Assembly: GCA_017541995.1 (NCBI GenBank) | Contig: JAFXYD010000070.1 | Location: 508 to 64,507 of the forward strand | Direction: 5' to 3' | DNA from: Oscillospiraceae bacterium | GTDB taxonomy: Bacteria > Bacillota > Clostridia > Oscillospirales > Oscillospiraceae | Length of the DNA: 64,000 bases | In this document: positions 1-64,000 of the stretch, in pieces | Numbering within the stretch: the stretch's first letter is position 1 | How the letters are laid out: each line of letters starts with the position of its first letter | Notes under the pieces: generated by a model | The model's database searches: none | Told to the model about the DNA's origin: nothing | Seen by the model: only the letters and a program-made list of their open reading frames with translations | Made by a program: the position numbers and the translations under genes

Positions 1-1
1 T

Positions 2-1381
2 GATGCCGACGCGAAAAACACTTTTGAGTACCAGGACTATGAAAACAATCCCACGAAGCAGAACGCAACGGAATTCATCGACGCCTTCATCGAGCGCAAC
101 GCGGATCGGGTGGAGGAGATCGATAAGCTGGTGAAGTACATGGCGGAGCGACCCAGCGTGGAGAAGCTGGGACCTCACGGGCTCTTCAATCAGTACGATG
201 ACAAAATTGATTTGGATTCCGTAGCGGAGGAAGTCGGTCAGCACCAGGGAGTTGTCTGGACTCACGTGGTCAGTCTGCATCGGGAAGACGCGGAGCGCCT
301 CGGTTATAACAAAGCAGATGTCTGGAAGGATCTGGTGCGCCGAAACATGACGGAGCTGGCGAGAGCTCACAAAATTGATCTGGACCAGCTCCAATGGTAC
401 GCAGCCTTCCACAATACGACGCACCATCCCCATATCCATCTGCTGGTCTATTCCAGGGATCCCAGGCAGGGCTGGCTCTCCAAGAAAGGCATCGACGAGC
501 TGCGAAATGTATTCGGAAATGATATCTTCCGCTTTGAGCAGCAGAAGCTGTTTCGGATGGAGACGGAGCTGCGGGATAAGCTGAAGGACGAGGTGGAGGA
601 GGATCTGTTCCAAAAGGTCGTTGACGCAAGGGACAGCTATGCACCGACACCGGAGGCTGCGCTGCTGCTTCGCAAACTGGCGGCCCAGTTGAAAAAGCAG
701 TCCGGCAAGAAGGTCTATGCTTATCTTCCGAAAGAGGTCAAGCAGACCGTGGATCAGATCGTGGCGGAGCTGGCAAAGAGCGATGGGATCTCAGGCCTCT
801 ACAAAGAGTGGAACAAGATCAACCGGGAGAAGCTGTCTCTCTACCGGGAGAAGAAGGAGCCGGACCTTCCGTTGGAAGACAACCCGGAATTCAGGAGCAT
901 CAAGAACAAGATCATAAAAGCGGTGCTGGAGCTGCCTCTGCCGGAGGATTATGATTTCGCTTCCGAAGCTGACCTTCATGCAACAGAGGAAGAGCTGAAA
1001 TATGCTGCCCAGGCAGAGAAGCAGGGGGAGCATTTCTATCCTCTGCATGATGGATCAGTGACGCCAGTGATGCCGGTGACGGAAGTGACGCAAATGACGG
1101 AAAATCGCGGCGCTACGTATGCGGCACTGTATCACACGGAATTTGTGTTCGCAAAGGACCATTCCAGCGGCGTGAAGGTTCCGTCTTGTATTCCGAAAGC
1201 ACTGATCGGAATAGCCTCCGCCCTGGCTTGGATGATGGGAGAGAGCCAGCACCGGAGGCTCAGCAAGCTCCGCACCCAGGTGGATCATAAGCTGCGATCC
1301 AAGATTGAGGAAAAGAAACGAGCCCACGGCCTGAAAACAGATGGCAGCGTACAGGAATATGATCCGGAGCAGAGTATGTAG
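2..1381 (+). CDS. MOBP-type (MobL-like) relaxase/mobilization protein, 5'-truncated by window edge
   Basis: Frame is open from nt 2, with no stop before the listed GTG at 110. His-rich relaxase motif AAFHNTTHHPHIHLLVYS. GC visibly lower than the downstream chromosome. Confidence 0.7.
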   Translation, partial: DADAKNTFEYQDYENNPTKQNATEFIDAFIERNADRVEEIDKLVKYMAERPSVEKLGPHGLFNQYDDKIDLDSVAEEVGQHQGVVWTHVVSLHREDAERLGYNKADVWKDLVRRNMTELARAHKIDLDQLQWYAAFHNTTHHPHIHLLVYSRDPRQGWLSKKGIDELRNVFGNDIFRFEQQKLFRMETELRDKLKDEVEEDLFQKVVDARDSYAPTPEAALLLRKLAAQLKKQSGKKVYAYLPKEVKQTVDQIVAELAKSDGISGLYKEWNKINREKLSLYREKKEPDLPLEDNPEFRSIKNKIIKAVLELPLPEDYDFASEADLHATEEELKYAAQAEKQGEHFYPLHDGSVTPVMPVTEVTQMTENRGATYAALYHTEFVFAKDHSSGVKVPSCIPKALIGIASALAWMMGESQHRRLSKLRTQVDHKLRSKIEEKKRAHGLKTDGSVQEYDPEQSM

Positions 1382-1941
1382 CATGAATGCAGCTGAAAAA
1401 AGCTCAATATGCGGAAGCGGTTTTGTCCCCTTTTAGAACTCTGCGAACCCGCGTAAAATCAGGGCTTTTTGAACCTCATTTTGAAGGGGTGGTATAGGTA
1501 TACTACCCAGCCCATAGCAACGGGATTGTGAAAGGAATTGCAGTATACCACAGCAACGGAAAACTGTCAATGAAAAAGCCCTTCTGAAGAACGAAAAAGC
1601 AATTTCGCCATAGAACCAGAGTATGGCGTGAACGGCTCTGTCAGCCCCGTGTTGGCCCTGTGTGCGATTTGTTTCGGAAGCTAGGGTAGAGACACTACCT
1701 CCGAACGAAAAAACGGACAATTCAGAACACCAGCTATATTCTGGTTTTTGGGAAGCGGTCAAGAATTGATACGCTAAACAAAGAGGAATGATTTTTAGGA
1801 TGAGCCCACGATGGAAATCAGGACAATGAGAAACGTAAAACGGAAATTGATAAATTTCTGTGTCGTGTGGGTCTTTCGCTGGATATTCCGGTGTTGGATG
1901 GTATAATGTCGTGTTACCAAACAAAAGGAAGGTGACACCAA

Positions 1942-3144
1942 GTGGCAAAAAGAAGAGCAGCCGGAGAAGGCAACATCCGCAAACGGAAGGATGGACGCTG
2001 GGAAGGGCGCTACACCGCAGGGCATGATCCCGATACCGGCAAGGCCATCGTCAAGAATGTGCTGGGCAAGACCCAGGCGGAGGTAAAACAGAAGCTGAAG
2101 GAAGCGATTGCGGTCAGCGAGAAGCTGGACATTCCGCGCTCCGGGAAGTACACCCTTGGAGCCTGGATCACCCAATGGTTCGAAGTCTACTCCAAGCCGA
2201 ATCTCCGCCCCAGCACAGCCCGGTATTATAAAATGTTCATCGACCAGCATGTGGTTCCGAAGCTGGGGAGCGTCAAGCTCTCGGAGCTGCGGCCTATGCA
2301 AATCCAGAAGTTCTATAACGATCTGCGCACCGGCGGACGGGTGCGGGAGGTGCAGAAGGAAAAGAACCCAGGCTTAAGCGGTTCCTACATCCGTGGGATT
2401 CATACCATGCTCCATACTTGCCTGGATGCGGCTGTGCAGGAGAAGCTGATTCTCTCCAATCCTGTGAATGATTGCAAGCCGCCCAAGATCGAGCGGAAAG
2501 AAATGAAAACCTTAGAGCCGGAGCAGGTACAGGCCTATCTGAAAGCAGCGGACGCCAGAGGTTTGCTTCCCATGTTCTTCCTGGAGCTGACCACCGGCCT
2601 GCGAAAGAGTGAATTGGTAGCCCTGCTCTGGACCGATGTGAACTGGAAGGACCGGACCCTATCCGTCAGCAAGCAGGCCTATAAGATCGACGGAAAGATG
2701 ACGGTGATGCCGCCAAAGACCGGAAACTCCACCCGGAAGATTGCCCTGTCGGAGGAGCTGTTGGACATGCTCCGACAGCAGAAAGCGGCCTTCCCGGAAA
2801 GCGAATATATCTTCAGCTCACCGGTTACCGGCGAAATGTATCATCCCGATTCTGTGGTGAACCTCCATAAGAAGATCCTAAAAGAAGCGGGCCTGGAGCA
2901 CATTCGCTTCCATGATCTCCGCCACACCTTCGCAACGCTGGCCTTACAGAACGGCGTGGACGTGAAAACCGTCTCCGCCATGCTGGGCCACAGCAGCGCG
3001 GGCTTCACCCTGGCCACCTACACCCACACCACCACCGCAGCCCAGCACCAGGCAGCGGCCATCATGGGAAATCTGGTCAGCACAGGCATCCAGGAGCCGA
3101 CAGAAGCAGAGCCCGCAATCCGAATCGTGGGAGACGCGGGATGA
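1942..3144 (+). CDS. tyrosine-type site-specific integrase
   Basis: C-terminal catalytic region IRFHDLRHTFATLALQNGVDVKTVSAMLGHSSAGFTLATYTH (HxxR ... Y), N-terminal SAM-like domain, GTG start, adjacent to a tRNA gene. Confidence 0.9.
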   Translation: MAKRRAAGEGNIRKRKDGRWEGRYTAGHDPDTGKAIVKNVLGKTQAEVKQKLKEAIAVSEKLDIPRSGKYTLGAWITQWFEVYSKPNLRPSTARYYKMFIDQHVVPKLGSVKLSELRPMQIQKFYNDLRTGGRVREVQKEKNPGLSGSYIRGIHTMLHTCLDAAVQEKLILSNPVNDCKPPKIERKEMKTLEPEQVQAYLKAADARGLLPMFFLELTTGLRKSELVALLWTDVNWKDRTLSVSKQAYKIDGKMTVMPPKTGNSTRKIALSEELLDMLRQQKAAFPESEYIFSSPVTGEMYHPDSVVNLHKKILKEAGLEHIRFHDLRHTFATLALQNGVDVKTVSAMLGHSSAGFTLATYTHTTTAAQHQAAAIMGNLVSTGIQEPTEAEPAIRIVGDAG

Positions 3145-3456
3145 TGAACGCATCATTCTTGCCTGGAGAATTGGGCGGAGAAGCAGCAACAAAGCATCAC
3201 GGTCAAAAACTGCACTGCAATAATCAAAGAGAAGCCATTCCCGAGAGGGAAAGCCCAAAGAAATACGCCGAGACGCCGGTTGGCAATGATCCGACCGGCG
3301 TCTCGTTTGTCCCTTTCTGCCCGTTTCCGGGCCTTTCCGCATTTTATCCCCGTATGGGTCAGATCTGGGTCAAAGGTCTGACCCATTCGCTGACCCAGAT
3401 TGTTTTGAAGGCAAAGTGGAGGAAAAACGCGATTTTTGGGGCTGTTTTGGAGCAAA

Positions 3457-3486
3457 ACACCCGATTTTCTTACGAAAATCGGGTGT
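3457..3486 (-). terminator. hairpin immediately 3' of tRNA-Thr
   Basis: Perfect 12-bp stem ACACCCGATTTT / AAAATCGGGTGT with a 6-nt loop, 4 nt after the tRNA CCA end on the minus strand. Only a short T run follows. Confidence 0.5.
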
Positions 3487-3489
3487 CAG

Positions 3490-3565
3490 TGGAGCTACTG
3501 GCCGGACTTGAACCGGCGACCTGCTGATTACGAATCAGCTGCTCTACCGACTGAGCCACAGTAGC
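3490..3565 (-). tRNA. tRNA-Thr (anticodon CGU), encoded CCA
   Basis: Reverse complement folds as a cloverleaf: acceptor GCTACTG/CAGTAGC, D stem GCTC/GAGC, anticodon stem GCTGA/TCAGC with loop TTCGTAA, T stem GCCGG/CCGGC with loop TTCAAGT, discriminator T plus CCA. Confidence 0.9.
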
Positions 3566-3585
3566 GTATTTGATTTAGCTGATAT

Positions 3586-3614
3586 ATATTAGCATACTTT
3601 TGCATGCTCGTCAA
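3586..3614 (-). promoter_or_regulatory. sigma-A type promoter for tRNA-Thr
   Basis: On the minus strand: TTGACG, 17 nt, TAATAT, about 20 nt upstream of the tRNA 5' end. Confidence 0.6.
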
Positions 3615-3716
3615 GGGAAAAATGGACAAATAAAGAAAAATTGGATCAATAAATATCGGACAAAGATAGAGAAATCGGACATAGAAAGAAAATAATGAAT
3701 GATTCAGCTTTTTTTC

Positions 3717-3745
3717 TTGCAATCTCTGCAAGCGAATGGTAAACT
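3717..3745 (+). promoter_or_regulatory. candidate promoter of the ABC-F leader transcript
   Basis: TTGCAA, 17-nt spacer ending in TGG (extended -10), TAAACT. Confidence 0.5.
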
Positions 3746-3764
3746 ATAGATACAGACAAGGAAC

Positions 3765-4037
3765 GGAGGGATAAGATGCGCTGAGTTTTCCTGACTCGAT
3801 GATACGGCGCGGGGCGGCGGGGAGCCGTCCGGTTTGGTGCGCCGTGGGCAGGAAAGCACTGCGCTGCGTCCGCCTGAAATAGGGGCAGAAGGGCTGCAAG
3901 CGGGGTTCTTGCAGCCGTTTTTCTGTTTTTTGGCATTCCGGTGGCGCACTGCTTGCATAAGTTCCGGCAAGCAAATCTGAGATTTGGGCCGTCACTTAAC
4001 TGTGCGCCGCTGCAGGTGTGTGACAGGAGGAATATTT
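3765..4037 (+). promoter_or_regulatory. ABC-F leader: 2-codon uORF (ATG CGC TGA, 3776-3784) plus intrinsic terminator/attenuator (3892-3931)
   Basis: GGAGGG lies 5 nt before ATG CGC TGA. Hairpin GGCTGCAAG-CGGGGTT-CTTGCAGCC is followed by GTTTTTCTGTTTTTT, about 105 nt upstream of the ABC-F start. Alternative pairing segments exist (GTGGCGCAC 3940-3948 with GTGCGCCGC 4004-4012). Confidence 0.55.
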
Positions 4038-5540
4038 ATGGCATTGATCTCCGTTCAGGATCTGACTTTTGGATATGACGGCAGCCCGGAGCTGCTGTTT
4101 GAGCATGTGAGTTTTCAATTGGACACCGACTGGCGGCTGGGCTTTGTGGGGCGGAACGGGCGCGGGAAGACCACCTTCCTGCGGCTGCTCATGGGGCAGT
4201 ACGAGTACCGGGGCTCCATCAGCGCGCCGGTGGCCTTCGACTATTTCCCCTTCCCGGTGGAGGACGAGGAGGAAACGGGAGAGGATATCGCGGCGCGCTG
4301 CTGTCCGGGGCTCCAGCGCTGGCGGCTGCTGCGGGAGCTGGGGAAGCTGGAGCTGGAGGAGAGCGTCCTCTTCCGACCCTTCGCCACCCTCTCCAACGGG
4401 GAGCGGACCAAGCTGCTGCTGGCGGCCCTTTTTCTGCGGGACAATCGCTTTCTGCTGATCGACGAGCCCACCAACCACCTGGACCGCCACGGCCGGGAGC
4501 TGCTGAGCCGCTATCTGGGCACGAAAAAGGGCTTCATCCTGGTCTCCCACGACCAGGCCTTCCTGGACGGCTGCGTGGACCATGTGCTGTCCATCAACCG
4601 GGCCACGATCCAGGTACAGAAGGGCAACTGCTCCACCTGGCTGGAGAGTTGCCGTCTGCGGGACGAATTCGAGCTGGCGCAGAACGCCAGGCTGAAGAAG
4701 GAGATCTCCCGGCTGGAGCAGACCGCCCGGGAGAAGGCGGGCTGGGCGGACAGATCCGAGCGGGAAAAGATCGGCTCCGGGCCGAAGGGGAACGAGATGA
4801 ACGCGGGCAGGCGGCCCTATCTGGGGGAAAAGTCCCGGAAGGCCAACAAGCGGGCTAAGGCCATCGCCGGGCGGCAGGAGGCGGCCATCGAGGAGAAGAG
4901 CCGTCTGCTGAAGGACATTGAGAAGGCCGACAGCCTGCGCCTGCCCTGTCTGCCCAGCCGCAGCGAGGTGCTGGCGGAGCTGCGGGACGTGACAGTGGAC
5001 TACGGCGAGGGCCCGGTCTTCGCCCCGGTGAGCTTCACCATCCGGGCGGGGGAGCGGCTGGAGCTCAGCGGCCCCAATGGGGCGGGAAAGACCAGCCTCC
5101 TGCGGCTGCTGACCGGGGAGGCTGCCCCGGCCTCCGGCAGCGTGCGGCTGGCGAGCGGCCTGGTGATCTCTTACTTGATGCAGGATACCGGGGGCCTCTC
5201 CGGCAGCCTGAACGACTACGCGGAGCGGCACGGTCTGGACCGGACCCTGTTTCTGACCTTCCTGCGGAAGCTGGACTTTCCCCGCAGCCAATTCGAGAAG
5301 CCCATGGAGCAGTTCAGCATGGGCCAGCGGAAGAAGGTCCTGCTGGCCCGGAGCCTCTGCGAGCCTGCCCAGCTCTATCTCTGGGACGAGCCGCTGAACT
5401 ACATCGACCTGCTCTCCCGGGGGCAGATCGAGGAGCTGCTGTTGGAGAGCCGGCCAAGCATTCTCTTTGTGGAGCACGACAGACTGTTCTGCGAGCGGGT
5501 GGCGATGGGGCGGGTAGAGCTGGAGCGGGCGGAACAATAA
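4038..5540 (+). CDS. ABC-F type ribosomal protection protein, Lsa-like (two ABC domains, no TM domain)
   Basis: AGGAGG RBS 6-7 nt before ATG 4038. N-terminus MALISVQDLTFGYDGSPELLFEHVSFQLDTDWRLGFVGRNGRGKTTFLRLL resembles the Lsa family. Second Walker A SGPNGAGKTSLLRLL. Charged inter-domain linker. Confidence 0.8.
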   Translation: MALISVQDLTFGYDGSPELLFEHVSFQLDTDWRLGFVGRNGRGKTTFLRLLMGQYEYRGSISAPVAFDYFPFPVEDEEETGEDIAARCCPGLQRWRLLRELGKLELEESVLFRPFATLSNGERTKLLLAALFLRDNRFLLIDEPTNHLDRHGRELLSRYLGTKKGFILVSHDQAFLDGCVDHVLSINRATIQVQKGNCSTWLESCRLRDEFELAQNARLKKEISRLEQTAREKAGWADRSEREKIGSGPKGNEMNAGRRPYLGEKSRKANKRAKAIAGRQEAAIEEKSRLLKDIEKADSLRLPCLPSRSEVLAELRDVTVDYGEGPVFAPVSFTIRAGERLELSGPNGAGKTSLLRLLTGEAAPASGSVRLASGLVISYLMQDTGGLSGSLNDYAERHGLDRTLFLTFLRKLDFPRSQFEKPMEQFSMGQRKKVLLARSLCEPAQLYLWDEPLNYIDLLSRGQIEELLLESRPSILFVEHDRLFCERVAMGRVELERAEQ

Positions 5541-5561
5541 AGCTGCTTCATGCATCGAAAC

Positions 5562-5625
5562 GCCACCTCATCCGCCCCAGTGTGCGCCATGGGGCACCTT
5601 CCCCTCAAGGGGAAGGCTTTTTTGG
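5562..5625. repeat. double-hairpin repeat (R7 type) that also acts as the terminator of the ABC-F gene
   Basis: GCCACCTCATCC + hairpin GCCCCA..TGGGGC + hairpin CCTTCCCC-TCAA-GGGGAAGG + CTTTTTT. The reverse complement shares 27-nt and 13-nt identical blocks with 42100-42152 inside copA. Confidence 0.75.
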
Positions 5626-5628
5626 GGG

Positions 5629-6570
5629 TCAGACGGTCAGAAGGATGTGGGCGTTGCGGAGGGCGGGGTCGGCGATATGGTCGTTGACGGAGTAGGCGTG
5701 CTTTTCCAGGTCGCCGCAAACGGCTTCGGTGAGACCCTGGTCCTGGAGGGCGGTGATGACCGCGGAGGCCAGGTTCTCCATGAGATCCTGCTTGGCCCGG
5801 GCCATGGCGGGGCCGTTGTCGGTGGTCAGCAGCAGCTCCAGGGTTTCGGCCTCGTCCGCCAGCAGGGGAAGCTGCCGCAGGGCGCGGAACTGCCATTTAT
5901 AATACGGTAAGTAGCGCTCGTTCAGCAGGAAGATCACGGCGATGGCGTGGCGGACGAATTCCCCCACGGCCAGCTGGGCCGCGGCGGGCTCCCGGTGGGC
6001 CAGGCAGCGGGGGTAGTTATACTGCCCCGCCTGGGCCATCAGCAGGAGTCTGCCCGCCAGCTTTTTGCGGCGCAGGTCGGCGGGCTGGCGGGCCAGCCGC
6101 TGCCGGAGGGCGGCGAAGACGCCGTCCCCCTCCCGGAAAAGCTGACCGCCCACGATTTCCGCCAGATACTGCTCGTCCAGGCTGAGCCAGCGCGCCGGGC
6201 TGAGGACGCCGTCCCGGGTGCCGGTGCGGGCCTCCAGAAAGTCCCCCAGCCGGATGACGCCCCGGCGATTTCCGCCCACGGGGGAGAGCCTGGGCCGGGT
6301 AAAGCCCAGATATTCCTTGGGCAGGGCGGCGTAGGCCCGTTCCATCTGAAACTCCGTTTTGCGGTCCAGAACATCCTCCTCCGGGAGGAAGATGCAGAAG
6401 CCGGGCTCAAAGTCGTGATCCTGGGAGATTTCATCGTCAAAGCCCAGGCATTCGGAGCCGCTGCCCACCAGCCCCACGGCCAGCTTATCCTCCCATTCCG
6501 GGAAGCGGGCGTGGAGCATGGGGGCGCCGAATTCCTCAAAATAGCGGCGGGAGAGTTCAAGACCCTGCAT
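5629..6570 (-). CDS. DUF4037 domain-containing protein (nucleotidyltransferase-fold like)
   Basis: N-terminus MQGLELSRRYFEEFGAPML...VGLVGSGSECLGFDDEISQDHDFEPGFCIFL matches my recollection of DUF4037. Overlaps the upstream TPR gene end. Confidence 0.65.
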   Translation of the reverse strand: MQGLELSRRYFEEFGAPMLHARFPEWEDKLAVGLVGSGSECLGFDDEISQDHDFEPGFCIFLPEEDVLDRKTEFQMERAYAALPKEYLGFTRPRLSPVGGNRRGVIRLGDFLEARTGTRDGVLSPARWLSLDEQYLAEIVGGQLFREGDGVFAALRQRLARQPADLRRKKLAGRLLLMAQAGQYNYPRCLAHREPAAAQLAVGEFVRHAIAVIFLLNERYLPYYKWQFRALRQLPLLADEAETLELLLTTDNGPAMARAKQDLMENLASAVITALQDQGLTEAVCGDLEKHAYSVNDHIADPALRNAHILLTV

Positions 6571-7378
6571 AAATCTTCTCCGAGCGTTCCTTCAGCTCCC
6601 GGGCGTCCATAAAGCGGCCGTAGTAGTCGAAGCTGGGGGCGCATTTCTCGCAGACGAAGGCGTAATAGCCGTCCCGGGGCAGGGAGGGCTCCTCCAGCAG
6701 GGCCCTGGCCCGGTCCAGGCGGGCCTCAATCTCCGCCTCGGCCTCCAAAAGGCCCTGCTCCGCCTCTGCCAGGTTTGCCAGATTCAGCTCCGTGATGGCC
6801 AGCTCCAGGGCGCCCCTGGGCTGAGTCCGCATGACGGTCAGCGCCTTCTCATACAGCGTCCGGGCCTCGGCATAGCGGCCCAGGTCTGTCAGCGCCAGAG
6901 CCATATTGTTGTACAGGCCCCCCAGCCGCCCGTCGTCGGCGGGCAGGGCCGCCTCGTAGACGACCCGGGCCTTTTCGTAGAGGGGCAGGGCTTCGTCTGC
7001 CCGGCCAAAGCGCTTGCGCACGGTGGCGGCGTTGAGCCAGGTGGTGGCGGCGGTGACGCTGCCGTCCAGACCCGTCTGCTCCACCAGCTCCAGGGCGGAG
7101 GCCAGAGCCGCCTCGGCGGCGGCCTCGTCCCCCAACTTGCGGAACAGGCCCATGCGCTCGTTTTCGATGCTCAGAAGGCCCCGCAGGTCCCGGTTTGCCA
7201 GGGCCTCCGCCTTCCAGTACTCCAGATGGCGGCGGGCGGCTTCATAGTCGTTCCGGTTCAGATACTCGTCCAGACGGGTGAAGCAGCGGCGCAGATCGAC
7301 GGGCCTGGCGCTGCCGTCGTCGGGCTTGCAGAAGATGCAGCCGGGATCCAGGTAGTCCTCGGGTCGAAGTCCGTTCAT
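6557..7378 (-). CDS. tetratricopeptide repeat (TPR) protein
   Basis: Repeated A/L/Y-rich 34-aa helical units (e.g. YNNMALALTDLGRYAEARTLYEKAL). GGAGGG RBS. Translationally overlaps the DUF4037 gene. Confidence 0.7.
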   Translation of the reverse strand: MNGLRPEDYLDPGCIFCKPDDGSARPVDLRRCFTRLDEYLNRNDYEAARRHLEYWKAEALANRDLRGLLSIENERMGLFRKLGDEAAAEAALASALELVEQTGLDGSVTAATTWLNAATVRKRFGRADEALPLYEKARVVYEAALPADDGRLGGLYNNMALALTDLGRYAEARTLYEKALTVMRTQPRGALELAITELNLANLAEAEQGLLEAEAEIEARLDRARALLEEPSLPRDGYYAFVCEKCAPSFDYYGRFMDARELKERSEKIYAGS

Positions 7379-7418
7379 GGGTCGTCCCTCCTCTGATTGA
7401 TTTTGTGCAGGAGTAAAA

Positions 7419-8525
7419 TTACTTCTTGGTGACGCCCGCTCCGTAGATCGTGGTCCAGTCGTTCTTCATGGAGATGGGCACCCAGTCAAACTGCTCGCAG
7501 AGCTCATACATCTTGTCGGCCTTCTTCTGGCTGCCGTTTTCCCGCTCCAGGTCGTCGCAGCAGAGCATGAAGGCCAGGCTCTTGTAGGGATTGTTGGTGG
7601 TGACGTACTCCGCCATGCTGGCGTCGCCGGTGCTGTTGCCGAAGCTCAAAACCGGCTGCACGCCGATCTCCTGGGCAATGACGGTGACCTTGTTCATCTT
7701 CAGATTCTTGATGAGGAACTCGCCGCCCAGCACCAGCTTGTCGGCGTCGGTGAAGACGTAGTCCAGGCCGTCGGTGTCGCCCTGGGCCGGGGCCACCAGG
7801 GTCTCGTCGGAGCCGATGATCTGGCGCATGGGGAGCTTCAGGGGAGAGTTGTCCACGATGCCCCGGACGATGAAGCGGTCGGTGCCGCTGACGACGTAGA
7901 CGGTGAAGTCGTTGGCCTGCAGATAGTCCACCACCTGGAGCATGGGCCTGTACCAGCCCTCGCCCCGCTTCATGCCCTCATAGGAGGGCATGGGCAGCTG
8001 CTTGAAGTCCTGAATGTAGGCGTTGAACTCCTCCGGGGTCATGCCGGCAAAGGAGGAGGCAATGCACTGGCCGTGATCCAGCTCCAGACCGGTGAAGGAG
8101 CTGCCGTTCAGATTCTGGTCCACGATCTTGTGGGCGGTCTCCTTCTCGAAGTCGCTGGCCTTATCTACGTAGTCCGGATCCTCCAGGACCCGGTGAACCA
8201 GCAGCATGTAGTCAAAGTAGTTGGGGTCGGTCTCGCAGAAGAGGGTGCCGTCCAGATCAAAGACGGCGATCCGGCGCTCCACGGGGATAAAGTCCGGGCC
8301 GCCCTCCCGGGTGACGGCCTCCACGTAGGAGACCAGCTGCTGCCGGGCGGCGGCGTTTTCAGTCCAGAGGGACAGGGCCTCGGCGGCGGGCTTGGCCTCC
8401 TCCCGGGCGGCGCAGGACTTCCAGCCCACGCCCAGGCCGTAGAGGGCGCTGACCACCAGCAGCAGACACAGAGCGGCGATGGCAAGGCCGCGCCAGAATT
8501 TCACTTGTTTTTCGGTTTGTTTCAT
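7419..8525 (-). CDS. membrane-anchored HAD-family hydrolase
   Basis: N-terminal TM helix, HAD motif I VFDLDGTLF, later SGT and GNSTGD motifs. Confidence 0.7.
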   Translation of the reverse strand: MKQTEKQVKFWRGLAIAALCLLLVVSALYGLGVGWKSCAAREEAKPAAEALSLWTENAAARQQLVSYVEAVTREGGPDFIPVERRIAVFDLDGTLFCETDPNYFDYMLLVHRVLEDPDYVDKASDFEKETAHKIVDQNLNGSSFTGLELDHGQCIASSFAGMTPEEFNAYIQDFKQLPMPSYEGMKRGEGWYRPMLQVVDYLQANDFTVYVVSGTDRFIVRGIVDNSPLKLPMRQIIGSDETLVAPAQGDTDGLDYVFTDADKLVLGGEFLIKNLKMNKVTVIAQEIGVQPVLSFGNSTGDASMAEYVTTNNPYKSLAFMLCCDDLERENGSQKKADKMYELCEQFDWVPISMKNDWTTIYGAGVTKK

Positions 8526-9376
8526 GTTGTTCTCCTTTTTAATAAGCGCGTGCGTATGGAACGGACGATCAGAGCGGCGGCCCGGGCCAGGAACAGAATC
8601 AGGGCAAAGGCCAGCAGGTAGAGCAGGAGCATCAGAAGGGGATTGAGGAAGGTCAGACCCGCGGCAGTCAGCCTGGCGGCCAGATCCTCAAAAAAGGGGA
8701 CGCCCCCCAAATTCCGATAGAGCATGAAGTCGAAGTCAAAGAGAAAATCCACCGGAATGACCACGAGGGAGAAGAGCAGATGGAAGCAGAAGCCGCCTTT
8801 CAGGGTGGACAGGCCGACACCGCGTTCCGCCTCGGGCAGGCTGGGGTCTCCGGCGCTCCGCAGCCTGGTCACCAGGACCAGCAGCCCCAGGAAGACCATC
8901 AACAGGTGCCAGAGCATGGAGTAGAGGGCGCCAAAGGAGAAGAAGGGGTAGTAGTAGAAGGCGTTGAGTCGCACCATGGTGGCGACGCCCCCCACCACGC
9001 TGCCGGTGGCCAGCCAGCTCTCCGCCGCCTGCCGGACCCGGCCCCGGCCGAAGCCGGCCAGCAGGGCGGCGGGCATGACGATGGAGCAGGTGTCCAGGGG
9101 CAGCAGATAGAAGTTGAAGGCGCCGAAGCGCTGGATGTCATGGTAACTCTCCCAGGCGGTTTTGCCCAGATAGAGCAGCGTGAGGAAAATGCCGGTAAAG
9201 CCGATCACGCGTCGGATCCACTGACGGGAGGCGCCGCGCAGGGCCGTGAGCAGAAGAATCAGCAGCAGGGCGGAAAGCCCCAGATAGAGGGTCTGGGCAG
9301 GGCCGCCGAAGTCCTGGCCGGAATAGCCGGAGATGTCGTATTTGTAGTCGAAAAAGCCGTAGTCGCCGGAGAACAA
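8522..9376 (-). CDS. polytopic integral membrane protein (YwaF/TMEM164-like, tentative)
   Basis: Multiple hydrophobic helices, LPLDTCSI motif, 4-nt overlap with the downstream HAD gene. Confidence 0.5.
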   Translation of the reverse strand: MFSGDYGFFDYKYDISGYSGQDFGGPAQTLYLGLSALLLILLLTALRGASRQWIRRVIGFTGIFLTLLYLGKTAWESYHDIQRFGAFNFYLLPLDTCSIVMPAALLAGFGRGRVRQAAESWLATGSVVGGVATMVRLNAFYYYPFFSFGALYSMLWHLLMVFLGLLVLVTRLRSAGDPSLPEAERGVGLSTLKGGFCFHLLFSLVVIPVDFLFDFDFMLYRNLGGVPFFEDLAARLTAAGLTFLNPLLMLLLYLLAFALILFLARAAALIVRSIRTRLLKRRTT

Positions 9377-9588
9377 GAAGATCGCTTCCTTTGGGTAATG
9401 ATTGTTGTGGTATTATACTACAAAACGCCTCAAAAAACAATACGCAATCCGGAATTATCCGGAAAGCTCTGCCGCGGCAACAAAATACGGGCGGCGTCAA
9501 CAAAATACGGGCTGCGGCTTGCGCGGCGGCGGGGAAGGTGCTATAATAGCTGCGTCCAATTCCGTGAGACAGAAAGGAAGTATATGCC

Positions 9589-11052
9589 ATGCCCTGCACC
9601 ACTGTTTTAGTCGGCAAAGCGGCCTCCAACGACCGCTCCACCATGATTGCCCGCACCGACGACGGCCACTTCGACGAGAAGAAGCTGATCGTGGTGACGC
9701 CCAGGCAGCAGAAGAAGAAATACAAGAGCGTCCTCTCCCATCTGGAGCTGGCGCTGCCCGAGGAGCCCCTGGCCTACACCGCCAGCCCCAGCGTGAACCC
9801 CGAGAGCGGGATCTGGGCCGCCACCGGCATCAACGCCGCCGGGGTGGGCATGACCGCCACGGAGACCATCACCTCCAATCCCAGGGTTCTGGCGGCGGAT
9901 CCCCTGGTGGAGCTGCAGAAGCCCAGGTCCCGCCGGGAGAAGGAAATCCCCGGGGGCATCGGGGAGGAGGACATTCTGGTGCTGGTGCTGCCCTACATCC
10001 GCTCCGCCCGGGAGGGCGTGCTGCGGCTGGGGCGGCTGCTGGAGCAATACGGCACCTATGAGTCCAACGGCGTGGCCTTCAACGACGAGAAGGAGGTCTG
10101 GTGGATGGAGACCATTGGCGGCCACCACTGGATGGCGAAGCGGGTTCCCGACGAGGCGGTGGTGGTGATGCCCAACCAGTTCGGCATGGACAGCTTCGAC
10201 CTGGCCGACGCCCTGGGGGCGCAGAAGGCCCATCTCTGCTCCGCCGACCTGCGGGAATTCATCTCGGAAAACCGCCTGGACTGCAATCAGAACGGCGTTT
10301 TCAACCCCCGGAACATCTTCGGCTCCCACACCGACCAGGACCACGTCTACAACACCCCCCGGGCCTGGTTCATGGGCCGCTGGCTCTGCCCGAGAGGCTG
10401 GAGGTGGGACGGCCCCGACGCGGATTTCACCCCCGAGAGCGACGACATCCCCTGGAGCTTTGTGCCGGAGCGGAAGCTGGCGGTGGAGGACGTGAAGTAC
10501 CTGCTCTCCTCCAACTACCAGGGCACGCCTTACAATCCCTATCTCAACCAGGATACCGGCCTGCGGGGCAAGTACCGCTCCATCGGCATCAACCGCACCG
10601 GCGTCACCTCCGTCTGCCAGATCCGGGACGGCCTGCCCCTGGAGCTGCGGGGGATCGAGTGGATCTGCTTCGCCTCCACCACCTTCGACGCTCTGCTGCC
10701 GGTGTATACCTGCGTGGAGAAGATGCCGGACTATCTGGCGAAGGTCGGTATGGACGTGTCCACCGAGACCTTCTACTGGTCCAGCGCCTTGCTGGGGGCC
10801 CTGGCGGATCACAGCTACAACAAGAGCAACCAGCACATCGACCGCTACCAGGCCGCCGTGGTCACCAAGGGCCGTCAGCTTCTGCGGGAATACGACCGGA
10901 GGATGCTGGAAAGCGGCGACTACAGCCTGGCCGCCGAGGCCAACGAGAAGCTGGCGAAGATGGCAAAGGAGCAGACCGACAAGACCCTCTATAAGGTTCT
11001 GCGGGCCGCCTCCGAGACCATGAAAAACGGCTACAATCGCGCGGACAACTGA
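9589..11052 (+). CDS. C69 family dipeptidase
   Basis: N-terminal nucleophile context MPCTTVLVGKAASNDRSTMIARTDD, length about 490 aa. Confidence 0.8.
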   Translation: MPCTTVLVGKAASNDRSTMIARTDDGHFDEKKLIVVTPRQQKKKYKSVLSHLELALPEEPLAYTASPSVNPESGIWAATGINAAGVGMTATETITSNPRVLAADPLVELQKPRSRREKEIPGGIGEEDILVLVLPYIRSAREGVLRLGRLLEQYGTYESNGVAFNDEKEVWWMETIGGHHWMAKRVPDEAVVVMPNQFGMDSFDLADALGAQKAHLCSADLREFISENRLDCNQNGVFNPRNIFGSHTDQDHVYNTPRAWFMGRWLCPRGWRWDGPDADFTPESDDIPWSFVPERKLAVEDVKYLLSSNYQGTPYNPYLNQDTGLRGKYRSIGINRTGVTSVCQIRDGLPLELRGIEWICFASTTFDALLPVYTCVEKMPDYLAKVGMDVSTETFYWSSALLGALADHSYNKSNQHIDRYQAAVVTKGRQLLREYDRRMLESGDYSLAAEANEKLAKMAKEQTDKTLYKVLRAASETMKNGYNRADN

Positions 11053-11322
11053 AAAAATGAATGCGATGAATATTCCCGGCCCGGAATCGGACCGGGAAAT
11101 TCATTTTATGCAGAAATATATTGCATATACAGCTGATTCACCAATAATTGTGAATAACAGACAATTTTTCACCCCAAAAATTTCTGAATTCATTTTCATT
11201 ATACAGCAAAATTATACTGTACAAAACAAAAACGATATGTTAAAATATGCACGTAGTGAACAAGTCCTCTTGCTCGCTGTTCGAATTTTTTTGTCAGAAT
11301 TAACGGAAAAGGAGTCAAAGAA

Positions 11323-14300
11323 ATGAGTAAACAGTTCAAACGCCTCTTCGCTGTTCTGCTGGTGCTGGCCATGGTGCTCAGCGTCATGCCCACCACTTCT
11401 GCGGTGGAGATGGGAAGCGGACGGGCAGACCGTCCCCTGCTTGAGAATGCCAACGAGATTCTGGACGCCGACGTCTTTGCCAGCATTGCGCTGGTGGAAG
11501 CCAACGCAGCCCGTCCCATGGGCGGACAGAGCCGCATGACCGAGCGGGACTACGTCAACCTGATCCCCTCCATCAAGGAAGCCATTGAAAGCTCCGCTAC
11601 CTATGTTCCCGGTACCCTCCAGGCCAACGGCAACTTCCTGGTTTGGGAAACCACCACCGGCATGCCCTGCTGCTACGACCCCCGTATGGAGGCCGAGCTG
11701 CACAACACCGTGAATGATCCCACGCCCGAGGAAATGGCCAAGATCGAAGCCGAGGCCCAGGCGCTGGTGGAAACCTACGCCGAGCTTCGCGGCGGCAGCG
11801 CCACCTCCACCAAGATCGGTCTGATCCAGCCCTACTGGGAATCCAACTCCAGCTACTCCGATTCCTCCTTTACCAGCTACTCTCCCTACTATAAGACCAT
11901 GTGGCAGAACCTCTACGGCGCCACCGGCGGCACCGGCATGCGCTACTCCATGACCAACGCCACCGTGGACAACATCGCCAAGACCATCGAAGAGTGCGGC
12001 CTGGTCATCTTCGACTCCCACGGCACCACCGACTACTCCGGCTCCAACGGCGACTACACCTCCCGCGCCAACTGCTCCTACCTCTGCCTGACCACCAACT
12101 CCGGCGTCACCTCCGCCGACACCCAGGCCAAGACCGGCACCTACGGCACCTACTACGAGTGCATGAAGGGCTCCGGCTACGCCTACGTCTCCGGCACCTG
12201 CATCGCCAACCACATGACCAAGAACGCCCCCAACTCCCTGGTTTACATGGGCATCTGCCTGGGCATGGCCACCGACGGCATGTACAAGGGCCTGCGGGCC
12301 AAGGGCGTTGAGACCGTTTGGGGCTACTCCCAGTCCGTCTCCTTCGTGGGCGAGCGGAAGTACATGGAGTCCATTCTGGGCTACGTGAAGGACGGCGATC
12401 AGTTCAAGGACGCCGTTTCCAAGGCCAAGGCTTCCCTGGGCAAGTGGGATCCCGCCTACAGCTCCTACAGCCAGTCCCAGTGCGTGGCGAACCACGTTGC
12501 CTTCCCCATCTGTGTTTCCGATGAGGACACTTATCCCGGCCACGGCAATGTGGACACCGTCCAGACCGTGTACTCCACCTGGAGCCTCTTCGGCGGCAGC
12601 TCCACCTCCTACACCGTGACCGCCACCTCCAACAATACCTCCTACGGCACCGTCTCCGTCAGCGGCAACACCATCACCGCTTCCCCGAAGACCGGCTACT
12701 ATGCCTCCGGCTACACCGTCACCTCCGGCAGCGCCACCGTCAGCCAGAACGGCAACGTCTTCACCGTGACCCCGTCCTCCGACTGCACCGTGCGCATCAA
12801 CTTCGCCGCCAAGACCACCGTGAAGATCACCTGCGTGGCCAACGGCTCCACCTACACCACCGTCTCCGGCTACGCCGGCGATACCCTGACCCTCCCCACC
12901 GCCGCCACCAGCGTCAGCGGCTACAGCTTCGTGGGCTGGGCCACCTCCACCGTGGCGGAGACCACCACCAAGCCCAGCTACTACGCCCCCGGCGCTTCTG
13001 TCACCGCCAACAGCAACATCACCGTCTATGCGGTCTACACCAAGACCGAGGGCACCGGCGGCGCCACCGTCTATGAGCTCATCGACACCGCCCCCAGCTC
13101 CTGGGCCGGCAACTGGCTGATCTCCTACGGCACCTCCACCTCCAGCCTGTACTTCCTGAAGGGCCTGTCCGGCAACACCAAGTATGAGTCCGCCTCCGCC
13201 GGCGGCGCCGTCCTCCTGTCCAGCACTGGCATGAGCTACGCCGACGGCCAGATCTCCGGGGCCACCAACGCCTACGTCTGGAAGGCCACCGCGGACGGCT
13301 CCTACTACAAACTGCAGAACGCCTCCACTGGCACCTACCTCAGCAGCAAGAGCTCCTACCTCTACAGCCAGAGCTCCTACTCCACCAGCTATGGCCGCTG
13401 GACCCTGTCCATGAGCAGCGGCAACGTCACCGCCAAGAACAGCGCCTCCAGCAGCTATCCCTACCTGAGCTTCTCCAGCAGCAAGTACTTCATGGTCGGC
13501 AGCTCCGCTCCCACCGGCCTGTACTTCTGGAAGGAGACCTCCGGCGGCACCACCTACTACACCACCAGCCCCTCCGCTACCGACACCCACACCCACAGCT
13601 ACGGCGCCTGGAGCTCCAACAACAACGGTACCCACAGCCGGACCTGCTCCTGCGGTGAGACGGAGACCGTCAACTGCACCTACAGCAGCGTCGTGACGGC
13701 CCCCACCACCACGTCCCAGGGCTACACCACCTACACCTGCACCGTCTGCGGCTACTCCTACAAGGGCGATTACACCGATCCCATTGAGGACACCACCTAC
13801 TACACCGTGACCTACTCCGTGCCCAGCGGCGTGACCAGACCCTCCAGCCAGACCGTGGCGGCCGGCGGCTCCATCACCCTGCCCACCGCGGGCGCTCCCT
13901 CCGGCTACACCTTCGTCGGCTGGGTCACCTCCACCGTCAGCGACACCACCACCCAGCCCACCACCTACACCGGCACCGTCACCGTCAACGGCAGCGTCAC
14001 CCTGTACGCCCTGTACACCCATGACGTCACCACCGGCGGCGGCACTGCCACCACCGCCTACGAGCTGCTGGGCTCCGCTCCCTCCGACTGGACCGGCAAC
14101 TACCTCATCACCTACGGCACCAATACCTCCAGCCTCTACGCTCTGAAGGGCCTGTCCGGCAACACCAGATATGAGTCCACCTCCGCCGGCGGCTCCGCCC
14201 TGTACAGCGATGCCGGCATGAGCTATGCCGACGGCTACATGACCGGGGTGCCCAGCGTCTACGTCTGGAAGATCGCCAAGACCGGCTCCTACTACACCAT

Positions 14301-14574
14301 CCAGAACGCCTCCACCGGCACCTACCTGGGCAACTACAGCAGCTACCTCTACAGCCGCAGCTCCTACAGCTCCACCTACTGCCGCTGGAGCCTCTCCTGC
14401 AGCAGCGGCAACATGACCGTGAAGTCCACCCGCAGCACCAGCTATCCCTATCTGAGCTACTCCAGCAGCGGCTACTTCATGGTGAACTCCTCCGTGCCCA
14501 GCGGCCTGTACTTCTGGAAGGAGACCACCACCAGCACCGGCGGCTCCACCGTGACCTACTACACCACCGGCTGA
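11323..14574 (+). CDS. large secreted protein: signal peptide, clan CD (gingipain/clostripain-like) cysteine peptidase-like domain, then 2 x [Listeria-Bacteroides type repeat + about 170-aa beta-rich domain] separated by a Cys/His-rich linker
   Basis: AAAGGAG RBS. Signal peptide MSKQFKRLFAVLLVLAMVLSVMPTTSA. His-Gly / Cys dyad context FDSHGT ... YMGICLGM. GYSFVGW / GYTFVGW repeats. Units 12814-13566 and 13795-14571 are clearly paralogous. Strong C-ending codon bias. Confidence 0.7.
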   Translation: MSKQFKRLFAVLLVLAMVLSVMPTTSAVEMGSGRADRPLLENANEILDADVFASIALVEANAARPMGGQSRMTERDYVNLIPSIKEAIESSATYVPGTLQANGNFLVWETTTGMPCCYDPRMEAELHNTVNDPTPEEMAKIEAEAQALVETYAELRGGSATSTKIGLIQPYWESNSSYSDSSFTSYSPYYKTMWQNLYGATGGTGMRYSMTNATVDNIAKTIEECGLVIFDSHGTTDYSGSNGDYTSRANCSYLCLTTNSGVTSADTQAKTGTYGTYYECMKGSGYAYVSGTCIANHMTKNAPNSLVYMGICLGMATDGMYKGLRAKGVETVWGYSQSVSFVGERKYMESILGYVKDGDQFKDAVSKAKASLGKWDPAYSSYSQSQCVANHVAFPICVSDEDTYPGHGNVDTVQTVYSTWSLFGGSSTSYTVTATSNNTSYGTVSVSGNTITASPKTGYYASGYTVTSGSATVSQNGNVFTVTPSSDCTVRINFAAKTTVKITCVANGSTYTTVSGYAGDTLTLPTAATSVSGYSFVGWATSTVAETTTKPSYYAPGASVTANSNITVYAVYTKTEGTGGATVYELIDTAPSSWAGNWLISYGTSTSSLYFLKGLSGNTKYESASAGGAVLLSSTGMSYADGQISGATNAYVWKATADGSYYKLQNASTGTYLSSKSSYLYSQSSYSTSYGRWTLSMSSGNVTAKNSASSSYPYLSFSSSKYFMVGSSAPTGLYFWKETSGGTTYYTTSPSATDTHTHSYGAWSSNNNGTHSRTCSCGETETVNCTYSSVVTAPTTTSQGYTTYTCTVCGYSYKGDYTDPIEDTTYYTVTYSVPSGVTRPSSQTVAAGGSITLPTAGAPSGYTFVGWVTSTVSDTTTQPTTYTGTVTVNGSVTLYALYTHDVTTGGGTATTAYELLGSAPSDWTGNYLITYGTNTSSLYALKGLSGNTRYESTSAGGSALYSDAGMSYADGYMTGVPSVYVWKIAKTGSYYTIQNASTGTYLGNYSSYLYSRSSYSSTYCRWSLSCSSGNMTVKSTRSTSYPYLSYSSSGYFMVNSSVPSGLYFWKETTTSTGGSTVTYYTTG

Positions 14575-14611
14575 TCTCGGGAGCCCAAGACAGGCACAAG
14601 CCATGAATCCC

Positions 14612-14642
14612 GTCCCCGCCGCTTCTGCGGCGGGGACTTTTT
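14612..14642 (+). terminator. rho-independent terminator
   Basis: GTCCCCGCCGC-TTCT-GCGGCGGGGAC followed by TTTTT. Confidence 0.85.
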
Positions 14643-14657
14643 ATGCGCAACACAGGA

Positions 14658-14686
14658 TTGACAGGCCCGGGTCAAATGGGTATAAT
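14658..14686 (+). promoter_or_regulatory. sigma-A type promoter
   Basis: TTGACA, 17 nt, TATAAT, upstream of the antiporter gene. Confidence 0.7.
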
Positions 14687-14719
14687 ACGGAATACAACAT
14701 AATATAAGGAGTGGTACCC

Positions 14720-16372
14720 GTGTCAAAAGCCAAAGCACCGAAGCAGCGCTGGCTGATCCATCTGATCGCCCTGGCCGCGGTGGCCGCCGTAATCCTGCTC
14801 ACCGTCTTTTCCAAGCCTGCCGCGGAGGGCTCCGCCGTCTACGGCAGCTTCGTCTCCCTGCTGCCGCCTCTGGTGGCAATCGCCCTGGCCCTCATCACCA
14901 AGGAGGTCTACAGCGCCCTGTTCCTGGGCGTCGTCACCGGCGCCTTTCTCTATGCCGGGGGCAATGCCGAGCTGGCGCTGAACACCATGCTCTTCCATGA
15001 GGAGGGGGGTCTGATCGCCGGCATCACCGACAGCTCCCATGCCGCCGTGCTGGTCTTTGTGATCCTGCTGGGCACCCTGGTGGTGCTGATGAACCGCTCC
15101 GGCGGCGCGGCGGCCTTTGGCCGCTGGGCCGAGAAGCACATCAAGACCCGGGTGGGGGCCCAGCTCGCCACCATCATCTTGGGCCTGCTGATCTTTGTGG
15201 ACGACGGCTTCAACTGCTTCACCGTGGGCTCCGTCATGCGGCCCATGACCGACAGCCACAAGATTTCCCGGGCCAAGCTGGCCTATCTGCTGGACGCCAC
15301 CGCCGCCCCGGTCTGCATCATCGCCCCCATTTCCTGCTGGGCCGCCGCGGTGAGCTACGCTGTGCCGGAGGAGTACGGCATCAACGGCTTCCGCATGTTC
15401 CTGCGGACCATCCCCTATAACTTCTACGCCCTGAGCACAGTGCTGATGATGGTGCTGCTGGTGCTGCGCAAGACCGACTTCGGCCCCATGCGCCGCCATG
15501 AGCAGAACGCTCTGAAGGGCGACCTCTTCACCGCCGGGCCCCGGGACTATGACGACGAGGAGAAGAAGGCCCCCAGCCAGGCGGGCCGCCTCTCCGATCT
15601 GGTGATCCCGGTGGCAGTGCTGATCCTCTGCTGCATCCTGGGCATCGCCTACACCGGCGGCCTCTTCGCCGGGGAGAACCTCATTGACGCCTTTGCCAAC
15701 GCCGACTCCGCCCGGGGCCTGGTGATGGGCAGTCTGATTGCCGTGCTCATCACCCTCTGGCTCTATATGAGCCGGGGCGTGGTGCCCTTCAAGGAGTTTA
15801 TGGCCTCCTTCGCCGCGGGCTTCCGCAGCATGTGCGCCCCCATGATCATTCTGATCCTCTCCTGGAACCTCTCCGGCGTCACCGGCCTGCTGGGGGCCGC
15901 CGATTTCATCCACGGGGTGGTGGAGAGCTCCGCCGGAGCCCTGCGGATGTTTGTGCCCTTCATCGTCTTTGTGGTCTCGGTCTTCCTGGCCTTCTCCACC
16001 GGCACCAGCTGGGGCACCTTTACCATTCTGATTCCCATTGTCTGCGCGGTGTTCCCGGCGGAGTCCGAGATGCTGGTGATCGCCATTGCCGCCTGCCTCT
16101 CCGGCGCGGTCTGCGGCGACCACTGCTCGCCCATTTCCGACACCACCATCATGTCCTCGGCGGGAGCCCACTGCGACCACATCAACCACGTCACCACCCA
16201 GATGCCCTATGCCTTCACCGCCGCCGGCGTCAGCGCCGCGGGCTATCTGCTGGCGGGCATAGTGGGCTATTACGCGGAAAGCAGCCTGGCGCTGCTGGCC
16301 CTGCCCGTCGTGCTGCTGCTGATGGCCGCCGTGGTGGAGCTCATCGCCCGTCTGAACCGCAAACGTTCCTGA
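14720..16372 (+). CDS. Na+/H+ antiporter NhaC-family membrane protein
   Basis: About 12 TM segments, NhaC-like sequence throughout. GTG 14720 is 8 nt after AAGGAG, whereas the listed GTG 14711 overlaps the RBS. Confidence 0.7.
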   Translation: MSKAKAPKQRWLIHLIALAAVAAVILLTVFSKPAAEGSAVYGSFVSLLPPLVAIALALITKEVYSALFLGVVTGAFLYAGGNAELALNTMLFHEEGGLIAGITDSSHAAVLVFVILLGTLVVLMNRSGGAAAFGRWAEKHIKTRVGAQLATIILGLLIFVDDGFNCFTVGSVMRPMTDSHKISRAKLAYLLDATAAPVCIIAPISCWAAAVSYAVPEEYGINGFRMFLRTIPYNFYALSTVLMMVLLVLRKTDFGPMRRHEQNALKGDLFTAGPRDYDDEEKKAPSQAGRLSDLVIPVAVLILCCILGIAYTGGLFAGENLIDAFANADSARGLVMGSLIAVLITLWLYMSRGVVPFKEFMASFAAGFRSMCAPMIILILSWNLSGVTGLLGAADFIHGVVESSAGALRMFVPFIVFVVSVFLAFSTGTSWGTFTILIPIVCAVFPAESEMLVIAIAACLSGAVCGDHCSPISDTTIMSSAGAHCDHINHVTTQMPYAFTAAGVSAAGYLLAGIVGYYAESSLALLALPVVLLLMAAVVELIARLNRKRS

Positions 16373-16391
16373 TTTCTCCGGAGGCTTTCCC

Positions 16392-18269
16392 ATGAAAAAA
16401 ACCGCGGCGTCCGCCCTGCTTCTCCTGCTGCTCCTTTCCCTGGCCCTCTGCGGCTGCGAGGCCAAGCCCCCCTCCGCGCCGGCCACTGCGGAGCAGACGC
16501 TTCCCGTGCAGACCGAACCCGGGGCGAGGACGCCCGCGCCCGGGAGCTGGCTGCTGAAGTGGCTCCCGGCCTTCCGGGAGGCCCTGGACCGCTGCCTGCC
16601 CCTGGAGGAGGGGCCGGAGATCCCGGTCAACGGCAGTCGGCGCCTGGAAAGCCGCCTCCGGGGCGGCGTCCCCATGCTCCAGGCGGAGACCCTGGCAGAG
16701 CTGCTGGGCTGCGCCTGGGAGCAGACGGGAGCAGGAACCGCGGTGCTGAAGACCGAGGGCCGGGAGCTGTGCTTCCGCGCCCGGTCCATGGAGGCCCTGG
16801 CCGACGGCACCGCAGTCCGGCTGCCCGTGCCGGTCTGGGCGGCGGAGGAGGGCTGGTATCTGCCTGCCGCCTTCACAGCCCGGGCCCTGGGGGCCGCGGC
16901 GGTGGAGAACGAGGCGGGGCTGTCCCTCTGGCTGCCCGAGCCCGGGCCTGCCCTGTGGTTCGACGGGGTGGAGCTGGAGAGCCTCCGCTTTGGGGAGCTT
17001 CTCTGCGCCGAGCTCTCCCGGATGGCGGAGGCCGCCGGGGGCCGGGCCGAGGCGGAGGGAGACGAGATCGCCGTGACGGTGGGGGAGTACGCCCCGGTTT
17101 TCCGGGGGGCGTCGGCCAATTACCGTCTGGAGGGGCAGACAAAGCAGTTGTCCATGCCGGTGCTGCCCCTGGGGGAGGCGTACTACGCCCCCGCCGCGGA
17201 ATTCGCGGCGCTGATCGGCCTCCCGGCTCCGACGGGGGAAGGCCTGGTCTGGTCCCGCATGGAGCCCCGGGATACCCTGCTCTGGGTGGACGGGCGGCAG
17301 ACACAATCCTGCGCCATGCCGGAAGGCCCCCTGTATCTCCGGCTGGGAGCCCTGTGGGAGCCCGCTTCGGAGGAAACCGGGGGAAACCGCGCCGTCTTCC
17401 GGGCCCGGGGCCGGGAGCTCCGGCTGGAGGGGGGCTCCCGCCGCCTGCTGCTGGATGGGACGGAGCTGGAGCTCTCCGCCCCCGCCTACGGGGACGGGAC
17501 AGACTGGTATCTCCCTGCCGCCGAGACCCTGCAGGCCCTGGGCTTGACGGAGCTGGCGGACCCGGAGCTGGATCAGATCTACTACACGCATATCGTGCGG
17601 CACGACAGCCTTCCCGAGGGGTATCAGGTGCCGGTGCTCATGTACCACGCCGTCAGCGACTACCTCTGGGGCATCCCGGAGCTCTTCGTCTCTCCCGCCA
17701 GGCTGGAGGAGCAGCTCCAGGCCATCATAGAGGGGGGCTATACCCCCATCACCTTTGAGGATCTGGATCACGTGGCGGAGATCGAAAAGCCCGTGATGCT
17801 GAGCTTCGACGACGGCTACGACGACAATTACACGGAGCTCTTCCCCCTGCTGAAGCAATATGGGGTGAAGGCCACGGTCTTTGTCATCGTCAACGACCTG
17901 GGCAAGCCCCACAAGCTCACCGAGGCCCAGGTGAAGGAGATGTCCGACTCCGGCCTGGTGTCCATCCAGAGCCACACCATGAGCCACGGTTATCTGAGCG
18001 GGATGTATGAAAAGCAGCTCCGCTATGAGCACGAGGCGTCTCTGCTGGCCCTGGCCCGGATCACCGGGAAGCAGCCCTTTGTCATGTGCTATCCCACGGG
18101 CAAGAGCAGCGCCTATTCCAGGGGCATCACGGCGGAATACTATCAGTTCGGACTCAATATGACCGGCCCCTGCTATGTCACGGGGACGGATCCCTATATG
18201 ATCTATCGCTTCTATATCCCGCGCAATACCGGCCTGGAGCGCTTCCGGCGGTATCTGGCGGGGGGCTGA
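16392..18269 (+). CDS. lipoprotein with copper-amine-oxidase-like N-terminal repeats and a C-terminal polysaccharide deacetylase (NodB) domain
   Basis: Lipobox LSLALCGC. NodB motifs PVLMYHAV, MLSFDDGYDDNY, VKATVFVI, SHTMSH. Confidence 0.75.
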   Translation: MKKTAASALLLLLLLSLALCGCEAKPPSAPATAEQTLPVQTEPGARTPAPGSWLLKWLPAFREALDRCLPLEEGPEIPVNGSRRLESRLRGGVPMLQAETLAELLGCAWEQTGAGTAVLKTEGRELCFRARSMEALADGTAVRLPVPVWAAEEGWYLPAAFTARALGAAAVENEAGLSLWLPEPGPALWFDGVELESLRFGELLCAELSRMAEAAGGRAEAEGDEIAVTVGEYAPVFRGASANYRLEGQTKQLSMPVLPLGEAYYAPAAEFAALIGLPAPTGEGLVWSRMEPRDTLLWVDGRQTQSCAMPEGPLYLRLGALWEPASEETGGNRAVFRARGRELRLEGGSRRLLLDGTELELSAPAYGDGTDWYLPAAETLQALGLTELADPELDQIYYTHIVRHDSLPEGYQVPVLMYHAVSDYLWGIPELFVSPARLEEQLQAIIEGGYTPITFEDLDHVAEIEKPVMLSFDDGYDDNYTELFPLLKQYGVKATVFVIVNDLGKPHKLTEAQVKEMSDSGLVSIQSHTMSHGYLSGMYEKQLRYEHEASLLALARITGKQPFVMCYPTGKSSAYSRGITAEYYQFGLNMTGPCYVTGTDPYMIYRFYIPRNTGLERFRRYLAGG

Positions 18270-18293
18270 AGCAGGCAACAGGAGGAACCCGGC

Positions 18294-19076
18294 ATGATCC
18301 AAGTAAAGAAAATCCAGATCCCGGCCCTGCCCACGGAGCAGCCCCGGCGGCTCTACGTCTATCTGCCCCGGGACTACGCCCGCAGCGGGCGGCGCTACCC
18401 GGTGCTCTATATGTTCGACGGCCACAACGTCTTCTACGACAGCCACGCCACCTACGGCAAGAGCTGGGGCATGAAGGAGTTTCTGACCAAAACCCGGCTG
18501 CCCCTGCTGGTGGTGGCCGTGGAGTGCAGCCACGAGGGGAACCGGCGGCTGAACGAGTACGCCCCCTGGGACTTTCAATGCGATTGGGGCTCCTTCGAGG
18601 GCCTGGGCAGGCTCACCCTGGACTGGATGACCCAGACGCTGAAGCCCCGGATCGACCGGGAATACCGGACCCTGCCGGACCGGGAGCACACCCTGATCGC
18701 GGGCAGCTCCATGGGGGGCCTGATGACCCTCTACGCCATGACGGCCTACAACGGGGTTTTCTCCCGGGGCGCGGCCCTGTCCCCCAGCCTCTGGGCGGGA
18801 GGCGCGCATTTGCCCGCGCTGATCCGCCAGACCTGCCTGGCGGCCCCCACCCGGATCTGGATGGATCTGGGCAGCGGGGAGCTGCCGCCGGAGGAGCATC
18901 CGGAGCTGGCCGCCCTGTTTGAGACGGCGGCGGCCCTCACCGCCTCCGGAGCCGAGGTCTCGGCCATGACCGTGCCCGGGGCCCTCCACAACGAGGCGGC
19001 CTGGGAGAGGCGCATCCCCTGGTTTATGGACTATCTGCGCTCCGATCCGGAGGGCGCCGAAGCGGCGAGCCGCTGA
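18294..19076 (+). CDS. alpha/beta hydrolase, putative esterase family
   Basis: YPVLYMFDGHNVF and nucleophile elbow AGSSMGG. AGGAGG RBS. Confidence 0.7.
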   Translation: MIQVKKIQIPALPTEQPRRLYVYLPRDYARSGRRYPVLYMFDGHNVFYDSHATYGKSWGMKEFLTKTRLPLLVVAVECSHEGNRRLNEYAPWDFQCDWGSFEGLGRLTLDWMTQTLKPRIDREYRTLPDREHTLIAGSSMGGLMTLYAMTAYNGVFSRGAALSPSLWAGGAHLPALIRQTCLAAPTRIWMDLGSGELPPEEHPELAALFETAAALTASGAEVSAMTVPGALHNEAAWERRIPWFMDYLRSDPEGAEAASR

Positions 19077-19103
19077 TTCTGACGGGAAAACGAGGCTTTG
19101 AGC

Positions 19104-21011
19104 ATGAAACAGGAAAACAAGGCCGCGCGCTGGATCCGCCGGGTGCTGACCGCCTGGCTGGCCGCGGCGGCATTGGAATACTGCCTGCTTCCGCGCGCGC
19201 TGCGGGAGCTGGAGGGCCTGGCGGGGCTGCGGGCTATGTCCCTGCTCCGGCTGGGCCTGGTGACGGCGGCTCTGACGGCCCTGCTGACCGGGGCAGGGCT
19301 GCTGCTGCCCAAGGACAGGGAGGCGGCTCCCGGCCGCTTTTTGGAGCCGGGCCTGCTGCGGCGCGTCTGGCTGCCCCTGGCCTTCGGGGCCTGCGCGGTC
19401 CCGGCGCTGCTGAGCAGCTGCACCCCGGCGCTGCTGGGGGGCTGCCTGCTGCTGTTTTTGCTGCTGGCAGTCTATGCCCTGCGGGGCTGGGACGGGAGCC
19501 CTGAGGCGGGGCCCCTGCCGGAAAAGCCGAGGGCGCTCTGGGGCTGGCTGAGCTTTGGGGCGGCCCTGCTCTTCTTTGTCTGGGTCAGCCTCTGGTCCGT
19601 GGCCCGGCTGCGGGTGCTGGCGGTGCCCAGCTACGATTTCGGCATCTTCTCCCAGATGTTCAACGCCATGCTGCGCACGGGCCTGCCCGTTACCACCCTG
19701 GAGCGGGGCTTCCCCCTTTCCCACTTCGCGGTGCACGTTTCCCCCATCTATTATCTGATGCTGCCGGTCTACGCCCTGTTTCCCCGGCCCGAGACCCTGC
19801 AAATCCTCCAGGCGGCGGTGATGGCCTCCGCGGCCCTGCCCCTGTGGAAGCTGGGGGGCCTCCACGGTCTCACGGGGCCCCGGCGCTTCCTGCTGTGCCT
19901 GCTTCTGCTGCTGGCTCCGGCCTTCGCCGGGGGCGCGGCCTTCGACCTGCATGAAAACTGCTTCCTCACCCCCCTGCTGCTGTGGCTGCTCTGGTCCCTG
20001 GACCGGGAAAAGCCCGGCGTGAGCCTTCTGACGGCCCTGCTGACCCTGGCTGTGAAGGAGGACGCGGCGGTGTACGTGGGGGTCGTCGGCCTCTGGGCCG
20101 GTCTGCGGGCCCTGCTGCGCCCCGAGCGGCGGCAGCTCTGGACGGGTCTGGTGCTGCTGGGCGCCGCCCTGGCCTGGTTCGGCGGCGTGACCTGGTATCT
20201 GCGCCGGGCCGGGCAGGGGGTCATGGTGGAGCGCTACGCCAACCTGCTCTATGACGACACGGGCTCTCTGCTCTCTGTGGTGAAGGCCCTGCTGCTGATG
20301 CCCATGAAGGCCCTGTGGGAGTGCCTGGCGGAGGAAAAGCTGCCCTATCTGGCCCTGAGCCTGGGGCCTCTGCTGGGGCTGCCCCTCTGGACCCGGCGCT
20401 ATGAGCGCCTGGTGCTGCTGATCCCCTGGCTGCTGGTGAACCTGCTGACGGGGTATCTCTATCAGTATGACGTTCACTACCAGTACAGCTTCGGCTCCCT
20501 GGCCTGCCTGCTCTATCTGACCTGCTGCAATCTGGAGCCCCGCTCCAGGCTGCGGCCCATCCCCAGGCCGGGGCGCCGGGGGCTCCGGCCCGCGAAGCTG
20601 ATCCCCGTGGCGCTGCTGCTGGCGGCGGCCCTCAGCGGCTGGCTCTCCCTGCGGGAGAACGGCCGCCTGAGCCTGCGCTACCTCCGGCGCATGCTCCGGC
20701 CCGATCCCGCGGTGACGGCGGCCCGGCAGCTTCTGGCGGAGATCCCCCGGGAGGCCTCCGTGACGGCCACCACCTTCTATACCACCCCCCTGTCGGACCG
20801 GGAGCTGCTCTATGACGTGGATTACGTGGAGACGGAGCGGCTGCTGGCCTCGGACTACGTGATCCTCTCCCCCACGGATCGGGCCTGGGCCTACGAGAGC
20901 AGCCCCGAGGCCCGGGACGGCCGGGCCAATCTGGAGGCCCTGCTGCGGCAGAATGGCTTCCGGCTGCTGGAGGACTGCGAGCCCGTCAGCGTGTGGAAAA
21001 AGTCCGGCTGA
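19104..21011 (+). CDS. DUF2079 domain-containing polytopic membrane protein
   Basis: YDFGIFSQMFNAMLRTGLP ... SHFAVHVSPIYYL signature and many TM helices. Start at ATG 19104 or TTG 19098. Confidence 0.65.
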   Translation: MKQENKAARWIRRVLTAWLAAAALEYCLLPRALRELEGLAGLRAMSLLRLGLVTAALTALLTGAGLLLPKDREAAPGRFLEPGLLRRVWLPLAFGACAVPALLSSCTPALLGGCLLLFLLLAVYALRGWDGSPEAGPLPEKPRALWGWLSFGAALLFFVWVSLWSVARLRVLAVPSYDFGIFSQMFNAMLRTGLPVTTLERGFPLSHFAVHVSPIYYLMLPVYALFPRPETLQILQAAVMASAALPLWKLGGLHGLTGPRRFLLCLLLLLAPAFAGGAAFDLHENCFLTPLLLWLLWSLDREKPGVSLLTALLTLAVKEDAAVYVGVVGLWAGLRALLRPERRQLWTGLVLLGAALAWFGGVTWYLRRAGQGVMVERYANLLYDDTGSLLSVVKALLLMPMKALWECLAEEKLPYLALSLGPLLGLPLWTRRYERLVLLIPWLLVNLLTGYLYQYDVHYQYSFGSLACLLYLTCCNLEPRSRLRPIPRPGRRGLRPAKLIPVALLLAAALSGWLSLRENGRLSLRYLRRMLRPDPAVTAARQLLAEIPREASVTATTFYTTPLSDRELLYDVDYVETERLLASDYVILSPTDRAWAYESSPEARDGRANLEALLRQNGFRLLEDCEPVSVWKKSG

Positions 21012-21042
21012 ATCGGAAAAAAACAAGGCAAAATGCACGAAA

Positions 21043-21088
21043 AAGCAAGCAAATCCGGCTCCGAATGCCGGTTTTGCTTGCTTTTTTC
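21043..21088 (+). terminator. rho-independent terminator
   Basis: AGCAAGCAAA..CCGGC-loop-GCCGG..TTTGCTTGCT followed by TTTTTT. Confidence 0.8.
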
Positions 21089-21152
21089 TGATTTGTATGA
21101 TATGGTAAACTGAATGATTTTGGACAAAGACCGACGGAAGGGAGGAAGGACG

Positions 21153-22988
21153 ATGCGAAAGCTGCTGCGGCTCAGCCTGCTGCTGGGGCTGCTTGTGCTG
21201 TTGGCGCTGCCCGCCGCGGCGGAGAGCGCCACCGCCGTGACGGCGCTGCGGACCGAATGCGCGGTGGAGACCGACGGGGCCTGCACCGTGCAGCTGTCGG
21301 CGGACATTGAATTTGCCCCCGGCACCGAGGAATTTGTCATCCCCGTCTCCTCCTCCGCCCGGGAGATCAGCTGCTCCATGCCCTATACCGTCCGCGGCGG
21401 CGAGGGCTGCACGCTGCTGCTGCTCTCCAACCCGCCCTCCGGCCAGCATAGCGTCACCGTCTCCTACCGGCTGGCGGAGACCGTTACCGACGACGGCAGC
21501 ACCCAGCTTTTTTCCGTGCGCCTGCTCTATCCGGCCTGGACCTGTCCCATCGAGGCCTACCAGGTGGAGGTCCGGCTTCCCGGCGCCTTTGAGGGCATGC
21601 CCGTCTTTGAATCGGGCTATTACGCCGATCTGATCGAGAACTACATGGACATCGAGATCGCGGAGGGGCAGATCAAGGCCGTTTTGAACCCCAAGCAGAT
21701 CCTCCGGGACCATGAGGCCATGGATATGAGCCTGGAGCTGCCCGAGGGCTTCTTTGATCTGCGCTTCCTGGCGGGGAAGACCGTGAAGGTGGACCGGCTG
21801 CTGTTTTTGGGCCTGCTGGCCCTGGCGGCCCTCTACTGGCTGGCCTTCCTGCGGAATCTGCCCATCCTGCCCAAGCGGCAGGCCATGCCCCCCGAGGGCG
21901 GCAACGCCGGAGAGGTTCCCTACGTGCTGACGGACCGGAAGCCGGATCTGGCCCTGATGGTGCTCCAGTGGGCCAGCCTGGGCTATCTGACCCTGACCCG
22001 CACCCGGAAGGGACGGATCTTCCTGACCCGGCAGATCGACATGGACACCGAGCGCAAGCAGTTCGAGACGGAGATCTTCCAGACCCTGTTCGCCCGGGGA
22101 GACCACTGCGACCTGCGCAGCGCCGAGTTCCTCAAGGCCCGGCGGATGGCGGCGGAGAAGCCCCGCGACTACTGGCGGGAGCGGATCTACGATCCCAAGG
22201 GGGGCGCCCCCTGGATCCTGCGCCTGCTGGCCCTGGGGGCCGGGCTGGTGCTCTGCCTGGCCTGCTTTGACCTCTGGGTGGCCTCCAAGAGCTGGCGCTG
22301 GCTGGCCATTGTGCCTCTGACCCTGCTGTGCGGGGCCGCCTGCTGGGCGGTCCAGCAGCTGGGGGGCTTCCTGTTGCGTCGGCACAGCGTCCGCACGGCA
22401 GTCCTGGCCCTGGCCTCCGCCGTGGCCCTGCTGCTGGTGGGGCGCAAATGCGGCTTCACGGGCCTCATGCTGCTGAATCTGCTGCTCCAGCTGGGGGTGG
22501 GTCTGCTGCTGCGCTGCGGCGGACGCCGCACCGGGGAGGGCACGGAGCTGGCCGCGGAGCTCTTGGGCTACCGCCGCTGGCTGATTTCCGCCTCCCCGGA
22601 GCTGCTGAAGAGCAATCTGGAGACGGATCCCCAGTTCTTCTATCGGATTCTGCCCTTTGCCGAGGCCCTGCGCGCCGGGCGCTTCGTGGTGGGGGCTCTG
22701 GATCGAACCCGGCTGGAGGACTGCGACTGGCTGATCTGGCAGGGCAAGCCCATCAAGACGGCGCCTGCCTTCTACGCCCGCTGCTGCCGCCTGCTGGCGG
22801 GGCTGCGGGGGGAACGGGACCCCGGCCTCAGCCGCATCCCCACCCAGCGCCGGGATAAGCCCGTCTCCACCCGGACGATGATGCCCCAGAGCCGGAGCTC
22901 CGGCCGGGCCGCCCCGAGACAAAATTCTTTCGCCTCCCGCGGGAACAAAAGCCGCCCCGGCGGCGTCGAAAGGAGGAATCGGCCATGA
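21153..22988 (+). CDS. DUF2207 domain-containing membrane protein
   Basis: Signal peptide MRKLLRLSLLLGLLVLLALPAAA, extracellular domain followed by TM segments, RBS GGGAGGAAGG. C-terminal basic tail overlaps the mnmA start. Confidence 0.6.
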   Translation: MRKLLRLSLLLGLLVLLALPAAAESATAVTALRTECAVETDGACTVQLSADIEFAPGTEEFVIPVSSSAREISCSMPYTVRGGEGCTLLLLSNPPSGQHSVTVSYRLAETVTDDGSTQLFSVRLLYPAWTCPIEAYQVEVRLPGAFEGMPVFESGYYADLIENYMDIEIAEGQIKAVLNPKQILRDHEAMDMSLELPEGFFDLRFLAGKTVKVDRLLFLGLLALAALYWLAFLRNLPILPKRQAMPPEGGNAGEVPYVLTDRKPDLALMVLQWASLGYLTLTRTRKGRIFLTRQIDMDTERKQFETEIFQTLFARGDHCDLRSAEFLKARRMAAEKPRDYWRERIYDPKGGAPWILRLLALGAGLVLCLACFDLWVASKSWRWLAIVPLTLLCGAACWAVQQLGGFLLRRHSVRTAVLALASAVALLLVGRKCGFTGLMLLNLLLQLGVGLLLRCGGRRTGEGTELAAELLGYRRWLISASPELLKSNLETDPQFFYRILPFAEALRAGRFVVGALDRTRLEDCDWLIWQGKPIKTAPAFYARCCRLLAGLRGERDPGLSRIPTQRRDKPVSTRTMMPQSRSSGRAAPRQNSFASRGNKSRPGGVERRNRP

Positions 22989-24085
22989 AAGCTCTGATTG
23001 CCATGAGCGGCGGCGTGGATTCCTCCGTTGCCGCCCTGAGGATGCTGGAGGCGGGCTGGGACTGCCTGGGCTGCACCATGAAGCTCTACCAGAATGAGGA
23101 CGCGGGGCTCTCCGCCTCCAGGACCTGCTGCGCCCTGGAGGACGTGGAGGACGCCCGGGGGGCGGCCTGCCGCCTGGGGATTCCCCACTACGTCTTCAAT
23201 TTCACCGAGGACTTCCGCCGGGAGGTCATCGGGCGCTTTGCGGCGGCCTATATGGCGGGCCGTACCCCCAATCCCTGCATCGACTGCAACCGCTTTCTGA
23301 AATTCGGCCGTCTGGATCGCCGGGCCCGGGAGCTGGGCTGCGACGTGCTGGTCACCGGCCACTATGCCCGGATCGTGGAGGAACAGGGCCGCTGGTATCT
23401 GAAAAAGGCCCTGGACGAGACCAAGGACCAGAGCTATTTTCTCTATCGCATGAGCCAGGCGCAGCTGGCCCGGACCCGCTTCCCCCTGGGGGAGCTCACC
23501 AAGCCCGAGGTTCGCGCCATGGCGGAGGCCCGGGGCCTGTTGAACGCCCGCAAGCCGGACAGCCAGGACATCTGCTTTGTCCCCGACGGAGACTACGCCC
23601 GGGTCATCGAGAGCTGCACGGGCATAACCCCGGAGCCCGGCGACTTCCTGGACGAGGCGGGCCGGGTGCTGGGCCGACACAAGGGCATCATCCATTACAC
23701 CGTGGGCCAGCGCCGGGGTCTGGGCCTCGGCCTGGAGCGGCCTTGGTACGTGCTGCGCATCGAGCCGGAGCGCAACGCCGTGATCCTGGGGCCCAAGAGC
23801 GCCCTGTATACCAAAACAGCCTTCACCGAGGGCTTCCACTGGATCTGCGGGACGCCTCCCGCCGGACCCATCCGCTGCGCGGCCAAGATTCGCTATCGCC
23901 ATCCCGAGCAGCCCTGCCTGCTGACGCCCCTGCCCAACGGCGGCGTTCGCCTGGACTTCGATGAAGCCCAGCGGGCCGTCACCCCCGGTCAGTCCGCCGT
24001 GGTCTACGACGGCGATACCGTGCTGGGCGGCGGCGAGCTCAGCAGTCTATCCCATTCCAATCAGGAGGAAATTGAACATGCCTAA
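22985..24085 (+). CDS. mnmA: tRNA 2-thiouridine(34) synthase
   Basis: PP-loop MKALIAMSGGVDSSVAA, CIDCN, typical length. Confidence 0.9.
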   Translation: MKALIAMSGGVDSSVAALRMLEAGWDCLGCTMKLYQNEDAGLSASRTCCALEDVEDARGAACRLGIPHYVFNFTEDFRREVIGRFAAAYMAGRTPNPCIDCNRFLKFGRLDRRARELGCDVLVTGHYARIVEEQGRWYLKKALDETKDQSYFLYRMSQAQLARTRFPLGELTKPEVRAMAEARGLLNARKPDSQDICFVPDGDYARVIESCTGITPEPGDFLDEAGRVLGRHKGIIHYTVGQRRGLGLGLERPWYVLRIEPERNAVILGPKSALYTKTAFTEGFHWICGTPPAGPIRCAAKIRYRHPEQPCLLTPLPNGGVRLDFDEAQRAVTPGQSAVVYDGDTVLGGGELSSLSHSNQEEIEHA

Positions 24086-25556
24086 AACCAATGCAAGCAC
24101 CGGCGGCCGTTTTGCCGCAGGCCACAGCGCCAAGCGCAGACACGCCGGCGCGGGGAAGCAGATTCTGGTCTCCCTGCTGTTGCTGGCGGACCTGTTTATG
24201 GTCTACACCATGATTATGCAGCTGACCCACAGCCAGAAGGCCTTCCAGATCAGCATGGATCCCAGCACCAACCACAGCATCGACCTGGCCCTGCTGGCGG
24301 TATTCGCCCTGGCGGCGGTGGCGCTGATCTACGCCCTGATCCGTACCCGGGCCTGGAAGCGGGCCCTGTGTCTGCTGCTGGTCTTCGCCATCATCTATCT
24401 TGTGGCGGTCTTCTCGGAGATTCCCGTTGTGAAGAAGTACCGGGACATCTGGCTCTCCACCGCCCTGTCCACCATGAAGCACCAGGGCCTGGCCACCTAC
24501 TACTTCCCCGAGTCCATCGTGGAGGAGCGAGTCCGGATCGAAAGGGAGGCCCGGGAAGCCCAGGTGGGCGAAAACACCCCCCAGGGCGGCTTCACCGTGG
24601 AGGCGGACGATCACTCCGCCTGGATGAACCAGGACAGCACCGACCAGTTGCTGAAGCCGGACACCGATCTGGATGTGCTGAGCCCCGAGCAGAGAAGCTT
24701 CTACGAGCTGTTCTATGAGCTGAATTTCGAGAGCACCGAGGCCTACTTCAAGGAGCACCCCGAGGTGCTGGCCAACGGCTACGAGCATGTGCTGGTGGAC
24801 AAATCCGACGTGGGCAACGAGGGCACCTCCATCCGCACCAAGCTGGGGGAGAAGGTCCTGGCCATCGACGCGGAGAATCAGATTCTGATTTTTGAGATGG
24901 ACTGCGACGGCTCCCGGGGCGTTATGGCAGTGGCGAAGCTGCCCTCCCGGCTGAAGCTCTGCCCCGCCGCCAAGCTGCCCTATTACGGGGAAATCGCCGG
25001 CTCCATCGCCGAGCGGAACGGCGGCGTGCTGGCGATGACCGGCAGCGCCTTCGACGATCCCAACGGCGTGGGCAACGGCGGCAAGATCGCCGGCTGGGCC
25101 ATGTGCAGCGGCAAGGAGTACGGCAAGCACTACGGCTGGGGCTACAAGCGCATGGAGCTCCACAACGATGGCTGGTTCTACATCAACGACGCCTTCAATC
25201 CCGTGGGCGAGGGCACCCGGGACTCCATGGAGTTCCAGCCCGCCCTGGTCATCAACGGCAAGAAGCAGGACGTGGGCATCTGGACCAGCCAGAACCCCAG
25301 AGCCTGCATCGGCCAGTCCCGGCGGGGTGAGATTCTGATGCTCTGCGTGGAGGGCCGCTTCCTGGATTCCCCGGGCTGCAGCCTGGAGGTCTGCGCCGAC
25401 GTGCTGCTGCAGCACGACTGCATCACTGCCCTGAACTGCGACGGCGGCACTACCGCCATGCTGTGGTACCGGGGCGCGCCGGTGATGCGCTGCTCCAACA
25501 CCCGCATCCCCAACGGCCGCACCCTGCCCAATGCCTGGGTCTACGTAGGCGACTGA
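24078..25556 (+). CDS. membrane-anchored phosphodiester glycosidase (NAGPA/DUF2233) family protein
   Basis: AGGAGG RBS before ATG 24078, two TM helices, C-terminal ALNCDGGTTAMLWYRG motif typical of the family. Confidence 0.65.
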   Translation: MPKTNASTGGRFAAGHSAKRRHAGAGKQILVSLLLLADLFMVYTMIMQLTHSQKAFQISMDPSTNHSIDLALLAVFALAAVALIYALIRTRAWKRALCLLLVFAIIYLVAVFSEIPVVKKYRDIWLSTALSTMKHQGLATYYFPESIVEERVRIEREAREAQVGENTPQGGFTVEADDHSAWMNQDSTDQLLKPDTDLDVLSPEQRSFYELFYELNFESTEAYFKEHPEVLANGYEHVLVDKSDVGNEGTSIRTKLGEKVLAIDAENQILIFEMDCDGSRGVMAVAKLPSRLKLCPAAKLPYYGEIAGSIAERNGGVLAMTGSAFDDPNGVGNGGKIAGWAMCSGKEYGKHYGWGYKRMELHNDGWFYINDAFNPVGEGTRDSMEFQPALVINGKKQDVGIWTSQNPRACIGQSRRGEILMLCVEGRFLDSPGCSLEVCADVLLQHDCITALNCDGGTTAMLWYRGAPVMRCSNTRIPNGRTLPNAWVYVGD

Positions 25557-25573
25557 TACAAACAGAGATAAGC

Positions 25574-25611
25574 AATCGGAGCGACCCCTGCGGGTCGCTC
25601 CGATTATTTTT
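25574..25611. terminator. bidirectional terminator between convergent genes
   Basis: AATCGGAGCGACCC-CTGC-GGGTCGCTCCGATT followed by ATTTTT. Confidence 0.8.
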
Positions 25612-25616
25612 GTATA

Positions 25617-26531
25617 TCAGTCAAATTCCAGGGTCAGCAGATGGTAATAAAAGTCGGCGCCGGCCAGGGAAACGATGGGGGCGGCCACCACCAGTTCTCC
25701 GTCCGCGTTGGGGTAGACCTGCAGATCCATACTCAGATACAGCTCGTCGTCCACCCGGTCCAGGGCGTCGTAATAGCCGTAGACCTCCCGCTTGTCCGCG
25801 GGGATGCCGCTGTTGGACTCGATGAAGTACTGGCGGAACTGCTGACGGCAGGTCTCCAAAAACTGCTTTTCGGAGATGTGCAGCCGGTCCAGAATGTCCT
25901 TGGTGCTGAGCCAGCGTCCGGTGCTGACCTCGTAGGAGTAGATGCCGTAGCTATCATCGCCCCAGTCGGTGTGGGTGGAGATCACCAGGGTCAGCACGTC
26001 CTCCCAGACCTCCCCGTGGTAGCCCATGGAGATCATGTACAGGGAGAGCTTTTCCGCCATGGCCTGGTGGGCGCTGACCACCTCTCCGCCGTAGATCTCC
26101 TCGATCTCGGCGTTGATGGCCCGGGCGCCCTCTGTGTCGGCCTTGATGCAGGGCAGACCGTAGGAGTAGCTGTAGATATTGCCCAGATCGTCCTCGTAGA
26201 CTCCCTGCTCAAAGCTGAGCTCGTCCATCAGAGACCAGGGATCGATGGGCTCCGTTGGAGCGGGCTCCGATGTGGCTTCCGCGGTGGGAGCGGTGCTGGG
26301 AACGGCGGGGGCTTCCGTGGGGACCCCGGTGTCGGGGACGGCGGGGGCTTCCGTGGCAGGCAGGTCGGTGGGCTCGCTGGTCTCCGGTCGGGCAGTGCTA
26401 AGGGGCGGGGTGGCGACGGCAGTGGAATTGTCGGCGGGCTTTCCGGTTTCGGAAGGCGCGGTGATGGGCTTGGCGCAGCCTGCGCTCAGCAGAAGCACTG
26501 CGCACAGCGCGAGAATAAGCAGCTTTTTCAT
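25617..26531 (-). CDS. hypothetical lipoprotein with Pro/Thr/Glu-rich linker
   Basis: Lipobox LLLSAGCA. Tandem TEAPAVP repeat. C-terminal globular domain of unknown family. Confidence 0.6.
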   Translation of the reverse strand: MKKLLILALCAVLLLSAGCAKPITAPSETGKPADNSTAVATPPLSTARPETSEPTDLPATEAPAVPDTGVPTEAPAVPSTAPTAEATSEPAPTEPIDPWSLMDELSFEQGVYEDDLGNIYSYSYGLPCIKADTEGARAINAEIEEIYGGEVVSAHQAMAEKLSLYMISMGYHGEVWEDVLTLVISTHTDWGDDSYGIYSYEVSTGRWLSTKDILDRLHISEKQFLETCRQQFRQYFIESNSGIPADKREVYGYYDALDRVDDELYLSMDLQVYPNADGELVVAAPIVSLAGADFYYHLLTLEFD

Positions 26532-26579
26532 GAACGTCTCCTCCTTCTTTCTATCTGCGGCAGCGCGTTGCGCTGCGGT

Positions 26580-27041
26580 TTATGGGAGCCTGCGGCTCAG
26601 CTCCACCTGCTCCAGCACCTCCACGGCCAGCAGGGAGAGATCGGCTCCGTCGGTGTCCAGGGTCAGACTGTGGGGGATGTGGTCAAAGCAGCCCCGCTGC
26701 CGCTCCAGCATGGCGGCGATGGAGGGGGAGAGCTCCCCGTCCGGCATCTGCCGGGCGAAGCGGGCCTTGCTGGTCTCCAGCCGGGAGCGGCACATCACCA
26801 CGAAGCTGCCCGGGGGCACCAGGGCGTAGAGATCCGGCTCCGTCAGCAGGAAGATCACGTAGTCCTCGCTGTGCTGCTTCTGGGCCAGCAGCAGCTGGAA
26901 CTTGTCCACGGCCTCGGGCTCCGTGGGAGCCAGGCGCACGTAGTCCCGGCCCGTAAAGAGCTCCGCGTGGATCTTGTCCAGAATGGCCCGGGCCAGGGCG
27001 GATTTGCCGGTGCAGCGCTCTCCGGCAATGACGATGAGCAT
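26580..27041 (-). CDS. small P-loop NTPase/kinase-like protein
   Basis: Walker A MLIVIAGERCTGKS. TGATG overlap with the upstream HD gene. AGGAGG RBS. Confidence 0.55.
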   Translation of the reverse strand: MLIVIAGERCTGKSALARAILDKIHAELFTGRDYVRLAPTEPEAVDKFQLLLAQKQHSEDYVIFLLTEPDLYALVPPGSFVVMCRSRLETSKARFARQMPDGELSPSIAAMLERQRGCFDHIPHSLTLDTDGADLSLLAVEVLEQVELSRRLP

Positions 27042-27616
27042 CAGGGCGCCTCCTTTCGGAATTCTTCGATTTTCGCTTCGGTTTCGGATCGCACCGCGTC
27101 CCGCAGGGCCAGCAGCACCGGGGACCAGGCGGCCTTGTCGTAGCCGTAGTCCAGATTCAGACTGAATTCCCGCTCCGTCCAGGTGGAGAGATCGGATTCA
27201 TTGTGCTGGATCACGGCCTCCAGATTGTCCAGGGCCTTATAGAGCTTCGCCTCCGGGGTTTCGCGGGCGGCCATCTCCCGGTAGAGGGCGGTCATCTCCG
27301 CCCGGAAGGGCTGCGGCAGGCTGTCCACCCAGGCGGAGAGCAGGGCTTCCTCCCAATTCTCGTCGGCCTGGGTCTTGTCAAAGCTGGGAATATCCCCGGT
27401 GAAGGCCTCCCCCAGGTCGTGGATCAGACACATGCGGATCACCTTGTCCAGGTCCAGCTCCGGGAAATCGTCGTGGAGCCAGTAGGCCAGCAGAGCCAGC
27501 CGCCAGCTGTGCTCCGCCACGGATTCATGGCGTCCGCCGGAGGTATAACAGTGCCGGGTGGCGTCCTTCAGCCTCTCGGCGGTGTGCAGGGCGTTGAGCA
27601 GCGCGTGCGCTTCCAT
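27041..27616 (-). CDS. HD domain-containing phosphohydrolase (YfbR-like)
   Basis: HSWRLALLAYWL ... CLIHDLGEAFTGD. AAGGAG is 7 nt before ATG 27616. The listed upstream extension is encoded by the repeat. Confidence 0.7.
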   Translation of the reverse strand: MEAHALLNALHTAERLKDATRHCYTSGGRHESVAEHSWRLALLAYWLHDDFPELDLDKVIRMCLIHDLGEAFTGDIPSFDKTQADENWEEALLSAWVDSLPQPFRAEMTALYREMAARETPEAKLYKALDNLEAVIQHNESDLSTWTEREFSLNLDYGYDKAAWSPVLLALRDAVRSETEAKIEEFRKEAP

Positions 27617-27664
27617 GGCAGTTCTCCTTTCCGGTGGAATATTCGGATTTGGTGAATTCAATTC

Positions 27665-27767
27665 GTAGGGGCCGATGCCCACATCGGCCCTGACACATCA
27701 GGGTACGAAGGGCCGATGTGGGCATCGGCCCCTACGGCGCGCCAAATCCCGATTTGCGGGATTCACC
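27665..27767. repeat. nested palindrome (perfect 26-bp inverted repeat, each arm itself a hairpin) plus CAAATCCCGATTTGC hairpin module
   Basis: GTAGGGGCCGATGCCCACATCGGCCC (27665-27690), 19-nt spacer, GGGCCGATGTGGGCATCGGCCCCTAC (27710-27735). Then GCCAAATCCCGATTTGCGGGATT. Confidence 0.9.
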
Positions 27768-28599
27768 CCAGCGCCGCGGCCAGCAGGGGCAGCAGGGCTT
27801 CCAGCTCCGCCTGGGGGCCGCGCAATTCGAGGATGGTCACGGCGCCGTCCTCCTCCTTGGCCAGGGCGGCCCGGGAGGCATCGCCCTGCGGGGCGGGACC
27901 CCAGCAGCGCAGGGCGCCGTCGTCGGCCCTCCGGCATTCGGCGTAGTCCGCGGCGGCCTGGTTGAGAAAGCGGTCTGTGATCCAGTCAGAGCCCCTGTGG
28001 ACGTTCAGCCACAGATTGGTTTCACCGCAGCCCAGTTGGGTACGCAGGCTGTATTCCAGCAGGGTCCGGGAGCCCTCCACGCTGTCCGGAAGGCTGAGGG
28101 GCAGGCCGCTCTGCTCCAGGGCAGCGACGGTTTGAAGGTAGGCCGCGTCCCGGGAGGCGTCCTGCCGGGCGCTGCGAAGCTGATAGCCGAAGAGCAGGAA
28201 GGCCGCAGCCACGCAGAGGATCATCATGGCGCTTCCCAGCTTTTTGCTGCGCTCGGACCAGTGCTCCCGGCGGCGCTTCAGCAGCCGGTGAACCAGCACG
28301 GCTCCAAAGCCCAGCAGATAGGGAATGGCTGCCACGCTGACGAAGAGCAGGTTGCTTCGGAGCTCCTCCAGGGAGGCAGCCCCGGGGAAGCAGAGGCTGC
28401 GGATCAGGGTATAGAGGCAGAACAGGCCGATGAGGGACAGCATGCTCAGCAGAAACACGCTGCCCATCCGGCGGCTCTTTTCCTGGTTTTCCGCCCGCTG
28501 CTGCCGGAGGCTCTGCTCCTGGGCGGCCTGGGCCCGGGCCTTCTTCAGCGCCTGTTTGTTGACCGCATAGCGAATATCTCCGCTCTGTTTCTTTGCCAT
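27763..28599 (-). CDS. hypothetical membrane protein
   Basis: Start chosen at MAKKQSGDIRY (28599), just after the pepT stop. Four predicted TM helices. No recognised family. Confidence 0.5.
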   Translation of the reverse strand: MAKKQSGDIRYAVNKQALKKARAQAAQEQSLRQQRAENQEKSRRMGSVFLLSMLSLIGLFCLYTLIRSLCFPGAASLEELRSNLLFVSVAAIPYLLGFGAVLVHRLLKRRREHWSERSKKLGSAMMILCVAAAFLLFGYQLRSARQDASRDAAYLQTVAALEQSGLPLSLPDSVEGSRTLLEYSLRTQLGCGETNLWLNVHRGSDWITDRFLNQAAADYAECRRADDGALRCWGPAPQGDASRAALAKEEDGAVTILELRGPQAELEALLPLLAAALG

Positions 28600-28609
28600 G
28601 ACGGAGCCC

Positions 28610-29845
28610 TCAGCGCTTGGTGAGATGGATGAGAATTTCCACGTTCTTGGCCATGGAGCCCACGGGGACGAACTCAAAGCGCCCGTGGGCGTTCTCGTAG
28701 CCCGCGGAGAGATTGGGGCAGGGCAGTCCCCGGAAGCTCAGAGAGGAGCCGTCGGTGCCGCCCCGGAAGGGCTCGGACCTGGGCTCCAGCCCGGCGGCCC
28801 GGATGGCCTCCTCCAGATCCTCCACCAGGAAGGGATAGGCGGAGAGCACCTCGCCCATGTTGCGGTACTGCTGGCGGAGCTCCACCGTCACCCGTTCCTC
28901 CCCCAGCCGCTCGTTGAGCATCCTGGCGTAGAGCTGCAGCATGTCCTGCCGGACCTGGAACTGCATCGCGTCAAAGTCCCGGATGATGAGGCGAATTTCG
29001 GCCTTCTCGCAGTCGGCCTGCACGGAAGTCACGTAGTAGAAGCCCTCGGTGCCGGAGCTGTACTGGGGCTTCTCCTGCCGGGGCAGGCTGGAGAGAAAGT
29101 CCCCGGCCAGATCCGCTGCATTGATCATGATGCCCTTGGCTGTGGCGGGGTGGACGCTGCGGCCTGTGATGCGGACCAGGGCCTCGGCGGCGTTGAAGGT
29201 CTGATCCTGATACCAGCCCAGGTGGTCGCCGTCGACGGTATAGGCAAACTTGGCCCCCAGCTTGTCCAGATCCAGATCCCGGGCCAGGCCCCCCACCTCC
29301 TCGTCGGGGGTGAAGGCCAGGCAGATGCTGCGGTGGGGCTGCTCCGGGTGGTCGGCGTAGAACTCCGCCAGGGTCATCAGAGCCGCGATGGCGGCCTTGT
29401 CGTCGCCGCCCAGCAGGGTGGTGCCGTCGGTGAGCACCAGATCCTGGCCGACGTACTGCTCCAGATTGGGGTAGTCCGCCGCGTGCATGACGATGTTTTC
29501 TTCTTTGTTCAGCACAATGTCGCCGCCGGGGTAGGCCCGCAGCACCCAGGGCTTCACGTCCCGGCCCTTTACGTCGGGAGCGGTGTCCAGGTGGGCGATG
29601 AGGGCGATGGGCCGATCCTCCGTCACGTGGGCGGCGGGGAGCCAGCCGTAGACCAGGCAGTGCGCCTCGTCGTACCAGGCCCGGATGCCCAGGGCGTGAA
29701 GCTCCTTGTAGAGCAGCTTCGCCAGATCCCGCTGGCAGTCGGTGGTGGGCCATACGCCCTCATAACGGCCGGACTGGGTGGTGACGGCGGCATAGCGCAG
29801 CAGCCGATCCTCTGTCTGCCGGTAAAACTCGGGATGTTCAACCAT
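28610..29845 (-). CDS. pepT: peptidase T (tripeptide aminopeptidase, M20B)
   Basis: IALIAHLDTAPD, GGDDKAAIAALM, FTPDEEVG, GGTDGS motifs. 411 aa. Confidence 0.85.
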   Translation of the reverse strand: MVEHPEFYRQTEDRLLRYAAVTTQSGRYEGVWPTTDCQRDLAKLLYKELHALGIRAWYDEAHCLVYGWLPAAHVTEDRPIALIAHLDTAPDVKGRDVKPWVLRAYPGGDIVLNKEENIVMHAADYPNLEQYVGQDLVLTDGTTLLGGDDKAAIAALMTLAEFYADHPEQPHRSICLAFTPDEEVGGLARDLDLDKLGAKFAYTVDGDHLGWYQDQTFNAAEALVRITGRSVHPATAKGIMINAADLAGDFLSSLPRQEKPQYSSGTEGFYYVTSVQADCEKAEIRLIIRDFDAMQFQVRQDMLQLYARMLNERLGEERVTVELRQQYRNMGEVLSAYPFLVEDLEEAIRAAGLEPRSEPFRGGTDGSSLSFRGLPCPNLSAGYENAHGRFEFVPVGSMAKNVEILIHLTKR

Positions 29846-29933
29846 ATCTGTATTCCTCCGAAGGATGCATTCTTTTTCATTGTATTGCAGCTTTATTCTA
29901 TTATTATAATGGAAGCCGCGGGAAAAGTCAATG

Positions 29934-31238
29934 TCAATCCGCAGCCTGGCATAGGGCGGGATCCGCCAGCACAGTCAGCAGCCTGCGCAGGCTCAGAAAG
30001 AAATTCACCAGATGGGACAGGCAGTAGGTGAAGACGTAGCCCCCCATGCCGAAGACAGGCAGCAGCAGCCAGAGCCCCAGCACGTCGATGACGTTGGTGA
30101 AGCTGTTGCAGCGCACCAGATACAGCTGCTGGCCCAGCCCCTTTTGCAGGCCGTCCACCATGGCGTCGGGGTAGAGAAAGAGCACCATGGGGGCGAAGAT
30201 CCGCAGATAGCGTCCCGCCTGGTCGCTGCCGAAGAGGGCCCGGCCCAGGAGGCCGCCCCCCAGCCAGAGCAGAGCGCAGACGCCCAGGGCGTAGAGGGCC
30301 GTGAGGAGCAGACTTTTCCGCACCAGGGCCCGCAGCCGCCGCCGCTCGCCCCGGGCCGTCAGCCGGGAGAGCTCCGAAATCAGCAGCTCGCTCAGGGAAA
30401 ACAGCAGCTCCGCCGGAAACCAGAGCAGGGGAAAGACCATGCCGGAGACGGTTCCGTAGGCCGCCAGGGCGGCGGAGCGGGAGCCGCTTGCCTCCAGACC
30501 CCGGGGGATCAGAAACTGCTCCACAGAGCCCAGACCGGAGCGGAGGCAGTCGTTGAGCCCCAGGGGCAGGGCCAGCTCCGACACCCGGGGCAGAGGGCCC
30601 CGGGGCGGCAGGCTCCGCAGCAGCCGCAGATACAAAACGAGAAAGCAGAGGGCCCCGGTGCCGTAGGAGCCCGCGATGACGGCCCGGCAGGCCCGGGCGG
30701 GGTCGGGCCCCGCGGCGGCCAGCAGCAGGAGGGTGAGCCCCAGGCTGAGGCCCCGTTCCGCCAGCTCCACCGCCACCAGCTCCCGCAGCCGCCCGCAGGC
30801 GGTGAAGGCCGCCCGGACGCAGCCCGCCAGAATGGGCCAGGGCAGCAGCAGGCCCAGCAGTCTCAGGGCCGGGGCCGTCCGGGAATCCCGCAGCAGAAGG
30901 AGACTGACGGGCCCTGCCAGCAGGATCAGCCCCGCCCCCACGGCGGCGCTGCACAGCAGGGCATAGCGCAGGCAGGCAAAGAGGGCAGCGCCCACGCCCG
31001 CCCCGTCCCCCCGGCCCCAGGCCCGGGCCGTGAGCTGCAGGGCCGCCGTCCGGGCTCCGGCGGCCCCCAGGGTCCCGGCGAAGCCTCCCACCGTGAGAAT
31101 CAGCTGCAAAAGCCCCATGCCCTCGGCCCCCACCCGGGTTGCCAGCAGGGACTGAAACAGCAGTCCCAGCCCCCGCAGCGCCAGGCCGCTGAGGGTCAGC
31201 AGCAGGGTGCCCTTCACCAGCGTCCGTCCCTTGCCCAT
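29934..31238 (-). CDS. MOP-superfamily oligosaccharide flippase (SpoVB/polysaccharide biosynthesis protein-like)
   Basis: N-terminus MGKGRTLVKGTLLLTLSGLALRGLGLLFQSLLATRVGAEGMGL, about 12 TM helices. Confidence 0.65.
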   Translation of the reverse strand: MGKGRTLVKGTLLLTLSGLALRGLGLLFQSLLATRVGAEGMGLLQLILTVGGFAGTLGAAGARTAALQLTARAWGRGDGAGVGAALFACLRYALLCSAAVGAGLILLAGPVSLLLLRDSRTAPALRLLGLLLPWPILAGCVRAAFTACGRLRELVAVELAERGLSLGLTLLLLAAAGPDPARACRAVIAGSYGTGALCFLVLYLRLLRSLPPRGPLPRVSELALPLGLNDCLRSGLGSVEQFLIPRGLEASGSRSAALAAYGTVSGMVFPLLWFPAELLFSLSELLISELSRLTARGERRRLRALVRKSLLLTALYALGVCALLWLGGGLLGRALFGSDQAGRYLRIFAPMVLFLYPDAMVDGLQKGLGQQLYLVRCNSFTNVIDVLGLWLLLPVFGMGGYVFTYCLSHLVNFFLSLRRLLTVLADPALCQAAD

Positions 31239-31277
31239 GGCATCCCCTCCCCGGACAGCCTATGCGCCGCCGGGAGC

Positions 31278-31445
31278 GGAAATGCGCAAATCGGGATTTG
31301 GCGAGTTCTCGCAAACGTCCGGTAGCGGCGCACATTGCAAACGCCCTGTAGCGGCGCACACCAGTGCGCCACGAGACCGGGTTCCGGTGGCGCACTGGTG
31401 TGCGCCGCTACGGGAGCGTTTTGCCAAATCCGAATTCGCGCATCG
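31278..31445. repeat. mosaic palindromic element, copy A (core IR 31348-31411)
   Basis: GTAGCGGCGCACACCAGTGCGCCAC-GAGACCGGGTTCC-GTGGCGCACTGGTGTGCGCCGCTAC, flanked by CAAATCGGGATTTGG and CAAATCCGAATTCG modules. There is also an extra half arm at 31322. Confidence 0.9.
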
Positions 31446-31506
31446 GTATAGAACCGGTGACTGGTGGACATACTCCCTGTAAAACCAAATATTGGGAGGA
31501 ATCGTA

Positions 31507-32097
31507 ATGAATCTGCAAAACACGAAAACCCTGGAAAATCTGATGCGGGCCTTTGCCGGGGAGAGCCTGGCCCGGAACCGCTACAGCTTCGCGGCGGAGC
31601 AGGCGGAGCGCGACGGTCTGCCGGTGATCGCCGCGGTGTTCCGCTACACCGCGGACCAGGAAAAGGAGCACGCCCAGGTCTTCGCCGACTTTCTGCGGAA
31701 GGGCGGCCGGGACAATCCGGAGCTCAGCGGCGGCTTCCCGGTGGACACCGCCGCCGACACCCTCTCCCTGCTGACGGCCGCCGCCCGGAATGAGGCGAAG
31801 GAGCATGAGGAGATCTACCCCGCCTTCGCCGCCGTGGCCCGGGACGAGGGCTTCGGGGAGATTGCCCGGAAGCTGGAGCTCATCGCCCAGGTGGAGCAGT
31901 GCCACGCGGGCCGCTTTGAGGCCTTCCGCCGTCTGCTGGCGGAGCACAAGCTCTTCGCCTCCGACCTGGACTGCGCCTGGATCTGCCTGAACTGCGGTCA
32001 CGAGTTCAGCGCCAAGGCCGCCCCCGAGCACTGCCCCGTCTGCGGGGAGGCGGGCTTCTTCATCCGGGTGGAGATGTCGCCGTATTCGTATCAGTGA
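31507..32097 (+). CDS. rubrerythrin
   Basis: Ferritin-like ExxH motifs, C-terminal rubredoxin-like CLNCGHEF...CPVCG. GGGAGG RBS before ATG 31507. Confidence 0.85.
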   Translation: MNLQNTKTLENLMRAFAGESLARNRYSFAAEQAERDGLPVIAAVFRYTADQEKEHAQVFADFLRKGGRDNPELSGGFPVDTAADTLSLLTAAARNEAKEHEEIYPAFAAVARDEGFGEIARKLELIAQVEQCHAGRFEAFRRLLAEHKLFASDLDCAWICLNCGHEFSAKAAPEHCPVCGEAGFFIRVEMSPYSYQ

Positions 32098-32103
32098 CAG
32101 ACG

Positions 32104-32240
32104 GAGACAAATTCGGATTTGTCGAGACGTTCCCGTAGCGGCGCACACCAGTGCGCCACGAGACCGGGTTCCAGTGGCGCACTGGTGTGCGCCGCTACCG
32201 GACGTTTGCGAGAACTCGCCAAATCCCGATTTGCACAAAC
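32104..32240. repeat. mosaic palindromic element, copy B (core IR 32135-32198), inverted relative to copy A
   Basis: Same 25-bp arms and spacer as copy A. Right flank GTGCGCCGCTACCGGACGTTTGCGAGAACTCGCCAAATCCCGATTTGC is the exact reverse complement of the left flank of copy A. Confidence 0.9.
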
Positions 32241-32283
32241 GCAAGAGGCAGCGGTTTCGCTGCCTCTTGCGCTGCTTTTCTGT

Positions 32284-32958
32284 TCAGAAGGTGACCTCTC
32301 CGTCGTGGGCGACGATGGAGCAGGAGCGGGTGCCCGCCAGGGCCATGACGGCGGCGCTGAGGGCGGCCTCATCGGCGCTGCGGAGCTCCACAATGAGATC
32401 CAGCTGCTCCGGGGTCAGGCTCCGGGACTTCACCACCGCGGCCTTGCTGTGCCGTGCGGCGGTCTCCAGGATCTTCGCCTCGGCGTGGAGGTCGCTGCTG
32501 CTCACCAGCAGCAGCACCGGGGCCTTGGCCACCGGCAGGGCGTTGAAGATCCACAGCAGCAGCGACAGCACCAGGCTCACCAGCACGGCCACCAGGGCCA
32601 GGCCCGCCCCGCAGATGATGCCCACGGAGATGGCCCAGAAGAGGAAGATCAGATCCAGGGGATCCTTGATGGCGGTGCGGAAGCGGACGATGGACAGGGC
32701 GCCCACCATGCCCAGGGAGATCACCACGTTGGACTGCACCGTGAGGATCACCGCCGCGGTGATCTCCGCCAGCCCGATGAGGGCGATGCTGAAATTCTTG
32801 TTGAAAAAGGCCTTGCGGCAGAGGAAACGGTAGGCGAAGAAGATGTAGATGCCCAAAAGGCCCGCGATCAGCAGGCAGGCCAGAATGGTGGTGGTGGTAA
32901 TCTCGCCGGAGGCGTAGCCCTCCAGAAAGGATTTCTTGAAAATGTCGCCGGTGCTCAT
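32284..32958 (-). CDS. DUF4956 domain-containing membrane protein
   Basis: ATGA overlap with the VTC gene stop, TM-rich N-terminal half, conserved partner of VTC/CotH genes. Confidence 0.65.
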   Translation of the reverse strand: MSTGDIFKKSFLEGYASGEITTTTILACLLIAGLLGIYIFFAYRFLCRKAFFNKNFSIALIGLAEITAAVILTVQSNVVISLGMVGALSIVRFRTAIKDPLDLIFLFWAISVGIICGAGLALVAVLVSLVLSLLLWIFNALPVAKAPVLLLVSSSDLHAEAKILETAARHSKAAVVKSRSLTPEQLDLIVELRSADEAALSAAVMALAGTRSCSIVAHDGEVTF

Positions 32959-33659
32959 AGCCGGATCCCTCCCGATGTGTTGTAGATTCTGCAGAGATGG
33001 TATTTGGAGAAGCTGCTCCACTGAAGTCCCTCCAGTTGGAGGGCGTCATACAGCCAGCTGGGCAGCAGCTGATCCCATTTGACCTCCAGCACGCCCTGCC
33101 CCGTGGGCAGAACCTGCCGCAGGGGAAGCTCCGGCCGGAAGAAGCGGCTCACGGCGTCGGAGGAGGCAATCTGCTCGTCCAGAGTGACGCGGACGTTGCC
33201 AACGTCCAGGATGAAGGGCCTGCGGCTGTATTGGACGATGACCTTCGGCCGCAGCACCCGCAGCCGCATGTCCGCCAGCATCCGCCGCAGCAGGGGCGGG
33301 TCCTGGGGCCCGGGGAAGGGAATCTGACCCCGCAACAGGGCCTCGGCCACGGGGCGGCGGACCGGAACCGCGTCCTTGTGGGTCATGCCCCGGAGCTTGG
33401 CCTTCCGCTCCAGGCTGATCCGGGCGTCGGACTCGTTGTAGATCCGCAGCCGGTACTTGGCCCGGGGATCGGTTCCGTCCTCGTTCTCCAGCAGGCAGCC
33501 GTCGCCGGGGTCGTCGAAGTAGACGCTGCGGACCCGGTAGCGCCCGTCGGGCCCCGCGTGGGGGTCGGGCCGCAGCAGGACTTCCAGCCGGGCCTGCTCC
33601 GTGCGCAGCTGCTGGCCGGTGCAGAGGTATTTGTATTCGTGGCGGAATTCTGCCGGCAT
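32955..33659 (-). CDS. VTC domain (polyphosphate polymerase-like, triphosphate tunnel) protein
   Basis: MPAEFRHEYKYLC ... YRVRSVYFDD ... LEVKW pattern typical of the CYTH/VTC fold. Confidence 0.7.
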   Translation of the reverse strand: MPAEFRHEYKYLCTGQQLRTEQARLEVLLRPDPHAGPDGRYRVRSVYFDDPGDGCLLENEDGTDPRAKYRLRIYNESDARISLERKAKLRGMTHKDAVPVRRPVAEALLRGQIPFPGPQDPPLLRRMLADMRLRVLRPKVIVQYSRRPFILDVGNVRVTLDEQIASSDAVSRFFRPELPLRQVLPTGQGVLEVKWDQLLPSWLYDALQLEGLQWSSFSKYHLCRIYNTSGGIRL

Positions 33660-33676
33660 GAAAGCCCTCCTTTCCC

Positions 33677-36274
33677 TTATTTTCGTTCAAAAACCGCGGT
33701 GACGGTAAGATCCCCGCCGGGGCTCAGCCCCAGATTCGGCGCCGTGCCCTCGGCGCCCTGCCAGCCGACGAAGCGCCAGCCCGGGGCGGGCTCCGCCGTG
33801 AGGGTCAGGGGCACGCCGCTGATCCAGACGCCCTTCCAGCCCTCCTCGGAGAGACTGACAGCCGCTCCGTTGAGGTGCAGACTGCCCCCCGCGGGGTCGG
33901 AGACGGAGAGCGCCAGGGCGCAGGACTGTCCCGGCAGCTCCAGCGCGTCGATGAGAATGTCCGCCGCGTAGGCGGGACGCTGGGTCAGAAATGAAATCCA
34001 GAAGCTGTCGTCGGTGACGCCCAGCTCCTCCAGCACAGCCCGGGCCCGCTCCGGGGTGAGCCGCAGATTCATCAGCTCCAGCCAGGTCCGGGTGAAGAGC
34101 GCCTTGAACTCCGGATTTTCCAGCAGATCCCGGAACAGGGGCATCTCAAAGAAGGGCTCCCCGGTATAGGGGGCGGGGTAGCGGAACAGATCGTAGCTGG
34201 CCCGGTCCGCCCCTTGAAAGGCGGAGCGGGTCCAGTAGCAGGCGTCCATGTCGTAGACCAGCCAGCGCCAGCGCCCGTCCAGAGCCCCCTGGCCTTCGGC
34301 GGAGCGGGTCCGCCAGAGCAGGTAGTTCTTGTACAGGCTCCAGTCGCTGTTGTTGCAGTAGAGATTGAAGGCGAAGTAGGCCGCGCAGCTTTCCACGTCG
34401 ATCTGGCGGCAGATCTCGGCGTAGACCGCCGGATCGGCGCAGTCGTGCCCGGCGATATAGTCCATCAAGGCCCGGTAGGCCTCGTAGTCCGCCTCGGTGC
34501 CCAGATCCAGCTTGTCGTCGCGGATGAGGATCAGCTCCTCCGGATCCGCGCCGTAGTGGGACTGGAAGTACTGCTTGTCGTAGCGCTCCCGCAGCCAGCT
34601 GTCGCAGTAGAATTCCCCGTTGACAAAGACCGCCGCGGGCACCGCGTCCAGGCCGCCCAGGTTCAGACCCTGGCTGAGCTTCTGGGCGATGACGTCCGCC
34701 GCGTCCTGCCGGGTGAAGAAGGAGTGGCTTTCCAGAGCGCCGAAGATGGGGGCGGAGAAGCAGTAGCTGCCGCTGTAGATGCCGCGGGAGATCAGCCGGA
34801 AGCGCTTGTAGACGCCCGCCCGGGAGCTGCCTCCCTGGAGGCGAACGCCGCAGGCCTCCTCCAGCCGCAGGCTGCCGGCGGGGTCAAAGAGGGAGACCAC
34901 CGCGTCCCGCTCCGCAATCCGGCCCTGGGCGTAAAAGGAGGGCCAGGGACTCTGCCCCTGGCCGCCGGCGGCCAGCCAGCGGTCGTATTCGATGCCCGTG
35001 ACGGCAATGCCGTAATCGCCGAAAAGGTCGTTGGGGGCGGCGGTGATGTTCAGCACGGACTTGCCCCCGTATCGGGCAAAGCGCTCCCCCACGAAGTAGA
35101 CCGCCGTGACGGTCCGGCTGAAATTGCCCTCGGCGTCAAAGGCGGCGGCCCGAAGCAGGGTGGCCTTGTCCACGGGCTCCGTGACCACGCCGCTGCGATC
35201 CAGGGTGGTGCTGGGGTGATTCAGCACCTGATTGGGCCGGTCTGAGATATCCGTCAGAGTCAGGGGCCCTTCATAGAGGGGGCTTTCCGCTGTGGGCAGA
35301 GCGCCGTCCAGGGTGTAGCGAATTTCCGTGCCGGGGGCGGCGCTGAGAGTCAGAAGCTGGTCTTCGGCATAGAAGCCGGAGGGGAGGCTGAAGACCGGCG
35401 CCTCCAGGCTGGGGGCCTTGTAGAGGAGGGCGTCCTCGTTTCCGGCTCCGGGCGTTCCCCTTGCCAGCACCCATTCGTCCTCCACCAGGCTCAGGCCAAT
35501 ATTTTTGATTTGCTCCGGCACCGTAACCCGGTCCAACAGGATCCCGCTGGGGGAGGAGAACCAGATGGTCTCCCCGGGATCCAGGGAGAAGTTCAGATGA
35601 ATGTCTGTCCCGCCGCGCTGGCCGGATTTGCCGCTGCCGTCGGCCCAGAGCAGGGCGCTGCCCCCGGGCTCCAGCAGAAGGGAGGGCAGCCGGAAGCGGC
35701 CGCGCTTTTTGCCGTTGTCAGAGAGAAAATATCCCGCCAGATCCACGGTCTCCTCCCCGGTATTTATAATCTCCAGATAGTCGCAGTAGTCTCCGCTGTC
35801 CGGATCCGGCAGCAGGGTGAAGTTGGCGCAGCAGAGCTCGCTGAGCCGCAGGGGAGAGGGGGGCAGCGTCCCCGCCAGCAGGGCGCAGCCCAGGCTCAGA
35901 AGCAGGGGAAGCAGCACCAGAGCGAGCCCGACCCTGCGCCGCAGGGGGCGTTCCAGCACCCGGCGGAAGAAGGGCCGGAGGCCGCCGCAGCGCAAAGAGC
36001 CCGCGGCCAGGCCCAGGGGGGCGCAGAGCAGAAGCAGCAGGACGCAGCCCGTCAGCTTGGAGAGCTGATCCGGGAAGAAGCGATCCAGGGCGGCCCGGGG
36101 CTCCCGGGTTCCCGCCAGCAGGAGGACGGCCCCAAAGAAAAGCGCCAGAGCGCTCAGAGCCAGCAGCAGCCCCGTGAAAAGGCTGCCCCGCAGCTTCCCG
36201 GGCCTGTGGGAGAGCAGGGCCCAGAGGCAGGCCCCCAGGCAGGCGGCGGCCGCCAGCAGAATATAAAAGATCAA
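33677..36274 (-). CDS. CotH kinase family protein with N-terminal TM segments and lamin-tail domain
   Basis: LTD-like LRLSELCCAN...DYLEIINTGEETVDLAGYFLSD. Long CotH-like central region. 865 aa. Confidence 0.7.
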   Translation of the reverse strand: MIFYILLAAAACLGACLWALLSHRPGKLRGSLFTGLLLALSALALFFGAVLLLAGTREPRAALDRFFPDQLSKLTGCVLLLLLCAPLGLAAGSLRCGGLRPFFRRVLERPLRRRVGLALVLLPLLLSLGCALLAGTLPPSPLRLSELCCANFTLLPDPDSGDYCDYLEIINTGEETVDLAGYFLSDNGKKRGRFRLPSLLLEPGGSALLWADGSGKSGQRGGTDIHLNFSLDPGETIWFSSPSGILLDRVTVPEQIKNIGLSLVEDEWVLARGTPGAGNEDALLYKAPSLEAPVFSLPSGFYAEDQLLTLSAAPGTEIRYTLDGALPTAESPLYEGPLTLTDISDRPNQVLNHPSTTLDRSGVVTEPVDKATLLRAAAFDAEGNFSRTVTAVYFVGERFARYGGKSVLNITAAPNDLFGDYGIAVTGIEYDRWLAAGGQGQSPWPSFYAQGRIAERDAVVSLFDPAGSLRLEEACGVRLQGGSSRAGVYKRFRLISRGIYSGSYCFSAPIFGALESHSFFTRQDAADVIAQKLSQGLNLGGLDAVPAAVFVNGEFYCDSWLRERYDKQYFQSHYGADPEELILIRDDKLDLGTEADYEAYRALMDYIAGHDCADPAVYAEICRQIDVESCAAYFAFNLYCNNSDWSLYKNYLLWRTRSAEGQGALDGRWRWLVYDMDACYWTRSAFQGADRASYDLFRYPAPYTGEPFFEMPLFRDLLENPEFKALFTRTWLELMNLRLTPERARAVLEELGVTDDSFWISFLTQRPAYAADILIDALELPGQSCALALSVSDPAGGSLHLNGAAVSLSEEGWKGVWISGVPLTLTAEPAPGWRFVGWQGAEGTAPNLGLSPGGDLTVTAVFERK

Positions 36275-36311
36275 GGGGCCGCCTCCTTCCCGCCGGGCTC
36301 TGCCCGGGCAA

Positions 36312-37217
36312 TCAGCCGTCTAAATACTTGCAGGCGTTCAGCGCCGCGGCGGCGCCGTCGGCCACGGCGGTGGCCACCTGACGCCAGGCCTTGGTGCGGC
36401 AGTCCCCGGCGGCGAAGACGCCCTGGGTGGCGGTGCGGCAGCTTTCGTCTGCCTTGATGTAGCCCGCCTCGTTCAGAGGGGCCAGGGCCGAGAAGGCCAG
36501 GTTCTCCGGCTCGGTGCCGATGGCCAGGAAGGCTCCGTCCACCTTCAGCAGTTCCTCCTGCCCGGTCTCGGTGTTCCGGATCCGCAGGCCCGTCAGATGA
36601 TCCTCCCCCTCGTAGCCCACGCAGAGGCTGGAGTAGAGAATCTCCACGTTGGGCCGGGCCTTGACCCGGTCGATCATCCGCTGCTCGCCGGTGAGGAAGG
36701 CCAGGTTCTGAACCACCGTCACCCTGGCGCAGGTCTCGGAGAGCAGGAGAATCTCCTGCAGGGCGGTGTTGCCTCCGCCGATGACGGCGGTGTGGGCCCC
36801 CTGGAAGAAGGCCCCGTCGCAGACGGCGCAGAAGGACAGGCCGCTGCCGACGAACTCCTCCTCCCGGGGCAGATTCAGGCGGCGGTGCCGGGCCCCGGCG
36901 GCGATGATGACAGCCCGGGCCTCGTAGCGGGCGTTTTCCCCGATGACGGTCTTGACGGGGCCGTTCTCGATGCCGGTGACCCTGTCCATGTCCACGTCGG
37001 CTCCCAGAGCCAGGGTCTGCTCCAGCATCCGCTGGGCCAGCTCGTTGCCGGAAATGCTCTCAAAGCCGGGATAGTTTTCCAGCTTGGGGGAGAAGGTGAT
37101 CTGCCCGCCGAAGCTGTCCTTCTCCAGCACCAGCACAGACTTCCCCGCCCGCCGGGCGTATATGGCGGCGGTGAGCCCCGCCGGGCCTGCGCCAACGATC
37201 AGAATGTCGTATATCAT
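36312..37217 (-). CDS. trxB: thioredoxin-disulfide reductase
   Basis: YDILIVGAGPAGLTAAIYA, redox CAVCDG, GGGNTA NADPH site. GGAGG is 5 nt before ATG 37217, and the listed N-terminal extension is repeat-encoded. Confidence 0.85.
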   Translation of the reverse strand: MIYDILIVGAGPAGLTAAIYARRAGKSVLVLEKDSFGGQITFSPKLENYPGFESISGNELAQRMLEQTLALGADVDMDRVTGIENGPVKTVIGENARYEARAVIIAAGARHRRLNLPREEEFVGSGLSFCAVCDGAFFQGAHTAVIGGGNTALQEILLLSETCARVTVVQNLAFLTGEQRMIDRVKARPNVEILYSSLCVGYEGEDHLTGLRIRNTETGQEELLKVDGAFLAIGTEPENLAFSALAPLNEAGYIKADESCRTATQGVFAAGDCRTKAWRQVATAVADGAAAALNACKYLDG

Positions 37218-37231
37218 ATGTTCCTCCATCA

Positions 37232-37335
37232 GTTGAAAATTGAAAATGGAAAATTGAAAGCTTTCGGAGTTTTTCAGATCGCGATCTGAAAAACACATTC
37301 ATTTTCAATTTTCAACTTTTCATTTTCAATTTTTT
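37232..37335. repeat. heptamer-armed hairpin element (TTGAAAA type), copy 1; fills the whole trxB/PPase spacer
   Basis: Left arm GTTGAAAATTGAAAATGGAAAATTGAAAG, inner palindrome GTTTTTCAGATCGCGATCTGAAAAAC, right arm CATTTTCAATTTTCAACTTTTCATTTTCAATTTTTT. Confidence 0.9.
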
Positions 37336-38950
37336 AGCCCCACAGGGCGGACAGCATGGGAATAACCTGCTTCTTCCGGCTCATGACCCCGGGGAGGAAG
37401 AGGGTATTCCCCTGGGGCTCCACGCCGAAGGCCTGGGCGATGTCGTCGGCGTTGCCCAGGAAGATGATCTGGGTGCCCTCCAGCAGCACGTCGGTGAGCA
37501 TCAGAATCATGATGTTGTAGCCCTTTTCCCCGGTGGCCTTCTCCATTTCCGCCAGGAATTCCGCCTTGCGCTTGAGGATGGAGACGGAGTCCACGCAGGT
37601 GATCTGTCCCACCCCCAGATAGTGGCCGGCGATGTGGAAGTCCTTGAAGTCCGTGTAGAGCAGCTGCGCCGCGGTCTTGTTCTCTCCCAGGGAGGCGGCG
37701 AAGATGAACTTCCCCAGCTCCTCCAGATCCAGGCCCGCAATGCGGGCCAGCCGCTCGGCAATGGTCCGGTCCCGGAGCGTGGACGTGGGAGACTTGAAGA
37801 TGACGGTGTCGGAGAGAATGGCGGCGCACATGAGCCCGGCCATCTTCCTGGAGGGCATCAGGCCCTTTTCCTGGTACATCTCCGCCACAATGGTGGTGGT
37901 GCTGCCGATGATCTCGTTGCGGAAGAAGATGGGGTTGGCGGATTGAATGTCCGCCAGCCGGTGGTGGTCGATGATGCCCAGCAGCTCCACCTGGTCCAGA
38001 CCCGGCACGGACTGGGCCGCCTCGTTGTGATCCACCAGCACCACCTTCTTGCGGCGGGGCTTGAGCAGATGGTAGCGGGACAGGGTCCCCACCACCTTTT
38101 CTTGGGCGTCCAGGATGGGGTAGCAGCGGTAGCGGCTCTTGGAGACCACTTCCTTCACGTCGTCGAGGTAGTCCGTCAGATGGAAGGTCACCAGATCCTC
38201 GGACTGGCAGATCCGGGCGATGGGAATGGCCTGGAAGATCAGCCGGGCCGCCCGGAAGGCGGAGAAGGGGGTGGTGATGATGCAGGTCCGGGTCTCCAGC
38301 GCCCGCAGTTCCGGGCTCAGCTCCGCCTCGCAGAGGATCAGAGCGTGGATGTTGGACTCCAGGGCCCAGCGGATCACCTGGGGCTGGTTGCCGCAGACGG
38401 CGATGTAGTTCTCGTGGTCAAAGAGCAGCTGCTCCGAGCTCTTGGGCAGGCCGAAGATCACCTCGCCGGAGATGCTGTCCGCGACGGAGCCGGCCTCGTT
38501 CAGCACCCGGCCCTCCAGCACGGAGAGCAGGTTGAAGAGGGGGATGTCCTCCACCACCGGGTTCTCGATGGTCTGCATGTCGTAGTCCGCCACGTCTCCG
38601 GAGGAGAGCATGCCGAAGAGGGTGCCGTCCTCCTTGGTGACGGGGATGGCGGCGATGTTGGCGTCGTTGCGGAGAATGTTCCAGCCCCGGCCCACGGTGA
38701 GGGCCGCGCTGAGAGCGGGGGGCGTGTCGTAGTCCAGATCCAGCACCTGGGTCCGCATGTCCTTGATGAGCACCGGGGGCTCAAAGCCGAAGCGCTCCAG
38801 AATGCGTTTGCTCTCGTCGTTGAGGTGGCCCAGCCGGGCGGCGGTGTAGCCCCGTTCCCCCAGGGCGTTCCGCAGGGCGGTGTAGCTCATGGCCGATACG
38901 ATGGAATCCGTGTCCGGGTTCCGGTGGCCTGTCACAAAAACCTGTTCCAT
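37334..38950 (-). CDS. family II (DHH) manganese-dependent inorganic pyrophosphatase with CBS/DRTGG insert
   Basis: VTGHRNPDTDSIVSA, VDHNE, DHHR, C-terminal DHHA2. CBS-like internal region. 538 aa. Confidence 0.8.
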   Translation of the reverse strand: MEQVFVTGHRNPDTDSIVSAMSYTALRNALGERGYTAARLGHLNDESKRILERFGFEPPVLIKDMRTQVLDLDYDTPPALSAALTVGRGWNILRNDANIAAIPVTKEDGTLFGMLSSGDVADYDMQTIENPVVEDIPLFNLLSVLEGRVLNEAGSVADSISGEVIFGLPKSSEQLLFDHENYIAVCGNQPQVIRWALESNIHALILCEAELSPELRALETRTCIITTPFSAFRAARLIFQAIPIARICQSEDLVTFHLTDYLDDVKEVVSKSRYRCYPILDAQEKVVGTLSRYHLLKPRRKKVVLVDHNEAAQSVPGLDQVELLGIIDHHRLADIQSANPIFFRNEIIGSTTTIVAEMYQEKGLMPSRKMAGLMCAAILSDTVIFKSPTSTLRDRTIAERLARIAGLDLEELGKFIFAASLGENKTAAQLLYTDFKDFHIAGHYLGVGQITCVDSVSILKRKAEFLAEMEKATGEKGYNIMILMLTDVLLEGTQIIFLGNADDIAQAFGVEPQGNTLFLPGVMSRKKQVIPMLSALWG

Positions 38951-38989
38951 ACTGTTCTCCTTTGCATTAAGCGGTATACAACTCCTATC

Positions 38990-39295
38990 TTATATATTAT
39001 GCCTGTTTTTGGGCCGTTTGTCAATCTTTTTGCGTGCCGCGCCGGCATTTCGCAGGGCGTATTTGCGCCGGGTGGCCGCTCCGCCCCGCAGGTGGCGCTG
39101 GGCCTTGTTCCGGTCCAGCACCGCCCGGACCCGAAGGAAGAGCAGACGGTCGCTCTGCTCCAGCCGCCGGGTGAGATCCTTGTGTACTGTGGATTTGGAC
39201 ACGCCGAAGCGCTCCGCCGCCGCCCGCACCGTGGCGCCGGTCTGCAGCACGTATTCCGCCAGCTCCCTGGCCCGCTTGTCGATGGTATCTGTCAT
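38990..39295 (-). CDS. spoIIID: sporulation transcriptional regulator SpoIIID
   Basis: GATVRAAAERFGVSKSTVHKDLTRRL ... RHLRGGAATRRKY matches the SpoIIID HTH and basic tail. GGGAGGTG RBS before ATG 39295. Confidence 0.85.
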   Translation of the reverse strand: MTDTIDKRARELAEYVLQTGATVRAAAERFGVSKSTVHKDLTRRLEQSDRLLFLRVRAVLDRNKAQRHLRGGAATRRKYALRNAGAARKKIDKRPKNRHNI

Positions 39296-39365
39296 ATCCG
39301 CACCTCCCAAGCTTTGCTCGGGACAGTCTATGAAGTCCTTTCGCCGTATATACGGCGAAAGGGGC

Positions 39366-39394
39366 TTGACAAATACCCCTTGGGGGTATATAAT
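39366..39394 (+). promoter_or_regulatory. csoR-copA promoter with CsoR-type operator in the spacer
   Basis: TTGACA, 17 nt, TATAAT. The spacer holds the GC-rich pseudo-palindrome ATACCCCTTGGGGGTAT. Confidence 0.75.
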
Positions 39395-39437
39395 ACGGGC
39401 AGTAAGCATAGACAAACCCAGAAAGGGGAAACACAAC

Positions 39438-39740
39438 ATGGACGAGAAAAGCTGCTGCCGGAAAAAAGCCGTGCCCCGGTCCGAGGCGGAGCGCAGGCGG
39501 CTGATCCACCGGCTTAACCGCATGGAGGGACAGATCCGGGGCATCCGGGGCATGGTGGAGAACGACGTCTACTGCAACGACGTGCTGGTCCAGTGCTCCG
39601 CGGTGAACGCGGCCCTGCGGGCCTTTGAGCGGGAGCTGCTGGCCTCCCACGTCCGCTCCTGCGTGGCGGAGGAGCTCCGGGCCGGGAAGGACGAGGTGGT
39701 GGACGAGCTCGTTGAGACCCTAAATAAAATGATGAAGTAA
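39438..39740 (+). CDS. csoR: copper-sensing metal-sensitive transcriptional repressor CsoR
   Basis: RLNRMEGQIRGIRGMVENDVYCNDVLVQCSAV (C-H-C ligand pattern), 100 aa, directly upstream of copA. Confidence 0.85.
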   Translation: MDEKSCCRKKAVPRSEAERRRLIHRLNRMEGQIRGIRGMVENDVYCNDVLVQCSAVNAALRAFERELLASHVRSCVAEELRAGKDEVVDELVETLNKMMK

Positions 39741-41223
39741 AGGAATCGGGTGATTGGATGAAACAATATAACGTAACGGGCATGAGCTGCGCCGCCTGCT
39801 CGGCCCGGGTGGAAAAGGCGGTGAAGGGGGTTCCCGGGGTGGAATCCTGCGCCGTGAGCCTGCTGACGAATTCCATGGGCGTGGAGGGCAGCGCCGATCC
39901 CGCCGCCGTCATCGCCGCCGTCACCGAGGCGGGCTACGGGGCCTCCCTGAAGGGGGCCGCCGACGGCGCCCGGAGCGTCCCCCAGGCCGCCGACGCCCTG
40001 GCGGACACCGAGACCCCCAGGCTGAAAAAGCGCCTGCTCTGGTCCCTGGGCTTTCTGCTGGTTTTGATGTATTTCTCCATGGGCCATATGATGTGGGGCT
40101 TCCCCCTGCCCAAATGGTTCGAGGGAAACCACGTGGCCATGGGCCTGGTCCAGCTGCTGCTGGCGGCCGTCATCATGGTAATCAACCAGCGCTTCTTCAT
40201 CTCCGGCTTCAAGGCCCTGCTGCACCGGGCCCCCAACATGGACACCCTGGTGGCCATGGGCTCCGGGGTCTCCTTCCTCTGGTCGGTCTGGGTGCTCTTT
40301 GCCATGACCCGGGCCCAGCTGGACGGGGACGCCGCCGCGGTGGAGGGCTATATGATGGAGTTCTACTTCGAGTCCGCCGCCATGATTCTGACGCTGATCA
40401 CCGTGGGCAAGCTGCTGGAGGCCCGGTCCAAGGGCAAAACCACCGACGCCCTCAAGGGGCTGATGAAGCTGGCCCCCCAGACCGCCGTGGTGCTGCGAAA
40501 CGGCGTGGAGACCACGGTGCCCGTGGCCCAGGTGCAAAAGGACGATCTGTTCGTGGTGCGGCCCGGGGAGGCCATCCCCGTGGACGGGGTGGTGGTAGAG
40601 GGCAGCTCCGCCGTCAACGAGGCCGCCCTCACCGGGGAGTCCATCCCCGTGGACAAGGCCCCCGGGGACCTGCTCTCCGCCGCCACGGTGAACCAGTCCG
40701 GCTTCCTGAAGGCCCGGGCCACCCGGGTGGGGGAGGACACCACCCTCTCCCAGATCATCAAAATGGTCTCCGACGCCGCCGCCACCAAGGCCCCCATCGC
40801 CAAGGCCGCCGACAAGATCTCCGGGATCTTTGTCCCTGTGGTCCAGGCCATCGCCCTGGCGGTGACGGGGATCTGGCTGCTGGCGGGGCAGGACTTCTCC
40901 TACGCCCTGGGCCGGGGCATCTCCGTGCTGGTGATCTCCTGTCCCTGCGCCCTGGGTCTGGCGACCCCCGTGGCCATTATGGTGGGCAACGGCGTGGGGG
41001 CCAAAAACGGCATTCTTTTCAAAACCGCCGTCTCCCTGGAGCAGACCGGCAAGGTGAAGATCGTGGCCCTGGACAAGACCGGCACCATCACCACCGGCCA
41101 GCCCGCCGTGACGGACATCCTGCCCGCCCCCGGCGTCAGCCAGGCGGAGCTCCTGGCCGCCGCCGTGGCCCTGGAGGAAAAGAGCGAGCATCCCCTGGCG
41201 AAGGCGATTGTGGGATATGCCGA

Positions 41224-41272
41224 GGGATCGGGGATCAGGGACCAGGGATCAGGGATCAGGGATCGAGGATTG
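41224..41272. repeat. heptanucleotide tract (GGGATCR) x 6-7 inside copA
   Basis: GGGATCG GGGATCA GGGACCA GGGATCA GGGATCA GGGATCG AGGATTG. Confidence 0.9.
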
Positions 41273-41393
41273 CAGAACTGAGCGACTTCCGGGCTCTGCC
41301 GGGGAACGGGCTGGAGGCCCTGCTGGAGGGCAGGCCTCTCATAGGCGGCTCGGTGAAATTCATCACGGAGCGGCTCCGGGCGGCAGGGGATAC

Positions 41394-41463
41394 GGGCCCT
41401 TCGGCTCCGCTGCGCTCCGCTCAGGACGACAAACCCGAAGCCGTTTCCCCCGTCCTTCGGGCC
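41394..41463. repeat. repeat module sharing a 26-nt identical core with the rluB insertion
   Basis: CTCCGCTGCGCTCCGCTCAGGACGAC at 41405-41430 is identical to 47713-47738. Translated in frame as PSAPLRSAQDD. Confidence 0.85.
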
Positions 41464-42099
41464 AAGGCCGACGAGCTGGCCGCCCAGGGCAAGACCCCCC
41501 TGCTCTTTGCCCACGGGGATCGGCTGCTGGGCCTCATCGCCGTGGCGGACGTCATCAAGCCCGAGAGCCCCGCAGCGGTGAAAGAGTTACAGAATATGGG
41601 CGTTAGAGTTGTTATGTTAACCGGCGACAACGAGCGCACCGCCCAGGCCATTGCCGCCCAGGCGGGGGTGGACGAGGTGGTGGCAGGCGTCCTGCCCGAG
41701 GGCAAGGAGGCCGTGATCCGGGAGCTGCAAAGCCGCGGCCCCGTCCTCATGGTGGGCGACGGCATCAACGACGCCCCGGCCCTGACCCGGGCGGACGTGG
41801 GCAGGGCCATCGGCGCGGGGGCCGACGTGGCCATCGACGCCGCCGACGTGGTGCTGATGAAGAGCAAGCTCAGCGACGTGCCCGCGGCCCTGCGGCTGAG
41901 CCGGGCCACCCTGCGGAATATCCACGAAAACCTCTTCTGGGCCTTCCTCTACAACAGCATCGGCATCCCCCTGGCGGCGGGGGCCTTCGTCAAGGCCTTC
42001 GGCTGGACCATGAACCCCATGTTCGGGGCCGCCGCCATGAGCCTGTCCAGCTTCTGCGTGGTGACCAACGCCCTGCGGCTGAATTTCGTGAAGCTGCAT

Positions 42100-42152
42100 A
42101 AAAGCCTTCCCCTTGAGGGGAAGGTGGCCCCGCAGGGGCCGGATGAGGTGGC
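42100..42152. repeat. R7-type double-hairpin repeat translated in frame between the CopA core and the C-terminal HMA domain
   Basis: AAAAGCCTTCCCCTTGAGGGGAAGGTG + GGCCCCGCAGGGGCC + GGATGAGGTGGC. Reverse-complement homologue of 5562-5625. Confidence 0.85.
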
Positions 42153-42384
42153 TCCCCCGGAAGAGAGCGGCATCGTGATCCAGGTTAAGGGCATGATGTG
42201 CCACAACTGCGAGCGCCACGTGCAGGAGGCCCTGGAGGCCCTGCCCGGGGTGGAGTCCGCCCGGGCGGATTTCCGGACTGGCCTGGTGGAGCTCCGGGGC
42301 GCCGCCTCCGAGGCGGAGCTCAGGCAGGCCGTCAAAGGCGCGGGGTACAAGTTCCGGAAAATCGTGGGCTGAGGCCGACAAATC

Positions 42385-42568
42385 AATGAAAATATGAAAC
42401 TATGAAAAAATGAAAATATTATGGTATTTTCCATATCTTCGATATGGAAAATGGTATTTCAAATCGTCCCGAAGGGACACCGAAATAGTTTCATAATTTC
42501 ATATTTTCATAGTTTCATTCTCCCCGTCAAATCCCGATTTGCACATTTTTGCGCAAATCGGGATTACG
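42385..42568. repeat. heptamer-armed hairpin element (ATGAAAA/TGAAACT type) followed by a CAAATCCCGATTTGC inverted repeat
   Basis: Arms 42385-42420 and 42484-42519 are imperfect reverse complements. Inner hairpins ATTTTCCATAT/ATATGGAAAAT and GTCCC-GAA-GGGAC. Then CAAATCCCGATTTGC...GCAAATCGGGATT. Confidence 0.85.
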
Positions 42569-42650
42569 CTACTTGCGAAACGGGAAAAACTATGGTACAA
42601 TAACCTGTAATCTGGATAAGTAGTATTATCTTCAAATTGGAGTTTTGACC

Positions 42651-43379
42651 ATGAGTGGATTAACAAGCTGGTTTCAGGGCATCGACCTGAGCCGGTTGAT
42701 CGAACGGATTTTCTATGCCGGAGCGGCGCTGATCGCCATTTCGGTGCATGAGAGCTGCCACGGCCTTTCCGCCTACTGGCTGGGGGACGACACCGCCAAG
42801 CGCCAGGGCCGCATCAGCCTGAATCCCCTGCGGCATCTGGATCTCTTCGGCTTCGTGATGATGGTGGCGTTCCGCTTCGGCTGGGCCAAGCCTGTGCCCG
42901 TGAACCCCTACCGGATGACGAAAATCAAAAGCCCCAAGCTGGGCATGGCCCTCACCGCCGCCGCGGGGCCCGTCTCCAATCTGCTGCTGGCGCTGAGCTT
43001 CGGCACGGCCTTCTACATCCTCCTCTACAGCGGGGATCAGAAGCTGCTGTATATGTGGGCGGGGTACAGGGAGGCCTCGGGCTGGGGCTACTATCTCAGT
43101 CGGTTTTTCCGGATCTGCATGAGCCTCAACGCGGGCCTGGCGGTGTTCAATCTGATCCCCATCTCCCCCCTGGACGGCTCCAAGATCCTGGCCATTGTGC
43201 TGCCGGAGCGGGCCTACGCCCAGCTGATGCGCTATGAGCGCTACGGCTTCTTCCTTCTGGCGGCCCTGCTCTTCAGCGGCGTGCTGGATCGGCCCCTGGC
43301 CCTTCTGCAGCAGGGCGTTCTGAACTGCGTTTCCGCCGTTGCCGAGCCCATCGCCAAGGCCGCGGCGGGCATCCTTTGA
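42651..43379 (+). CDS. site-2 protease family (M50) membrane metalloprotease
   Basis: HESCHGLSAYWLGD (HExxH), several TM helices, PISPLDGSKIL. GGAG is 8 nt before ATG 42651. Confidence 0.75.
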   Translation: MSGLTSWFQGIDLSRLIERIFYAGAALIAISVHESCHGLSAYWLGDDTAKRQGRISLNPLRHLDLFGFVMMVAFRFGWAKPVPVNPYRMTKIKSPKLGMALTAAAGPVSNLLLALSFGTAFYILLYSGDQKLLYMWAGYREASGWGYYLSRFFRICMSLNAGLAVFNLIPISPLDGSKILAIVLPERAYAQLMRYERYGFFLLAALLFSGVLDRPLALLQQGVLNCVSAVAEPIAKAAAGIL

Positions 43380-44194
43380 TGAAAGTCGAAAACCGAGACA
43401 ATATGGACGAACCGAAATACCACCTGAGCGGCGTGGTCAAATCCCACGACGAGACCGCCGAGGACTTCGACGGTCCGCTGGATCTGATCCTGCTGCTGCT
43501 GAGCAAGAATAAAATCGAGATCCAGGACGTCTCCATCACCGCCATTTTGGAGCAGTACCTGGCCTATCTGGACGAGATGAAGCGCATGGATATGGAGATC
43601 GCCAGCGAGTTTATCGCCATGGCCTCCCATCTGATGCTCATCAAGACCAAGATGCTCCTCTCCGCCGCCGAGCAGGCGGAGGCCCTGTCGGAGATGGAGC
43701 TGCTGATCCAGTCCCTCCAGGAGCGGCAGCGCCAGGAGGCCTTTGACCGGATCAAAAGCGCCGCCGCCGTGCTGGAGCAGCGCAACGAGCTGGGCCTGGG
43801 CCTCTTCACCAAGGGCCCCGAGCCCTTTGAACGGGATATGACCTATCGCTACCGCCACGAGCCCGCCGACCTGCTGCGGGCCTTTGACAGCATCGCCGAG
43901 CGGAGCAGGAAGCTCCTGCCCCCGCCCCGGGCCAGCTTCGAGGGCATCGTGGGCCGGGAGCCCTATCCCGTCACCAAAAAGACCGCCGAGCTGCTGAAAA
44001 AGCTGGTGCTGCGGGGCGTCAGCGCCCTGCGCCGCCTGTTCCGGGGCTGCCGCAGCCGATCGGAGATCGTCGCCACGTTTTTGGCTGTTTTGGAGCTCTG
44101 CAAAACCAACGCCGTGGAGCTGGAGGAGGAGCACGGGGAGACCACCGTCCGCCTGCTGAAGCTCCCGGAAAAGGAGGAAGTCCATGGACCATAA
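43376..44194 (+). CDS. scpA: segregation and condensation protein A
   Basis: FDGPLDLILLLLSKNKIEIQDVSITAILEQYLAYL. Followed by scpB. The exact start is uncertain. Confidence 0.85.
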   Translation: MMKVENRDNMDEPKYHLSGVVKSHDETAEDFDGPLDLILLLLSKNKIEIQDVSITAILEQYLAYLDEMKRMDMEIASEFIAMASHLMLIKTKMLLSAAEQAEALSEMELLIQSLQERQRQEAFDRIKSAAAVLEQRNELGLGLFTKGPEPFERDMTYRYRHEPADLLRAFDSIAERSRKLLPPPRASFEGIVGREPYPVTKKTAELLKKLVLRGVSALRRLFRGCRSRSEIVATFLAVLELCKTNAVELEEEHGETTVRLLKLPEKEEVHGP

Positions 44195-44819
44195 GGAGCT
44201 TGCCCGCATCTGCGAGGCCATTCTGTTTGCCGCCGGGGAGCCGGTGGAGACGGAGCGGCTCTGCTTTGTCACCGAGACCGACCCCGAGGAGCTCCGGGCC
44301 GTCATGAAGGAGCTCATGGATCTCTACGCCTTTGAGCGCCGGGGCATTCGGATCCTGCGGCTGGAGGACAGCTGGCAGATGTGCTCTCAGAACGACCTGG
44401 CCCCCTGGGTCACCAAGGCCCTGGAGACCCGGAAGCCCCCCAAGCTCTCCGCCTCCCAGCTGGAGACCCTGACCATCATCGCCTACTACCAGCCCACCAC
44501 CAAGGCCTTCGTGGAGAAGCTCCGGGGGGTGGACAGCTCCTATTCCGTCTCCGCGCTTCTGAATAAGAAGCTCATCGAGGAGAACGGCCGCCTGGAGGCC
44601 CCGGGCCGCCCCATCCTCTACCGCACCACCCCGGACTTCCTCCGCACCTTCGGCCTGGAGTCCCTGGAGGAGCTGCCGGAGATGGAGAAGGTGAACTTCG
44701 CCGCTGCCTCTGAGGAGGCAGCGGAGGCAACAGGCAACAGGCAACAGGCAACAGGGGAGCAGGCAACAGGGGATGCCTCCCTACGGAAGCACGCAGACGG
44801 GAAGGAGGACGGGGTATGA
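44184..44819 (+). CDS. scpB: SMC-Scp complex subunit ScpB, with repeat-encoded C-terminal tail
   Basis: ICEAILFAAGEPV ... LSASQLETLTIIAYYQPTTKAFVEKLRGVDS. Tail ATGNRQQATGEQATG is encoded by (GCAACAG)n. Confidence 0.85.
   Translation: MDHKELARICEAILFAAGEPVETERLCFVTETDPEELRAVMKELMDLYAFERRGIRILRLEDSWQMCSQNDLAPWVTKALETRKPPKLSASQLETLTIIAYYQPTTKAFVEKLRGVDSSYSVSALLNKKLIEENGRLEAPGRPILYRTTPDFLRTFGLESLEELPEMEKVNFAAASEEAAEATGNRQQATGEQATGDASLRKHADGKEDGV
44727..44779. repeat. (GCAACAG)x3 plus degenerate units and a CCCTACGG end, inside the scpB 3' end
   Basis: Perfect units at 44727-44747, then GGGAGCAGGCAACAGGGGATGCCTCCCTACGG. Confidence 0.85.
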
Positions 44820-45550
44820 AGGTCCTTCTGATCGTGCTCGGGGTCCTCTTCCTCATCGGCTGCATCCCGGTGGGGGTGCTGTTCCGCTATCACGGCGAGA
44901 TCCAGCTGAAGCTGACCCTGCTGTTCTTCAAAATCGGCATCCTCCCGAAGAAGCCCCAGTCCCGGAAGAAGCGGGAGAAGGCCGAGGCCAAGAAGGCCGC
45001 CAAGGCCGCCAAAAAGGCCGAGACCAAGAAGAATAAGAAGAAAAAGCAGCAGGCCCAGAGTCTGATCGCCAAGCCCAAGGAGCCGGAGCCGAAGAAGCCG
45101 AAGCCCAAAAAGTCCCTGCCGGACAAAATTGCCGGGCTGATCCCCTGGGCCAGGCTGGGAGCGGGCTTCGTGGGAGAGTTCTTCCACCGGAAGCTCACCG
45201 TCACCCGGCTGCGGATCCGGGCGGTGCTGGCAGGGGGCGACCCCGCCAAGACCGCCAGAACCGTCGGCACCGCCTGGGAGGCCATCGGCGTCGCCCTGCC
45301 CATTCTGGAGCGGGCCTTCCGCATCAAGGAGCGGAAAATCGCCGTCTACCCGGACTTTACCGCCTCGGAAACGGATCTGGAGGCGGAGCTGCACATCCGC
45401 CTCCGCATCGGCGGCGTGGTGTTGCTGCTTCTGAAATACGCAGGGAAGGCCGCGGCCCTGTTCCTGCGTCAGAAACGAAACGAGAAAAAGCGCCGCGAAC
45501 AGGAAGAACCGGAATCTGAAACCAATGAAACCGAAGAAAAGGTGGGTTAA
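44816..45550 (+). CDS. DUF2953 domain-containing protein
   Basis: N-terminal TM helix, Lys-rich linker, position between scpB and ytfJ as in other Clostridia. Confidence 0.6.
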   Translation: MKVLLIVLGVLFLIGCIPVGVLFRYHGEIQLKLTLLFFKIGILPKKPQSRKKREKAEAKKAAKAAKKAETKKNKKKKQQAQSLIAKPKEPEPKKPKPKKSLPDKIAGLIPWARLGAGFVGEFFHRKLTVTRLRIRAVLAGGDPAKTARTVGTAWEAIGVALPILERAFRIKERKIAVYPDFTASETDLEAELHIRLRIGGVVLLLLKYAGKAAALFLRQKRNEKKRREQEEPESETNETEEKVG

Positions 45551-45552
45551 TT

Positions 45553-45948
45553 ATGAATCACAACATTTCCGACATGCTGACCTCCTCCATGGAGAAGATC
45601 CAGAAGATGGTGGACGTAAATACCATCATCGGCCAGCCCGTACACCTGGGTGACGGGGTCACCATCGTCCCCATCACCAAGGTCCATATCGGCATGGGCG
45701 GCGGCGGCACCGACTTCGCCACCAAGAGCGCCCTGTCCGCCAAGAAGGACCCCTTCGGCGGCGGCCTGGGGGCCGGCGTCAGCATCGACCCCGTGGCCTT
45801 CCTGGTCCTCAAGGGCGACTCCGTGCGGATGCTGCCCGTGGCGGAGCCCGCCTCCACCACCGTGGACCGCATCGTGGAGCAGGCCCCGGACCTCATCGAC
45901 AAGCTGGCCGACTTCCTGGACGGGAGAAAGGCCAAGGACGAGGCCTGA
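45553..45948 (+). CDS. ytfJ: GerW/YtfJ family sporulation protein
   Basis: IIGQPVHLGDGVTIVPITKVHIGMGGGGTDF ... GAGVSIDPVAFLVL. Confidence 0.8.
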   Translation: MNHNISDMLTSSMEKIQKMVDVNTIIGQPVHLGDGVTIVPITKVHIGMGGGGTDFATKSALSAKKDPFGGGLGAGVSIDPVAFLVLKGDSVRMLPVAEPASTTVDRIVEQAPDLIDKLADFLDGRKAKDEA

Positions 45949-46025
45949 TCAAGCGACAATGAATCCTTGACGGCTTTGCGCATATTTCGTCACGATTCGG
46001 GCAAACTGTCCGCGGGTGATGAAAT

Positions 46026-47036
46026 ATGAAACGACTTTTCTGTATCACGGCGGCGATTATGCTCTGCGCCGCTTGCTTTGCTTTGCCTGTCTTTGCCCAG
46101 ACCGCCGCGCCTGTGCCCGCGGTTTCCGCGGGCTGCTGCGTGGTGATGGACGCCGACACCGGAGCTCTGCTCTGGTCCCGGCACCCCGATACCCCGGCGC
46201 TGATGGCCTCCACCACCAAGATCATGACCGCCTACCTGGCCTGCCTGGCCGGGGAGCCGGAGCGGCCCGTCGCCATTCCGGCGGAGGCCGTGGGGGTGGA
46301 GGGCTCCTCCCTGTATCTGAAGCAGGGGGAGATTCTGACCCGGCAGGAGCTGCTGCTGGGCACCCTGCTCCAATCCGGCAACGACGCCGCCCTGGCGCTG
46401 GCCATTGACGTGGCGGGCAGCGAGGCCGCCTTTGTGGAGCGGATGAACCAAAGCGCCCGGGAGCTGGGGCTGCAGAACACCCGCTACGCCAATCCCCACG
46501 GGCTGGACCAGGAGGGCAACTACAGCACCGCCCGGGATCTGGCCCTGCTGACGGCCCGGGCTCTGGAAAATCCGGCCTTTCGGCAGGCGGCCGCCACCCG
46601 CTCCGCAAGCGTGGCGGGGAACCGGGTGCTGCGCAACCACAACAAGCTGCTCTGGCACTGCCCCGGCTGCATCGGGGTCAAAACCGGCTATACCAAGGCC
46701 GCGGGCCGCCTGCTGGTGAGCGCGGCCCAGCGCATGGGCCGGACGCTGATCTGCGTCACCGTCAACGACCCCGACGACTGGCGGGACCATATGGCCCTCT
46801 ATGACTGGGCCTTCGGGCAGTACGAGATCCGGACCGTGGCCCGGGCGGGAGCGCCTCTGCTCCGCGCCCCGGACGGCACGCCTCTGCTGGCCCGGGCCGG
46901 GCTGGAGCTGGCTCTGGCCCCCGGGGAGGAGCCCAGGCTGGTCTGCGTCCCCGGCCTGTCCTACGCCGACCCCGGCGCCGTGCGGGTGCTGCTGAACGGA
47001 AAAGCCGTGGCGGAGATTCCCGTTTCCAGGGGATAA
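46026..47036 (+). CDS. serine-type D-Ala-D-Ala carboxypeptidase (S11)
   Basis: Signal peptide, SxxK ASTTKIMT, SxN QSGND, KTG GVKTGYT. Confidence 0.85.
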   Translation: MKRLFCITAAIMLCAACFALPVFAQTAAPVPAVSAGCCVVMDADTGALLWSRHPDTPALMASTTKIMTAYLACLAGEPERPVAIPAEAVGVEGSSLYLKQGEILTRQELLLGTLLQSGNDAALALAIDVAGSEAAFVERMNQSARELGLQNTRYANPHGLDQEGNYSTARDLALLTARALENPAFRQAAATRSASVAGNRVLRNHNKLLWHCPGCIGVKTGYTKAAGRLLVSAAQRMGRTLICVTVNDPDDWRDHMALYDWAFGQYEIRTVARAGAPLLRAPDGTPLLARAGLELALAPGEEPRLVCVPGLSYADPGAVRVLLNGKAVAEIPVSRG

Positions 47037-47042
47037 ACAAGC

Positions 47043-47957
47043 ATGAAAGAACGACTGCAAAAGCTCATCGCCGCCGCGGGGCTCTGCTCCCGGCGGACGG
47101 CGGAGGAATGGATCATCCAGGGCAAGGTCACCGTGGACGGGGACCTTGCCCGGCTTGGCGATACGGCGGACCCGGAGCGGAACGAGATTCTGGTGGAGGG
47201 CCGCCCTCTGCCCGCCGCCCCGGCCAAAACCACCACCGTTCTGCTGAACAAGCCCCGGGGGGTGGTCACCACCCTCTCCGACGAGAAGGGCCGCCCCACC
47301 GTGGCCCGGCTGCTGCCCCCGGAGCTGGGGCGGCTCTACCCCGTGGGCCGTCTGGACCAGTTCTCCGAGGGCCTGCTGCTGATGACCAACGACGGCGAGC
47401 TGGCAAACCGCCTGACCCACCCGGCGGGGGAGGTCCGCAAGACCTACCGCCTCTGGGTCTCCGGCTGGCATGAGGAGGCCCTGGCCCTGCTCCGGCGGCC
47501 CATCGAGCTGGACGGGTATCGGATCAAGCCGCCGGAGGTGCGGCTGGTGTGGGTGCGTCAGGCAACAGGCAACAGGCAACAGGCAACTGGGGACGCACCC
47601 GTCCGTAGCGGCGAGCATTGCTCGCCACAGGAACCCCGCTCCGATGAGGCAACAGGGCAGGGAATCGGGAATCGGGAATCGGGAATCGGGGACGCGGGAA
47701 CGGGTCCTTCGACTCCGCTGCGCTCCGCTCAGGACGACGGATCCGAAACGAGGGCGCACATAGCCACCGCCCTGCTGGAGATCACCATCCACGAGGGGCG
47801 GAATCGGCAGATCCGCCGCATGGCCCAGGCCGCAGGCCTCACCCCCACCCGCCTCCAGCGCGTGGCTGAGGGCCCCATTACCCTGGGGGATCTGAAGCCC
47901 GGCCAGTGGCGGGAGCTGAGCGAAGCGGAGCTTCGGGAATTGAGAATTGAGAATTGA
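47043..47957 (+). CDS. rluB: RluB-like rRNA pseudouridine synthase (S4 domain + RsuA/RluB catalytic domain) carrying a ~65-aa repeat-encoded insertion and a repeat-encoded C-terminus
   Basis: S4 domain RLQKLIAAAGLCSRRTAEEWI. Catalytic GRLDQFSEGLLLMTNDG. HEGRNRQIRRM. Last residues RELRIEN* lie in the GAGAATT array. Confidence 0.8.
   Translation: MKERLQKLIAAAGLCSRRTAEEWIIQGKVTVDGDLARLGDTADPERNEILVEGRPLPAAPAKTTTVLLNKPRGVVTTLSDEKGRPTVARLLPPELGRLYPVGRLDQFSEGLLLMTNDGELANRLTHPAGEVRKTYRLWVSGWHEEALALLRRPIELDGYRIKPPEVRLVWVRQATGNRQQATGDAPVRSGEHCSPQEPRSDEATGQGIGNRESGIGDAGTGPSTPLRSAQDDGSETRAHIATALLEITIHEGRNRQIRRMAQAAGLTPTRLQRVAEGPITLGDLKPGQWRELSEAELRELRIEN
47556..47760. repeat. composite insertion of four repeat modules inside rluB
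   Basis: (GCAACAG)x3+1 at 47562-47589. GTAGCGGCGAGCATTGCTCGCCAC hairpin. (GGGAATC)x4 at 47660-47687. 26-nt core at 47713-47738. Confidence 0.85.
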
Positions 47958-48007
47958 GAGTTGGAAACACCGATCATTCTCAATTCTCAACCCTCAATTC
48001 TCAATTC
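47936..48007. repeat. heptamer-armed hairpin (GAGAATT type) containing the rluB stop codon
   Basis: GGAATTGAGAATTGAGAATTGAGAG ... loop ... CTCAATTCTCAACCCTCAATTCTCAATTC. Confidence 0.9.
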
Positions 48008-48021
48008 AAAGGATAAGCGTT

Positions 48022-49368
48022 ATGAACGAATACGACGTAATCGTAATCGGCGGCGGGGCCGCCGGGATGTTTGCCGCCGTCCAGGCGGGCTACGCCGGGG
48101 CCAGGGTCCTGCTGCTGGAGCCCAACGAGCGCCTGGGCAAAAAACTGTATATTACGGGGAAGGGCCGCTGCAATCTCACCAACAACTGCTCCTGGCAGGA
48201 GGTGCTGAAAAACGTACCCACCAATCCCCGCTTTCTGTATTCCGCCCTGTCGGGCTTTACGCCGGAGGATACGATCAGCTTTTTTGAGTCCCACGGCTGC
48301 GAGACCAAGACGGAGCGGGGCAACCGGGTCTTTCCGGTGTCCGACAAGTCCGCCTCCGTGGTGGATGCCCTGAAGACCGCCCTGGGCTACGCCGGGGTGG
48401 AGATCCGCCGGGCAAGGGCGAAAGAGCTGCTCGTCGAAAACGGGCACATTTCCGGGGTCCGCACGGACAGGGGGGACTATTTTGCCCCGGCCGTGATCCT
48501 GGCGACGGGCGGCAAATCCTACCCCGCCACCGGCTCCACCGGGGACGGCTGCCGCATGGCGCAGGCCCTGGGCCACAGCATCGTGCCCCCCGTGGGCTCC
48601 CTGGTGCCCCTGGTGGAGGAGGGGGACTGCTGCGCCAAAATGCAGGGCCTGGCCCTGCGGAATATCAGCATTCGGCTGTATGAATGTACCGACGGGGCAA
48701 CAGGCAACAGGCAACAGGCAACAGATCCAGACTGTCATTCCGAGCGAAGCGAGGAATCCGTTTCCCCTTCCTCCGTCCCCTGTGCGACCCACGCCAAGCC
48801 CGTCTTTGAGGAATTCGGGGAGCTGCTCTTCACCCACTTCGGCCTCTCCGGGCCGGTGATCCTCTCCGCCTCGGCCCACATGGAAGCAGGGAAGGCGTAC
48901 ACGGTTGAGATCGACCTGAAGCCCGCCCTGGACGAGGCCACCCTGGACGCCCGGATCCTCCGGGACTTTGCCGCGGCCAAGAACCGCAGCTTCGAGAACG
49001 CCCTGTCGGGCCTCTACCCCAAGACCCTGATCCCCGTGATGGTGGCCCGCTCCGGCATCCCCGGCGACACTAAGGTGAACGCCGTCACCAGGGAGCAGCG
49101 CCGGGCCCTTCTGGAGCTCACCAAGCACTTCACCGTGGCAATCCGGGGCAAGCGCCCCGTGGAGGAGGCCATCGTCACCTCCGGCGGCGTTTCCGTGAAG
49201 GAGATCGACCCGAAAACCATGGAAAGCAAGCTGGTCCCCGGCCTCTACTTCGCCGGGGAAGTCATGGACGTGGACGCCTACACCGGCGGCTTCAACCTGC
49301 AAATCGCCTGGAGTACGGGCTACGCCGCCGCCCAGGCCGCTGTAAAAGGAACAGGTAATAAGGAATAA
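48022..49368 (+). CDS. HI0933/YhiN-like NAD(P)/FAD-dependent oxidoreductase with a repeat-encoded internal insertion
   Basis: YDVIVIGGGAAGMFAA, ITGKGRCNLTN, LFTHFGLSGP, C-terminal YFAGEVMDVDAYTGGFNLQ. Start at ATG 48022, because the listed extension is repeat-encoded. Confidence 0.8.
   Translation: MNEYDVIVIGGGAAGMFAAVQAGYAGARVLLLEPNERLGKKLYITGKGRCNLTNNCSWQEVLKNVPTNPRFLYSALSGFTPEDTISFFESHGCETKTERGNRVFPVSDKSASVVDALKTALGYAGVEIRRARAKELLVENGHISGVRTDRGDYFAPAVILATGGKSYPATGSTGDGCRMAQALGHSIVPPVGSLVPLVEEGDCCAKMQGLALRNISIRLYECTDGATGNRQQATDPDCHSERSEESVSPSSVPCATHAKPVFEEFGELLFTHFGLSGPVILSASAHMEAGKAYTVEIDLKPALDEATLDARILRDFAAAKNRSFENALSGLYPKTLIPVMVARSGIPGDTKVNAVTREQRRALLELTKHFTVAIRGKRPVEEAIVTSGGVSVKEIDPKTMESKLVPGLYFAGEVMDVDAYTGGFNLQIAWSTGYAAAQAAVKGTGNKE
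48694..48795. repeat. (GCAACAG)x4 plus GTCATTCCGAGCGAAGCGAGGAATC hairpin module, in frame inside the oxidoreductase gene
   Basis: Perfect units at 48697-48724. Translated GATGNRQQATDPDCHSERSEESVSP. Confidence 0.85.
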
Positions 49369-49405
49369 GGATAATTCTCAACTCTCAATTCTCAATTCTC
49401 AATTC
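49347..49405. repeat. two abutting heptamer arrays (degenerate AGGAATA x4, then TTCTCAA x4) spanning the oxidoreductase stop codon
   Basis: AGGAACA GGTAATA AGGAATA AGGATAA TTCTCAA CTCTCAA TTCTCAA TTCTCAA. TAA stop at 49366-49368. Confidence 0.85.
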
Positions 49406-49421
49406 ACAGGAGGTTGTACAT

Positions 49422-50108
49422 ATGGACAAGTTTATTTCCGTCGCCATTGACGGGCCTGCCGGGGCGGGGAAGAGCACCATCGCCCGGCGGGTGGCCCGGG
49501 AGCTGGGCTATCTCTACGTGGACACCGGGGCCATCTACCGCACCGTGGGCTACCACATGAGCCTCATGGGCATCGGCCCCAAGGACAGGGACGGCATCGA
49601 GCGCTGCATCGACGATGTGAATATCCAAATTGACTACCAGGACGACGGGATTCAGCACATGATCCTCAACGGCCAGGACGTGACGGAGCTGATCCGAACC
49701 CCGGAAATGTCCAAAATGGCCTCCGGGGTGGCGGCCCAGAGCTGCGTCCGGGACTACCTGCTGGACATGCAGCGCAGCCTGGCCCGTACCCACAACGTGG
49801 TAATGGACGGCCGGGACATCGGCACCGTGGTGCTGCCCCAGGCCACCGTCAAGGTCTTCCTCACCGCCTCCGCCGAGGTCCGGGCGGACCGCCGCTTCAA
49901 GGAGCTGACGGCCAAGGGGGAGCAGGTCAAATACGAGGACGTGTACGTCGACATTGTCAAGCGGGATGAACAGGACATGAACCGGAAGATCGCCCCTCTG
50001 AAGTGCGCCGACGACGCGGAGGTTCTGGACTGCTCCCAGCTGAGCATCGACCAGGTGGTGGCGGAGATGAAGGCCATCATCCGAAAGAAGGCGAGCAGCC
50101 ATGAATGA
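49422..50108 (+). CDS. cmk: (d)CMP kinase
   Basis: ISVAIDGPAGAGKSTIARRVARELGYLYVDTGAIYR. Confidence 0.9.
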   Translation: MDKFISVAIDGPAGAGKSTIARRVARELGYLYVDTGAIYRTVGYHMSLMGIGPKDRDGIERCIDDVNIQIDYQDDGIQHMILNGQDVTELIRTPEMSKMASGVAAQSCVRDYLLDMQRSLARTHNVVMDGRDIGTVVLPQATVKVFLTASAEVRADRRFKELTAKGEQVKYEDVYVDIVKRDEQDMNRKIAPLKCADDAEVLDCSQLSIDQVVAEMKAIIRKKASSHE

Positions 50109-50814
50109 GGCAACAGGCAACAGGCAACAGGCAACAGAGACCGTAGGGGCGGCCATTGGCCGTCCGCCCGAGGCAGCCGGGAAGAAGCCGAAGAAGAAGG
50201 AATACGGCAACGGCTTTGCCGTCCGATACATCTATCCCATTCTCTGGTGGATTCTGCGGATTGTCCTGTCTCTGTACCATTGGTCCAGCTTCCGGGGCCG
50301 GGAGAATCTGCCGGAGGGACCCTGCGTGATCTGCGCCAACCACTCCGGCTTCGCGGATCCGCTTTGGGTCTTCCTGCTGATGAAGACCCGGATGCCGCCC
50401 TGGACCATGGCCCGGAAGAGCCTCTTTGAGAAGCCGATCTTCGGCCGCTTTCTGGCGGCCTTTCGGGCCTTCCCGGTGGACCGGGACCACGCGGACATGG
50501 CCGCCGTCAAGAAATCCCTCTCCGTGCTGAAGAACGGGGAGAAGCTGCTGATCTTCCCAGAGGGAACCCGGGTGAAGAAGGGCAAGAAGTCCGAGCCCAA
50601 GTCCGGGGCGGTGCTCCTGGCCCAGCGGGCCGGGGTGCCCTTGGTGCCGGTGTACATCACCCACGGCCGCAAGCCCTTCCAGCCCATCCGGGTCATCATG
50701 GGCGAGGCCTACACCCCCGCCTACTCCTCCCGCCGCCCCGACTCCGAGGAGTTGGAGCGGCACACGGCGGAGCTGATGGAACGCATTTACGAGATGGGGG
50801 AAGCATCGAAATGA
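50101..50814 (+). CDS. plsC: 1-acyl-sn-glycerol-3-phosphate acyltransferase with repeat-encoded N-terminal extension
   Basis: ICANHSGFADP (NHxxxxD) and FPEGTR. The only in-frame start is ATG 50101 (ATGAATGA overlap with cmk), so the repeat is translated. Confidence 0.8.
   Translation: MNEATGNRQQATETVGAAIGRPPEAAGKKPKKKEYGNGFAVRYIYPILWWILRIVLSLYHWSSFRGRENLPEGPCVICANHSGFADPLWVFLLMKTRMPPWTMARKSLFEKPIFGRFLAAFRAFPVDRDHADMAAVKKSLSVLKNGEKLLIFPEGTRVKKGKKSEPKSGAVLLAQRAGVPLVPVYITHGRKPFQPIRVIMGEAYTPAYSSRRPDSEELERHTAELMERIYEMGEASK
50110..50172. repeat. (GCAACAG)x4 plus CCGTAGGGGC-type hairpin at the 5' end of plsC
   Basis: Perfect units at 50110-50137, then GACCGTAGGGGCGGCCATTGGCCGTCCGCCC. Confidence 0.85.
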
Positions 50815-52784
50815 ACGTGATTGTGTCGGAAAATTCGGGCTTCTGCTTCGGCGTGCAGCGGGCGGTGGACACCGTGGAGCAGGTGGCCCGGGAGGGCGGG
50901 GCCGTGGTGACCCTGGGGCCCATCGTCCACAACCGCCACGTGGTGGAGCGCTTCAACGCCCTGGGGGTCCGGGAGGCGGGCTCCGTGGCGGAGATCCCCG
51001 CGGGGGCCACCGTCATCATCCGGGCCCACGGCGTGGGCCGGGCCGTCTACGAGGCCCTGGAGGCCCGGGGCCTGCGGGTGGTGGACGCCACCTGCCCCTT
51101 TGTGGACCGGATCCACAAGCTGGTGCGCCGGGCGGAGGCCGAGGGCCGCAAGCCCGTGATCTACGGCACCCGAACCCACCCCGAGGTGGTGGGCATTTCC
51201 GGCTGGTGCCGGGATCCGCTGGTGGTGGAGAGCCCCGAGGAGCTGGAAAACTGGCTCTCAGAGGAGCCGGAACGCCGGAATATGCCCCTGGCACTGGTGG
51301 CGCAGACCACTTCCAATCAAAATTTGTGGAAAAAATATGGAGAAATCGTAAATTCCCACTGTACAAATTGCAAAAAATTTGATACAATATGCGAAGCGAC
51401 TGAAAATAGGCAGAATGCTGCCGCTGAGCTGGCCGCCCAAAGCGACGCCATGGTGGTGGTGGGCGACCGCGGCAGCTCCAATACCAGGCAGCTGGCCGCC
51501 ATTTGCCGGGCCCATTGCGGCAGGGTCTATGCGGTGGACAACGCCGCCGAGCTGGCGGACTGCGATTTTTCAGGCATTCATACCATTGGCATCACGGCAG
51601 GGGCATCGACGCCTGCGTGGATTATAAAGGAGGTCAATCAAACCATGGATGAAATCAAAACTGCAGAAAATACTGCAACGGAGGAAAGCTTCGAGGCGCT
51701 GCTTGACGCCAGTATCAAGACTCTGAACACAGGAGATACGGTCACAGGCACAGTCGTCGCCATCGGCACCACCGAAGTCCAGGTTGATCTTGGGACCAAG
51801 CACGCCGGTTATATCCCCTGTGACGAAGTCAGCGCCGATCCCAACGTCAAGCCCGAGGACGTGCTCCATGTGGGCGACGAGATCAAGGTCTTCGTCGTTC
51901 GCGTCAACGATCAGGAAGGCACCGTGCAGCTCAGCCGCAAGAAGCTGGACGGCATGCGGGTCTGGGACGAGCTGCAGGAAGCGGCCGACAACAAGACTCC
52001 CGTGGAAGCCAAGATCACCGAGACCAACAAGGGCGGCCTGGTGGCCAACGTCAAGGGCGTTCGGGTGTTCATCCCCGCCTCCGCCTCCGGCGTGGCCCGG
52101 GGCGGCAACCTGGAGGAGCTGAAGGGCCAGACGGTCCGCATCCGCATCACCGAGGTCAACCGCGAGCGCCGCGGCGGCCGTGTGGTGGGCTCCATCCGCG
52201 CTGTGGCCAACGAGGAGCGCAAGGCTGCCCAGGAGAAGATCTGGTCCGAGATCGAGGTGGGCAAGAAGTACACCGGCACCGTGAAGTCCCTGACTTCCTA
52301 CGGCGCCTTCGTGGACATCGGCGGCGTGGACGGCATGGTCCATGTTTCCGAGCTCAGCTGGCGGCGGATCAAGAATCCCGCCGAGGTGGTCAAGGTCGGC
52401 GACGTCATCGACGTCTACGTCATTGCCCTGGATCCCGAGAAGCGCAAGATCTCCCTGGGCTACAAGACCGCTGAGATGAACCCCTGGAACCAGTTCACCG
52501 CCAAGTACAGCGTGGGCGACGTGGCCAAGGTCAAGGTTGTCAAGATGATGACCTTCGGCGCCTTCGCCGAGATCGTTCCCGGCGTGGACGGCCTGATCCA
52601 CATCTCCCAGATCGCGGATCGCCGCATCGGCAAGCCCGAGGACGTGCTGAGCGTCGGCCAGGAAGTGGACGCCAAGATCATCGACATCGACGCCGAGAAC
52701 AAGCGTATCTCCCTTTCCATCCGGGCCCTGCTGGAGCCCACCGTGGAGGAGCAGGCGCAGGCTCTGGCCGAGGACGCCGAGTAA
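50811..52784 (+). CDS. ispH: bifunctional 4-hydroxy-3-methylbut-2-enyl diphosphate reductase / ribosomal protein S1 fusion
   Basis: N-terminus SGFCFGVQRAVD (IspH), C-terminal four S1 repeats (e.g. GTVKSLTSYGAFVDIGGVDGMVHVSELS). Confidence 0.85.
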   Translation: MNVIVSENSGFCFGVQRAVDTVEQVAREGGAVVTLGPIVHNRHVVERFNALGVREAGSVAEIPAGATVIIRAHGVGRAVYEALEARGLRVVDATCPFVDRIHKLVRRAEAEGRKPVIYGTRTHPEVVGISGWCRDPLVVESPEELENWLSEEPERRNMPLALVAQTTSNQNLWKKYGEIVNSHCTNCKKFDTICEATENRQNAAAELAAQSDAMVVVGDRGSSNTRQLAAICRAHCGRVYAVDNAAELADCDFSGIHTIGITAGASTPAWIIKEVNQTMDEIKTAENTATEESFEALLDASIKTLNTGDTVTGTVVAIGTTEVQVDLGTKHAGYIPCDEVSADPNVKPEDVLHVGDEIKVFVVRVNDQEGTVQLSRKKLDGMRVWDELQEAADNKTPVEAKITETNKGGLVANVKGVRVFIPASASGVARGGNLEELKGQTVRIRITEVNRERRGGRVVGSIRAVANEERKAAQEKIWSEIEVGKKYTGTVKSLTSYGAFVDIGGVDGMVHVSELSWRRIKNPAEVVKVGDVIDVYVIALDPEKRKISLGYKTAEMNPWNQFTAKYSVGDVAKVKVVKMMTFGAFAEIVPGVDGLIHISQIADRRIGKPEDVLSVGQEVDAKIIDIDAENKRISLSIRALLEPTVEEQAQALAEDAE

Positions 52785-52881
52785 GCCAAACAAACGCCGT
52801 TCCCCATGCAAGGCCTCCGCTTTGCATGGGGAACGTTTTCAGTTGTCAACGATCCGTGACTATGAAGAAAGGAGCCGCTCC

Positions 52882-54651
52882 GTGAAAAAGACGATTTGTC
52901 TGATCTTAGCGCTGATCCTCCTGGCGGCAAGCTTCTCCGCCTGCGGCGGGGACGGGGCCGCCGAGCCCCTCCTGGCTGAGCGGGGCAAGGTGGAGCGGGA
53001 GCCCATCGGGGATCTGAAGCCGGCGCAGAACGCCGAGGCCATTCTGGAGGCCCTGCAAAACGCCGGACGGACCTTCGCCGGGCCGGACAGCCAGGACGCC
53101 CCCCGGGCCGAGGGCCTGCGGCTGGCCGCCGCGGGAGCCGCCCAGGGCGACACCGTGGCCGCCCTGGGGGATTATATCTATATGCTGGACAGCTACGGCC
53201 TGGTGATCCTCTCCATGGCGGGGGAGCGCAGCGAGATCCTCTCCTATACCCGGGTGGAGAAGGCCGGGAACGGCTTTGCCCAGCGGCTTTATCTTGCCGA
53301 GGACCGGGCCGCCGTGGTCTACACCGTCTCCGGCTACGACCCGGAGCTGGGCACCGGCTGGGAGGACAGCGACGAGGTCCACGTGGCCTTCCTGGACACC
53401 GCCGACAAGCGGGCGCCCCGGCTGCTGACGGAGACCGTGGTGGCGGGCAGCCTGGTGGATGCCCGCCTGGTGGAGAACAGGCTCTGCCTGGTGACGCGGC
53501 AAGGCCTTCTGGCCCTGCCCGAGGAAGCCGAGGCGCTGCTGCCCAGCCTGACGGAGAACGGAAAGACCCTGCGGCTGGATCCCCTGGACGTGTATCTGAG
53601 CCCCGAGCCCGACCGGGCGGCGCTGAGCATGATCTCCGCCCTGCGGATGGAGGACGGCCGGGTGACCGACGCCATCGCCTTCACCGGCACGGTGGAAGGC
53701 GTGGGAGGCCGGGACCGGGACTTCTTCCTTTGCCGGACCTTCTGGACCGAGGAGCTCTCCGAGCCCCGCCGGGAGGAGCCCTATACCGTGGTGGACTGCA
53801 CCGTCAGCGCCCGGACCGAGCTCAAGCACCTGCGGCTGGACAATGGCCTGCAGCTGCTGGGAGGCTGCGTGCTGGAGGGGGCCCTTCCGGACGTTTCGGC
53901 CCTGGGAGTGCTGGAGGGCGGCCTCTGCGCCGTCACCGGCGCCGACAGCCGCAGCTTCTCCGCCTACACCGATGAGAAGCACGGCTGGACCAACTACGAG
54001 GAAGGCGGCAGCCTGCGCTCCAGTCAGCTGGCGGTGCTGAATGAAGAACTGGAGCTCAGCGGCGCCCTGACCAGCCTGGGCGGCGAGGCTGGGCTGGCGG
54101 ACTGCCGCTTTGCCGGCGGCGCAGCCTGGCTCAGCGCCGCGGGGGAGAGCGGCGCGGTGCATACCGTGGATCTCCGGGATCCCGCGGCCCCCAGCCCCGC
54201 CGGGGATCTGGCGGTGGAAGGGGAGACCCTCTATCTCCGGGAATTCGGGGCGGGTCTGGTGCTCTGCCTGGAGGCGCCCGCCGGAGAGGGGGACTGGCGG
54301 CTGACCATGTTCGACCTGCGCGATCCCGCCGCTCCTAAAGCCCTGGATACCCTCCGCCTGGAAAATCCCCCCGCCGGGGCTCTGACGGATCCCGGCGCCC
54401 TGTTCACGGACCCCGCCGCCGGACTGGCGGGCCTGCCCGTGCGCAAGGGGGAGCGGAACCAATATCTGCTGCTGCACTGGACCGGCGAGGCCTGGAAGGA
54501 GCGGGGCAGCCTGGCTCTGGAATACCTCCCGGACAACGCCCGGGCGATTCTGAAGGACGGCCTGCTCTATATCTGCACCCCCGGCGAGGTCTGCGTGGTC
54601 GATCCGGAGCGCGCCCAGCCGGTGGCAACGGTGTCCAACGCCGTGGGATAA
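52882..54651 (+). CDS. secreted beta-propeller domain lipoprotein
   Basis: AAAGGAG RBS before GTG 52882. Lipobox LAASFSACGG. Overall resemblance to the beta-propeller domain (PF09826-type) family. Confidence 0.55.
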   Translation: MKKTICLILALILLAASFSACGGDGAAEPLLAERGKVEREPIGDLKPAQNAEAILEALQNAGRTFAGPDSQDAPRAEGLRLAAAGAAQGDTVAALGDYIYMLDSYGLVILSMAGERSEILSYTRVEKAGNGFAQRLYLAEDRAAVVYTVSGYDPELGTGWEDSDEVHVAFLDTADKRAPRLLTETVVAGSLVDARLVENRLCLVTRQGLLALPEEAEALLPSLTENGKTLRLDPLDVYLSPEPDRAALSMISALRMEDGRVTDAIAFTGTVEGVGGRDRDFFLCRTFWTEELSEPRREEPYTVVDCTVSARTELKHLRLDNGLQLLGGCVLEGALPDVSALGVLEGGLCAVTGADSRSFSAYTDEKHGWTNYEEGGSLRSSQLAVLNEELELSGALTSLGGEAGLADCRFAGGAAWLSAAGESGAVHTVDLRDPAAPSPAGDLAVEGETLYLREFGAGLVLCLEAPAGEGDWRLTMFDLRDPAAPKALDTLRLENPPAGALTDPGALFTDPAAGLAGLPVRKGERNQYLLLHWTGEAWKERGSLALEYLPDNARAILKDGLLYICTPGEVCVVDPERAQPVATVSNAVG

Positions 54652-54672
54652 TAAACAAAGTGAGATTGGATT

Positions 54673-54888
54673 ATGAAGCAAGAAAAAATTGATCGCATCA
54701 ACGCCCTGGCCCGAAAGGCCAGGGCCGAGGGCCTCACCGAGGCGGAGCAGGCCGAGCGGGACGCCCTGCGGAAGGAATACGTGGCCGCCGTCAAAGCCAG
54801 CCTGGTGGGCCATCTGGACAATACCTGGATCGTGGACGGGCAGGGGAACAAGCGCCCCCTGCCCCGCCGCGACGGAAAGAGAGGATAA
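54673..54888 (+). CDS. DUF896 (UPF0291/YnzC-like) protein
   Basis: KIDRINALARKARAEGLTEAEQAERDALRKEY. Confidence 0.75.
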   Translation: MKQEKIDRINALARKARAEGLTEAEQAERDALRKEYVAAVKASLVGHLDNTWIVDGQGNKRPLPRRDGKRG

Positions 54889-54891
54889 GCC

Positions 54892-55305
54892 ATGAAGCGC
54901 AAAGAACTGCTGATCGTCCTGGCAGCGGCCCTGCTCTGCCTCTGCCTGCTGTGCGCCTGCACAGAGACAAAGCCGGAGGAGACCCTCCCCAGCCAGACCC
55001 TGCCGGTGCTGAAGCCCGGCGAAAGCAGCCCCATGGAGAGCGGCAGCGGCGAGGCGAACGTGCCCAGCCTGACCACGCCCGCCGCTCCCACCCAGAATCC
55101 CGACCGGGAGCCCGCTGCCCCCGGTGAGACGGAGCTGCACCCTGCCTCCGAGGAGGCACCCGAGACCACCGCCTCCGGCGCGGATTCCCAGCAGCCCGCG
55201 GCCACCCAGCCCCGACAGGAGCAGGTGACCGAGGAGGACACCGACGAGGACGTGGACGTATATGATATCCCCGTCTATGACGATACCGACGAGGATATTC
55301 CCTGA
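54892..55305 (+). CDS. acidic hypothetical lipoprotein
   Basis: Lipobox LLCACTE. Pro/Glu/Thr-rich, low-complexity. Confidence 0.5.
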   Translation: MKRKELLIVLAAALLCLCLLCACTETKPEETLPSQTLPVLKPGESSPMESGSGEANVPSLTTPAAPTQNPDREPAAPGETELHPASEEAPETTASGADSQQPAATQPRQEQVTEEDTDEDVDVYDIPVYDDTDEDIP

Positions 55306-55549
55306 TTATTTATTCAAGATTTTAGGACAAGAACCGCGCTATCTTGCAGGGACGCAACGCTGCCGACTGCCGCAGACGATCCCTTTGCGGGCGGAGAAAA
55401 AGAATAACTGCCAAATCACTTTTGAATTGAGATAGATAATTATGAAAAAATATTCAAATTGCTCAATATATTTATTGCTTTTCTCCTAAAACTATGGTAA
55501 AATTGCAGTACAGATAGTTTCTGGATTTAGTAAAAAACGAAGGGATTGG

Positions 55550-57076
55550 TTGATTTTGAAATACAAAATAGTCAGTTTTATCTTGGCTGTTCTCATCATT
55601 ATCACTATGCCAATAGCGTCTGTTGCAGCTTCAATTTTTTCAGATGTTCCTGATTATTCTTATTATCATGATGCTGTATATTGGGCATATAACCAAGGGA
55701 TTACCACTGGTACCAGTTCCAACACATTCTCTCCGAATAACAATCTCACACGAGCTCAGGTAGTCACTTTTCTGTGGAAATTAGCGGGCGGCCCGATGGG
55801 ATACCAAAACTATGCCACTCAGTTTTCGGATGTGAGTGCAAATGCCTATTATTTTAATGCAGTTGGCTGGGCGGCATACTTTGGTATAACAAGTGGTACA
55901 AGTACAGGACAGTTTTCGCCAAATGCAGTTGTAAAGAATAAAGAAACGGTTACTTTCATTTATAAGGCTGTTCAAAGTCATCAAATAACTTGCCTTTCCA
56001 CAACAGCAGGTTCTCTTTCGAATTTGAACGCGGATCCTTCAGCGTGGTATTATAGTGCTTGTGTTTGGGCCAACAATCAAGGCTATCTCGCTTGTGTTCC
56101 CGAATTTGAGAATGAATTCCAACCAAACAGCAATACAACCAGAGCGATTGCCATTTATCTCCTTTGGGAGTTGAAAACTGGCTCCTGCAAAGTAAGCCTT
56201 TCCGTTAATTCTGGAACAGGAATCACTACCGTAACCCTTAGCGGAAGAACCGGTAATCAAGTGAGTGGTTATTACACCAAAGGTGCTACTTTTCCTGTCA
56301 GCTGCATGCCTTCAAGCGGTTACGAATTTGACAGATGGATGGAAGGCGGTCAGCAAATCGGCACCCACAATCCGAGTGCTATTACTGCAAATGGAAACCG
56401 TACTTGGATAGCTGTAGGAAAGCAACTCTCACCAATAGAGGTAATGATACAGTCTGCTGAGGCAGAGTGTGGAAATCATCAATCAGCAAATCCAGGATAT
56501 AATATAAATGCAGATTGGTGTGCTGCTTTTTCGAGTTGGTGCGCATATACGGCAGATTTAGCGAGTTATAATTATGTTACAATTGCTCAATATTCAACGG
56601 GTACGCTGTATTACTACACCTCAAATTTGAGCACCCCAATCAATTATACATATCCAGTTTTAAGGCACGGAGCATGCACTCAGCAGGTTGCCCATTTCTG
56701 TGAGCAAGGGCATATGTATGTCTCAAGGAGTGTTTATCAAGGGGATTGGTACAGTGAGGGTACAGGAGGTTGGAATTGGAGTAATGCCACACTATATACT
56801 TCTTCCTTTACCCCAAAAAGAGGAGACTTTGTTTTCTTTGACTGGAATAATACCGATTGCTATGCAAATCATGTTGGGATAATTACAGCTGTGGAAAGAA
56901 ATGGAAATTTAGTCACAATTACCTCTGTCGAAGGAAACATCAACGGAAATGGTTCTTATAACAATAGTGTAGTCGGATTCGTTACCCGAACATATAATGC
57001 TGCATCCAATTCTCTAATTGTTTCCGGCGATCATAGCAACAACGGTTATATACTGGGTTTTGGAAGAATCGGATAG
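55550..57076 (+). CDS. cell-wall hydrolase: 3 SLH domains + Listeria-Bacteroides repeat + C-terminal CHAP/NlpC-P60-like domain
   Basis: FSDVP..YYHDAVYWAYNQGITTGTS..FSPNN.LTRAQ repeated three times. YEFDRWMEG. WCAAFSSWCAY ... ANHVGIIT. Gene is AT-rich relative to its surroundings. TTG start uncertain. Confidence 0.7.
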   Translation: MILKYKIVSFILAVLIIITMPIASVAASIFSDVPDYSYYHDAVYWAYNQGITTGTSSNTFSPNNNLTRAQVVTFLWKLAGGPMGYQNYATQFSDVSANAYYFNAVGWAAYFGITSGTSTGQFSPNAVVKNKETVTFIYKAVQSHQITCLSTTAGSLSNLNADPSAWYYSACVWANNQGYLACVPEFENEFQPNSNTTRAIAIYLLWELKTGSCKVSLSVNSGTGITTVTLSGRTGNQVSGYYTKGATFPVSCMPSSGYEFDRWMEGGQQIGTHNPSAITANGNRTWIAVGKQLSPIEVMIQSAEAECGNHQSANPGYNINADWCAAFSSWCAYTADLASYNYVTIAQYSTGTLYYYTSNLSTPINYTYPVLRHGACTQQVAHFCEQGHMYVSRSVYQGDWYSEGTGGWNWSNATLYTSSFTPKRGDFVFFDWNNTDCYANHVGIITAVERNGNLVTITSVEGNINGNGSYNNSVVGFVTRTYNAASNSLIVSGDHSNNGYILGFGRIG

Positions 57077-57218
57077 CTGATACAGAAACTAAAATAATCT
57101 ACTTTACAAAATGGGGAGATGCCTGGTACTATTTAGTGCAGAGGCTGTTTCCGAAAAGCTGATACGCAGAATGCAGAAGGTGAAAAACCAGAGTTTCAGA
57201 AAGGATGTGAGATCATTC

Positions 57219-57824
57219 ATGAAAAAGATGCTTATTGTGGTTCTTGTGCTCTTATTGACAGCTTCCGTTTTGGTCGGCTGCAAAAGTTCTGTTCGCCCCA
57301 GTGCAGCCGCACCGAAAACGCCCGCCTCTTCCTCCGCGAACGAGCAGGAGGCAGCCGGCTCTGTACAGACAGAAACGGAGCAAGCAACAACGGTCATTCC
57401 TTCGGATGCAAGCGATTCCGATCCGATCCTGCCGGAAGAGATGACAATGGAAGAGATTGAGGCGGAGCTGGGGTTTGGCTATCAGCTTCCTGACGTCAGC
57501 GAGCATAACGGGAAGATTCAATGCGCAGCTGATAATGGGACGCTGGCCTTAGGCTATACCTCAGATGAATTTGTCGGACGGGTTGTGATCTGGAAGTCTG
57601 TGAAGACCGATCAGGATGTCTATGCTTCCTGGGATCAATGGCCGGAATCCGGACAAGAAACCGTAGAAGGGGTTCAGGTTCGCTTTCGCGGCAATTCCCC
57701 GGATTACAAGGGGATTGCCTTTTGGACGCAGGACGGCTATCAATATGTTATGAACTGCGAAACCGCTCCCGGCTCAGATATCATGAGCATTCTGCCGTTA
57801 TTCATCGAAGATAAGCAAAATTAA
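57219..57824 (+). CDS. hypothetical lipoprotein
   Basis: MKKMLIVVLVLLLTASVLVGCKS lipobox. No recognised family. Confidence 0.55.
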   Translation: MKKMLIVVLVLLLTASVLVGCKSSVRPSAAAPKTPASSSANEQEAAGSVQTETEQATTVIPSDASDSDPILPEEMTMEEIEAELGFGYQLPDVSEHNGKIQCAADNGTLALGYTSDEFVGRVVIWKSVKTDQDVYASWDQWPESGQETVEGVQVRFRGNSPDYKGIAFWTQDGYQYVMNCETAPGSDIMSILPLFIEDKQN

Positions 57825-57830
57825 GCAGAC

Positions 57831-57876
57831 AGCCACTCGCAAGCATGCTTCAGACAATGCTTGCGGGTGGCTTTTT
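57831..57876 (+). terminator. rho-independent terminator
   Basis: AGCCACTCGCAAGCAT...ATGCTTGCGGGTGGCT followed by TTTTT. Confidence 0.8.
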
Positions 57877-58109
57877 ACTGAGCTTCCATAGAAACACTTA
57901 ATCTATTCCGGCGGGAATCGTGCCATACTTCGTTGTCGTCCTCGCCGGGCATCAGCCCGCCTGCGTCCTCCGTCTCGTCTGGCGCAATTCCTGCTTGAAA
58001 TACTTTTTGACATAGATTCCTGTAATGGGGAGCAGACGAAAGACGGTGCCGCTCTGATACACAAGATCGCGGGACCATCCAAAAACACTTGCTTGTCAAA
58101 TATTTTCCC

Positions 58110-58138
58110 TTGACAAACCCGGCGGGATGTGCTATACT
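58110..58138 (+). promoter_or_regulatory. sigma-A type promoter of the ylxM-ffh operon
   Basis: TTGACA, 17 nt, TATACT. Confidence 0.7.
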
Positions 58139-58182
58139 GGGCAAGCTGTCAATGGAAAGACTTTGACAAGGAGGCGCGCCCC

Positions 58183-58533
58183 ATGAAGCCGGACAAGCTG
58201 ACCATGTCTCTGCTGCTGGACTGCTATGGGGAGCTGCTCACCGAGAAGCAGCGGGACTGCTTCGACCTCCACTACAACCAGGATCTGAGCCTGGCGGAGA
58301 TTGCGGAGCTGATGGGCACCAGCCGTCAGGGCGTACACGACGCCGTGAGCCGGGCCGAGGCCCAGCTGCTGCGGCTGGAGGAGATCACCCACTGCCTGGC
58401 CCGGGACCGGGCGGCCGCGGAAATCGCCGCCCGTCTGGAGAACCTGGCCGCAGGCCTGCCGGAGATGAGCCCCCAGGCCCTGAAGGAGACAGCGAAGGCC
58501 CTCGCCCGGCTGGCGAAGACCCTAAAGGAGTAA
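58183..58533 (+). CDS. ylxM: YlxM/p13-like putative DNA-binding protein (UPF0122)
   Basis: LLDCYGELLTEKQRDCFDLHYNQDLSLAEIAELMGTSRQGVHDAV. Immediately upstream of ffh. Confidence 0.85.
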   Translation: MKPDKLTMSLLLDCYGELLTEKQRDCFDLHYNQDLSLAEIAELMGTSRQGVHDAVSRAEAQLLRLEEITHCLARDRAAAEIAARLENLAAGLPEMSPQALKETAKALARLAKTLKE

Positions 58534-58537
58534 GAAA

Positions 58538-59902
58538 ATGGCATTTGAAGGACTAAGCGAAAAACTCTCCAACGCCTTCCAAAAGCTGCGGAGCAAGGGA
58601 CGGCTGACCCCCAACGACGTGAAGGAGGCCATGCGGGAGATCCGCCTGGCCCTGCTGGAGGCCGACGTCAGCTATAAGGTCGTCAAGGACTTCATCAAGG
58701 TCGTCACGGAGCGCTGCGTGGGCGCCGACGTGCTGGAGGGCCTGAACCCCGCTCAGATGGTGGTGAAGGTGGTCAACGAGGAGCTCACCGCCATGATGGG
58801 CGGCGAGAACCAGAAGATCAACATGGCCTCCAACGGCCCCACCGTGGTGATGCTGGTGGGCCTGCAGGGCGCGGGCAAAACCACCAACGGCGCCAAGCTG
58901 GCCGGGTACTTCAAAAAGACCCAGAGCAAGCGGCCCCTGCTGGTGGCCTGCGACGTCTATCGCCCCGCCGCCATCAAGCAGCTGGAGGTGGTGGGCGGCC
59001 AGCTGGACATCCCGGTCTTCCAGATGGGCCAGGACGATCCCGTGAAGATCGCCCGGGAAGGACTGCGCCACGCCCAGCAGCACGGCAACGACATGGTCTT
59101 CCTGGACACCGCGGGCCGTCTGCACATCGACGAGAAGCTCATGGAGGAGCTCCAGGCCATCAAGGCCGAGGTCAAGCCCAACGAGATCCTGCTGGTGGTG
59201 GACGCCATGACCGGCCAGGACGCGGTGAACGCGGCCCAGAGCTTCAACGAGTGGCTGGACGTGGACGGCGTCATGCTCTCCAAGCTGGACGGCGACGCCC
59301 GGGGCGGCGCGGCCCTGTCCGTCAAGGCCGTCACCGGCAAGCCCATCAAGTTCATCGGCGTGGGCGAGAAGCTGGATCAGATCGAGCCCTTCCACCCCGG
59401 CCGTATGGCGGGGCGGATCCTGGGCATGGGCGACGTGCTGAGCCTCATCGAAAAGGCGGAGCAGGCCATCGACCAGAAGAAGGCCGCCGAGCTGGAGGAA
59501 CGGCTGCGGCAGAACAAATTCACCCTGACGGACTTCCTGGATCAGCTGAGCCAGCTGAAGAACATGGGGAATTTGCAGGATCTGATGGGCATGATCCCCG
59601 GCATGGGCAGCATGAAGGACCTGCAGGTGGACGAAAAGGCCCTGGGTCGGGTGGAGGCCATCATCCGCTCCATGACCCCCCAGGAGCGGGAGAACCCCGG
59701 CATCCTGGGCTCCAGCCGGAAAAAGCGCATCGCCGCGGGCTCCGGCACCCGGGTAGAGGACGTAAACAAGCTGCTCAAGCAGTTCCAGACCATGCAGCAG
59801 ATGATGAAGCAGTTCTCCGGCAAGGCCGCCGGAAAGAAGCTGAAAAAGCTGCAAAGACGGGGCGGCTTCCCAGGCATGGGCGGCTTCCCGGGCATTGGAT
59901 GA
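58538..59902 (+). CDS. ffh: signal recognition particle protein Ffh
   Basis: GLQGAGKTT, DTAGR, Met-rich M domain, C-terminal GGFPGMGG. Confidence 0.95.
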   Translation: MAFEGLSEKLSNAFQKLRSKGRLTPNDVKEAMREIRLALLEADVSYKVVKDFIKVVTERCVGADVLEGLNPAQMVVKVVNEELTAMMGGENQKINMASNGPTVVMLVGLQGAGKTTNGAKLAGYFKKTQSKRPLLVACDVYRPAAIKQLEVVGGQLDIPVFQMGQDDPVKIAREGLRHAQQHGNDMVFLDTAGRLHIDEKLMEELQAIKAEVKPNEILLVVDAMTGQDAVNAAQSFNEWLDVDGVMLSKLDGDARGGAALSVKAVTGKPIKFIGVGEKLDQIEPFHPGRMAGRILGMGDVLSLIEKAEQAIDQKKAAELEERLRQNKFTLTDFLDQLSQLKNMGNLQDLMGMIPGMGSMKDLQVDEKALGRVEAIIRSMTPQERENPGILGSSRKKRIAAGSGTRVEDVNKLLKQFQTMQQMMKQFSGKAAGKKLKKLQRRGGFPGMGGFPGIG

Positions 59903-60068
59903 GTTGAAAATTGAAAATTGAAAGTTGAAAGTTTCGGAATCGTTCAAATTGCCATTTGAACGATGAAAAAGAAAGATTCGACTTTCAATTCGCAGATCAT
60001 TCCTGTTTTTCAGATGGCAATCTGAAAAACACCCCCATTTTCAATTTTCACCTTTCAACTTTCAATTC
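59903..60068. repeat. heptamer-armed hairpin element (TTGAAAA type), copy 2, starting right after the ffh stop
   Basis: Shares arms, TTTCGGA and TTTTTCAGAT-N4-ATCTGAAAAACAC with 37232-37335. Carries about 65 extra nt, including the hairpin ATCGTTCAAA-TTGCCA-TTTGAACGAT. Confidence 0.9.
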
Positions 60069-60131
60069 GACCCGCACAGGGTTTCGATAAAAACAAAAAC
60101 AAATTATATTATCAAACAAGGAGATATCACC

Positions 60132-60371
60132 ATGGTTAAGATCAGACTCAGAAGAATGGGCGCCAAGAAGAACCCCTACTACCGCATCGTTGTCGCTGAC
60201 TCCCGCAGCCCCCGTGACGGCCGCTGCATCGAGGAAATCGGCACCTATGATCCCCTGGCCAACCCCGCTGCCATTACTGTGGACGCCGAGAAGGCGCAGG
60301 CCTGGATCAAGAACGGCGCTCAGCCCACCGATACCGTCAGAGGACTGCTGAAGAAGGCCGGCGTTCTGTAA
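60132..60371 (+). CDS. rpsP: 30S ribosomal protein S16
   Basis: [31 protein letters not shown]. Confidence 0.95.
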
Positions 60372-60388
60372 GAACCGAGGGCTGAACG

Positions 60389-60616
60389 ATGAAGGAACTG
60401 TTGCTCTATATCGCCCGCAACCTGGTGGAGCATCCGGAGCAGGTCACGGTGGAGTCCATTGAGGGCGACCCCCTGGTCCTGGAGCTTCGTGTTGCCCCCG
60501 AGGATATGGGCAAGGTCATCGGCCGCAGCGGCCGGATCGCCAAGGAGATCCGGGCCATCATGAAGTCCGTCGCCCAGAGACAGGGCGTCCGCGTCAGCGT
60601 CGAGATCGTAGACTAA
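60389..60616 (+). CDS. KH domain RNA-binding protein (YlqC/UPF0109)
   Basis: EDMGKVIGRSGRIAKEIR. Conserved position between rpsP and rimM. Confidence 0.85.
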   Translation: MKELLLYIARNLVEHPEQVTVESIEGDPLVLELRVAPEDMGKVIGRSGRIAKEIRAIMKSVAQRQGVRVSVEIVD

Positions 60617-60624
60617 GCCAAAAA

Positions 60625-60655
60625 GGGCTGCTGCTGTGAGGCAGCGGCCCTTTTT
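60625..60655 (+). terminator. rho-independent terminator/attenuator
   Basis: GGGCTGCTGC-TGTGAG-GCAGCGGCCC followed by TTTTT. Confidence 0.75.
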
Positions 60656-60658
60656 GGC

Positions 60659-60688
60659 AATTGAGAATTGAGAATTGAGAATTGAGAG
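60659..60688. repeat. (AATTGAG)x4 single-arm heptamer array upstream of rimM
   Basis: AATTGAGAATTGAGAATTGAGAATTGAGAG. Same unit as 47936-47960. Confidence 0.9.
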
Positions 60689-60690
60689 AT

Positions 60691-61197
60691 ATGATGAACG
60701 AAACATACCTGGAAACCGGAAAAATCGTCTCCACCCACGGCGTTCGCGGGGAGGTGAAGGTCCTGCCCTGGGCGGACGCCCCGGAGTTTTTACTGAAATT
60801 CAAGACCTTTTACCTGAATAACGGCACGGAGGCTCTCCCCGTGGAACAATCCCATGTCCATAAAACGACGGTGCTGATCAAATTCAAGGGCGTCGACAGC
60901 GTGGAGCAGGCCCAGCAGCTCCGGGACAAGGTGCTGTACATCGCCCGGGACGATCCCCACATCCCCGCCGGGACCGTCTTCCACGCGGACCTGATCGGGC
61001 TGCCTGTCCGGGCCGACGGGGCGGAGATCGGCAAAATCAAGGAGATTCTCTCCATGCCCGCCTCCGACGTCTGGGTGGTGAAGGGGGAGCATACTTATAT
61101 GATCCCCCAGGTGAAGGCCTTCGTCCCCTCCCTGGACTTTTCCAAGGGCTATATTGAGGTAAACTTGATTGAGGGAATGCGGACCGATGAGAATTGA
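60691..61197 (+). CDS. rimM: ribosome maturation factor RimM
   Basis: GKIVSTHGVRGEVKV. PRC barrel C-terminus. Start at ATG 60691/60694, since the listed TTG lies in the repeat. Confidence 0.85.
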   Translation: MMNETYLETGKIVSTHGVRGEVKVLPWADAPEFLLKFKTFYLNNGTEALPVEQSHVHKTTVLIKFKGVDSVEQAQQLRDKVLYIARDDPHIPAGTVFHADLIGLPVRADGAEIGKIKEILSMPASDVWVVKGEHTYMIPQVKAFVPSLDFSKGYIEVNLIEGMRTDEN

Positions 61198-61972
61198 CAT
61201 TATGACCCTCTTTCCCGACACCGTGGAAGACGTACTTTCGGAGTCCATCATCGGCAGAGCCCAGGAGCGGGGCTTCGTCACCATCCGGGCTCACCAGATC
61301 CGGGACTGGACCACCAACAAGCAGAACCAGGTGGACGACTACCCCTACGGGGGCGGCCGCGGAGCCGTGATGCAGGCGGACCCCCTCTACCGCTGCTGGG
61401 CCCACGTTTGCGAAGAAACCGGCGTCCGGCCGCATACAATCTATATGTCCCCCTGCGGGCAGGTCTTCAATCAGGATCACGCCCGCCGCCTGGCCGCCGA
61501 CTATGAGAATCTGATCCTGGTCTGCGGCCACTATGAGGGGATCGACCAGCGCTTCATCGACGAGTGCGTGGACGAGGAACTTTCTCTGGGGGATTTCGTC
61601 TTAACAGGCGGAGAGATCGCCGCCATGGCCGTCAGCGACGCGGTGTGCCGCCTTCTGCCCGGGGTCCTGTCGGACCCGGAGTGCTTCCAGGAGGAGAGCC
61701 ACTGGAACGGCCTGCTGGAATACCCCCAGTACAGCCGCCCCGCCGTCTGGCACGACCGGCCCGTGCCGGAGATTCTCACCTCCGGGGACCACGCCAAGGT
61801 GGCCCGCTGGCGCCGCAAGCAGTCCATCCTCCGCACCATGCGCCGCCGCCCGGATCTCTTTGCCAGGCTCCGCCTGCCCGACAAGACCAAAGCCGAAAAG
61901 AAATTCATACAGGAACTGGAGGAGGAAGACCATGAATTCCAAGCTCGATACGCTGAAAACCTGGGTCGATGA
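61187..61972 (+). CDS. trmD: tRNA (guanine37-N1)-methyltransferase
   Basis: MRIDIMTLFPD ... DDYPYGGGRGAVM ... CGHYEGIDQR ... LSLGDFVLTGGE. Confidence 0.9.
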   Translation: MRIDIMTLFPDTVEDVLSESIIGRAQERGFVTIRAHQIRDWTTNKQNQVDDYPYGGGRGAVMQADPLYRCWAHVCEETGVRPHTIYMSPCGQVFNQDHARRLAADYENLILVCGHYEGIDQRFIDECVDEELSLGDFVLTGGEIAAMAVSDAVCRLLPGVLSDPECFQEESHWNGLLEYPQYSRPAVWHDRPVPEILTSGDHAKVARWRRKQSILRTMRRRPDLFARLRLPDKTKAEKKFIQELEEEDHEFQARYAENLGR

Positions 61973-62648
61973 GGCCCAACGCATCGTCTTCTTCGGTGGG
62001 GCCGGGGTCTCCACCGAGAGCGGCATTCCCGACTTCCGCTCTGTGGACGGCCTCTACAATCAGAAATTCAAGTACCCTCCCGAGACCATCATCTCCCACA
62101 GCTTCTTTGAGGAGCGGCCCGAGGAGTTCTTCGCGTTCTACAAGGAGAAGATGCTGCCCCTGGGCTTTGAGCCCAACGTGACCCACAAGGTCCTGGCCCG
62201 CTGGGAGCGGGAGGGGAAGCTCCTGGCCGTGGTCACCCAGAACATCGACGGCCTCCACCAGAAGGCCGGCAGCAAAAACGTCCTGGAGCTCCACGGCTCC
62301 GTGCTGCGGAACTACTGCGTCCGCTGCCATCGGAGCTACTCCGCGGAGTTCGTGAAGAACAGCAAGGGCGTGCCCCGCTGCGACTGCGGCGGCGTGGTCA
62401 AGCCCGACGTGGTGCTCTATGAGGAGAGCCTGGACCAGGACGTGATGTACCGGGCCACCCGGGCCATCTCCCAGGCGGATATGCTCATCGTGGCCGGCAC
62501 CTCTCTGACGGTCTGGCCCGCGGCGGGCATGATCCGCTATTACCGGGGAAGCCGCCTGGTGCTGATCAACCGGGACGAGACCCCCTTTGACCGCGAGGCG
62601 GATCTGGTGCTCCACGAGAAATTGGGGGAGGTTTTCCGGGAGCTGTGA
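61932..62648 (+). CDS. NAD-dependent protein deacylase (Sir2 family)
   Basis: FFGGAGVSTESGIPDFRS, QNIDGLH, zinc ribbon CVRC...CDCGG. GGAGGAAG RBS. Confidence 0.85.
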   Translation: MNSKLDTLKTWVDEAQRIVFFGGAGVSTESGIPDFRSVDGLYNQKFKYPPETIISHSFFEERPEEFFAFYKEKMLPLGFEPNVTHKVLARWEREGKLLAVVTQNIDGLHQKAGSKNVLELHGSVLRNYCVRCHRSYSAEFVKNSKGVPRCDCGGVVKPDVVLYEESLDQDVMYRATRAISQADMLIVAGTSLTVWPAAGMIRYYRGSRLVLINRDETPFDREADLVLHEKLGEVFREL

Positions 62649-62670
62649 GGGCGGCGGAAGCCTGCTAAAA

Positions 62671-62699
62671 TTGCATTTATACCGGTTACACGGTATAAT
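62671..62699 (+). promoter_or_regulatory. candidate promoter (distal) upstream of the SBP gene
   Basis: TTGCAT, 17 nt, TATAAT. About 300 nt upstream of ATG 63002. Confidence 0.5.
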
Positions 62700-62890
62700 A
62701 TAACAAGATTTCATCATTTCGCCCAAAACCGCGATGCATATTATATACGTATTATTCGGAAAACCCGGGGAGATTACGGATTATTTATCGAGATTGATTG
62801 GATAAACGGCAAAAATCCGATGGAAATTCGCCCCTGCTTTTAGAATTTTTCACAAAAACCGAAATCTATGAAAATAGTGTTAAATTTTGA

Positions 62891-62919
62891 TTGAAAATCG
62901 CGGCGATATGTGCTATAGT
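62891..62919 (+). promoter_or_regulatory. candidate promoter (proximal) upstream of the SBP gene
   Basis: TTGAAA, 17-nt spacer ending TGC (extended -10), TATAGT. Confidence 0.5.
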
Positions 62920-63001
62920 TATGTCACGGGCGACAGATGCCCGTTGCTTTGGTATTCTCGCCATAAGGCGAAAATATAAATCTTATAGGAGGAATCCATC
63001 A

Positions 63002-64000
63002 ATGAAGAAAATGTCCAAGCTTCTTGCTCTGATGCTGGCTCTGGTCATGGTTCTGGCGCTGTTCGCAGGCTGCAACAACACCCCCACTGAGACCACCAAG
63101 CCCGCTACCCCCGACACCGGCAAACAGGGCGAGACCACCGCTGCCCCCATCGACACGACTCCCGTTGACACCACGCCCGCTACCACCGAAGAGCCTGCTC
63201 CCCCTGAGTATGTTCCCACTGCTGCTCAGATGGTCGCCGGCAAGACCTACGACGAGAACGGCGAAGGCGACTACCAGTCTCTGTACTCCAAGTTCGGCAA
63301 GGAAGCTTCCATTGCTGACGTTGAGGAAGATCCCGAGACCGGTCTGGCCTACTACAACGCTCCCGACGGCAACCAGTACGAGCTTGGTCTGGACTTCCTG
63401 ACCATGGCCATGGTGTACAACACCTCCACCGAAGGCACCGACTTCGCCACTGAGGACGAGGTCTACGCCGAGTGGTGGAAGTTCTACATCACCCGCTGGA
63501 ACCACCTGCTCCCCGAGATCCCCCTGTACTCCAACGAGTACTACGATGTCTACAACGCCAAGATCAAGGGCGTTGAAGAGCATCCCACCAACCCCTTCTG
63601 GAGCCCCGCCAGCGCTCTGATCGACTGGTCCTCCGAGAAGGAAGACGGCTCCTTCATCATGGGCAGCTCCACCGACCTGTCCGGCAAGTTCCGTTACTCC
63701 TCCTTCGGCTCCTCCAGCCCCGGCTCCTCCGACAACGACGTCTACAACCTGATCACCGGTCTGGAGACTGTTGTCACCACCAAGGAAGGCGGCTATGAGG
63801 TCAACCCCACCGTTACCAAGGATCTCCAGGTCACCGAGAATGAAGACGGCACCGCCACCTTCACCATCACCATCTACGACGATCTGAAGTTCTCCGACGG
63901 CAGCCCTGTCACCGCCAAGAACTACCTGTACTTCCCCATGGCGTTCTCCACCCCCATCGCCACCGAGGCCGCCAGCCGTGACGCCCGCTCCATGCTGAGC
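63002..64000 (+). CDS. ABC transporter substrate-binding lipoprotein (family 5 / peptide-type, tentative), 3'-truncated by window edge
   Basis: Not in the ORF track because there is no stop in the window. AGGAGG RBS. Lipobox LALFAGCNN. Frame open for 333 codons with strong C-ending codon bias. IYDDLKFSDGSPVTAKNYLY motif. Confidence 0.7.
   Translation, partial: MKKMSKLLALMLALVMVLALFAGCNNTPTETTKPATPDTGKQGETTAAPIDTTPVDTTPATTEEPAPPEYVPTAAQMVAGKTYDENGEGDYQSLYSKFGKEASIADVEEDPETGLAYYNAPDGNQYELGLDFLTMAMVYNTSTEGTDFATEDEVYAEWWKFYITRWNHLLPEIPLYSNEYYDVYNAKIKGVEEHPTNPFWSPASALIDWSSEKEDGSFIMGSSTDLSGKFRYSSFGSSSPGSSDNDVYNLITGLETVVTTKEGGYEVNPTVTKDLQVTENEDGTATFTITIYDDLKFSDGSPVTAKNYLYFPMAFSTPIATEAASRDARSMLS

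Follow-up and report, generated by a model that had tools for sequence, protein, structure and literature searches.

Heptamer arrays and nested palindromes are interspersed through both spacers and genes of a 64-kb stretch of DNA (the window, 64% GC) from an uncultured rumen Oscillospiraceae bacterium (Bacillota), which raises the question whether they form a repeat system of their own or belong to families known from other bacteria. In the reading that we consider probable, the region carries a lineage-specific set of small repeats that would be mobilised, slip and be filtered by selection. The set comprises GTAG-tagged REPs (single, dimeric or nested), CGTC/TGTC hairpins, one or two other hairpin modules and STRR-like arrays.

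Repeat modules of the window

A preliminary description had proposed that a small set of reusable modules is shuffled here into various orders, like REP/BIME mosaics. Each of the six module classes is present far above chance, with coordinates that deviate in places by 0–5 nt from those given there, and the reshuffling is borne out by a public protein library, in which the same modules occur in other orders in unrelated proteins.

Table 1. Repeat features, with positions counted along the window
Position	Strand	Feature	Location and remarks
5562..5621	-	module v copy (CCTTCCCCTYRAGGGGAAGG + second hairpin + CGGATGAGGTGGC)	intergenic, 3' of ABC-F gene
27663..27737	.	GTAG REP head-to-head dimer (GTAG GGGCCGATG CCCA CATCGGCCC), REPIN-like	intergenic; fold -66.4 kcal/mol, z = -10.3
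27741..27762	+	module iv small hairpin CAAATCCCGATTTGC	adjoins REP dimer
31281..31445	.	composite nested palindrome	outer arm GCAAATCGGGATTTGG..., degenerate outer arm at other end; z = -7.4
32108..32240	.	second copy of 31281 composite, REP dimer 32135-32198	opposite side of rubrerythrin gene
37233..37333	-	(TTGAAAA)n / (TTTTCAA)n-armed hairpin, inner hairpin GTTTTTCAGATCGCGATCTGAAAAAC	DHH pyrophosphatase-trxB spacer; z = -5.5
41224..41265	+	(GGGATCR)6 array	inside copA
41395..41445	-	CGTC-tagged small hairpin with 26-nt core	in frame, copA N-domain, read ...PLRSAQDDK...
42100..42152	+	module v double hairpin	in frame, copA linker ahead of C-terminal HMA domain
42386..42518	+	hairpin, 8-nt-unit arms (ATGAAAAT / ATAGTTTC), two inner hairpins	3' of copA; z = -8.2
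42528..42567	.	inverted pair of module iv (CAAATCCCGATTTGC ... GCAAATCGGGATT)	
44725..44790	+	(GCAACAG)4 + degenerate units + reversed GTAG-like end (CCTCCCTACGG)	C-terminal tail of scpB
47559..47765	+	rluB mosaic, 201 nt in frame	in rluB loop
47936..48008	+	(GAATTGA)4 / (TCAATTC)4 hairpin	fills rluB-HI0933-like spacer; z = -6.5
48685..48795	+	111-nt in-frame insert: (GCAACAG)4 then TGTC ATTCC GAGCGAAGCGA GGAAT hairpin	HI0933-like gene (48022-49368)
49346..49405	+	(AAGGAAT)3.7 + (AATTCTC)4.7 arrays	HI0933-like-cmk spacer
50108..50170	+	(GCAACAG)4 then GTAG REP (GTAGGGGCGGCCATTGGCCGTCCGCCC)	cmk stop/plsC start; read as plsC N-terminal extension
59903..60067	+	(TTGAAAA)n / (TTTTCAA)n hairpin	ffh-rpsP spacer, begins right after ffh stop; inner hairpin as at 37233, plus one extra
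60659..60687	+	(AATTGAG)4 single array	terminator-like hairpin on one side, rimM on other

Five exact copies of CCGTAGSGGC (module iii) stand against 0.35 expected in the window, and mismatched partners complete the inverted pairs 27663/27737, 31346/31413 and 32133/32200. Module iii belongs to the GTAG-tagged REP stem-loops and frequently forms REPIN-like head-to-head dimers nested in an outer palindrome. We counted GC-rich stem-loops directly following a tetranucleotide (stem of at least 7 bp, loop of 3–8 nt): for GTAG there were 7 in the window and, over 186 kb from close relatives, 68; control tetranucleotides gave 0–7, and the 12 GTAG cases across 1.15 Mb from more distantly related Oscillospiraceae are background. 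The composite at 31281 contains a partial REP (31320) and a GTAG REP head-to-head dimer (31348-31411); a third copy was found in relative L211 between dacB and rluB, where the window has 10 nt.

Among the smaller hairpins, CAAATCCCGATTTGC (module iv) is exact at 27743, 31286, 32220 and 42528 and degenerate at 31425, 32108 and 42553. CCTTCCCCTTGAGGGGAAGG (module v) lies at 5597 and 42105, the copies at 5562 and 42104 having both ends in common and different inner hairpins. The 26-nt core (module vi) is found at 41405 and 47713; together with the module in the HI0933-like gene it resembles CGTC/TGTC-tagged hairpins.

The heptamer arrays either adjoin the tag side of a REP or supply the two arms of long, AT-rich hairpins in spacers. 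(GCAACAG)4 occurs at 44727, 47562, 48697 and 50110, in every case on the + strand (overlapping 21-mers match 8 times, 100 shuffles giving an expectation of 0.00), (GGGATCR)6 at 41224, (GGGAATC)4 at 47660 and GAGAATT at 49373, 60659 and, as an inverted pair, 47936/47976. Inverted pairs are also formed by TTGAAAA at 37233/37301 and 59903/60037 and by the octamer ATGAAAAT at 42386/42485. Exact tandem arrays of at least three copies number nine for period 7 in the window and zero for periods 5, 6 and 8–11. TRF (period 7, at least three copies) detected 14 arrays in the 64 kb of the window, 51 in 186 kb of close relatives and 9 in 1.15 Mb of distant ones, the enrichment being limited to period 7 and absent for other periods. 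New here is that the host is a Bacillota clade, in which heptamer arrays and GTAG REPs are in about 30-fold excess over its relatives. Only 9 of 80 array units contain GGG or CCC, and the preference for about four units is the same without G-runs. Slippage alone explains neither the exclusive period of 7 nor arrays of about four units regardless of G content.

Occupied and empty sites within genes

Intragenic units are stop-free in coding orientation, GCAACAG reading as ATGNRQQ and GGGAATC as GNRESGI, whereas the AT-rich units contain TGA. Compared with shuffled sequences the intergenic hairpins fold strongly (z from -5.5 to -10.3), and the intragenic mosaics do not (z about -1).

The rluB mosaic consists of (GCAACAG)4, a GTAG REP (47605-47626), (GGGAATC)4 and a hairpin of CGTC type that contains the 26-nt core. 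It is missing in six orthologues as well as in L211, a 97%-identical relative, and present in L019, which retains the unit count of the window and is 92–100% identical across the mosaic and about 80% in the flanks. Since the mosaic is shared with L019 but missing in the much closer L211, simple vertical descent is inadequate and recombination, conversion or precise loss is needed. In L015 the same loop holds a different mosaic, (AATGCAR)8 with six tandem GTAG REPs. In the HI0933-like protein two loops are filled by differing inserts in five species and are empty in five more, and at the site of the scpB tail element L211 and L213 have unrelated sequence. Elements were seen gained and lost between close relatives and the same permissive sites reoccupied in different species; the rluB and HI0933-like loops were colonised more than once, their counterparts in relatives being empty, which is new here. 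Of the comparison of orthologous loci that the preliminary description called for, the empty sites could be delivered, while neither target-site duplications nor clean element ends were definable at the polymorphic sites compared among relatives.

Proposed mobilisation, slippage and selection

We propose that REP-type modules would propagate as non-autonomous DNA, probably by means of a RAYT-type single-strand Y1 (HUH) enzyme whose gene would lie elsewhere in the genome, and/or by recombination and template switching between copies. No RAYT or Y1 transposase was found by a Pfam scan of the about 50 window ORFs, as the preliminary description had also observed, nor by phmmer with E. coli RayT in the 64-kb window, the 10 kb beyond it and 2.08 Mb of loci. 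Arrays would lengthen and shorten via replication slippage, and hairpin arms would be kept matched by quasipalindrome template switching or by selection for pairing. Selection would filter the insertions, the intragenic survivors being in frame, stop-free, hydrophilic and placed in loops or termini, where they may be translated as extra loops. AT-rich arrays, with TGA in one orientation, would remain intergenic and would probably be transcribed as RNA hairpins at gene ends, serving 3'-end protection, termination or decoupling.

The AT-rich heptamer-armed hairpins could alternatively be selected RNA elements (terminators, RNase III or processing sites, mRNA stabilisers) instead of passive selfish DNA, their arms co-varying through selection on pairing, a reading that we regard as possible but doubtful. 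They lie between genes of the same direction, begin at the upstream stop codon or inside it (that of rluB falls in the left arm of the 47936..48008 hairpin) and fold strongly, and like roles have been proposed for STRR hairpins and for REPs. The rluB-HI0933-like spacer hairpin is kept in five genomes, with orthologues in L019, L007, L010 and L211; between species the arms change from GAATTGA/TCAATTC to AAATTGA/TCAATTT with complementarity kept, and the inner hairpin shows complementary changes as well (TTTTTCAAAT/ATTTGAAAAA versus TTTCGCAAAT/ATTTGCGAAA). However, its centre is inverted from one species to another and deleted from the window, and template switching alone, without selection, can also match arms. 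Presence of such hairpins differs among near relatives, L002 having a TTGAAAA-armed hairpin at a site where the window reads CAGTTG directly followed by TCAAC, and a search of Rfam gave zero matches for them.

A second alternative concerns the origin of the arrays, which preferentially adjoin the GTAG tag side of REPs, an observation new here. Twenty-five of 74 arrays lie within 30 nt of a REP, and after removal of REP-stem artefacts 16–17 face the tag and 4 the body. Period-7 autocorrelation of at least 0.7 was reached by 7 of 75 5' flanks and 1 of 75 3' flanks, with a slight bias as the flank window included the tag, and never in REP flanks for periods 5, 6, 8, 9 and 10. Also new is that in relatives units of GTAA/GTGA type (GTAAYAA, GTAAGAR, GTGAGAA) run in phase up to the GTAG tag, at six loci. 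Arrays and GTAG REPs co-vary in abundance across the clade, and the published heptamer-rich hosts Xanthomonas and Nostoc/Anabaena have GTAG REPs too. A tag-cutting enzyme (a Y1 nuclease similar to RAYT, or some other factor that binds the tag) might rejoin out of register and add 7-nt units by the tag in a kind of stutter, so that the arrays would be a by-product of REP processing and not of ordinary polymerase slippage. We consider this unlikely: the searches of the window, the 10 kb beyond and the 2.08 Mb of loci found no such enzyme, the in-phase cases are few and confined to relatives, and the AT-rich arrays of the window have no adjoining REP. Moreover, at least 120 metagenome contigs (GC 32–73%) contain (GCAACAG)3, and a strict GTAG REP is near in only 3 of the 80 examined; E. 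coli, which is rich in REPs and RAYTs, is not known to have a heptamer excess.

Slippage in the proposed sense is consistent with the comparison of near-identical strains, in which the sole indels across 18 loci (132 kb) are of 7 or 14 nt within arrays. The copA array has six GGGATCR units in the window and seven (+7) in all six other assemblies, which encode an intact 873-aa CopA where the window has the gene split into two frames; the AATTCTC array at 49346..49405, 5' of cmk, has two more units (+14) in five other assemblies. Indels restricted to 7 or 14 nt, one of them frameshifting copA in the window, are new here. Unit changes that are not a multiple of three might switch a gene, here copA, on and off in part of the population, making the arrays contingency loci, yet this seems very improbable to us, as the six-unit state of copA was seen once only and may be a consensus or assembly error in the repeat, the arrays of rluB, the HI0933-like gene, scpB and plsC show no variation among the strains compared, and the hosts are housekeeping rather than surface or antigen genes. 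Rehm 2015 was likewise negative on contingency for Xanthomonas and Nostoc (PMC4692102).

Assembly or binning artefacts (collapsed or chimeric reads), to which short tandem repeats are prone in short-read assembly and of which the unique copA state might be an instance, are practically discounted: 18 loci from independent ENA and Logan assemblies match at 98.8–100% identity, the module classes are 99.5–100% identical in at least ten independent metagenome assemblies, repeat sequences are identical or near-identical across MEGAHIT-, SPAdes- and Logan-type assemblies, several elements stand at orthologous sites in MAGs of other species, and the reading frame is kept. The elements and modules, occurring in close relatives and other species, are likewise not confined to the window.

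Relation to known repeat families

The GTAG REP superfamily is already catalogued and in-frame REP clusters in genes are published; the view that heptamer-armed stems and in-frame mosaics lacked a formal description gives way to precedents in PMC3733652, PMC2670836 and PMC4692102. Of a catalogued family with a known mobilising enzyme, the alternative named in the preliminary description, one half applies: the family has been catalogued, and no such enzyme turned up in the loci searched here. Di Nocera 2013 (PMC3733652) described GTAG-tagged REPs, their head-to-head dimers, the nesting of dimers inside longer palindromes, and intragenic clusters encoding 43–82 residues, among others in pseudouridine synthase genes. 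As in GTAG REPs and REPINs (PMC3733652; Bertels & Rainey 2011, PMC3116915), we find a 20–30 nt GC-rich stem-loop flanked on one side by an unpaired GTAG, sub-families differing by compensating stem changes, head-to-head dimers folding into long hairpins, nesting, tandem clusters, positions near the upstream stop in spacers of unidirectional genes and in-frame intragenic clusters. The host, however, belongs to Bacillota, and Firmicutes are missing from the text of the 2013 survey. Unlike there, no cognate RAYT was found in the loci searched here, and heptamer arrays, absent from those descriptions, stand regularly at the tag side.

Ogata reportedly described in 2000 the Rickettsia palindromic elements (RPE), small palindromic repeats in frame in housekeeping genes that are translated as extra surface segments. 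In-frame palindromic repeats in housekeeping genes, with pseudouridine synthase genes among the hosts, are common to RPE, other intragenic REPs and the present elements, but the sequence families are unrelated to RPE and the inserts here combine several module types, tandem heptamers among them, into mosaics. E. coli BIMEs are comparable in that both appear to be mosaics of alternating-orientation REPs and other short motifs, although BIMEs are extragenic and without heptamer arrays. The stem of the HI0933-like copy starts with AT (TGTC ATTCC ... GGAAT) like that of Neisseria dRS3, reportedly ATTCCC-N8-GGGAAT. CGTC-tagged REPs (dRS3, RPE-4/6; Di Nocera 2013, PMC3733652) share the CGTC or TGTC tag and have no dedicated transposase known. 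The modules here fall outside the published sizes, with stems of 5 bp versus 8–9 and loops of 11–22 nt versus 4–5.

Heptanucleotide STRR arrays of cyanobacteria were reportedly described by Mazel in 1990, and one of their units, CAACAGT, is one base from GCAACAG after rotation. Cyanobacterial STRRs likewise are dispersed 7-nt tandem arrays with several unit families per genome (PMC2670836), in which inverted arrays form intergenic hairpins between co-transcribed genes and which can occur inside functional genes (PMC2670836; Vioque 1997). They differ in phylum and GC content (64% here), and the arrays here would also be translated in protein genes and are tied to REP tags. Rehm 2015 (PMC4692102) reported Xanthomonas GGGAATC arrays of about four units, with 70–75 convergent pairs per genome and stop-codon overlap, and saw no link to mobile elements. 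The GGGNATC arrays of Xanthomonas and Nostoc share with ours the identical unit GGGAATC, the preference for about four units, convergent pairs able to form stem-loops, positions less than 50 nt from or overlapping a stop codon and length variation among relatives at conserved positions; Rehm 2015 tied the four-unit preference to G-quadruplexes, whereas here the same lengths occur in units without a G-run. The behaviour of the 7-nt arrays is like that of cyanobacterial STRRs and of the Xanthomonas GGGAATC arrays, which have the same unit, inverted pairs, about four copies and stop-codon overlap. Each component has its precedent in other phyla, and the novelty lies in the host lineage and in the variant.

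Tagged stem-loops and heptamer arrays in the window and its clade

The window (64 kb, GC content about 64%) carries housekeeping and sporulation genes, namely spoIIID, copA, scpA/B, ytfJ, dacB, rluB, the gene of an HI0933-like flavoprotein, cmk and plsC, as well as an ispH-rpsA fusion and ylxM-ffh-rpsP-rimM-trmD. The nearest species representatives are rumen or gut Oscillospiraceae MAGs with an amino acid identity of at most 92% for IspH-S1. An Rfam scan of the window returned one tRNA and nothing else. All classes of repeat module named in the preliminary description were found in place or displaced by a few bases. Searching for (GCAACAG)3 with at most one mismatch gave eight overlapping matches at four loci (0.00 expected), CCGTAGSGGC was matched five times (0.35 expected), and exact tandem arrays of at least three copies comprised nine with a period of 7 and none with periods of 5, 6 or 8–11. 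The modules are no assembly artefacts: 18 loci from independent metagenome assemblies align with the window at 98.8–100% identity over a summed length of 132 kb. Counting repeated 13-mers across the window was dropped, as codon-bias words dominated the result.

Repeat modules and other features of the window, with compared loci
Feature	Position	Remarks
GTAG REP stem-loops	27665, 27710, 31348, 31389, 32135, 32176, 47605	stem 7–9 bp, loop 3–4 nt
GTAG REP, imperfect copy	50143	
Head-to-head REP dimers	27663–27737, 31346–31413, 32133–32200	each folds as one long hairpin
REP types designated by sequence		GTAGGGGCCGATG-type, GTAGCGGCGCAC-type
copA	39758–42372 (array 41224–41265)	split into two reading frames
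rluB mosaic comparison	window 47505–47765; L019 5870–6130; L211 3020–3100	L019, another species; L211, close relative
Heptamer-armed hairpins	37233, 59903	inner hairpin GTTTTTCAGATSGCRATCTGAAAAAC
Relaxase/integrase stretch	110–3565	MobL-type relaxase and tyrosine integrase adjoining tRNA-Thr(CGT); GC lower, 51–54%; probably an integrated mobilisable element
Long opposed ORFs	11200–14600	very long ORFs on both strands; strongly negative GC skew; repeats of about 1 kb within them, rich in Thr/Ser/Tyr when read on the + strand; – strand ORF without Pfam match
Low-GC island	55400–58000	46% GC; encodes a cell-wall protein of SLH/CHAP type and a protein of 237 aa without Pfam match
OppC-type permease gene	14705–16636 of L224/L225 (about 5–7 kb past the window end)	643 aa; contains RCC1/WD40_RLD repeats, an unusual domain insertion

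The nested hairpin CCGTAGSGGC...GCCSCTACGG is a GC-rich stem-loop with GTAG immediately 5’ of it. With one fixed detector the count of GTAG-preceded stem-loops was seven for the window and 68 for the closest relatives (186 kb), while the control tags CTAC, GATG, GTGA, AGTG and GGTA yielded 0–7. The 12 GTAG stem-loops in 1.15 Mb of distant Oscillospiraceae/Faecousia loci correspond to the background level. Across 250 kb of the clade the density is about 0.1–0.37 per kb and patchy, dropping to zero in the 10 kb past the window. As small GC-rich stem-loops in the size range of 20–40 bp with an unpaired terminal GTAG these modules fit the definition of GTAG-tagged REPs (PMC3733652). Two inverted REPs that fold as one hairpin have been described as the REPIN arrangement (PMC3116915), and the three dimers of the window have this layout, with spacers of 14–19 nt and fold energies of -66 and -88 kcal/mol (z -10.3 and -7.4). 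Two of the three are enclosed by an outer palindrome made of the small hairpin family present at 27741, 31281 and 42528; REP dimers nested within longer palindromes are known from Anabaena and Halothiobacillus (PMC3733652).

A second kind of tagged hairpin is represented by the 26-nt core (in copA and rluB) and by the hairpin module that the HI0933-like gene contains. Both have a CGTC/TGTC tag and a GAGCGRAGCG-type loop, and their 5-bp stem co-varies (GTCCT/AGGAC vs ATTCC/GGAAT). Published CGTC-tagged REPs end in CGTC/TGTC and have a stem of 8–9 bp beginning with AT and a loop of 4–5 nt; the tag of the window hairpins matches, but with 5-bp stems and loops of 11–22 nt they fall outside these sizes and would appear to be a resemblance only. 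Scanning for CGTC/TGTC hairpins with 5-bp stems gave 58 matches and was too permissive to be informative. A textbook CGTC hairpin, CGTC ATTGCGAGGGGCCC GGAA GGGCCCCGAAGCAAT, follows (GCAACAG)8 at about 11839–11950 of L091, a high-GC contig from an unrelated metagenome.

By TRF the window has 14 period-7 arrays, the close relatives have 51 (186 kb) and the distant relatives 9 (1.15 Mb); no other period was enriched. Period-7 arrays are therefore a feature of the clade, one defined by unit length and not by sequence: dozens of differing units occur. Copy number is narrow, with a median of 4.4 and 4–5 units in 51 of 78 arrays. Since this holds irrespective of G content, GGG or CCC being present in only 9 of 80 units (window and L006–L019, loci compared with it), a G-quadruplex account of the four-unit preference cannot be general. 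The unit GCAACAG is not private to the lineage, because at least 120 metagenome contigs with a GC content of 32–73% carry (GCAACAG)3. Eleven termite-gut contigs (L107, L110, L117, L119, L125, L127, L147, L150, L156, L158 and L165) contain (GCAACAG)8–17 arrays adjoining a conserved AT-rich flank, GCAATTATACACATCTTCTAAATAATCGAGTCAACTATC; these are a separate family of unrelated low-GC organisms.

Repeats within genes and between strains

Six rluB orthologues have ...WQRDG-(I/T)ALLEITIHEG... at the point where the window has 201 additional nucleotides in frame. The mosaic is absent from the close relative L211, whose flanks are 97% identical to the window, and present in L019 (about 85% protein identity), where the insert is 92–100% identical vs about 80% for the flanks. 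Recombination, conversion or a precise loss is suggested by this pattern, which vertical descent would not give. In a further species, L015, the same rluB loop holds a different mosaic, in which (AATGCAR)8 is combined with six GTAG REPs in tandem. We also observed in L015 heptamer arrays at 3004–3321 and 4114–4500 that are followed by clusters of 6–9 head-to-tail tandem GTAG REPs, repeating every 32 and about 63 nt. Translation of rluB includes one such cluster, and part of the rluB 3’ end is duplicated at 5174–5299. Five species carry unrelated inserts in two loops of the HI0933-like protein, and five further species have no insert there. Where the window has the scpB tail array, L211 and L213 have sequence unrelated to it. 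For copA, whose orthologues are not syntenic in the relatives’ loci, empty sites were judged against PDB homologues alone.

An exhaustive search of a 1.84-billion-protein library with the 68-aa insert peptide returned six matches, after a homologue search with this peptide had given no candidate that could be scored. Three had the same modules in translation (ATGNRQQATG, VRSGEHCSP, GPSxPLRxAQDD, GSGIRDQGSG) in orders that differ from the window, one of these being a 964-aa protein without Pfam match. The interpretation given in the preliminary description holds in part, but its point that in-frame mosaics set this system apart was not supported: in-frame REP clusters of 43–82 residues have already been recorded, some of them in pseudouridine synthase genes (PMC3733652). 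Intragenic units stand in the coding orientation that lacks stop codons and encodes hydrophilic residues, their complements giving LLPVACC-type segments. Such a bias fits survival by selection and would not call for targeted insertion. We rejected group I/II introns, inteins, CRISPR arrays and translational bypass elements, since the sizes do not fit and the period of 7 comes without spacers. The frame is moreover open in all intragenic copies, for which there would be no need if inserts were removed or bypassed.

Parsing of the BLAST btop strings of near-identical loci showed that indels between strains are confined to +7 nt in the GGGATCA array of copA and +14 nt in an AATTCTC array upstream of cmk. 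In all six other assemblies of the species the copA array has seven units and CopA is intact with 873 aa; copA is split in the window because its GGGATCR array has six. Phase variation of the arrays is an unlikely rival reading here. Turnover of whole elements was also seen. L002 has a TTGAAAA-armed hairpin downstream of ispH-rpsA where the window reads CAGTTG|TCAAC, and a composite REP dimer between dacB and rluB occurs in L211 and not in the window, a single event with undefined ends.

The hairpins at 37233 and 59903 have arms and inner hairpin in common and thus represent one dispersed family. Between rluB and the HI0933-like gene an orthologous hairpin is found in the window, L019, L007, L010 and L211. 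Its arm units vary (GAATTGA vs AAATTGA/AAGTTGA) with complementarity kept, the inner stem contains paired changes, and the centre differs in orientation from species to species and is deleted in the window. The first-transcribed arm of the AT-rich hairpins has TGA in all three frames and at rluB provides the stop codon. Selection for a hairpin in RNA or DNA may keep the arms matched, and so may quasipalindrome template switching. Selected RNA hairpins are a rival that is compatible with the account given below.

Arrays at REP tags and their possible origin

Of the four GCAACAG arrays of the window, three have a GTAG end at a distance of 6–22 nt, and one has a TGTC tag 8 nt away. Together with the close relatives, 25 of 74 arrays have a REP no more than 30 nt away; once REP-stem artefacts are removed, 16–17 arrays face the tag and 4 the body. 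Period-7 autocorrelation of at least 0.7 was found in 7 of 75 5’ flanks vs 1 of 75 3’ flanks. No other period reached this value. At six loci of relatives, units of GTAAYAA, GTAAGAR or GTGAGAA run in phase into GTAG, and one array grades from GTGAGAA through TTGAGAA and GTAAGAT into GTAG, which connects the AT-rich GAGAATT family with tag-like units. Taken from few loci and not universal, the link between arrays and tag is suggestive. We found no description of it in the cited REP and heptamer-repeat literature. A universal pairing of GCAACAG with GTAG REPs was rejected, as it occurs at 3 of 80 metagenome loci only, all of high GC.

Group 1 RAYTs are known in Clostridia (PMC5581495). The claim that the window lacks a RAYT transposase was borne out by Pfam, which detected no Y1/RAYT domain on about 50 ORFs. 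None was found by phmmer with E. coli RayT among 10,297 ORFs from 2.08 Mb of loci, in a 10-kb contig extension beyond the window, or among the ORFs between the REP clusters of L008, a compared locus, which are ylxM-ffh.

The best supported account is a repertoire of small non-coding repeats of REP/STRR type. REP-type modules would spread as non-autonomous DNA by means of a putative mobilising enzyme, arrays would change by 7-nt slippage, and within genes selection would leave only frame-preserving hydrophilic copies. An unlikely alternative is that the machinery acting on GTAG REPs itself adds 7-nt units at the tag, a common cause of the heptamer excess in Nostocales STRRs, Xanthomonas GGGAATC repeats and this clade. 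Arrays would then be a fossil ‘stutter’, later drifting, spreading and pairing into hairpins; if true, this would account for the period of 7, the roughly four units whatever the sequence, and the lineage specificity.

Relation to known repeat systems

Bacterial genomes are known to contain heptamer repeats, an oddity that lacks an explanation, and Rehm et al. (2015) noted that they are without detailed literature (PMC4692102). The clade provides a third, unrelated lineage for their study, in which the trait switches on inside one family with about 30-fold enrichment vs sister genera, and in which arrays co-occur with GTAG REPs and touch the REP tag. A length of about four units in units incapable of G-quadruplexes weakens the sole published functional idea. 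The region is moreover a natural case of insertion tolerance in surface loops of housekeeping enzymes. In the annotation of rumen MAGs such repeats cause spurious ORF extensions, low-complexity ‘domains’ and frameshifts.

MITEs are defined by terminal inverted repeats plus a target-site duplication. The window elements have inverted arms, but comparison of filled with empty sites showed no duplication, and they do not match this definition. BIMEs consist of alternating Y/Z REPs and defined linker motifs with IHF or gyrase sites; the likeness to them consists of the mosaic build alone. In Xanthomonas and Nostoc, GGGNATC arrays prefer four units, form 70–75 convergent pairs per genome, lie within 50 nt of the stop codon or overlap it and vary in length at conserved sites (PMC4692102); the unit GGGAATC is common to these and the window. 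Cyanobacterial STRRs include 7-bp arrays making hairpins between co-transcribed genes (PMC2670836). Like STRRs, the 14 window arrays are dispersed tandem heptanucleotide arrays of several unit families per genome, but the host is an Oscillospiraceae bacterium and not a heterocystous cyanobacterium; they work like STRRs without being members taxonomically. The window system is built from known kinds, GTAG REPs and REPINs, STRR-like heptamers and intragenic REP clusters; the host phylum is new, and the relationship between array and tag possibly so.

Follow-up and report, generated by a model that had tools for sequence, protein, structure and literature searches.

Does a copA gene whose reading frame breaks inside a tandem heptanucleotide tract represent a genetic switch, a pseudogene or an assembly error? 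The question is raised by a stretch of 64,000 nt from an Oscillospiraceae bacterium (in the following called the window), in which a one-copy loss in a 7-base repeat splits the copA gene of a gut Clostridia genome in two. A preliminary description had placed a slipped-strand switch, a pseudogene and an assembly indel side by side and had suggested that the tract could turn copper efflux ON and OFF. Our analysis indicates that the break is most likely a recent knockout, reversible in principle, and not a demonstrated genetic switch.

Read from the sequence, the tract at 41224-41272 consists of six GGGATCR heptamers and a degenerate seventh:

41224, plus strand: unit 1, GGGATCG
41231, plus strand: unit 2, GGGATCA
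41238, plus strand: unit 3, GGGACCA
41245, plus strand: unit 4, GGGATCA
41252, plus strand: unit 5, GGGATCA
41259, plus strand: unit 6, GGGATCG
41266, plus strand: unit 7, AGGATTG (degenerate)

TRF described an array of period 7 with 6.0 copies, 88% matches and a score of 70. The tract is interrupted, by the GGGACCA unit and by G/A variation, and is located mid-gene in codons 493-507, at 57% of the gene (relative position 0.57). The upstream copA ORF (39758-41281, frame 2, 507 aa) ends in ‘...AIVGYAEGSGIRDQGSGIRDRGLQN’ / ‘...SEHPLAKAIVGYAEGSGIRDQGSGIRDRGLQN’, with the TGA at 41279-41281. The remaining copA sequence (‘RIAELSDFRALPGNG...MLTGDN...GDGINDAP...’, including the second HMA) follows in frame 1 up to a stop at 42372, that is, in the -1 frame relative to the upstream part. 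Re-reading the units and ORFs confirmed the tract coordinates, the change from frame 2 to frame 1 and the TGA position given in the preliminary description. Its expectation that one unit gained or two units lost would restore an ORF of the 870-aa class was borne out as well: among in silico unit edits, a single ORF resulted only from the removal of five units (859 aa), the removal of two (866 aa) or the addition of one (873 aa). All three sense frames of (GGGATCA)n are stop-free and each encodes the cyclic peptide GSGIRDQ, because 7 and 3 are coprime. With an identical stop-free peptide in every frame, a slip alters only the sequence after the tract.

The copper locus around the tract has the following features:

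39366..39394, plus strand: sigma-70-type promoter of the csoR-copA operon (TTGACA, 17 nt, TATAAT; 12/12 matches)
39373..39389, no strand assigned: palindrome ATACCCC-TTG-GGGGTAT, a GC-rich dyad between the -35 and -10 hexamers, read from the sequence
39438..39740, plus strand: gene for a CsoR-family copper-sensing repressor, 100 aa (PF02583 Trns_repr_metal, E=4.5e-27)
39758..41281, plus strand: copA 5′ part, frame 2, 507 codons plus TGA (TIGR01525 profile positions 1-312 of 560)
41224..41272, plus strand: heptanucleotide tract, lacking one of three consecutive GGGATCA units found in the other genomes of the species
41266..42372, plus strand: copA 3′ part, frame 1 (TIGR01525 profile positions 318-560)
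41394..41430, plus strand: second lineage-specific copA module ‘GPSAPLRSAQDD’, absent from P0002 and P0004 (residues 548-562, pLDDT <50)
41804, plus strand: window-specific G (ATG>AGG, Met>Arg) in the P-domain motif ADVG-x-AIGAG; T in 4/4 other loci
42103..42168, plus strand: third lineage-specific module, a linker (‘SLPLEGKVAPQGPDEVAPPEES’) preceding the C-terminal HMA (residues 785-805, pLDDT <50)
42381..42518, no strand assigned: AT-rich inverted pair of 8-mer arrays ATGAAAAT / ATAGTTTC (TRF period 8, 4.2 copies each)

Among eight promoter-like sites (0.6 expected), the one at 39366-39394 is the sole perfect match. By its position and its GC-rich dyad, the palindrome at 39373..39389 is a putative CsoR-type operator, a role suggested because of the adjacent CsoR-family gene and general knowledge of CsoR repressors (PMC7558416). 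The promoter and operator sequences are intact and identical in in-frame strains, and csoR is a 100-aa gene call also in the four same-species contigs that we fetched (L081-L084, see below).

The 5′ part of copA holds the N-terminal HMA domain, transmembrane helices, the A-domain, the CPC motif, DKTGT and SEHPL (Pfam-type domains HMA, E1-E2_ATPase and the start of Hydrolase), while the 3′ part holds the rest of the N-domain, TGDN, GDGINDAP, the last two transmembrane helices, a linker and the C-terminal HMA. The tract therefore cuts CopA in the middle of the nucleotide-binding domain, leaving fragments that cover positions 1-312 and 318-560 of TIGR01525. The intact allele P0001, described below, scored 576 with TIGR01511 (cut-off 397) and 603 with TIGR01525 (cut-off 346), identifying a copper-translocating ATPase; in the PDB it is closest to Cu-ATPases (HMA4 8q73, A. 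fulgidus CopA 3j09, L. pneumophila CopA 3rfu; also ATP7B). The 5′ fragment of the window stays below the TIGR01511 cut-off (348 vs 397). The motifs GMSCAACS, LTGES, SCPCALG, LDKTGTIT and SEHPL in the 5′ part, together with MLTGDN, GDGINDAP and the second HMA motif GMMCHNCE in the 3′ part, make up the P1B-1 CopA signature. In the window these motifs do not lie in a single continuous frame, and a stop follows 507 codons; the gene is a disrupted member of the P1B-1 copper-exporting ATPase family. From its domain content we infer a null allele.

Two of the listed modules have further relations. A 26-mer of the second module, CTCCGCTGCGCTCCGCTCAGGACGAC, recurs exactly at 47713 in a pseudouridine synthase gene (two occurrences). 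The third module contains the hairpin CCTTCCCCTCAAGGGGAAGG, and at the same site a sister strain has a different linker module containing an AGGCAAC array (P0002 vs P0122). The inverted pair at 42381..42518, directly 3′ of the copA stop, has arms of 36 nt that are 83% complementary and 53 nt apart.

Searching with the repaired protein identified P0001, a protein of 873 aa (‘...GYAEGSGIRDQGSGIRDQGSRIAELSDF...’) that is exactly the predicted +1-unit allele. It is encoded on seven contigs, and a one-residue variant, P0121, on an eighth (metagenome contigs, 99.9-100% identical). All of the other same-species contigs (8/8) hence carry seven units and an intact 873-aa CopA, and the allele that the preliminary description had expected to restore the frame exists in the species. 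The four contigs fetched, L081-L084, all encode the 873-aa P0001 with seven units, and the single-unit change is the sole indel in copA compared with them. Over 22,622 nt, L081 and the window differ at only four places: one 7-nt unit of the copA tract is missing from the window, T is replaced by G at 41804, the window lacks 14 nt (two TCTCAAT units) of an intergenic array at 49383, and a synonymous SNP lies in cmk at 49616.

We extended the comparison to 21 same-species loci from ~10 metagenome samples, which together cover 63,916 of the 64,000 positions and give 215 kb of alignment. This alignment holds just two indels, the losses of 7 nt at 41243 and of 14 nt at 49383, both contractions by whole units in heptamer arrays. 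Because no other indel of any kind occurs in the 64 kb, the window assembly is accurate at the indel level, and it is well supported that the loss of one repeat unit produced the copA break. Five sites are specific to the window: the two indels, 41804, 49616 and 60051, the last a substitution in an ATTTTCA array. The arrays account for 523 nt (0.8% of the window) but for three of these five changes. Among themselves, the remaining ~10 samples showed no array changes despite ~19 private SNPs, and array instability was seen in one lineage only (n=2 events). With 2 of 16 arrays changed against 3 substitutions in 64,000 sites, changes would be ~2,700-fold more frequent per array than per site, a very rough figure from n=2. 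Overall, this near-isogenic comparison shows the heptanucleotide arrays as the apparent main source of indels in this organism.

The history of the tract can be followed by the distance between the SEHPL and PGNG motifs in relatives:

L001, relative with 91% CopA identity: 92 nt, one GGGATCA in codons GAG GGA TCA
L085, relative with 95% CopA identity: 113 nt (+21), with five units in decay
L081, same species: 134 nt (+42), seven units
window: 127 nt (+35), with six units and a broken frame

L001 was the closest genome locus among the matches listed (91% identical). A scan of metagenome DNA with the left flank picked out a single contig, L085, which belongs to the 95% sister lineage and whose 5 units are degenerate and in frame. 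Because the lengths step from 92 to 113 to 134 nt, they show that the tract expanded where it stands, starting from one GGGATCA seed and keeping the frame with every step of 21 nt; only the window allele departs from this series. A mobile-element insertion was considered as the origin and rejected, as the seed is already present in the tract-less L001 and the differences in length are exact multiples of 21 nt. The same CopA loop varies in another lineage too, where P0029 and P0032 are set apart by exactly one 7-aa repeat.

This loop, from SEHPLA to F.ALPGNG, has 33 residues in 76 of 121 orthologs and 24-128 in the clade of the window, where its modules include GSGIRDQ and ATGNRQQ repeats as well as VGAAIGRPP-like, VCHSERSEES-like and GPSxPxRSAQDD-like sequences. 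Its extension from 33 to up to 128 residues has also been cited under a broader, lineage-specific array process, which is taken up below. Decayed 7-aa repeats are found in 12 of the 121 CopA orthologs; they show that the array-forming process itself goes back further. The AlphaFold2 model of P0001 has a mean pLDDT of 73.6. Its insert residues 497-506 fall below 50, flanked by a helix (479-490) and a strand (511-516) that are both predicted with confidence, and the other two lineage-specific modules (548-562 and 785-805) are modeled as low-confidence coils. We read the insert as probably tolerated in a low-confidence or disordered surface loop of the nucleotide-binding domain.

The copA tract is one of many such arrays. 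Counting arrays of at least three copies in the window gave ten at period 7 and none at every other period from 4 to 15, and none at period 7 in 20 dinucleotide-preserving shuffles of the window, compared with the ten observed, which puts the tract well outside what chance would give. TRF detected ~16 period-7 arrays, 13 of them with 3.4-4.7 copies. The preference for about four units extends to G4-incapable arrays (AGGCAAC, AATTGAG, TTGAAAA). The G-rich arrays (GGGATCR, GGGAATC, AGGCAAC) are intragenic and on the sense strand in 6/6 cases (a small sample), within copA, scpB, a pseudouridine synthase gene (two arrays), an HI0933-like flavoprotein gene and an acyltransferase gene; among them is a GGGAATC array of 4.4 copies at 47660. 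The AT-rich arrays adjoin stop or start codons, often as inverted pairs, and at least two of them are copies of one composite element. Four AGGCAAC arrays have flanks without common similarity. Under the array-process reading, the same modules are noted to recur in the pseudouridine synthase, the HI0933-like flavoprotein, ScpB and the acyltransferase. The capacity to form a G-quadruplex was tried as a property that might distinguish the copA tract; it is G4-capable, its fold energy is no different from that of shuffles, and we keep the structure as a possibility.

A period census over 1.5 Mb of loci counted 26 arrays at period 7 and at most three at periods 5, 6, 8 and 9. In 80 loci of GTDB representatives with 62-91% CopA identity (~1.3 Mb), there was one period-7 array. 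Strong arrays of this period hardly occur outside the species and the relatives nearest to it (L085).

Looking specifically at the second window-specific change in copA, the Met>Arg substitution at 41804, we found I in 86, V in 18, M in 8 and L in 3 of 115 homologs at this column, and R in none (0/115). We read it as a probable second damaging change, and it would fit a copA no longer under selection better than a copA toggling under selection. The preliminary description had judged the csoR promoter and operator and both halves of copA to be otherwise intact. This holds for the promoter and operator; the 3′ half carries the Met>Arg change. Its argument against old decay stands, as the decay is recent.

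Both non-array SNPs specific to the window are located downstream of the two array indels, at 561 and 233 nt, a proximity with a chance of ~0.001 for two random SNPs (post hoc). Either short recombination patches carried both changes of each pair, or nearby errors accompanied the array changes; the pattern hints at one of these more than at slippage events independent of each other. Patchy recombination is documented in the species by L088, with ~46 substitutions within 61997-62576 (a patch of ~600 nt, ~8-9% diverged), and by sister strains with swapped copA linker modules. A quasi-palindrome (template-switch) origin of the window-specific SNPs was rejected at all three sites: with the G at 41804 the longest inverted repeat grows by one nucleotide, from 7 nt to 8, while 12% of random substitutions yield an arm of at least 7 nt; the window allele at 60051 destroys a perfect 18-nt inverted repeat; and the change at 49616 has no inverted repeat effect.

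Taken together, we consider it probable that the window carries a strain-specific, recently inactivated copA, as a by-product of genome-wide period-7 arrays and not through a dedicated copper switch. A heptanucleotide microsatellite arose inside copA in this lineage by tandem duplication of a seed in codons Glu-Gly-Ser, and only expansions by multiples of three units (21 nt) survived, since what they insert into a disordered surface loop is a harmless 7-aa repeat (GSGIRDQ). The normal allele of the species is the one with seven units; it encodes an 873-aa copper-exporting P1B ATPase that is intact and whose promoter is presumably under CsoR control. From this state the sampled genome lost one of three identical GGGATCA units, a loss that the contig comparison documents; slipped-strand mispairing during replication is the most probable route. 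The frame would shift and translation would stop after residue 507, so that CopA is predicted to lack the remaining N-domain, the motifs TGDN and GDGINDAP, both final membrane helices and the metal-binding domain at the C-terminus. One unit gained or two more lost could restore the frame. The implied rate would be that of an ordinary unstable microsatellite rather than of a tuned contingency locus (n=2, very rough).

Among the options in the preliminary description, a slipped-strand origin agrees with the sole copA indel being one unit, a dedicated switch is not supported and an assembly indel is disfavored. A phase-variable contingency locus maintained by selection would be ON with 7, 4 or 10 units and OFF with other counts. 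Several properties fit such a locus: the repeat sits within an ORF and its unit length cannot be divided by 3; ON (7 units, L081-L084) and OFF (6 units, window) alleles occur in genomes ~99.9% identical over 22.6 kb; the repeat is stop-free in the three sense frames, so that only the downstream frame varies; the promoter and operator sequences are intact; and heptanucleotide phase variation has a precedent in neuO (PMC13001214). However, comparing tract lengths among strains, a check that bears on the proposed ON/OFF control of copper efflux, weakened it, with seven units in 8/8 other contigs, six only in the window and no spread of unit numbers. Exact look-ups of the 4-, 5-, 6-, 8-, 9- and 10-unit products among 15 billion protein sequences found none, nor was the 507-aa product of the window found by exact look-up in protein collections, and the 113-aa out-of-frame tail predicted for alleles with 5 or 8 units matched nothing in a homology search among 5.8 billion cluster representatives, so the predicted alternative alleles and this tail are absent from the protein collections. 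The tract is interrupted and lies 57% of the way into the gene, away from the 5′ end and the promoter, and equivalent arrays occur in housekeeping genes (scpB and those for pseudouridine synthase, HI0933-like flavoprotein and acyltransferase). The ~2,700-fold ratio between arrays and sites is well below the usual values for contingency loci, and the downstream Met>Arg change argues that the distal half was not kept functional. We therefore regard a dedicated switch as unlikely. An artefact of assembly or consensus, in which collapsed repeats conceal a true state of seven units (and of five TCTCAAT units at 49383), is likewise an unlikely cause of the break. Both differences are whole-unit contractions in perfect sub-runs, the direction expected of repeat collapse, and the 6-unit product is present in no other assembly. 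Yet independent assemblies, which cover the 64 kb up to 8-fold, show no further indel, the uninterrupted periodic stretches are only ~28-35 nt long, presumably below modern read or final k-mer length, and the independent T>G substitution at 41804 in the same gene is impossible by collapse.

Import from a diverged lineage with copA already a pseudogene would bring in the 6-unit allele with the Arg change, and the short 49383 array with its SNP, as recombination patches. Each array indel having a SNP 233 or 561 nt downstream, with none elsewhere, points in this direction, as does the patchy recombination in the species (L088 61997-62576; swapped copA linker modules). We consider import improbable, as no donor allele is on record in the protein collections searched and the documented patch is ~8-9% diverged, against one SNP per proposed patch; it would also be a variant of the main explanation, with an allele that is still real and still derived from unit loss. 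Recoding, finally, would yield full-length CopA from the window gene through ribosomes slipping by -1 on the GGGG at 41230-41233, perhaps with an RNA G-quadruplex of the tract as stimulator, or through transcriptional slippage. The downstream frame is indeed -1, and a P-site slip on G_GGG would give ‘...AEGSG-DQGPGIRDQGSRIAELSDF...’; the tract has six runs of at least three G, and the ViennaRNA MFE structure includes a 3-layer G4. Induction of -1 frameshifts by RNA G4s within ORFs has been reported (cited in PMC4692102), and E. coli copA has a programmed frameshift of its own, at another site (cited in PMC7558416). However, an X_XXY_YYZ slippery heptamer is absent, there being just the GGGG run at 41230-41233, and the G4 fold is no more stable than composition-matched shuffles (-23.9 vs -25.3 ± 4.7) and would overlap the slip site rather than lie downstream. 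With all relatives in frame and no conserved frameshift signal, recoding is very improbable.

Beyond inactivated copA as an array by-product, a broader idea is that an active process specific to this lineage of uncultured Oscillospiraceae-like Clostridia may seed 7-nt arrays of any sequence, expand them to about four units and, together with short GC-rich modules, colonise surface loops and linkers of conserved housekeeping proteins. We put this forward tentatively, as a rather doubtful reading. If true, the arrays would constitute built-in, revertible knock-out points across ordinary genes, array changes would be accompanied by nearby point mutations, and a mutational and mobile-element system like the cyanobacterial heptamer and small-dispersed-repeat elements would operate inside the coding sequence of a gut anaerobe.

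For annotation, copA should be treated as a frameshifted pseudogene in the window genome and as an intact gene in the species, and automated pipelines will come across such repeat-unit changes again and again in this clade. Where arrays lie inside housekeeping genes, a single-unit slip would create a null allele, so that they impose a lasting mutational load and may also supply gut Clostridia with reversible loss-of-function variants, for instance in copper tolerance. In our literature search we found no report of heptamer arrays in Oscillospiraceae and none of an SSR frameshift in copA. A copA frameshift by an intragenic heptanucleotide SSR is of a kind already known; the lineage-wide arrays and modules in conserved proteins are the more interesting context.

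The closest known case is neuO, the O-acetyltransferase gene of the CUS-3 prophage in E. coli K1, with an AAGACTC repeat that allows full translation when the repeat number is divisible by 3; it has 3-53 repeats, is OFF in 66% of complete genomes, and mixtures are measurable inside a single culture (PMC13001214). As in copA, a 7-nt unit is repeated in tandem within coding sequence, slippage changes the frame, the unit number modulo 3 matters, and in-frame units add a 7-aa peptide repeat. In contrast, the neuO repeat is located at the 5′ end of a surface-modification gene and has a broad range of unit numbers, whereas the copA tract is mid-gene and interrupted, in a housekeeping metal pump, with seven units in 8/8 other contigs and OFF only in the window.

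An excess of heptameric long SSRs across genomes was described by Mrazek et al. (PNAS 2007; summary in PMC4679880), and Rehm et al. 2015 reported G-quadruplex repeats of the GGGNATC type with a four-unit preference in Xanthomonas and Nostoc (PMC4692102). The window resembles such genomes in the dominance of period 7 and in dispersed arrays of a few unit families with mostly ~4 units, and the Xanthomonas unit GGGAATC itself is present at 47660 with 4.4 copies. The copA tract, a sixfold repetition of G3N3-4, is G4-capable in silico; its unit GGGATCR shares the G3+N4 layout of GGGNATC but has a different loop and is no exact fit. The host differs as well, being a high-GC, Oscillospiraceae-like member of the Clostridia, to which the range of heptamer SSRs (Xanthomonas, Burkholderia, cyanobacteria, Beggiatoaceae) would be extended. 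The G-rich arrays of the window are intragenic on the sense strand (6/6, a small sample), where they are under-represented according to Rehm et al. (PMC4692102). Unlike in the GGGNATC class, the ~4-unit preference here also covers G4-incapable arrays, so that G-quadruplex formation, as suggested by Rehm et al., cannot explain all of it.

Heptamer direct repeats of the TAACTGA type occur in marine Beggiatoaceae, cyanobacteria and Bacteroidetes (PMC4679880). The arrays described here are similarly lineage-restricted, have 2-6 copies near start or stop codons, are occasionally read through as 7-aa repeats and are associated with very short dispersed modules. Elhai and co-workers are said to have described, in 2008, cyanobacterial heptamer arrays with nested small dispersed repeats (cited in PMC3116915). 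The unit sequences differ from these cases, several unit families coexist in the window, and its intragenic copies lie in conserved enzymes, not in hypothetical proteins.

Finally, a frame change that truncates CopA is known from the same gene family in E. coli, where programmed -1 ribosomal frameshifting yields CopA(Z) (Meydan et al. 2017, cited in PMC7558416). As cited there, that shift is translational and conserved, takes place at about codon 70 and gives a useful chaperone product. In contrast, the shift in the window copA is a genomic indel at codons 493-507 that is absent from all relatives, and its product would be a 507-aa membrane fragment without evident function.

The window holds 16 tandem arrays of period 7 (37233-60687), and the whole set is confined to its 37-61 kb part. 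No period-7 array was found in positions 1-37000, and no array of any other period from 4 to 15 anywhere in the window. Most arrays have 3.4-4.7 copies, and the unit families are few: AGGCAAC (4 loci), AATTGAG/TCTCAAT, TTGAAAA/TTTTCAA, GGGAATC and GGGATCR. The individual features discussed here are:

1942-3144: integrase, part of an integrase plus MobL-type mobile element adjoining the 5′ end of the window
37228-37338 and 59899-60074: dispersed composite intergenic elements, with like architecture at 47935-48013 and 42381-42518
47559-47750: in-frame composite insert of ~190 nt in the pseudouridine synthase gene
48696-48760: AGGCAAC x4, then CATTCCGAGCGAAGCGAGGAATC ('IPSEARN'), in the HI0933-like flavoprotein gene
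49373-49405: TCTCAAT array; the start codon of cmk lies 17 nt downstream
50108-50170: AGGCAAC x4, then GTAGGGGCGGCCATTGGCCGTCCGCC ('VGAAIGRPP'), at the acyltransferase N-terminus

In the composite intergenic elements the arms are heptamer (or octamer) arrays in inverted orientation, and an internal hairpin, GTTTTTCAGAT..ATCTGAAAAAC, is common to two of the copies at 86% identity (pair D3 of the repeat search). The elements lie directly 3′ of the stop codons of copA, ffh and the pseudouridine synthase gene, and they are candidate terminators or MITE-like elements.

Downstream of each of the two array contractions lies a window-specific SNP, at 41804 for the copA array (41243; 561 nt apart) and at 49616 for the array contracted at 49383 (233 nt apart); the sole remaining one, 60051, sits within an array. 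Each pair of contraction and SNP could stem from clustered mutation or from a recombination patch; for the window-specific SNPs, an origin by a quasi-palindrome mechanism was tested and rejected. The T>G change at 41804 replaces Met by Arg within the P-domain motif ADVG-x-AIGAG, in a column occupied by I/V/M/L in 115/115 homologs, and is a second lesion of copA, independent of the first. Three other genomes have two more units in the TCTCAAT array than the window does, a difference that could affect the 5′ UTR or the RBS spacing of cmk.

In one metagenome strain of the species (locus L088, corresponding to window 61997-62576), about 46 substitutions are packed into a ~600-nt patch of otherwise near-identical sequence, which indicates homologous recombination with a diverged donor. 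The linker ahead of the CopA C-terminal HMA domain (42103-42168) differs between close strains: it is either 'SLPLEGKVAPQGPDEV...' or the unrelated 'EGNGQQATGNRFPRGGDSD...' (proteins P0002 vs P0122), the latter containing an AGGCAAC array (2842-2870 of the sister-lineage locus L085). Such a pattern suggests that loop modules have been exchanged in mosaic fashion. The contig of another strain, L089, no longer follows the gene order of the window past 32231 and has glycosyltransferase and IstB/DnaB-like genes there; structural variation or an inserted element would account for this.

Short modules also recur inside genes. An exact 26-mer, CTCCGCTGCGCTCCGCTCAGGACGAC ('PLRSAQDD'), is present in the unrelated genes for CopA (41405-41430) and pseudouridine synthase (47713-47738); the module is also seen in other CopA orthologs, at times in a different frame ('FDSAALRSGRQ'). 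Within the pseudouridine synthase insert it is preceded, in order, by AGGCAAC x4 with the inverted 7-mers GTGCGTC/GACGCAC on either side, by a GTAG-led palindrome (GTAGCGGCGAGCATTGCTCGCC) and by GGGAATC x4.4. The intragenic AGGCAAC x4 arrays at 48696-48760 and 50108-50170 are likewise followed by further short modules, of which 'IPSEARN' may be compared with 'VCHSERSEES' of CopA orthologs. The GTAG-plus-palindrome layout may resemble that of REP elements.

Follow-up and report, generated by a model that had tools for sequence, protein, structure and literature searches.

An In-Frame Mosaic of Repeat Modules at a Predicted Hairpin Turn of an RluB-Type Pseudouridine Synthase Gene From Gut Oscillospiraceae

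In the window, the whole 64-kb stretch of DNA analysed here, an intact gene of the RluB/RsuA family was found to carry an in-frame insert composed largely of short repeat modules (Table 1). We consider it likely that repeat DNA colonised a permissive loop of this RluB and is translated there as a disordered and unconstrained peptide. An earlier note on this DNA had described a segment of about 200 nt, built from repeat modules, in frame and stop-free inside an otherwise ordinary RluB-type gene, and six-frame translation and the domain matches agreed with that description. Three points go beyond the note, namely the identity of the modules as GTAG-type REPs and heptamer arrays, the status of the site as a hot spot across the clade, and the length polymorphism of the arrays.

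Table 1. Coordinates of the insert, its host gene and related repeats in the window.
Feature	Position	Strand	Basis
REPIN-like doublet of GTAG REPs	27665..27735	.	hairpin scan
Additional GTAG REP doublets	31348-31411; 32135-32198		hairpin scan
(AGGGATC)6 array inside copA-like P-type ATPase gene	41223..41264	+	TRF
Second module 4 copy, in frame in copA-like gene (GPSAPLRSAQDD)	41392..41430	+	blastn-short, shuffles
(GGCAACA) array, ScpB C-terminal tail, outside Pfam domain	44725..44770	+	TRF
RluB/RsuA-family 23S rRNA pseudouridine synthase gene, intact, 304 aa (predicted)	47043..47957	+	ORF list, Pfam, phmmer, Foldseek
In-frame insert, 70 codons including a few native turn codons	47556..47765	+	alignment A2, anchor distances, translation
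Module 1, heptamer array (CAGGCAA/GGCAACA) x4.1, read as ATGNRQQAT	47559..47587	+	TRF
Linker TGGGGACGCACCCGTCC	47588..47604	+	sequence comparison, fold
Module 2, GTAG-tagged REP hairpin GTAGCGGCGAGCATTGCTCGCC, 7-bp stem, 3-nt loop	47605..47626	+	hairpin scan
Spacer; 47644-47656 (GATGAGGCAACAG) equals the junction at 50105-50117, remainder unique in window	47627..47659	+	blastn-short
Module 3, heptamer array (GGGAATC) x4.4, sense strand, G3N4 G-quadruplex motif	47660..47690	+	TRF
Module 4, 39-nt GC-rich, read as PSTPLRSAQDD	47700..47738	+	blastn-short, shuffles
Insert tail without repeats, most strain-variable part	47739..47765	+	alignment A2
Palindromic element (GAATTGA)4 + inverse (TCTCAAT)4	47937..48007	.	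repeat scan, TRF
(GGCAACA)4 + 'CHSERSEES' module, in frame, HI0933-like flavoprotein gene (48022..49368)	48696..48759	+	
Intergenic (AATTCTC) array, 4 units	49373..49405	+	TRF
(GGCAACA)4 + GTAG REP, at cmk stop / annotated acyltransferase N-terminus	50108..50169	+	

Results

Composition of the Insert

Frame 0 of the insert reads RQATGNRQQATGDAPVRSGEHCSPQEPRSDEATGQGIGNRESGIGDAGTGPSTPLRSAQDDGSETRAHIA and was stop-free in the six-frame translation. Alignment of orthologues, which the earlier note had named as a means of delimiting the insertion, gave an added length of 195 nt over the closest insert-free allele (L081) and of 201 nt over the modal 12-nt turn.

The heptamer run of module 1, (GGCAACA)4 at 47561-47587, was present in four exact copies across the window, where shuffles predicted none. 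The lead-in of the linker, 'GGGGACGC', recurs after array 2, and the related GGGGACGG stands 3' of the plsC array in L085, where the same REP variant as in module 2 also lies 3' of a GGCAACA array at the 5' end of plsC. The 9-nt complementarity between GACGCACCC (47591-47599) in the linker and the flanking GGGTGCGTC (47551-47559) was dropped as evidence, since no such rule was seen at other arrays. Module 2 begins with the GTAG tag (GTAGCGGCGAGC) and folded at -13.5 kcal/mol (z -3.0). No other exact copy of (GGGAATC)4, module 3, was present in the window, where its sole relative was the (AGGGATC)6 array at 41223; ViennaRNA with the G-quadruplex option placed a predicted 3-tetrad G4 on module 3. 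Module 4 was 95% identical over 39 nt to the sequence at 41392-41430, and its 32-nt 'SAQDD' core (47707-47738) occurred twice against none expected. Near-identical copies of this module, in reverse orientation, occurred in L091 and L092, again within the RluB insert. By hand comparison, module 4 also looks like a reverse-orientation relative of GTCATTCCGAGCGAAGCG ('CHSERSEES') at 48734-48759.

The spacer and the tail, about 60 nt together (47627-47659 and 47739-47765), had no counterpart in the window save a 13-nt match. The claim that every part of the segment recurs elsewhere in the window was therefore overstated; the description was otherwise accurate. Between strains the tail (A2 columns 661-720) was 83-85% identical, compared with 95-97% in the module part.

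Neither the RNA nor the DNA fold of the whole insert was better than shuffles (z -1.5 and -1.1), and the idea of a single large structured RNA was consequently discarded; the REP hairpin and the predicted G4 were the only structures that stood out. A protein database search with the 70-aa insert peptide returned one candidate and no scored match. The tryptic peptides expected from the insert are QQATGDAPVR, SGEHCSPQEPR, SDEATGQGIGNR, ESGIGDAGTGPSTPLR and SAQDDGSETR.

Integrity of the Host Gene

The 304-aa product has both the N-terminal S4 domain and the catalytic PseudoU_synth_2 domain of the RsuA/RluB family (Pfam E 1.3e-09 and, for PF00849, 7.4e-24). In phmmer it matched E. coli RluB (4lab) with an E of 9.5e-33, over query residues 1-157 and 246-301, with 88 query residues opposite 21. 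The top Foldseek structures for the predicted model were RluB 4lgt (TM 0.77) and RluF 3dh3, in the TM range 0.77-0.78. The family residue set was complete, comprising the catalytic Asp of motif II (GRLD), the intercalating Arg, the conserved Tyr and the motif III Arg. These residues, R103, D105 (codon GAC at 47355-47357), Y135 and R255, correspond to Arg108, Asp110, Tyr140 and Arg194 of E. coli RluB, whose catalytic and binding roles have been described (PMC3919597), and they were unchanged throughout alignment A1. On this similarity the product is classed as an RsuA/RluB-family enzyme with 23S U2605 as its predicted target.

The source of the window is a MAG of an uncultured gut Oscillospiraceae bacterium. 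The identical 304-aa protein was present on 10 contigs, and the eight that were retrieved came from eight different samples with two different assembler naming schemes. The insert is therefore not an assembly artefact. The earlier note had also considered that other lesions might mark the gene as a pseudogene; no disabling lesion was found between 47043 and 47957.

Variation at the Insertion Site

Among 165 orthologous loci from many phyla, the anchor-to-anchor distance was 12 nt, a 4-residue turn, in 123. Long inserts (54-306 nt) were confined to close relatives, and all were multiples of three and stop-free. A profile scan of GTDB genomes with alignment A1 gave only distant, insert-free orthologues among the matches listed, which served as controls, and a metagenome scan added four further inserts and no more. 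The earlier note had allowed for a homologous segment at the same position in distant orthologues, and these lacked it. Insert-free alleles also occurred within the same species-level group, and L081 had no insert though its 5' flank was 92% identical. The 'empty' turn of L081 (CAGGC-ATCGGGAAC) could be a deletion remnant of the two arrays. Filled-versus-empty comparisons revealed neither a target-site duplication nor a clean insertion boundary. Another of the loci, L084, looks mosaic.

At the same turn, 74 of 103 close homologue clusters carried different mosaics of 17-174 aa, with 44 distinct lengths. They drew on one common module vocabulary and were all open and in frame, although this set came from gene callers, so that frameshifted alleles are under-sampled; six long-insert loci recovered without gene calling were likewise all open and in frame. 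Across all homologues, insert length spanned 0-174 aa, with module contents unrelated to one another, and the GGAATCG array was present in only 8 of the 74 variants. The hairpin modules nearly all started with GTAG (GCAG in the L088 copy). Array lengths among near-identical proteins differed by multiples of three heptamers, and the tandem duplication of array plus REP measured 84 nt.

As an alternative to tolerance, the earlier note had proposed removal or bypass of the segment at the RNA or protein level. The candidate routes would be an intron, an intein or programmed ribosomal bypass of the T4 gene 60 or mitochondrial 'byp' type. The insert is indeed a GC-rich, hairpin-bearing, mobile-looking element in a conserved gene, and mitochondrial byp elements are GC-rich, hairpin-containing, mobile-looking and located inside conserved genes. 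We nevertheless regard removal as extremely improbable. No Rfam family, and hence no intron, was detected in the insert or its surroundings; the insert, of about 65 aa, falls well short of intein size (about 130 aa or more) and has no Cys/Ser/Thr ... His-Asn junctions; and there is no stop or frameshift that would necessitate a bypass, nor a take-off/landing pair with an intervening stop. Moreover, removed elements would escape the frame constraint, and the open frames of all 74 enlarged clusters and of the six loci found without gene calling speak against it.

Loop Structure and Selection

In the AlphaFold model, strands 165-173 and 241-249 are paired as a beta-hairpin whose turn is replaced by the insert. 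The second strand runs into EGRNRQIRRM, which confirmed the placement between conserved strands and this motif given in the earlier note. Modelling thus mapped the insert to a beta-hairpin turn, and residues 176-238 had pLDDT below 50 and no secondary structure. The insert is predicted to form a disordered surface loop, probably exposed to solvent. RluB and RluF also differ from each other by small peripheral-loop insertions (PMC3919597).

Compared with L085 and L084, the insert codons showed 1 synonymous and 10 non-synonymous differences, while the synonymous to non-synonymous counts in the flanks were 14:11, 52:28, 10:5 and 14:8. By these counts the flanks appear to be under purifying selection and the insert does not. 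Predicted disorder, intact motifs, purifying flanks and the in-frame mosaics of relatives all favour the other option of the earlier note, that the protein tolerates a low-complexity loop of about 65 aa.

A decaying pseudogene or an assembly chimera has a probability close to negligible in our estimate. Such a reading could draw on the MAG origin, on the mosaic appearance of L084 and on the frameshifted copA-like gene of the window. Against it stand the excess of synonymous changes in the flanks, the integrity of every motif residue, and the recovery of the identical protein from independent contigs and samples as given above.

The module part of the insert was 95-97% identical between contigs with only 80%-identical 5' flanks. 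This may reflect recombination, a chimeric contig or constraint at the DNA or RNA level, the last of which would not be explained by a junk loop. Furthermore, G4 motifs on the sense strand of ORFs have been reported to be under-represented elsewhere (PMC4692102), so the sense-strand G-quadruplex motif inside this ORF may be non-neutral. These points bear on co-option, in which the quadruplex and the REP hairpin would pause ribosomes or tune mRNA stability and thereby set RluB dosage, or the loop would mediate a new interaction with the pre-50S particle. The G4 is predicted by ViennaRNA in the mRNA, the identical heptamer forms a G4 in vitro in the Xanthomonas work (PMC4692102), module DNA was conserved above flanking synonymous sites in one comparison, and most clade members retain an insert. 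We think co-option improbable all the same, given insert lengths of 0-174 aa with unrelated modules, insert-free alleles in the same species-level group, the 1:10 codon ratio without protein-level constraint, the non-significant whole-insert fold (z -1.5) and a GGAATCG array in so few variants (8/74).

Related Repeats Elsewhere in the Window

Four genes in the same 10 kb as rluB also carried in-frame modules, namely those for ScpB, the copA-like ATPase, the HI0933-like protein and the acyltransferase, and the mosaics at the same sites differed in close strains. The HI0933-like site (48696-48759) held a different mosaic in L081, and the module content at 50108-50169 differed in both L081 and L085. 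The window contained eight GTAG[C/G]GGC palindromes, family members rather than identical copies, of which six formed three intergenic doublets and two, module 2 among them, were intragenic. By our own criterion there were 11 hairpins against 3.15 expected. Close relatives had 0.44 heptamer arrays per kb, as against a density of 0-0.006 per kb elsewhere. The Y1_Tnp domain was absent from 10 ORFs near REPs in the 64-kb window, and tblastn of the window with an approximate E. coli RAYT query sequence gave no match.

The palindromic element at the end of rluB, which encodes the final RluB residues (LRIEN) and the TGA stop, folds into a strong hairpin between the cistrons (-35.8 kcal/mol, z -6.5), and the next gene starts 15 nt downstream. 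At this position L081 has a TTGAAAA-type element, both arms having changed together.

Between the window and conspecific contigs with 99.9% identity, all indels were whole heptamer units. The intergenic (AATTCTC) array had six units in L172, L173 and L175 compared with four in the window. In the copA-like gene the frame was shifted at (AGGGATC)6, so that 39758..41281 ends at a stop and the remainder continues in another frame to 42372. The product is a 507-aa truncation with six units, as opposed to 873 aa with the seven units of L172 and L174, in which the gene is intact. No database record matched the truncated CopA product of the window.

These polymorphisms raise the idea that rluB is itself a slipped-strand contingency gene, in which gain or loss of a unit (7 = 1 mod 3) would switch the enzyme off for population heterogeneity. 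Whole array units were the sole indels among the conspecific contigs, one unit change toggles the copA-like gene, and a modelled gain or loss of one or two units in either array of RluB truncates the protein before motif III. We judge this very unlikely for rluB, in which, unlike the copA-like gene, no frame-changing repeat polymorphism was found. All eight clusters with this insert were exactly 304 aa, none of 10 modelled slip products was present among about 15 billion proteins, the RluB arrays are short (four units), and rluB is a housekeeping gene without obvious benefit from switching. Since the conspecific contigs were picked by exact protein identity, they cannot show RluB variants, and their comparison is a weak test in both directions.

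Discussion

Proposed Origin of the Insert

We propose that the insert arose as a mosaic of two heptamer arrays, a GTAG-tagged REP hairpin and one GC-rich module, all of which would populate the genome of this lineage chiefly at gene ends and between genes. The mosaic would sit in the turn of a peripheral RluB beta-hairpin and, being divisible by three in length and free of in-frame stops, would be transcribed and translated with the gene; the conservation of frame points to translation. The product would be a disordered surface loop of about 65 residues that the enzyme tolerates, and the peptide would have no sequence-specific role, only the open frame being selected. The turn is a hot spot, probably because it is permissive and because its resident modules change as units slip, stretches are duplicated in tandem, and modules are exchanged or newly inserted, which would lead to different mosaics at the same codons in related species. 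The modules could have arrived through REP transposition by a RAYT-type enzyme, or through recombination or gene conversion between copies. The analysis shows the anatomy of the insert, its absence from distant orthologues, the conserved frame, the predicted disorder, the relaxed constraint on the peptide, the restriction to this lineage and the length polymorphism of the arrays. Actual translation of the loop, its harmlessness and the route by which modules arrive are what we infer.

A bolder extension, which we hold to be rather unlikely, is that the clade harbours an undescribed composite repeat system. Heptamer arrays joined to GTAG REP hairpins would move or recombine as units and rewrite the same permissive loops time and again; mutation in the genome would be fastest at the 7-nt arrays, which would switch reading frames as seen in copA. 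If true, gut commensals would possess a combined loop-diversifying and contingency mechanism, with hypervariable disordered loops in housekeeping enzymes.

For annotation, many proteins from gut Oscillospiraceae MAGs are expected to have repeat-derived low-complexity loops, tails and N-termini. Such segments are to be read as repeat DNA and not as domains, and they bias length-based quality checks, the scoring of homology and the prediction of structure. The natural insert lengths at one RluB turn, at least 44, together with similar sites in neighbouring genes, constitute a natural map of insertion tolerance. With regard to strain variation, a single whole-unit change inactivates a copper-ATPase-like gene, and SNP-based tracking may miss such differences. 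Heptamer arrays may drive phenotypic differences between strains.

Comparison With Known Systems

E. coli BIMEs are extragenic mosaics of REP palindromic units and a few short conserved motifs. The insert likewise combines a REP palindrome with other short motifs, but it is intragenic, its motifs are unrelated, and it includes heptamer arrays, which are no BIME component. Classical contingency loci also have non-triplet repeat units in ORFs, and the copA-like frame is switched by whole-unit polymorphism in the same way; those loci, however, have 1-5-nt units in surface or restriction genes, and switching of rluB was not seen.

GTAG-tagged REPs and REPINs have been described previously (Bertels and Rainey, 2011, PMC3116915; Di Nocera et al., 2013, PMC3733652). 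Module 2 resembles them as a GC-rich palindrome of 22 nt that carries GTAG at its 5' end (class length 20-40 bp), and, as in REPINs, family members in the window form inverted intergenic doublets. In-frame intragenic REPs are known, singly and in clusters that encode 43-82 aa, and a location in loops or linkers has been argued (PMC3733652). In contrast to that survey, whose text contains neither 'Clostridi*' nor 'Firmicutes', the host here belongs to the Clostridia. Furthermore, the REP is here joined to heptamer arrays as only one of four modules, a single protein turn has dozens of alternative mosaics across species, and no RAYT gene was found in this 64-kb window, unlike in REP/RAYT systems. 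Nothing relevant emerged from literature searches on the module strings and on RAYT or REPIN in Clostridia.

STRR heptamers are known from cyanobacteria, in which small palindromes accompany heptamer arrays. Heptamer arrays have also been reported as (GGGAATC)n in Xanthomonas, 7-11% of them intragenic, and as GGGGA(C/T)T in Nostoc (Rehm et al., 2015, PMC4692102). The module 3 unit is identical to that of Xanthomonas, fits (GGGNATC)n and shares the preference for about four units, and other arrays of the window are paired in inverted orientation only a few nt from stop codons, an arrangement also known from Xanthomonas. Unlike in Xanthomonas and Nostoc, unrelated units (GGCAACA, GAATTGA, TTGAAAA and GAATGCA) have the four-unit habit too, so G4 formation is not its general reason. 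The arrays here also differ from those of Xanthomonas in being fused to REP hairpins, in many being presumably translated, and in belonging to a different phylum. The Xanthomonas arrays and the cyanobacterial association hint at a recurrent, cross-phylum link between 7-nt arrays and REP-like hairpins.

RPEs (Ogata et al., 2000, as cited in PMC3733652 and PMC3184786) are, in those accounts, palindromic repeats lying in frame in conserved functional genes. As far as the citing papers describe RPEs, the insert is similar in being missing from orthologues, tolerated as an extra peptide and hosted by a gene under apparent purifying selection; it has no sequence relation to them, and an RPE is a single unit of 105-146 nt, as opposed to a mosaic of 20-40-nt modules and arrays. 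RPEs are not known to occupy one site repeatedly with different contents. By analogy, the phenomenon appears to be a new variant, kindred to the known intragenic REPs and to the Rickettsia RPEs.

Location and integrity of the host gene

The window has a G+C content of 62.8%, and a protein identical to its RluB is named as from an Oscillospiraceae MAG. E. coli RluB (4lab) matched the protein over residues 1-157 and again over 246-301; the 88 query residues between these blocks face 21 in the crystal sequence. An AlphaFold model with 30 homologues as input was closest to RluB-RNA (4lgt) and RluF-RNA (3dh3), with TM scores of 0.77-0.78 on target length. R103, D105, Y135, and R255, which are the counterparts of Arg108, Asp110, Tyr140, and Arg194 in E. 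coli RluB, whose roles are known (PMC3919597), were invariant across the homologues. The domains, the matches of the protein to 4lab and of the model to 4lgt and 3dh3, and the invariant motif residues thus indicate that rluB is ordinary and intact apart from residues ~172-241 (features are collected in the table).

Features of the insert, its host gene and the other genes that contain modules
Feature	Position	Strand	Remarks
rluB ORF	47043..47957	+	304 aa; S4 domain and PseudoU_synth_2 domain
Module 1, (GGCAACA)4 array	47559-47587	+	followed by a linker
Module 2, GTAG-headed palindrome GTAGCGGCGAGCATTGCTCGCC	47605-47626	+	followed by a spacer
Module 3, (GGGAATC)4.4 array	47660-47690	+
Module 4, 39-nt module	47700-47738	+	second copy at 41392-41430
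Insert tail, 27 nt	3' of the 39-nt module, end of insert	+
copA-like P1B-type ATPase	39758-42372		CPC and DKTGT motifs, HMA domains; array 41223-41264
copA-like ATPase, modules	41223, 41392, near 42100 ('PLEGK' module)		in frame
ScpB, C-terminal tail	44725-44790		array and REP modules, beyond the Pfam domain
HI0933-like flavoprotein (48022..49368), modules	48696-48759		in frame
Acyltransferase, annotated first ~25 residues	50101-50170 (modules 50108-50169)		array and REP modules, in frame

By the earlier note, a homologous segment in distant orthologues would make this a native domain. The spacing between the conserved anchors ...RLVWV and ALLEITIHEG... was compared across 165 loci from species-representative genomes and metagenomes among the matches listed. 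In 123 of these 165 loci it was 12 nt, and nearly all others fell within 0-24 nt. Among the loci listed, 54-306 nt separated the anchors in close relatives only (at least 82% identity in the anchor block), and each of these long inserts was a multiple of three without stops. These comparisons indicate that the segment was inserted and does not represent a native domain. Furthermore, 10 contigs carried the identical 304-aa protein; the 8 of them that were retrieved represent 8 samples, which rules out an assembly artefact as its source.

The closest insert-free allele, L081 of P0010, was 92% identical to the window in the 5' flank and shared the window's gene order (S11 peptidase, rluB, HI0933-like, cmk, acyltransferase). 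No target duplication was found at the insert when the filled and empty alleles were compared. The empty turn in the P0010 lineage reads CAGGC-ATCGGGAAC (L081 2846-2896 versus window 47535-47779). In one possible alignment, this sequence starts as the GGCAACA array does and runs directly into the end of the GGGAATC array. To judge from its sequence, the L081 allele may be a deletion derivative instead of the ancestral state.

Composition of the insert and its relatives in the window

Frame 0 of 47556-47765 gave exactly the peptide quoted in the earlier note, with no stops. The claim that the segment consists entirely of modules repeated in the window stood only in part. The repetition is real and far beyond chance: the (GGCAACA)4 array has 4 exact copies in the window versus 0 in 100 shuffles, and the palindrome is one of 8 GTAG[C/G]GGC hairpins. 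"Entirely" was too strong, as about 60 nt of the insert have no counterpart in the window. The exact (GGGAATC)4 is also single there, its sole relative being (AGGGATC)6 at 41223.

Relatives of the GTAG hairpin form REPIN-like intergenic inverted doublets at 27665/27710, 31348/31389, and 32135/32176. More hairpins were found in the orthologue inserts, nearly all of them GTAG-headed, and their stems differ yet stay palindromic. A rubrerythrin-like gene (31492..32097) is flanked by ~150-nt inverted repeats (31283-31436 and 32110-32237), with complementarity of 98% over 52 nt and 86% over 100 nt. Each repeat holds a REPIN-like doublet of GTAGCGGCGCACACCAGTGCGCC, and the whole may be a cassette that moves or inverts.

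Further heptamer arrays in the window are built on GAATTGA, TTGAAAA, and AATTCTC, likewise in about 4 copies each, and some of them fold into long hairpins at gene ends. The hairpin at 47937-48007 (-35.8 kcal/mol, z -6.5) codes the last five residues of RluB and provides the stop codon, and at the rluB 3' end of L081 both arms are swapped jointly for TTGAAAA-type units. Array-armed palindromes of the GAATTGA or TTGAAAA types (47937-48007, 37228-37338, 59899-60074, and 60656-60691), some of them centred on a GTTTTTCAGAT..ATCTGAAAAAC hairpin, overlap stop codons and code the last residues of upstream proteins. Around rluB, near-perfect heptamer arrays occurred at 0.44 per kb in close relatives, whereas loci at 60-75% identity had 0 per kb and more distant ones 0.006 per kb. 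This density difference indicates that the system is lineage-specific.

Other repeats were also observed. An AT-rich inverted repeat between the copA-like gene and an M50 peptidase gene (42386-42518) is composed of tandemly repeated 8-nt units (ATGAAAAT x4 and ATAGTTTC x4). The 1083-aa ORF at 11323-14574 is rich in Thr/Ser/Tyr, with internal segments of ~480 nt repeating at 987-nt spacing and 78% identity, and its product looks like a repetitive surface protein.

Structure and constraint of the loop

In the AlphaFold model, strands 165-173 and 241-249 pair as a hairpin, and residues 176-238 have pLDDT <50 and no secondary structure. Since strand 241-249 leads directly into motif III (E251-M260), we infer that the turn lies at the far end of the strand, distant from the catalytic cleft.

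Against the insert-bearing relatives L085 and L084, the insert showed 1 synonymous to 10 non-synonymous codon differences. The corresponding ratios were 14:11 and 52:28 in the 5' flank, and 10:5 and 14:8 in the 3' flank. This codon pattern indicates purifying selection on the enzyme and none on the loop peptide. The module DNA of the insert kept 95-97% identity even in the comparison with L084, although the 5' flank of that allele reaches only 80%. L084 (1301 nt) either arose by recombination or is a short chimeric assembly: its 5' 480 nt are ~80% identical to all other alleles, columns ~481-780, insert included, are window-like, and the last ~140 nt are identical to the insert-free L081 type. 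Its high module identity therefore carries no strong conclusion.

Removal or bypass of the segment at the RNA or protein level, the other possibility in the earlier note, found no support. The insert had no Rfam family match and no intein features, and all variants were in frame, which a spliced or bypassed element would not need. A three-tetrad G-quadruplex was predicted on the (GGGAATC)4 array in the mRNA (ViennaRNA quadruplex model). This structure or the hairpin may have a regulatory role, or rluB may undergo frame switching; however, the insert contents are diverse and include empty alleles, which argues against both.

Variation between strains and homologues

Same-species contigs from other samples were compared with the window. 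In L172-L174 (99.88-99.93% identical over 12-21 kb, 1-4 SNPs), the indels were whole heptamer units only, while L175 (99.5% over 6 kb) also had one 1-nt indel in a divergent stretch at the contig end. In the window the copA-like (AGGGATC) array counts 6 units, causing a frameshift; L172 and L174 have 7 and an intact 873-aa gene. The intergenic (AATTCTC) array at 49373-49405 has 4 units versus 6 in L172, L173, and L175. Two readings fit the copA-like difference: heptamer slippage, as strain-level or phase variation, or the loss of a unit during assembly of the window. Assembly collapse may account for the lower counts, as the window has fewer units at both arrays, but the arrays are shorter than typical reads. 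None of ten modelled RluB slip products was on record in the protein database, a weak test.

Recognisable anchors were present in 103 of the best 120 homologue clusters. A basal stretch of 7-9 residues occurred in 29 of the 103, and 17-174 residues, in 44 distinct lengths, in the other 74. All enlarged loops share a single module vocabulary: REP-encoded 'PVGA...' (42 clusters), GGCAACA arrays (24), 'PLxGK' (17), SAQDD/FAQND (12), GGGATCA arrays (11), CHSERSEES (10), GAATGCA arrays (9), and GGAATCG arrays (8). Differences between near-identical RluB proteins came in multiples of three heptamers or reflected a tandem duplication of array plus REP measuring 84 nt, and the insert of the orthologue locus L093 is a 60-nt REP unit in four-fold tandem.

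Four more genes of the window read modules in frame, and the true start of the acyltransferase may lie downstream of the annotated one. At the HI0933 and cmk/plsC sites the mosaics differ between close strains. The HI0933 site (48690-48795), a second intragenic hot spot, holds (GGCAACA)4 and 'CHSERSEES' in the window and L085, and 'PLxGK'-type modules in L081. L085 carries an additional in-frame 99-nt triple REP in the HI0933-like gene, at the site equivalent to window 48432. The composite (GGCAACA)n-GGGGACG..-GTAGCGGCGAGCA.TGCTCGCCA is common to rluB and the 5' end of plsC in L085, which suggests that array and REP move as one.

These results show that lineage-specific repeat DNA occupies a hairpin turn and that all variants keep it open and in frame. 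The insert peptide is unconstrained and predicted to be disordered, with a conserved enzyme around it. The insert would be translated as a tolerated loop, and the hot spot would arise from a permissive site together with turnover of resident modules by slippage, tandem duplication, and exchange or nested insertion. No RAYT transposase was found in the 64-kb window.

Comparison with known repeat systems

Module 2 shows the hallmarks of the GTAG-tagged REPs (defined in PMC3733652), being a 22-nt GC-rich palindrome with a GTAG head. The GGGAATC repeats of Xanthomonas, already described as four-unit arrays, form G-quadruplexes in vitro, are often arranged in inverted pairs immediately 3' of ORFs, and lie within genes in 7-11% of cases (PMC4692102); the (GGGAATC)4 of the insert shares the unit and the four-unit habit. 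A literature search found no published mention of the present module sequences. In-frame insertions in functional genes are established for REPs, including clusters coding 43-82 aa (PMC3733652), and, as cited in PMC3733652 and PMC3184786, for RPEs. The present case differs from these in its host lineage, in the coupling of heptamer arrays and GTAG REPs as translated mosaics, in the extent of hypervariability at a single turn, and in array lengths that change between near-identical strains.
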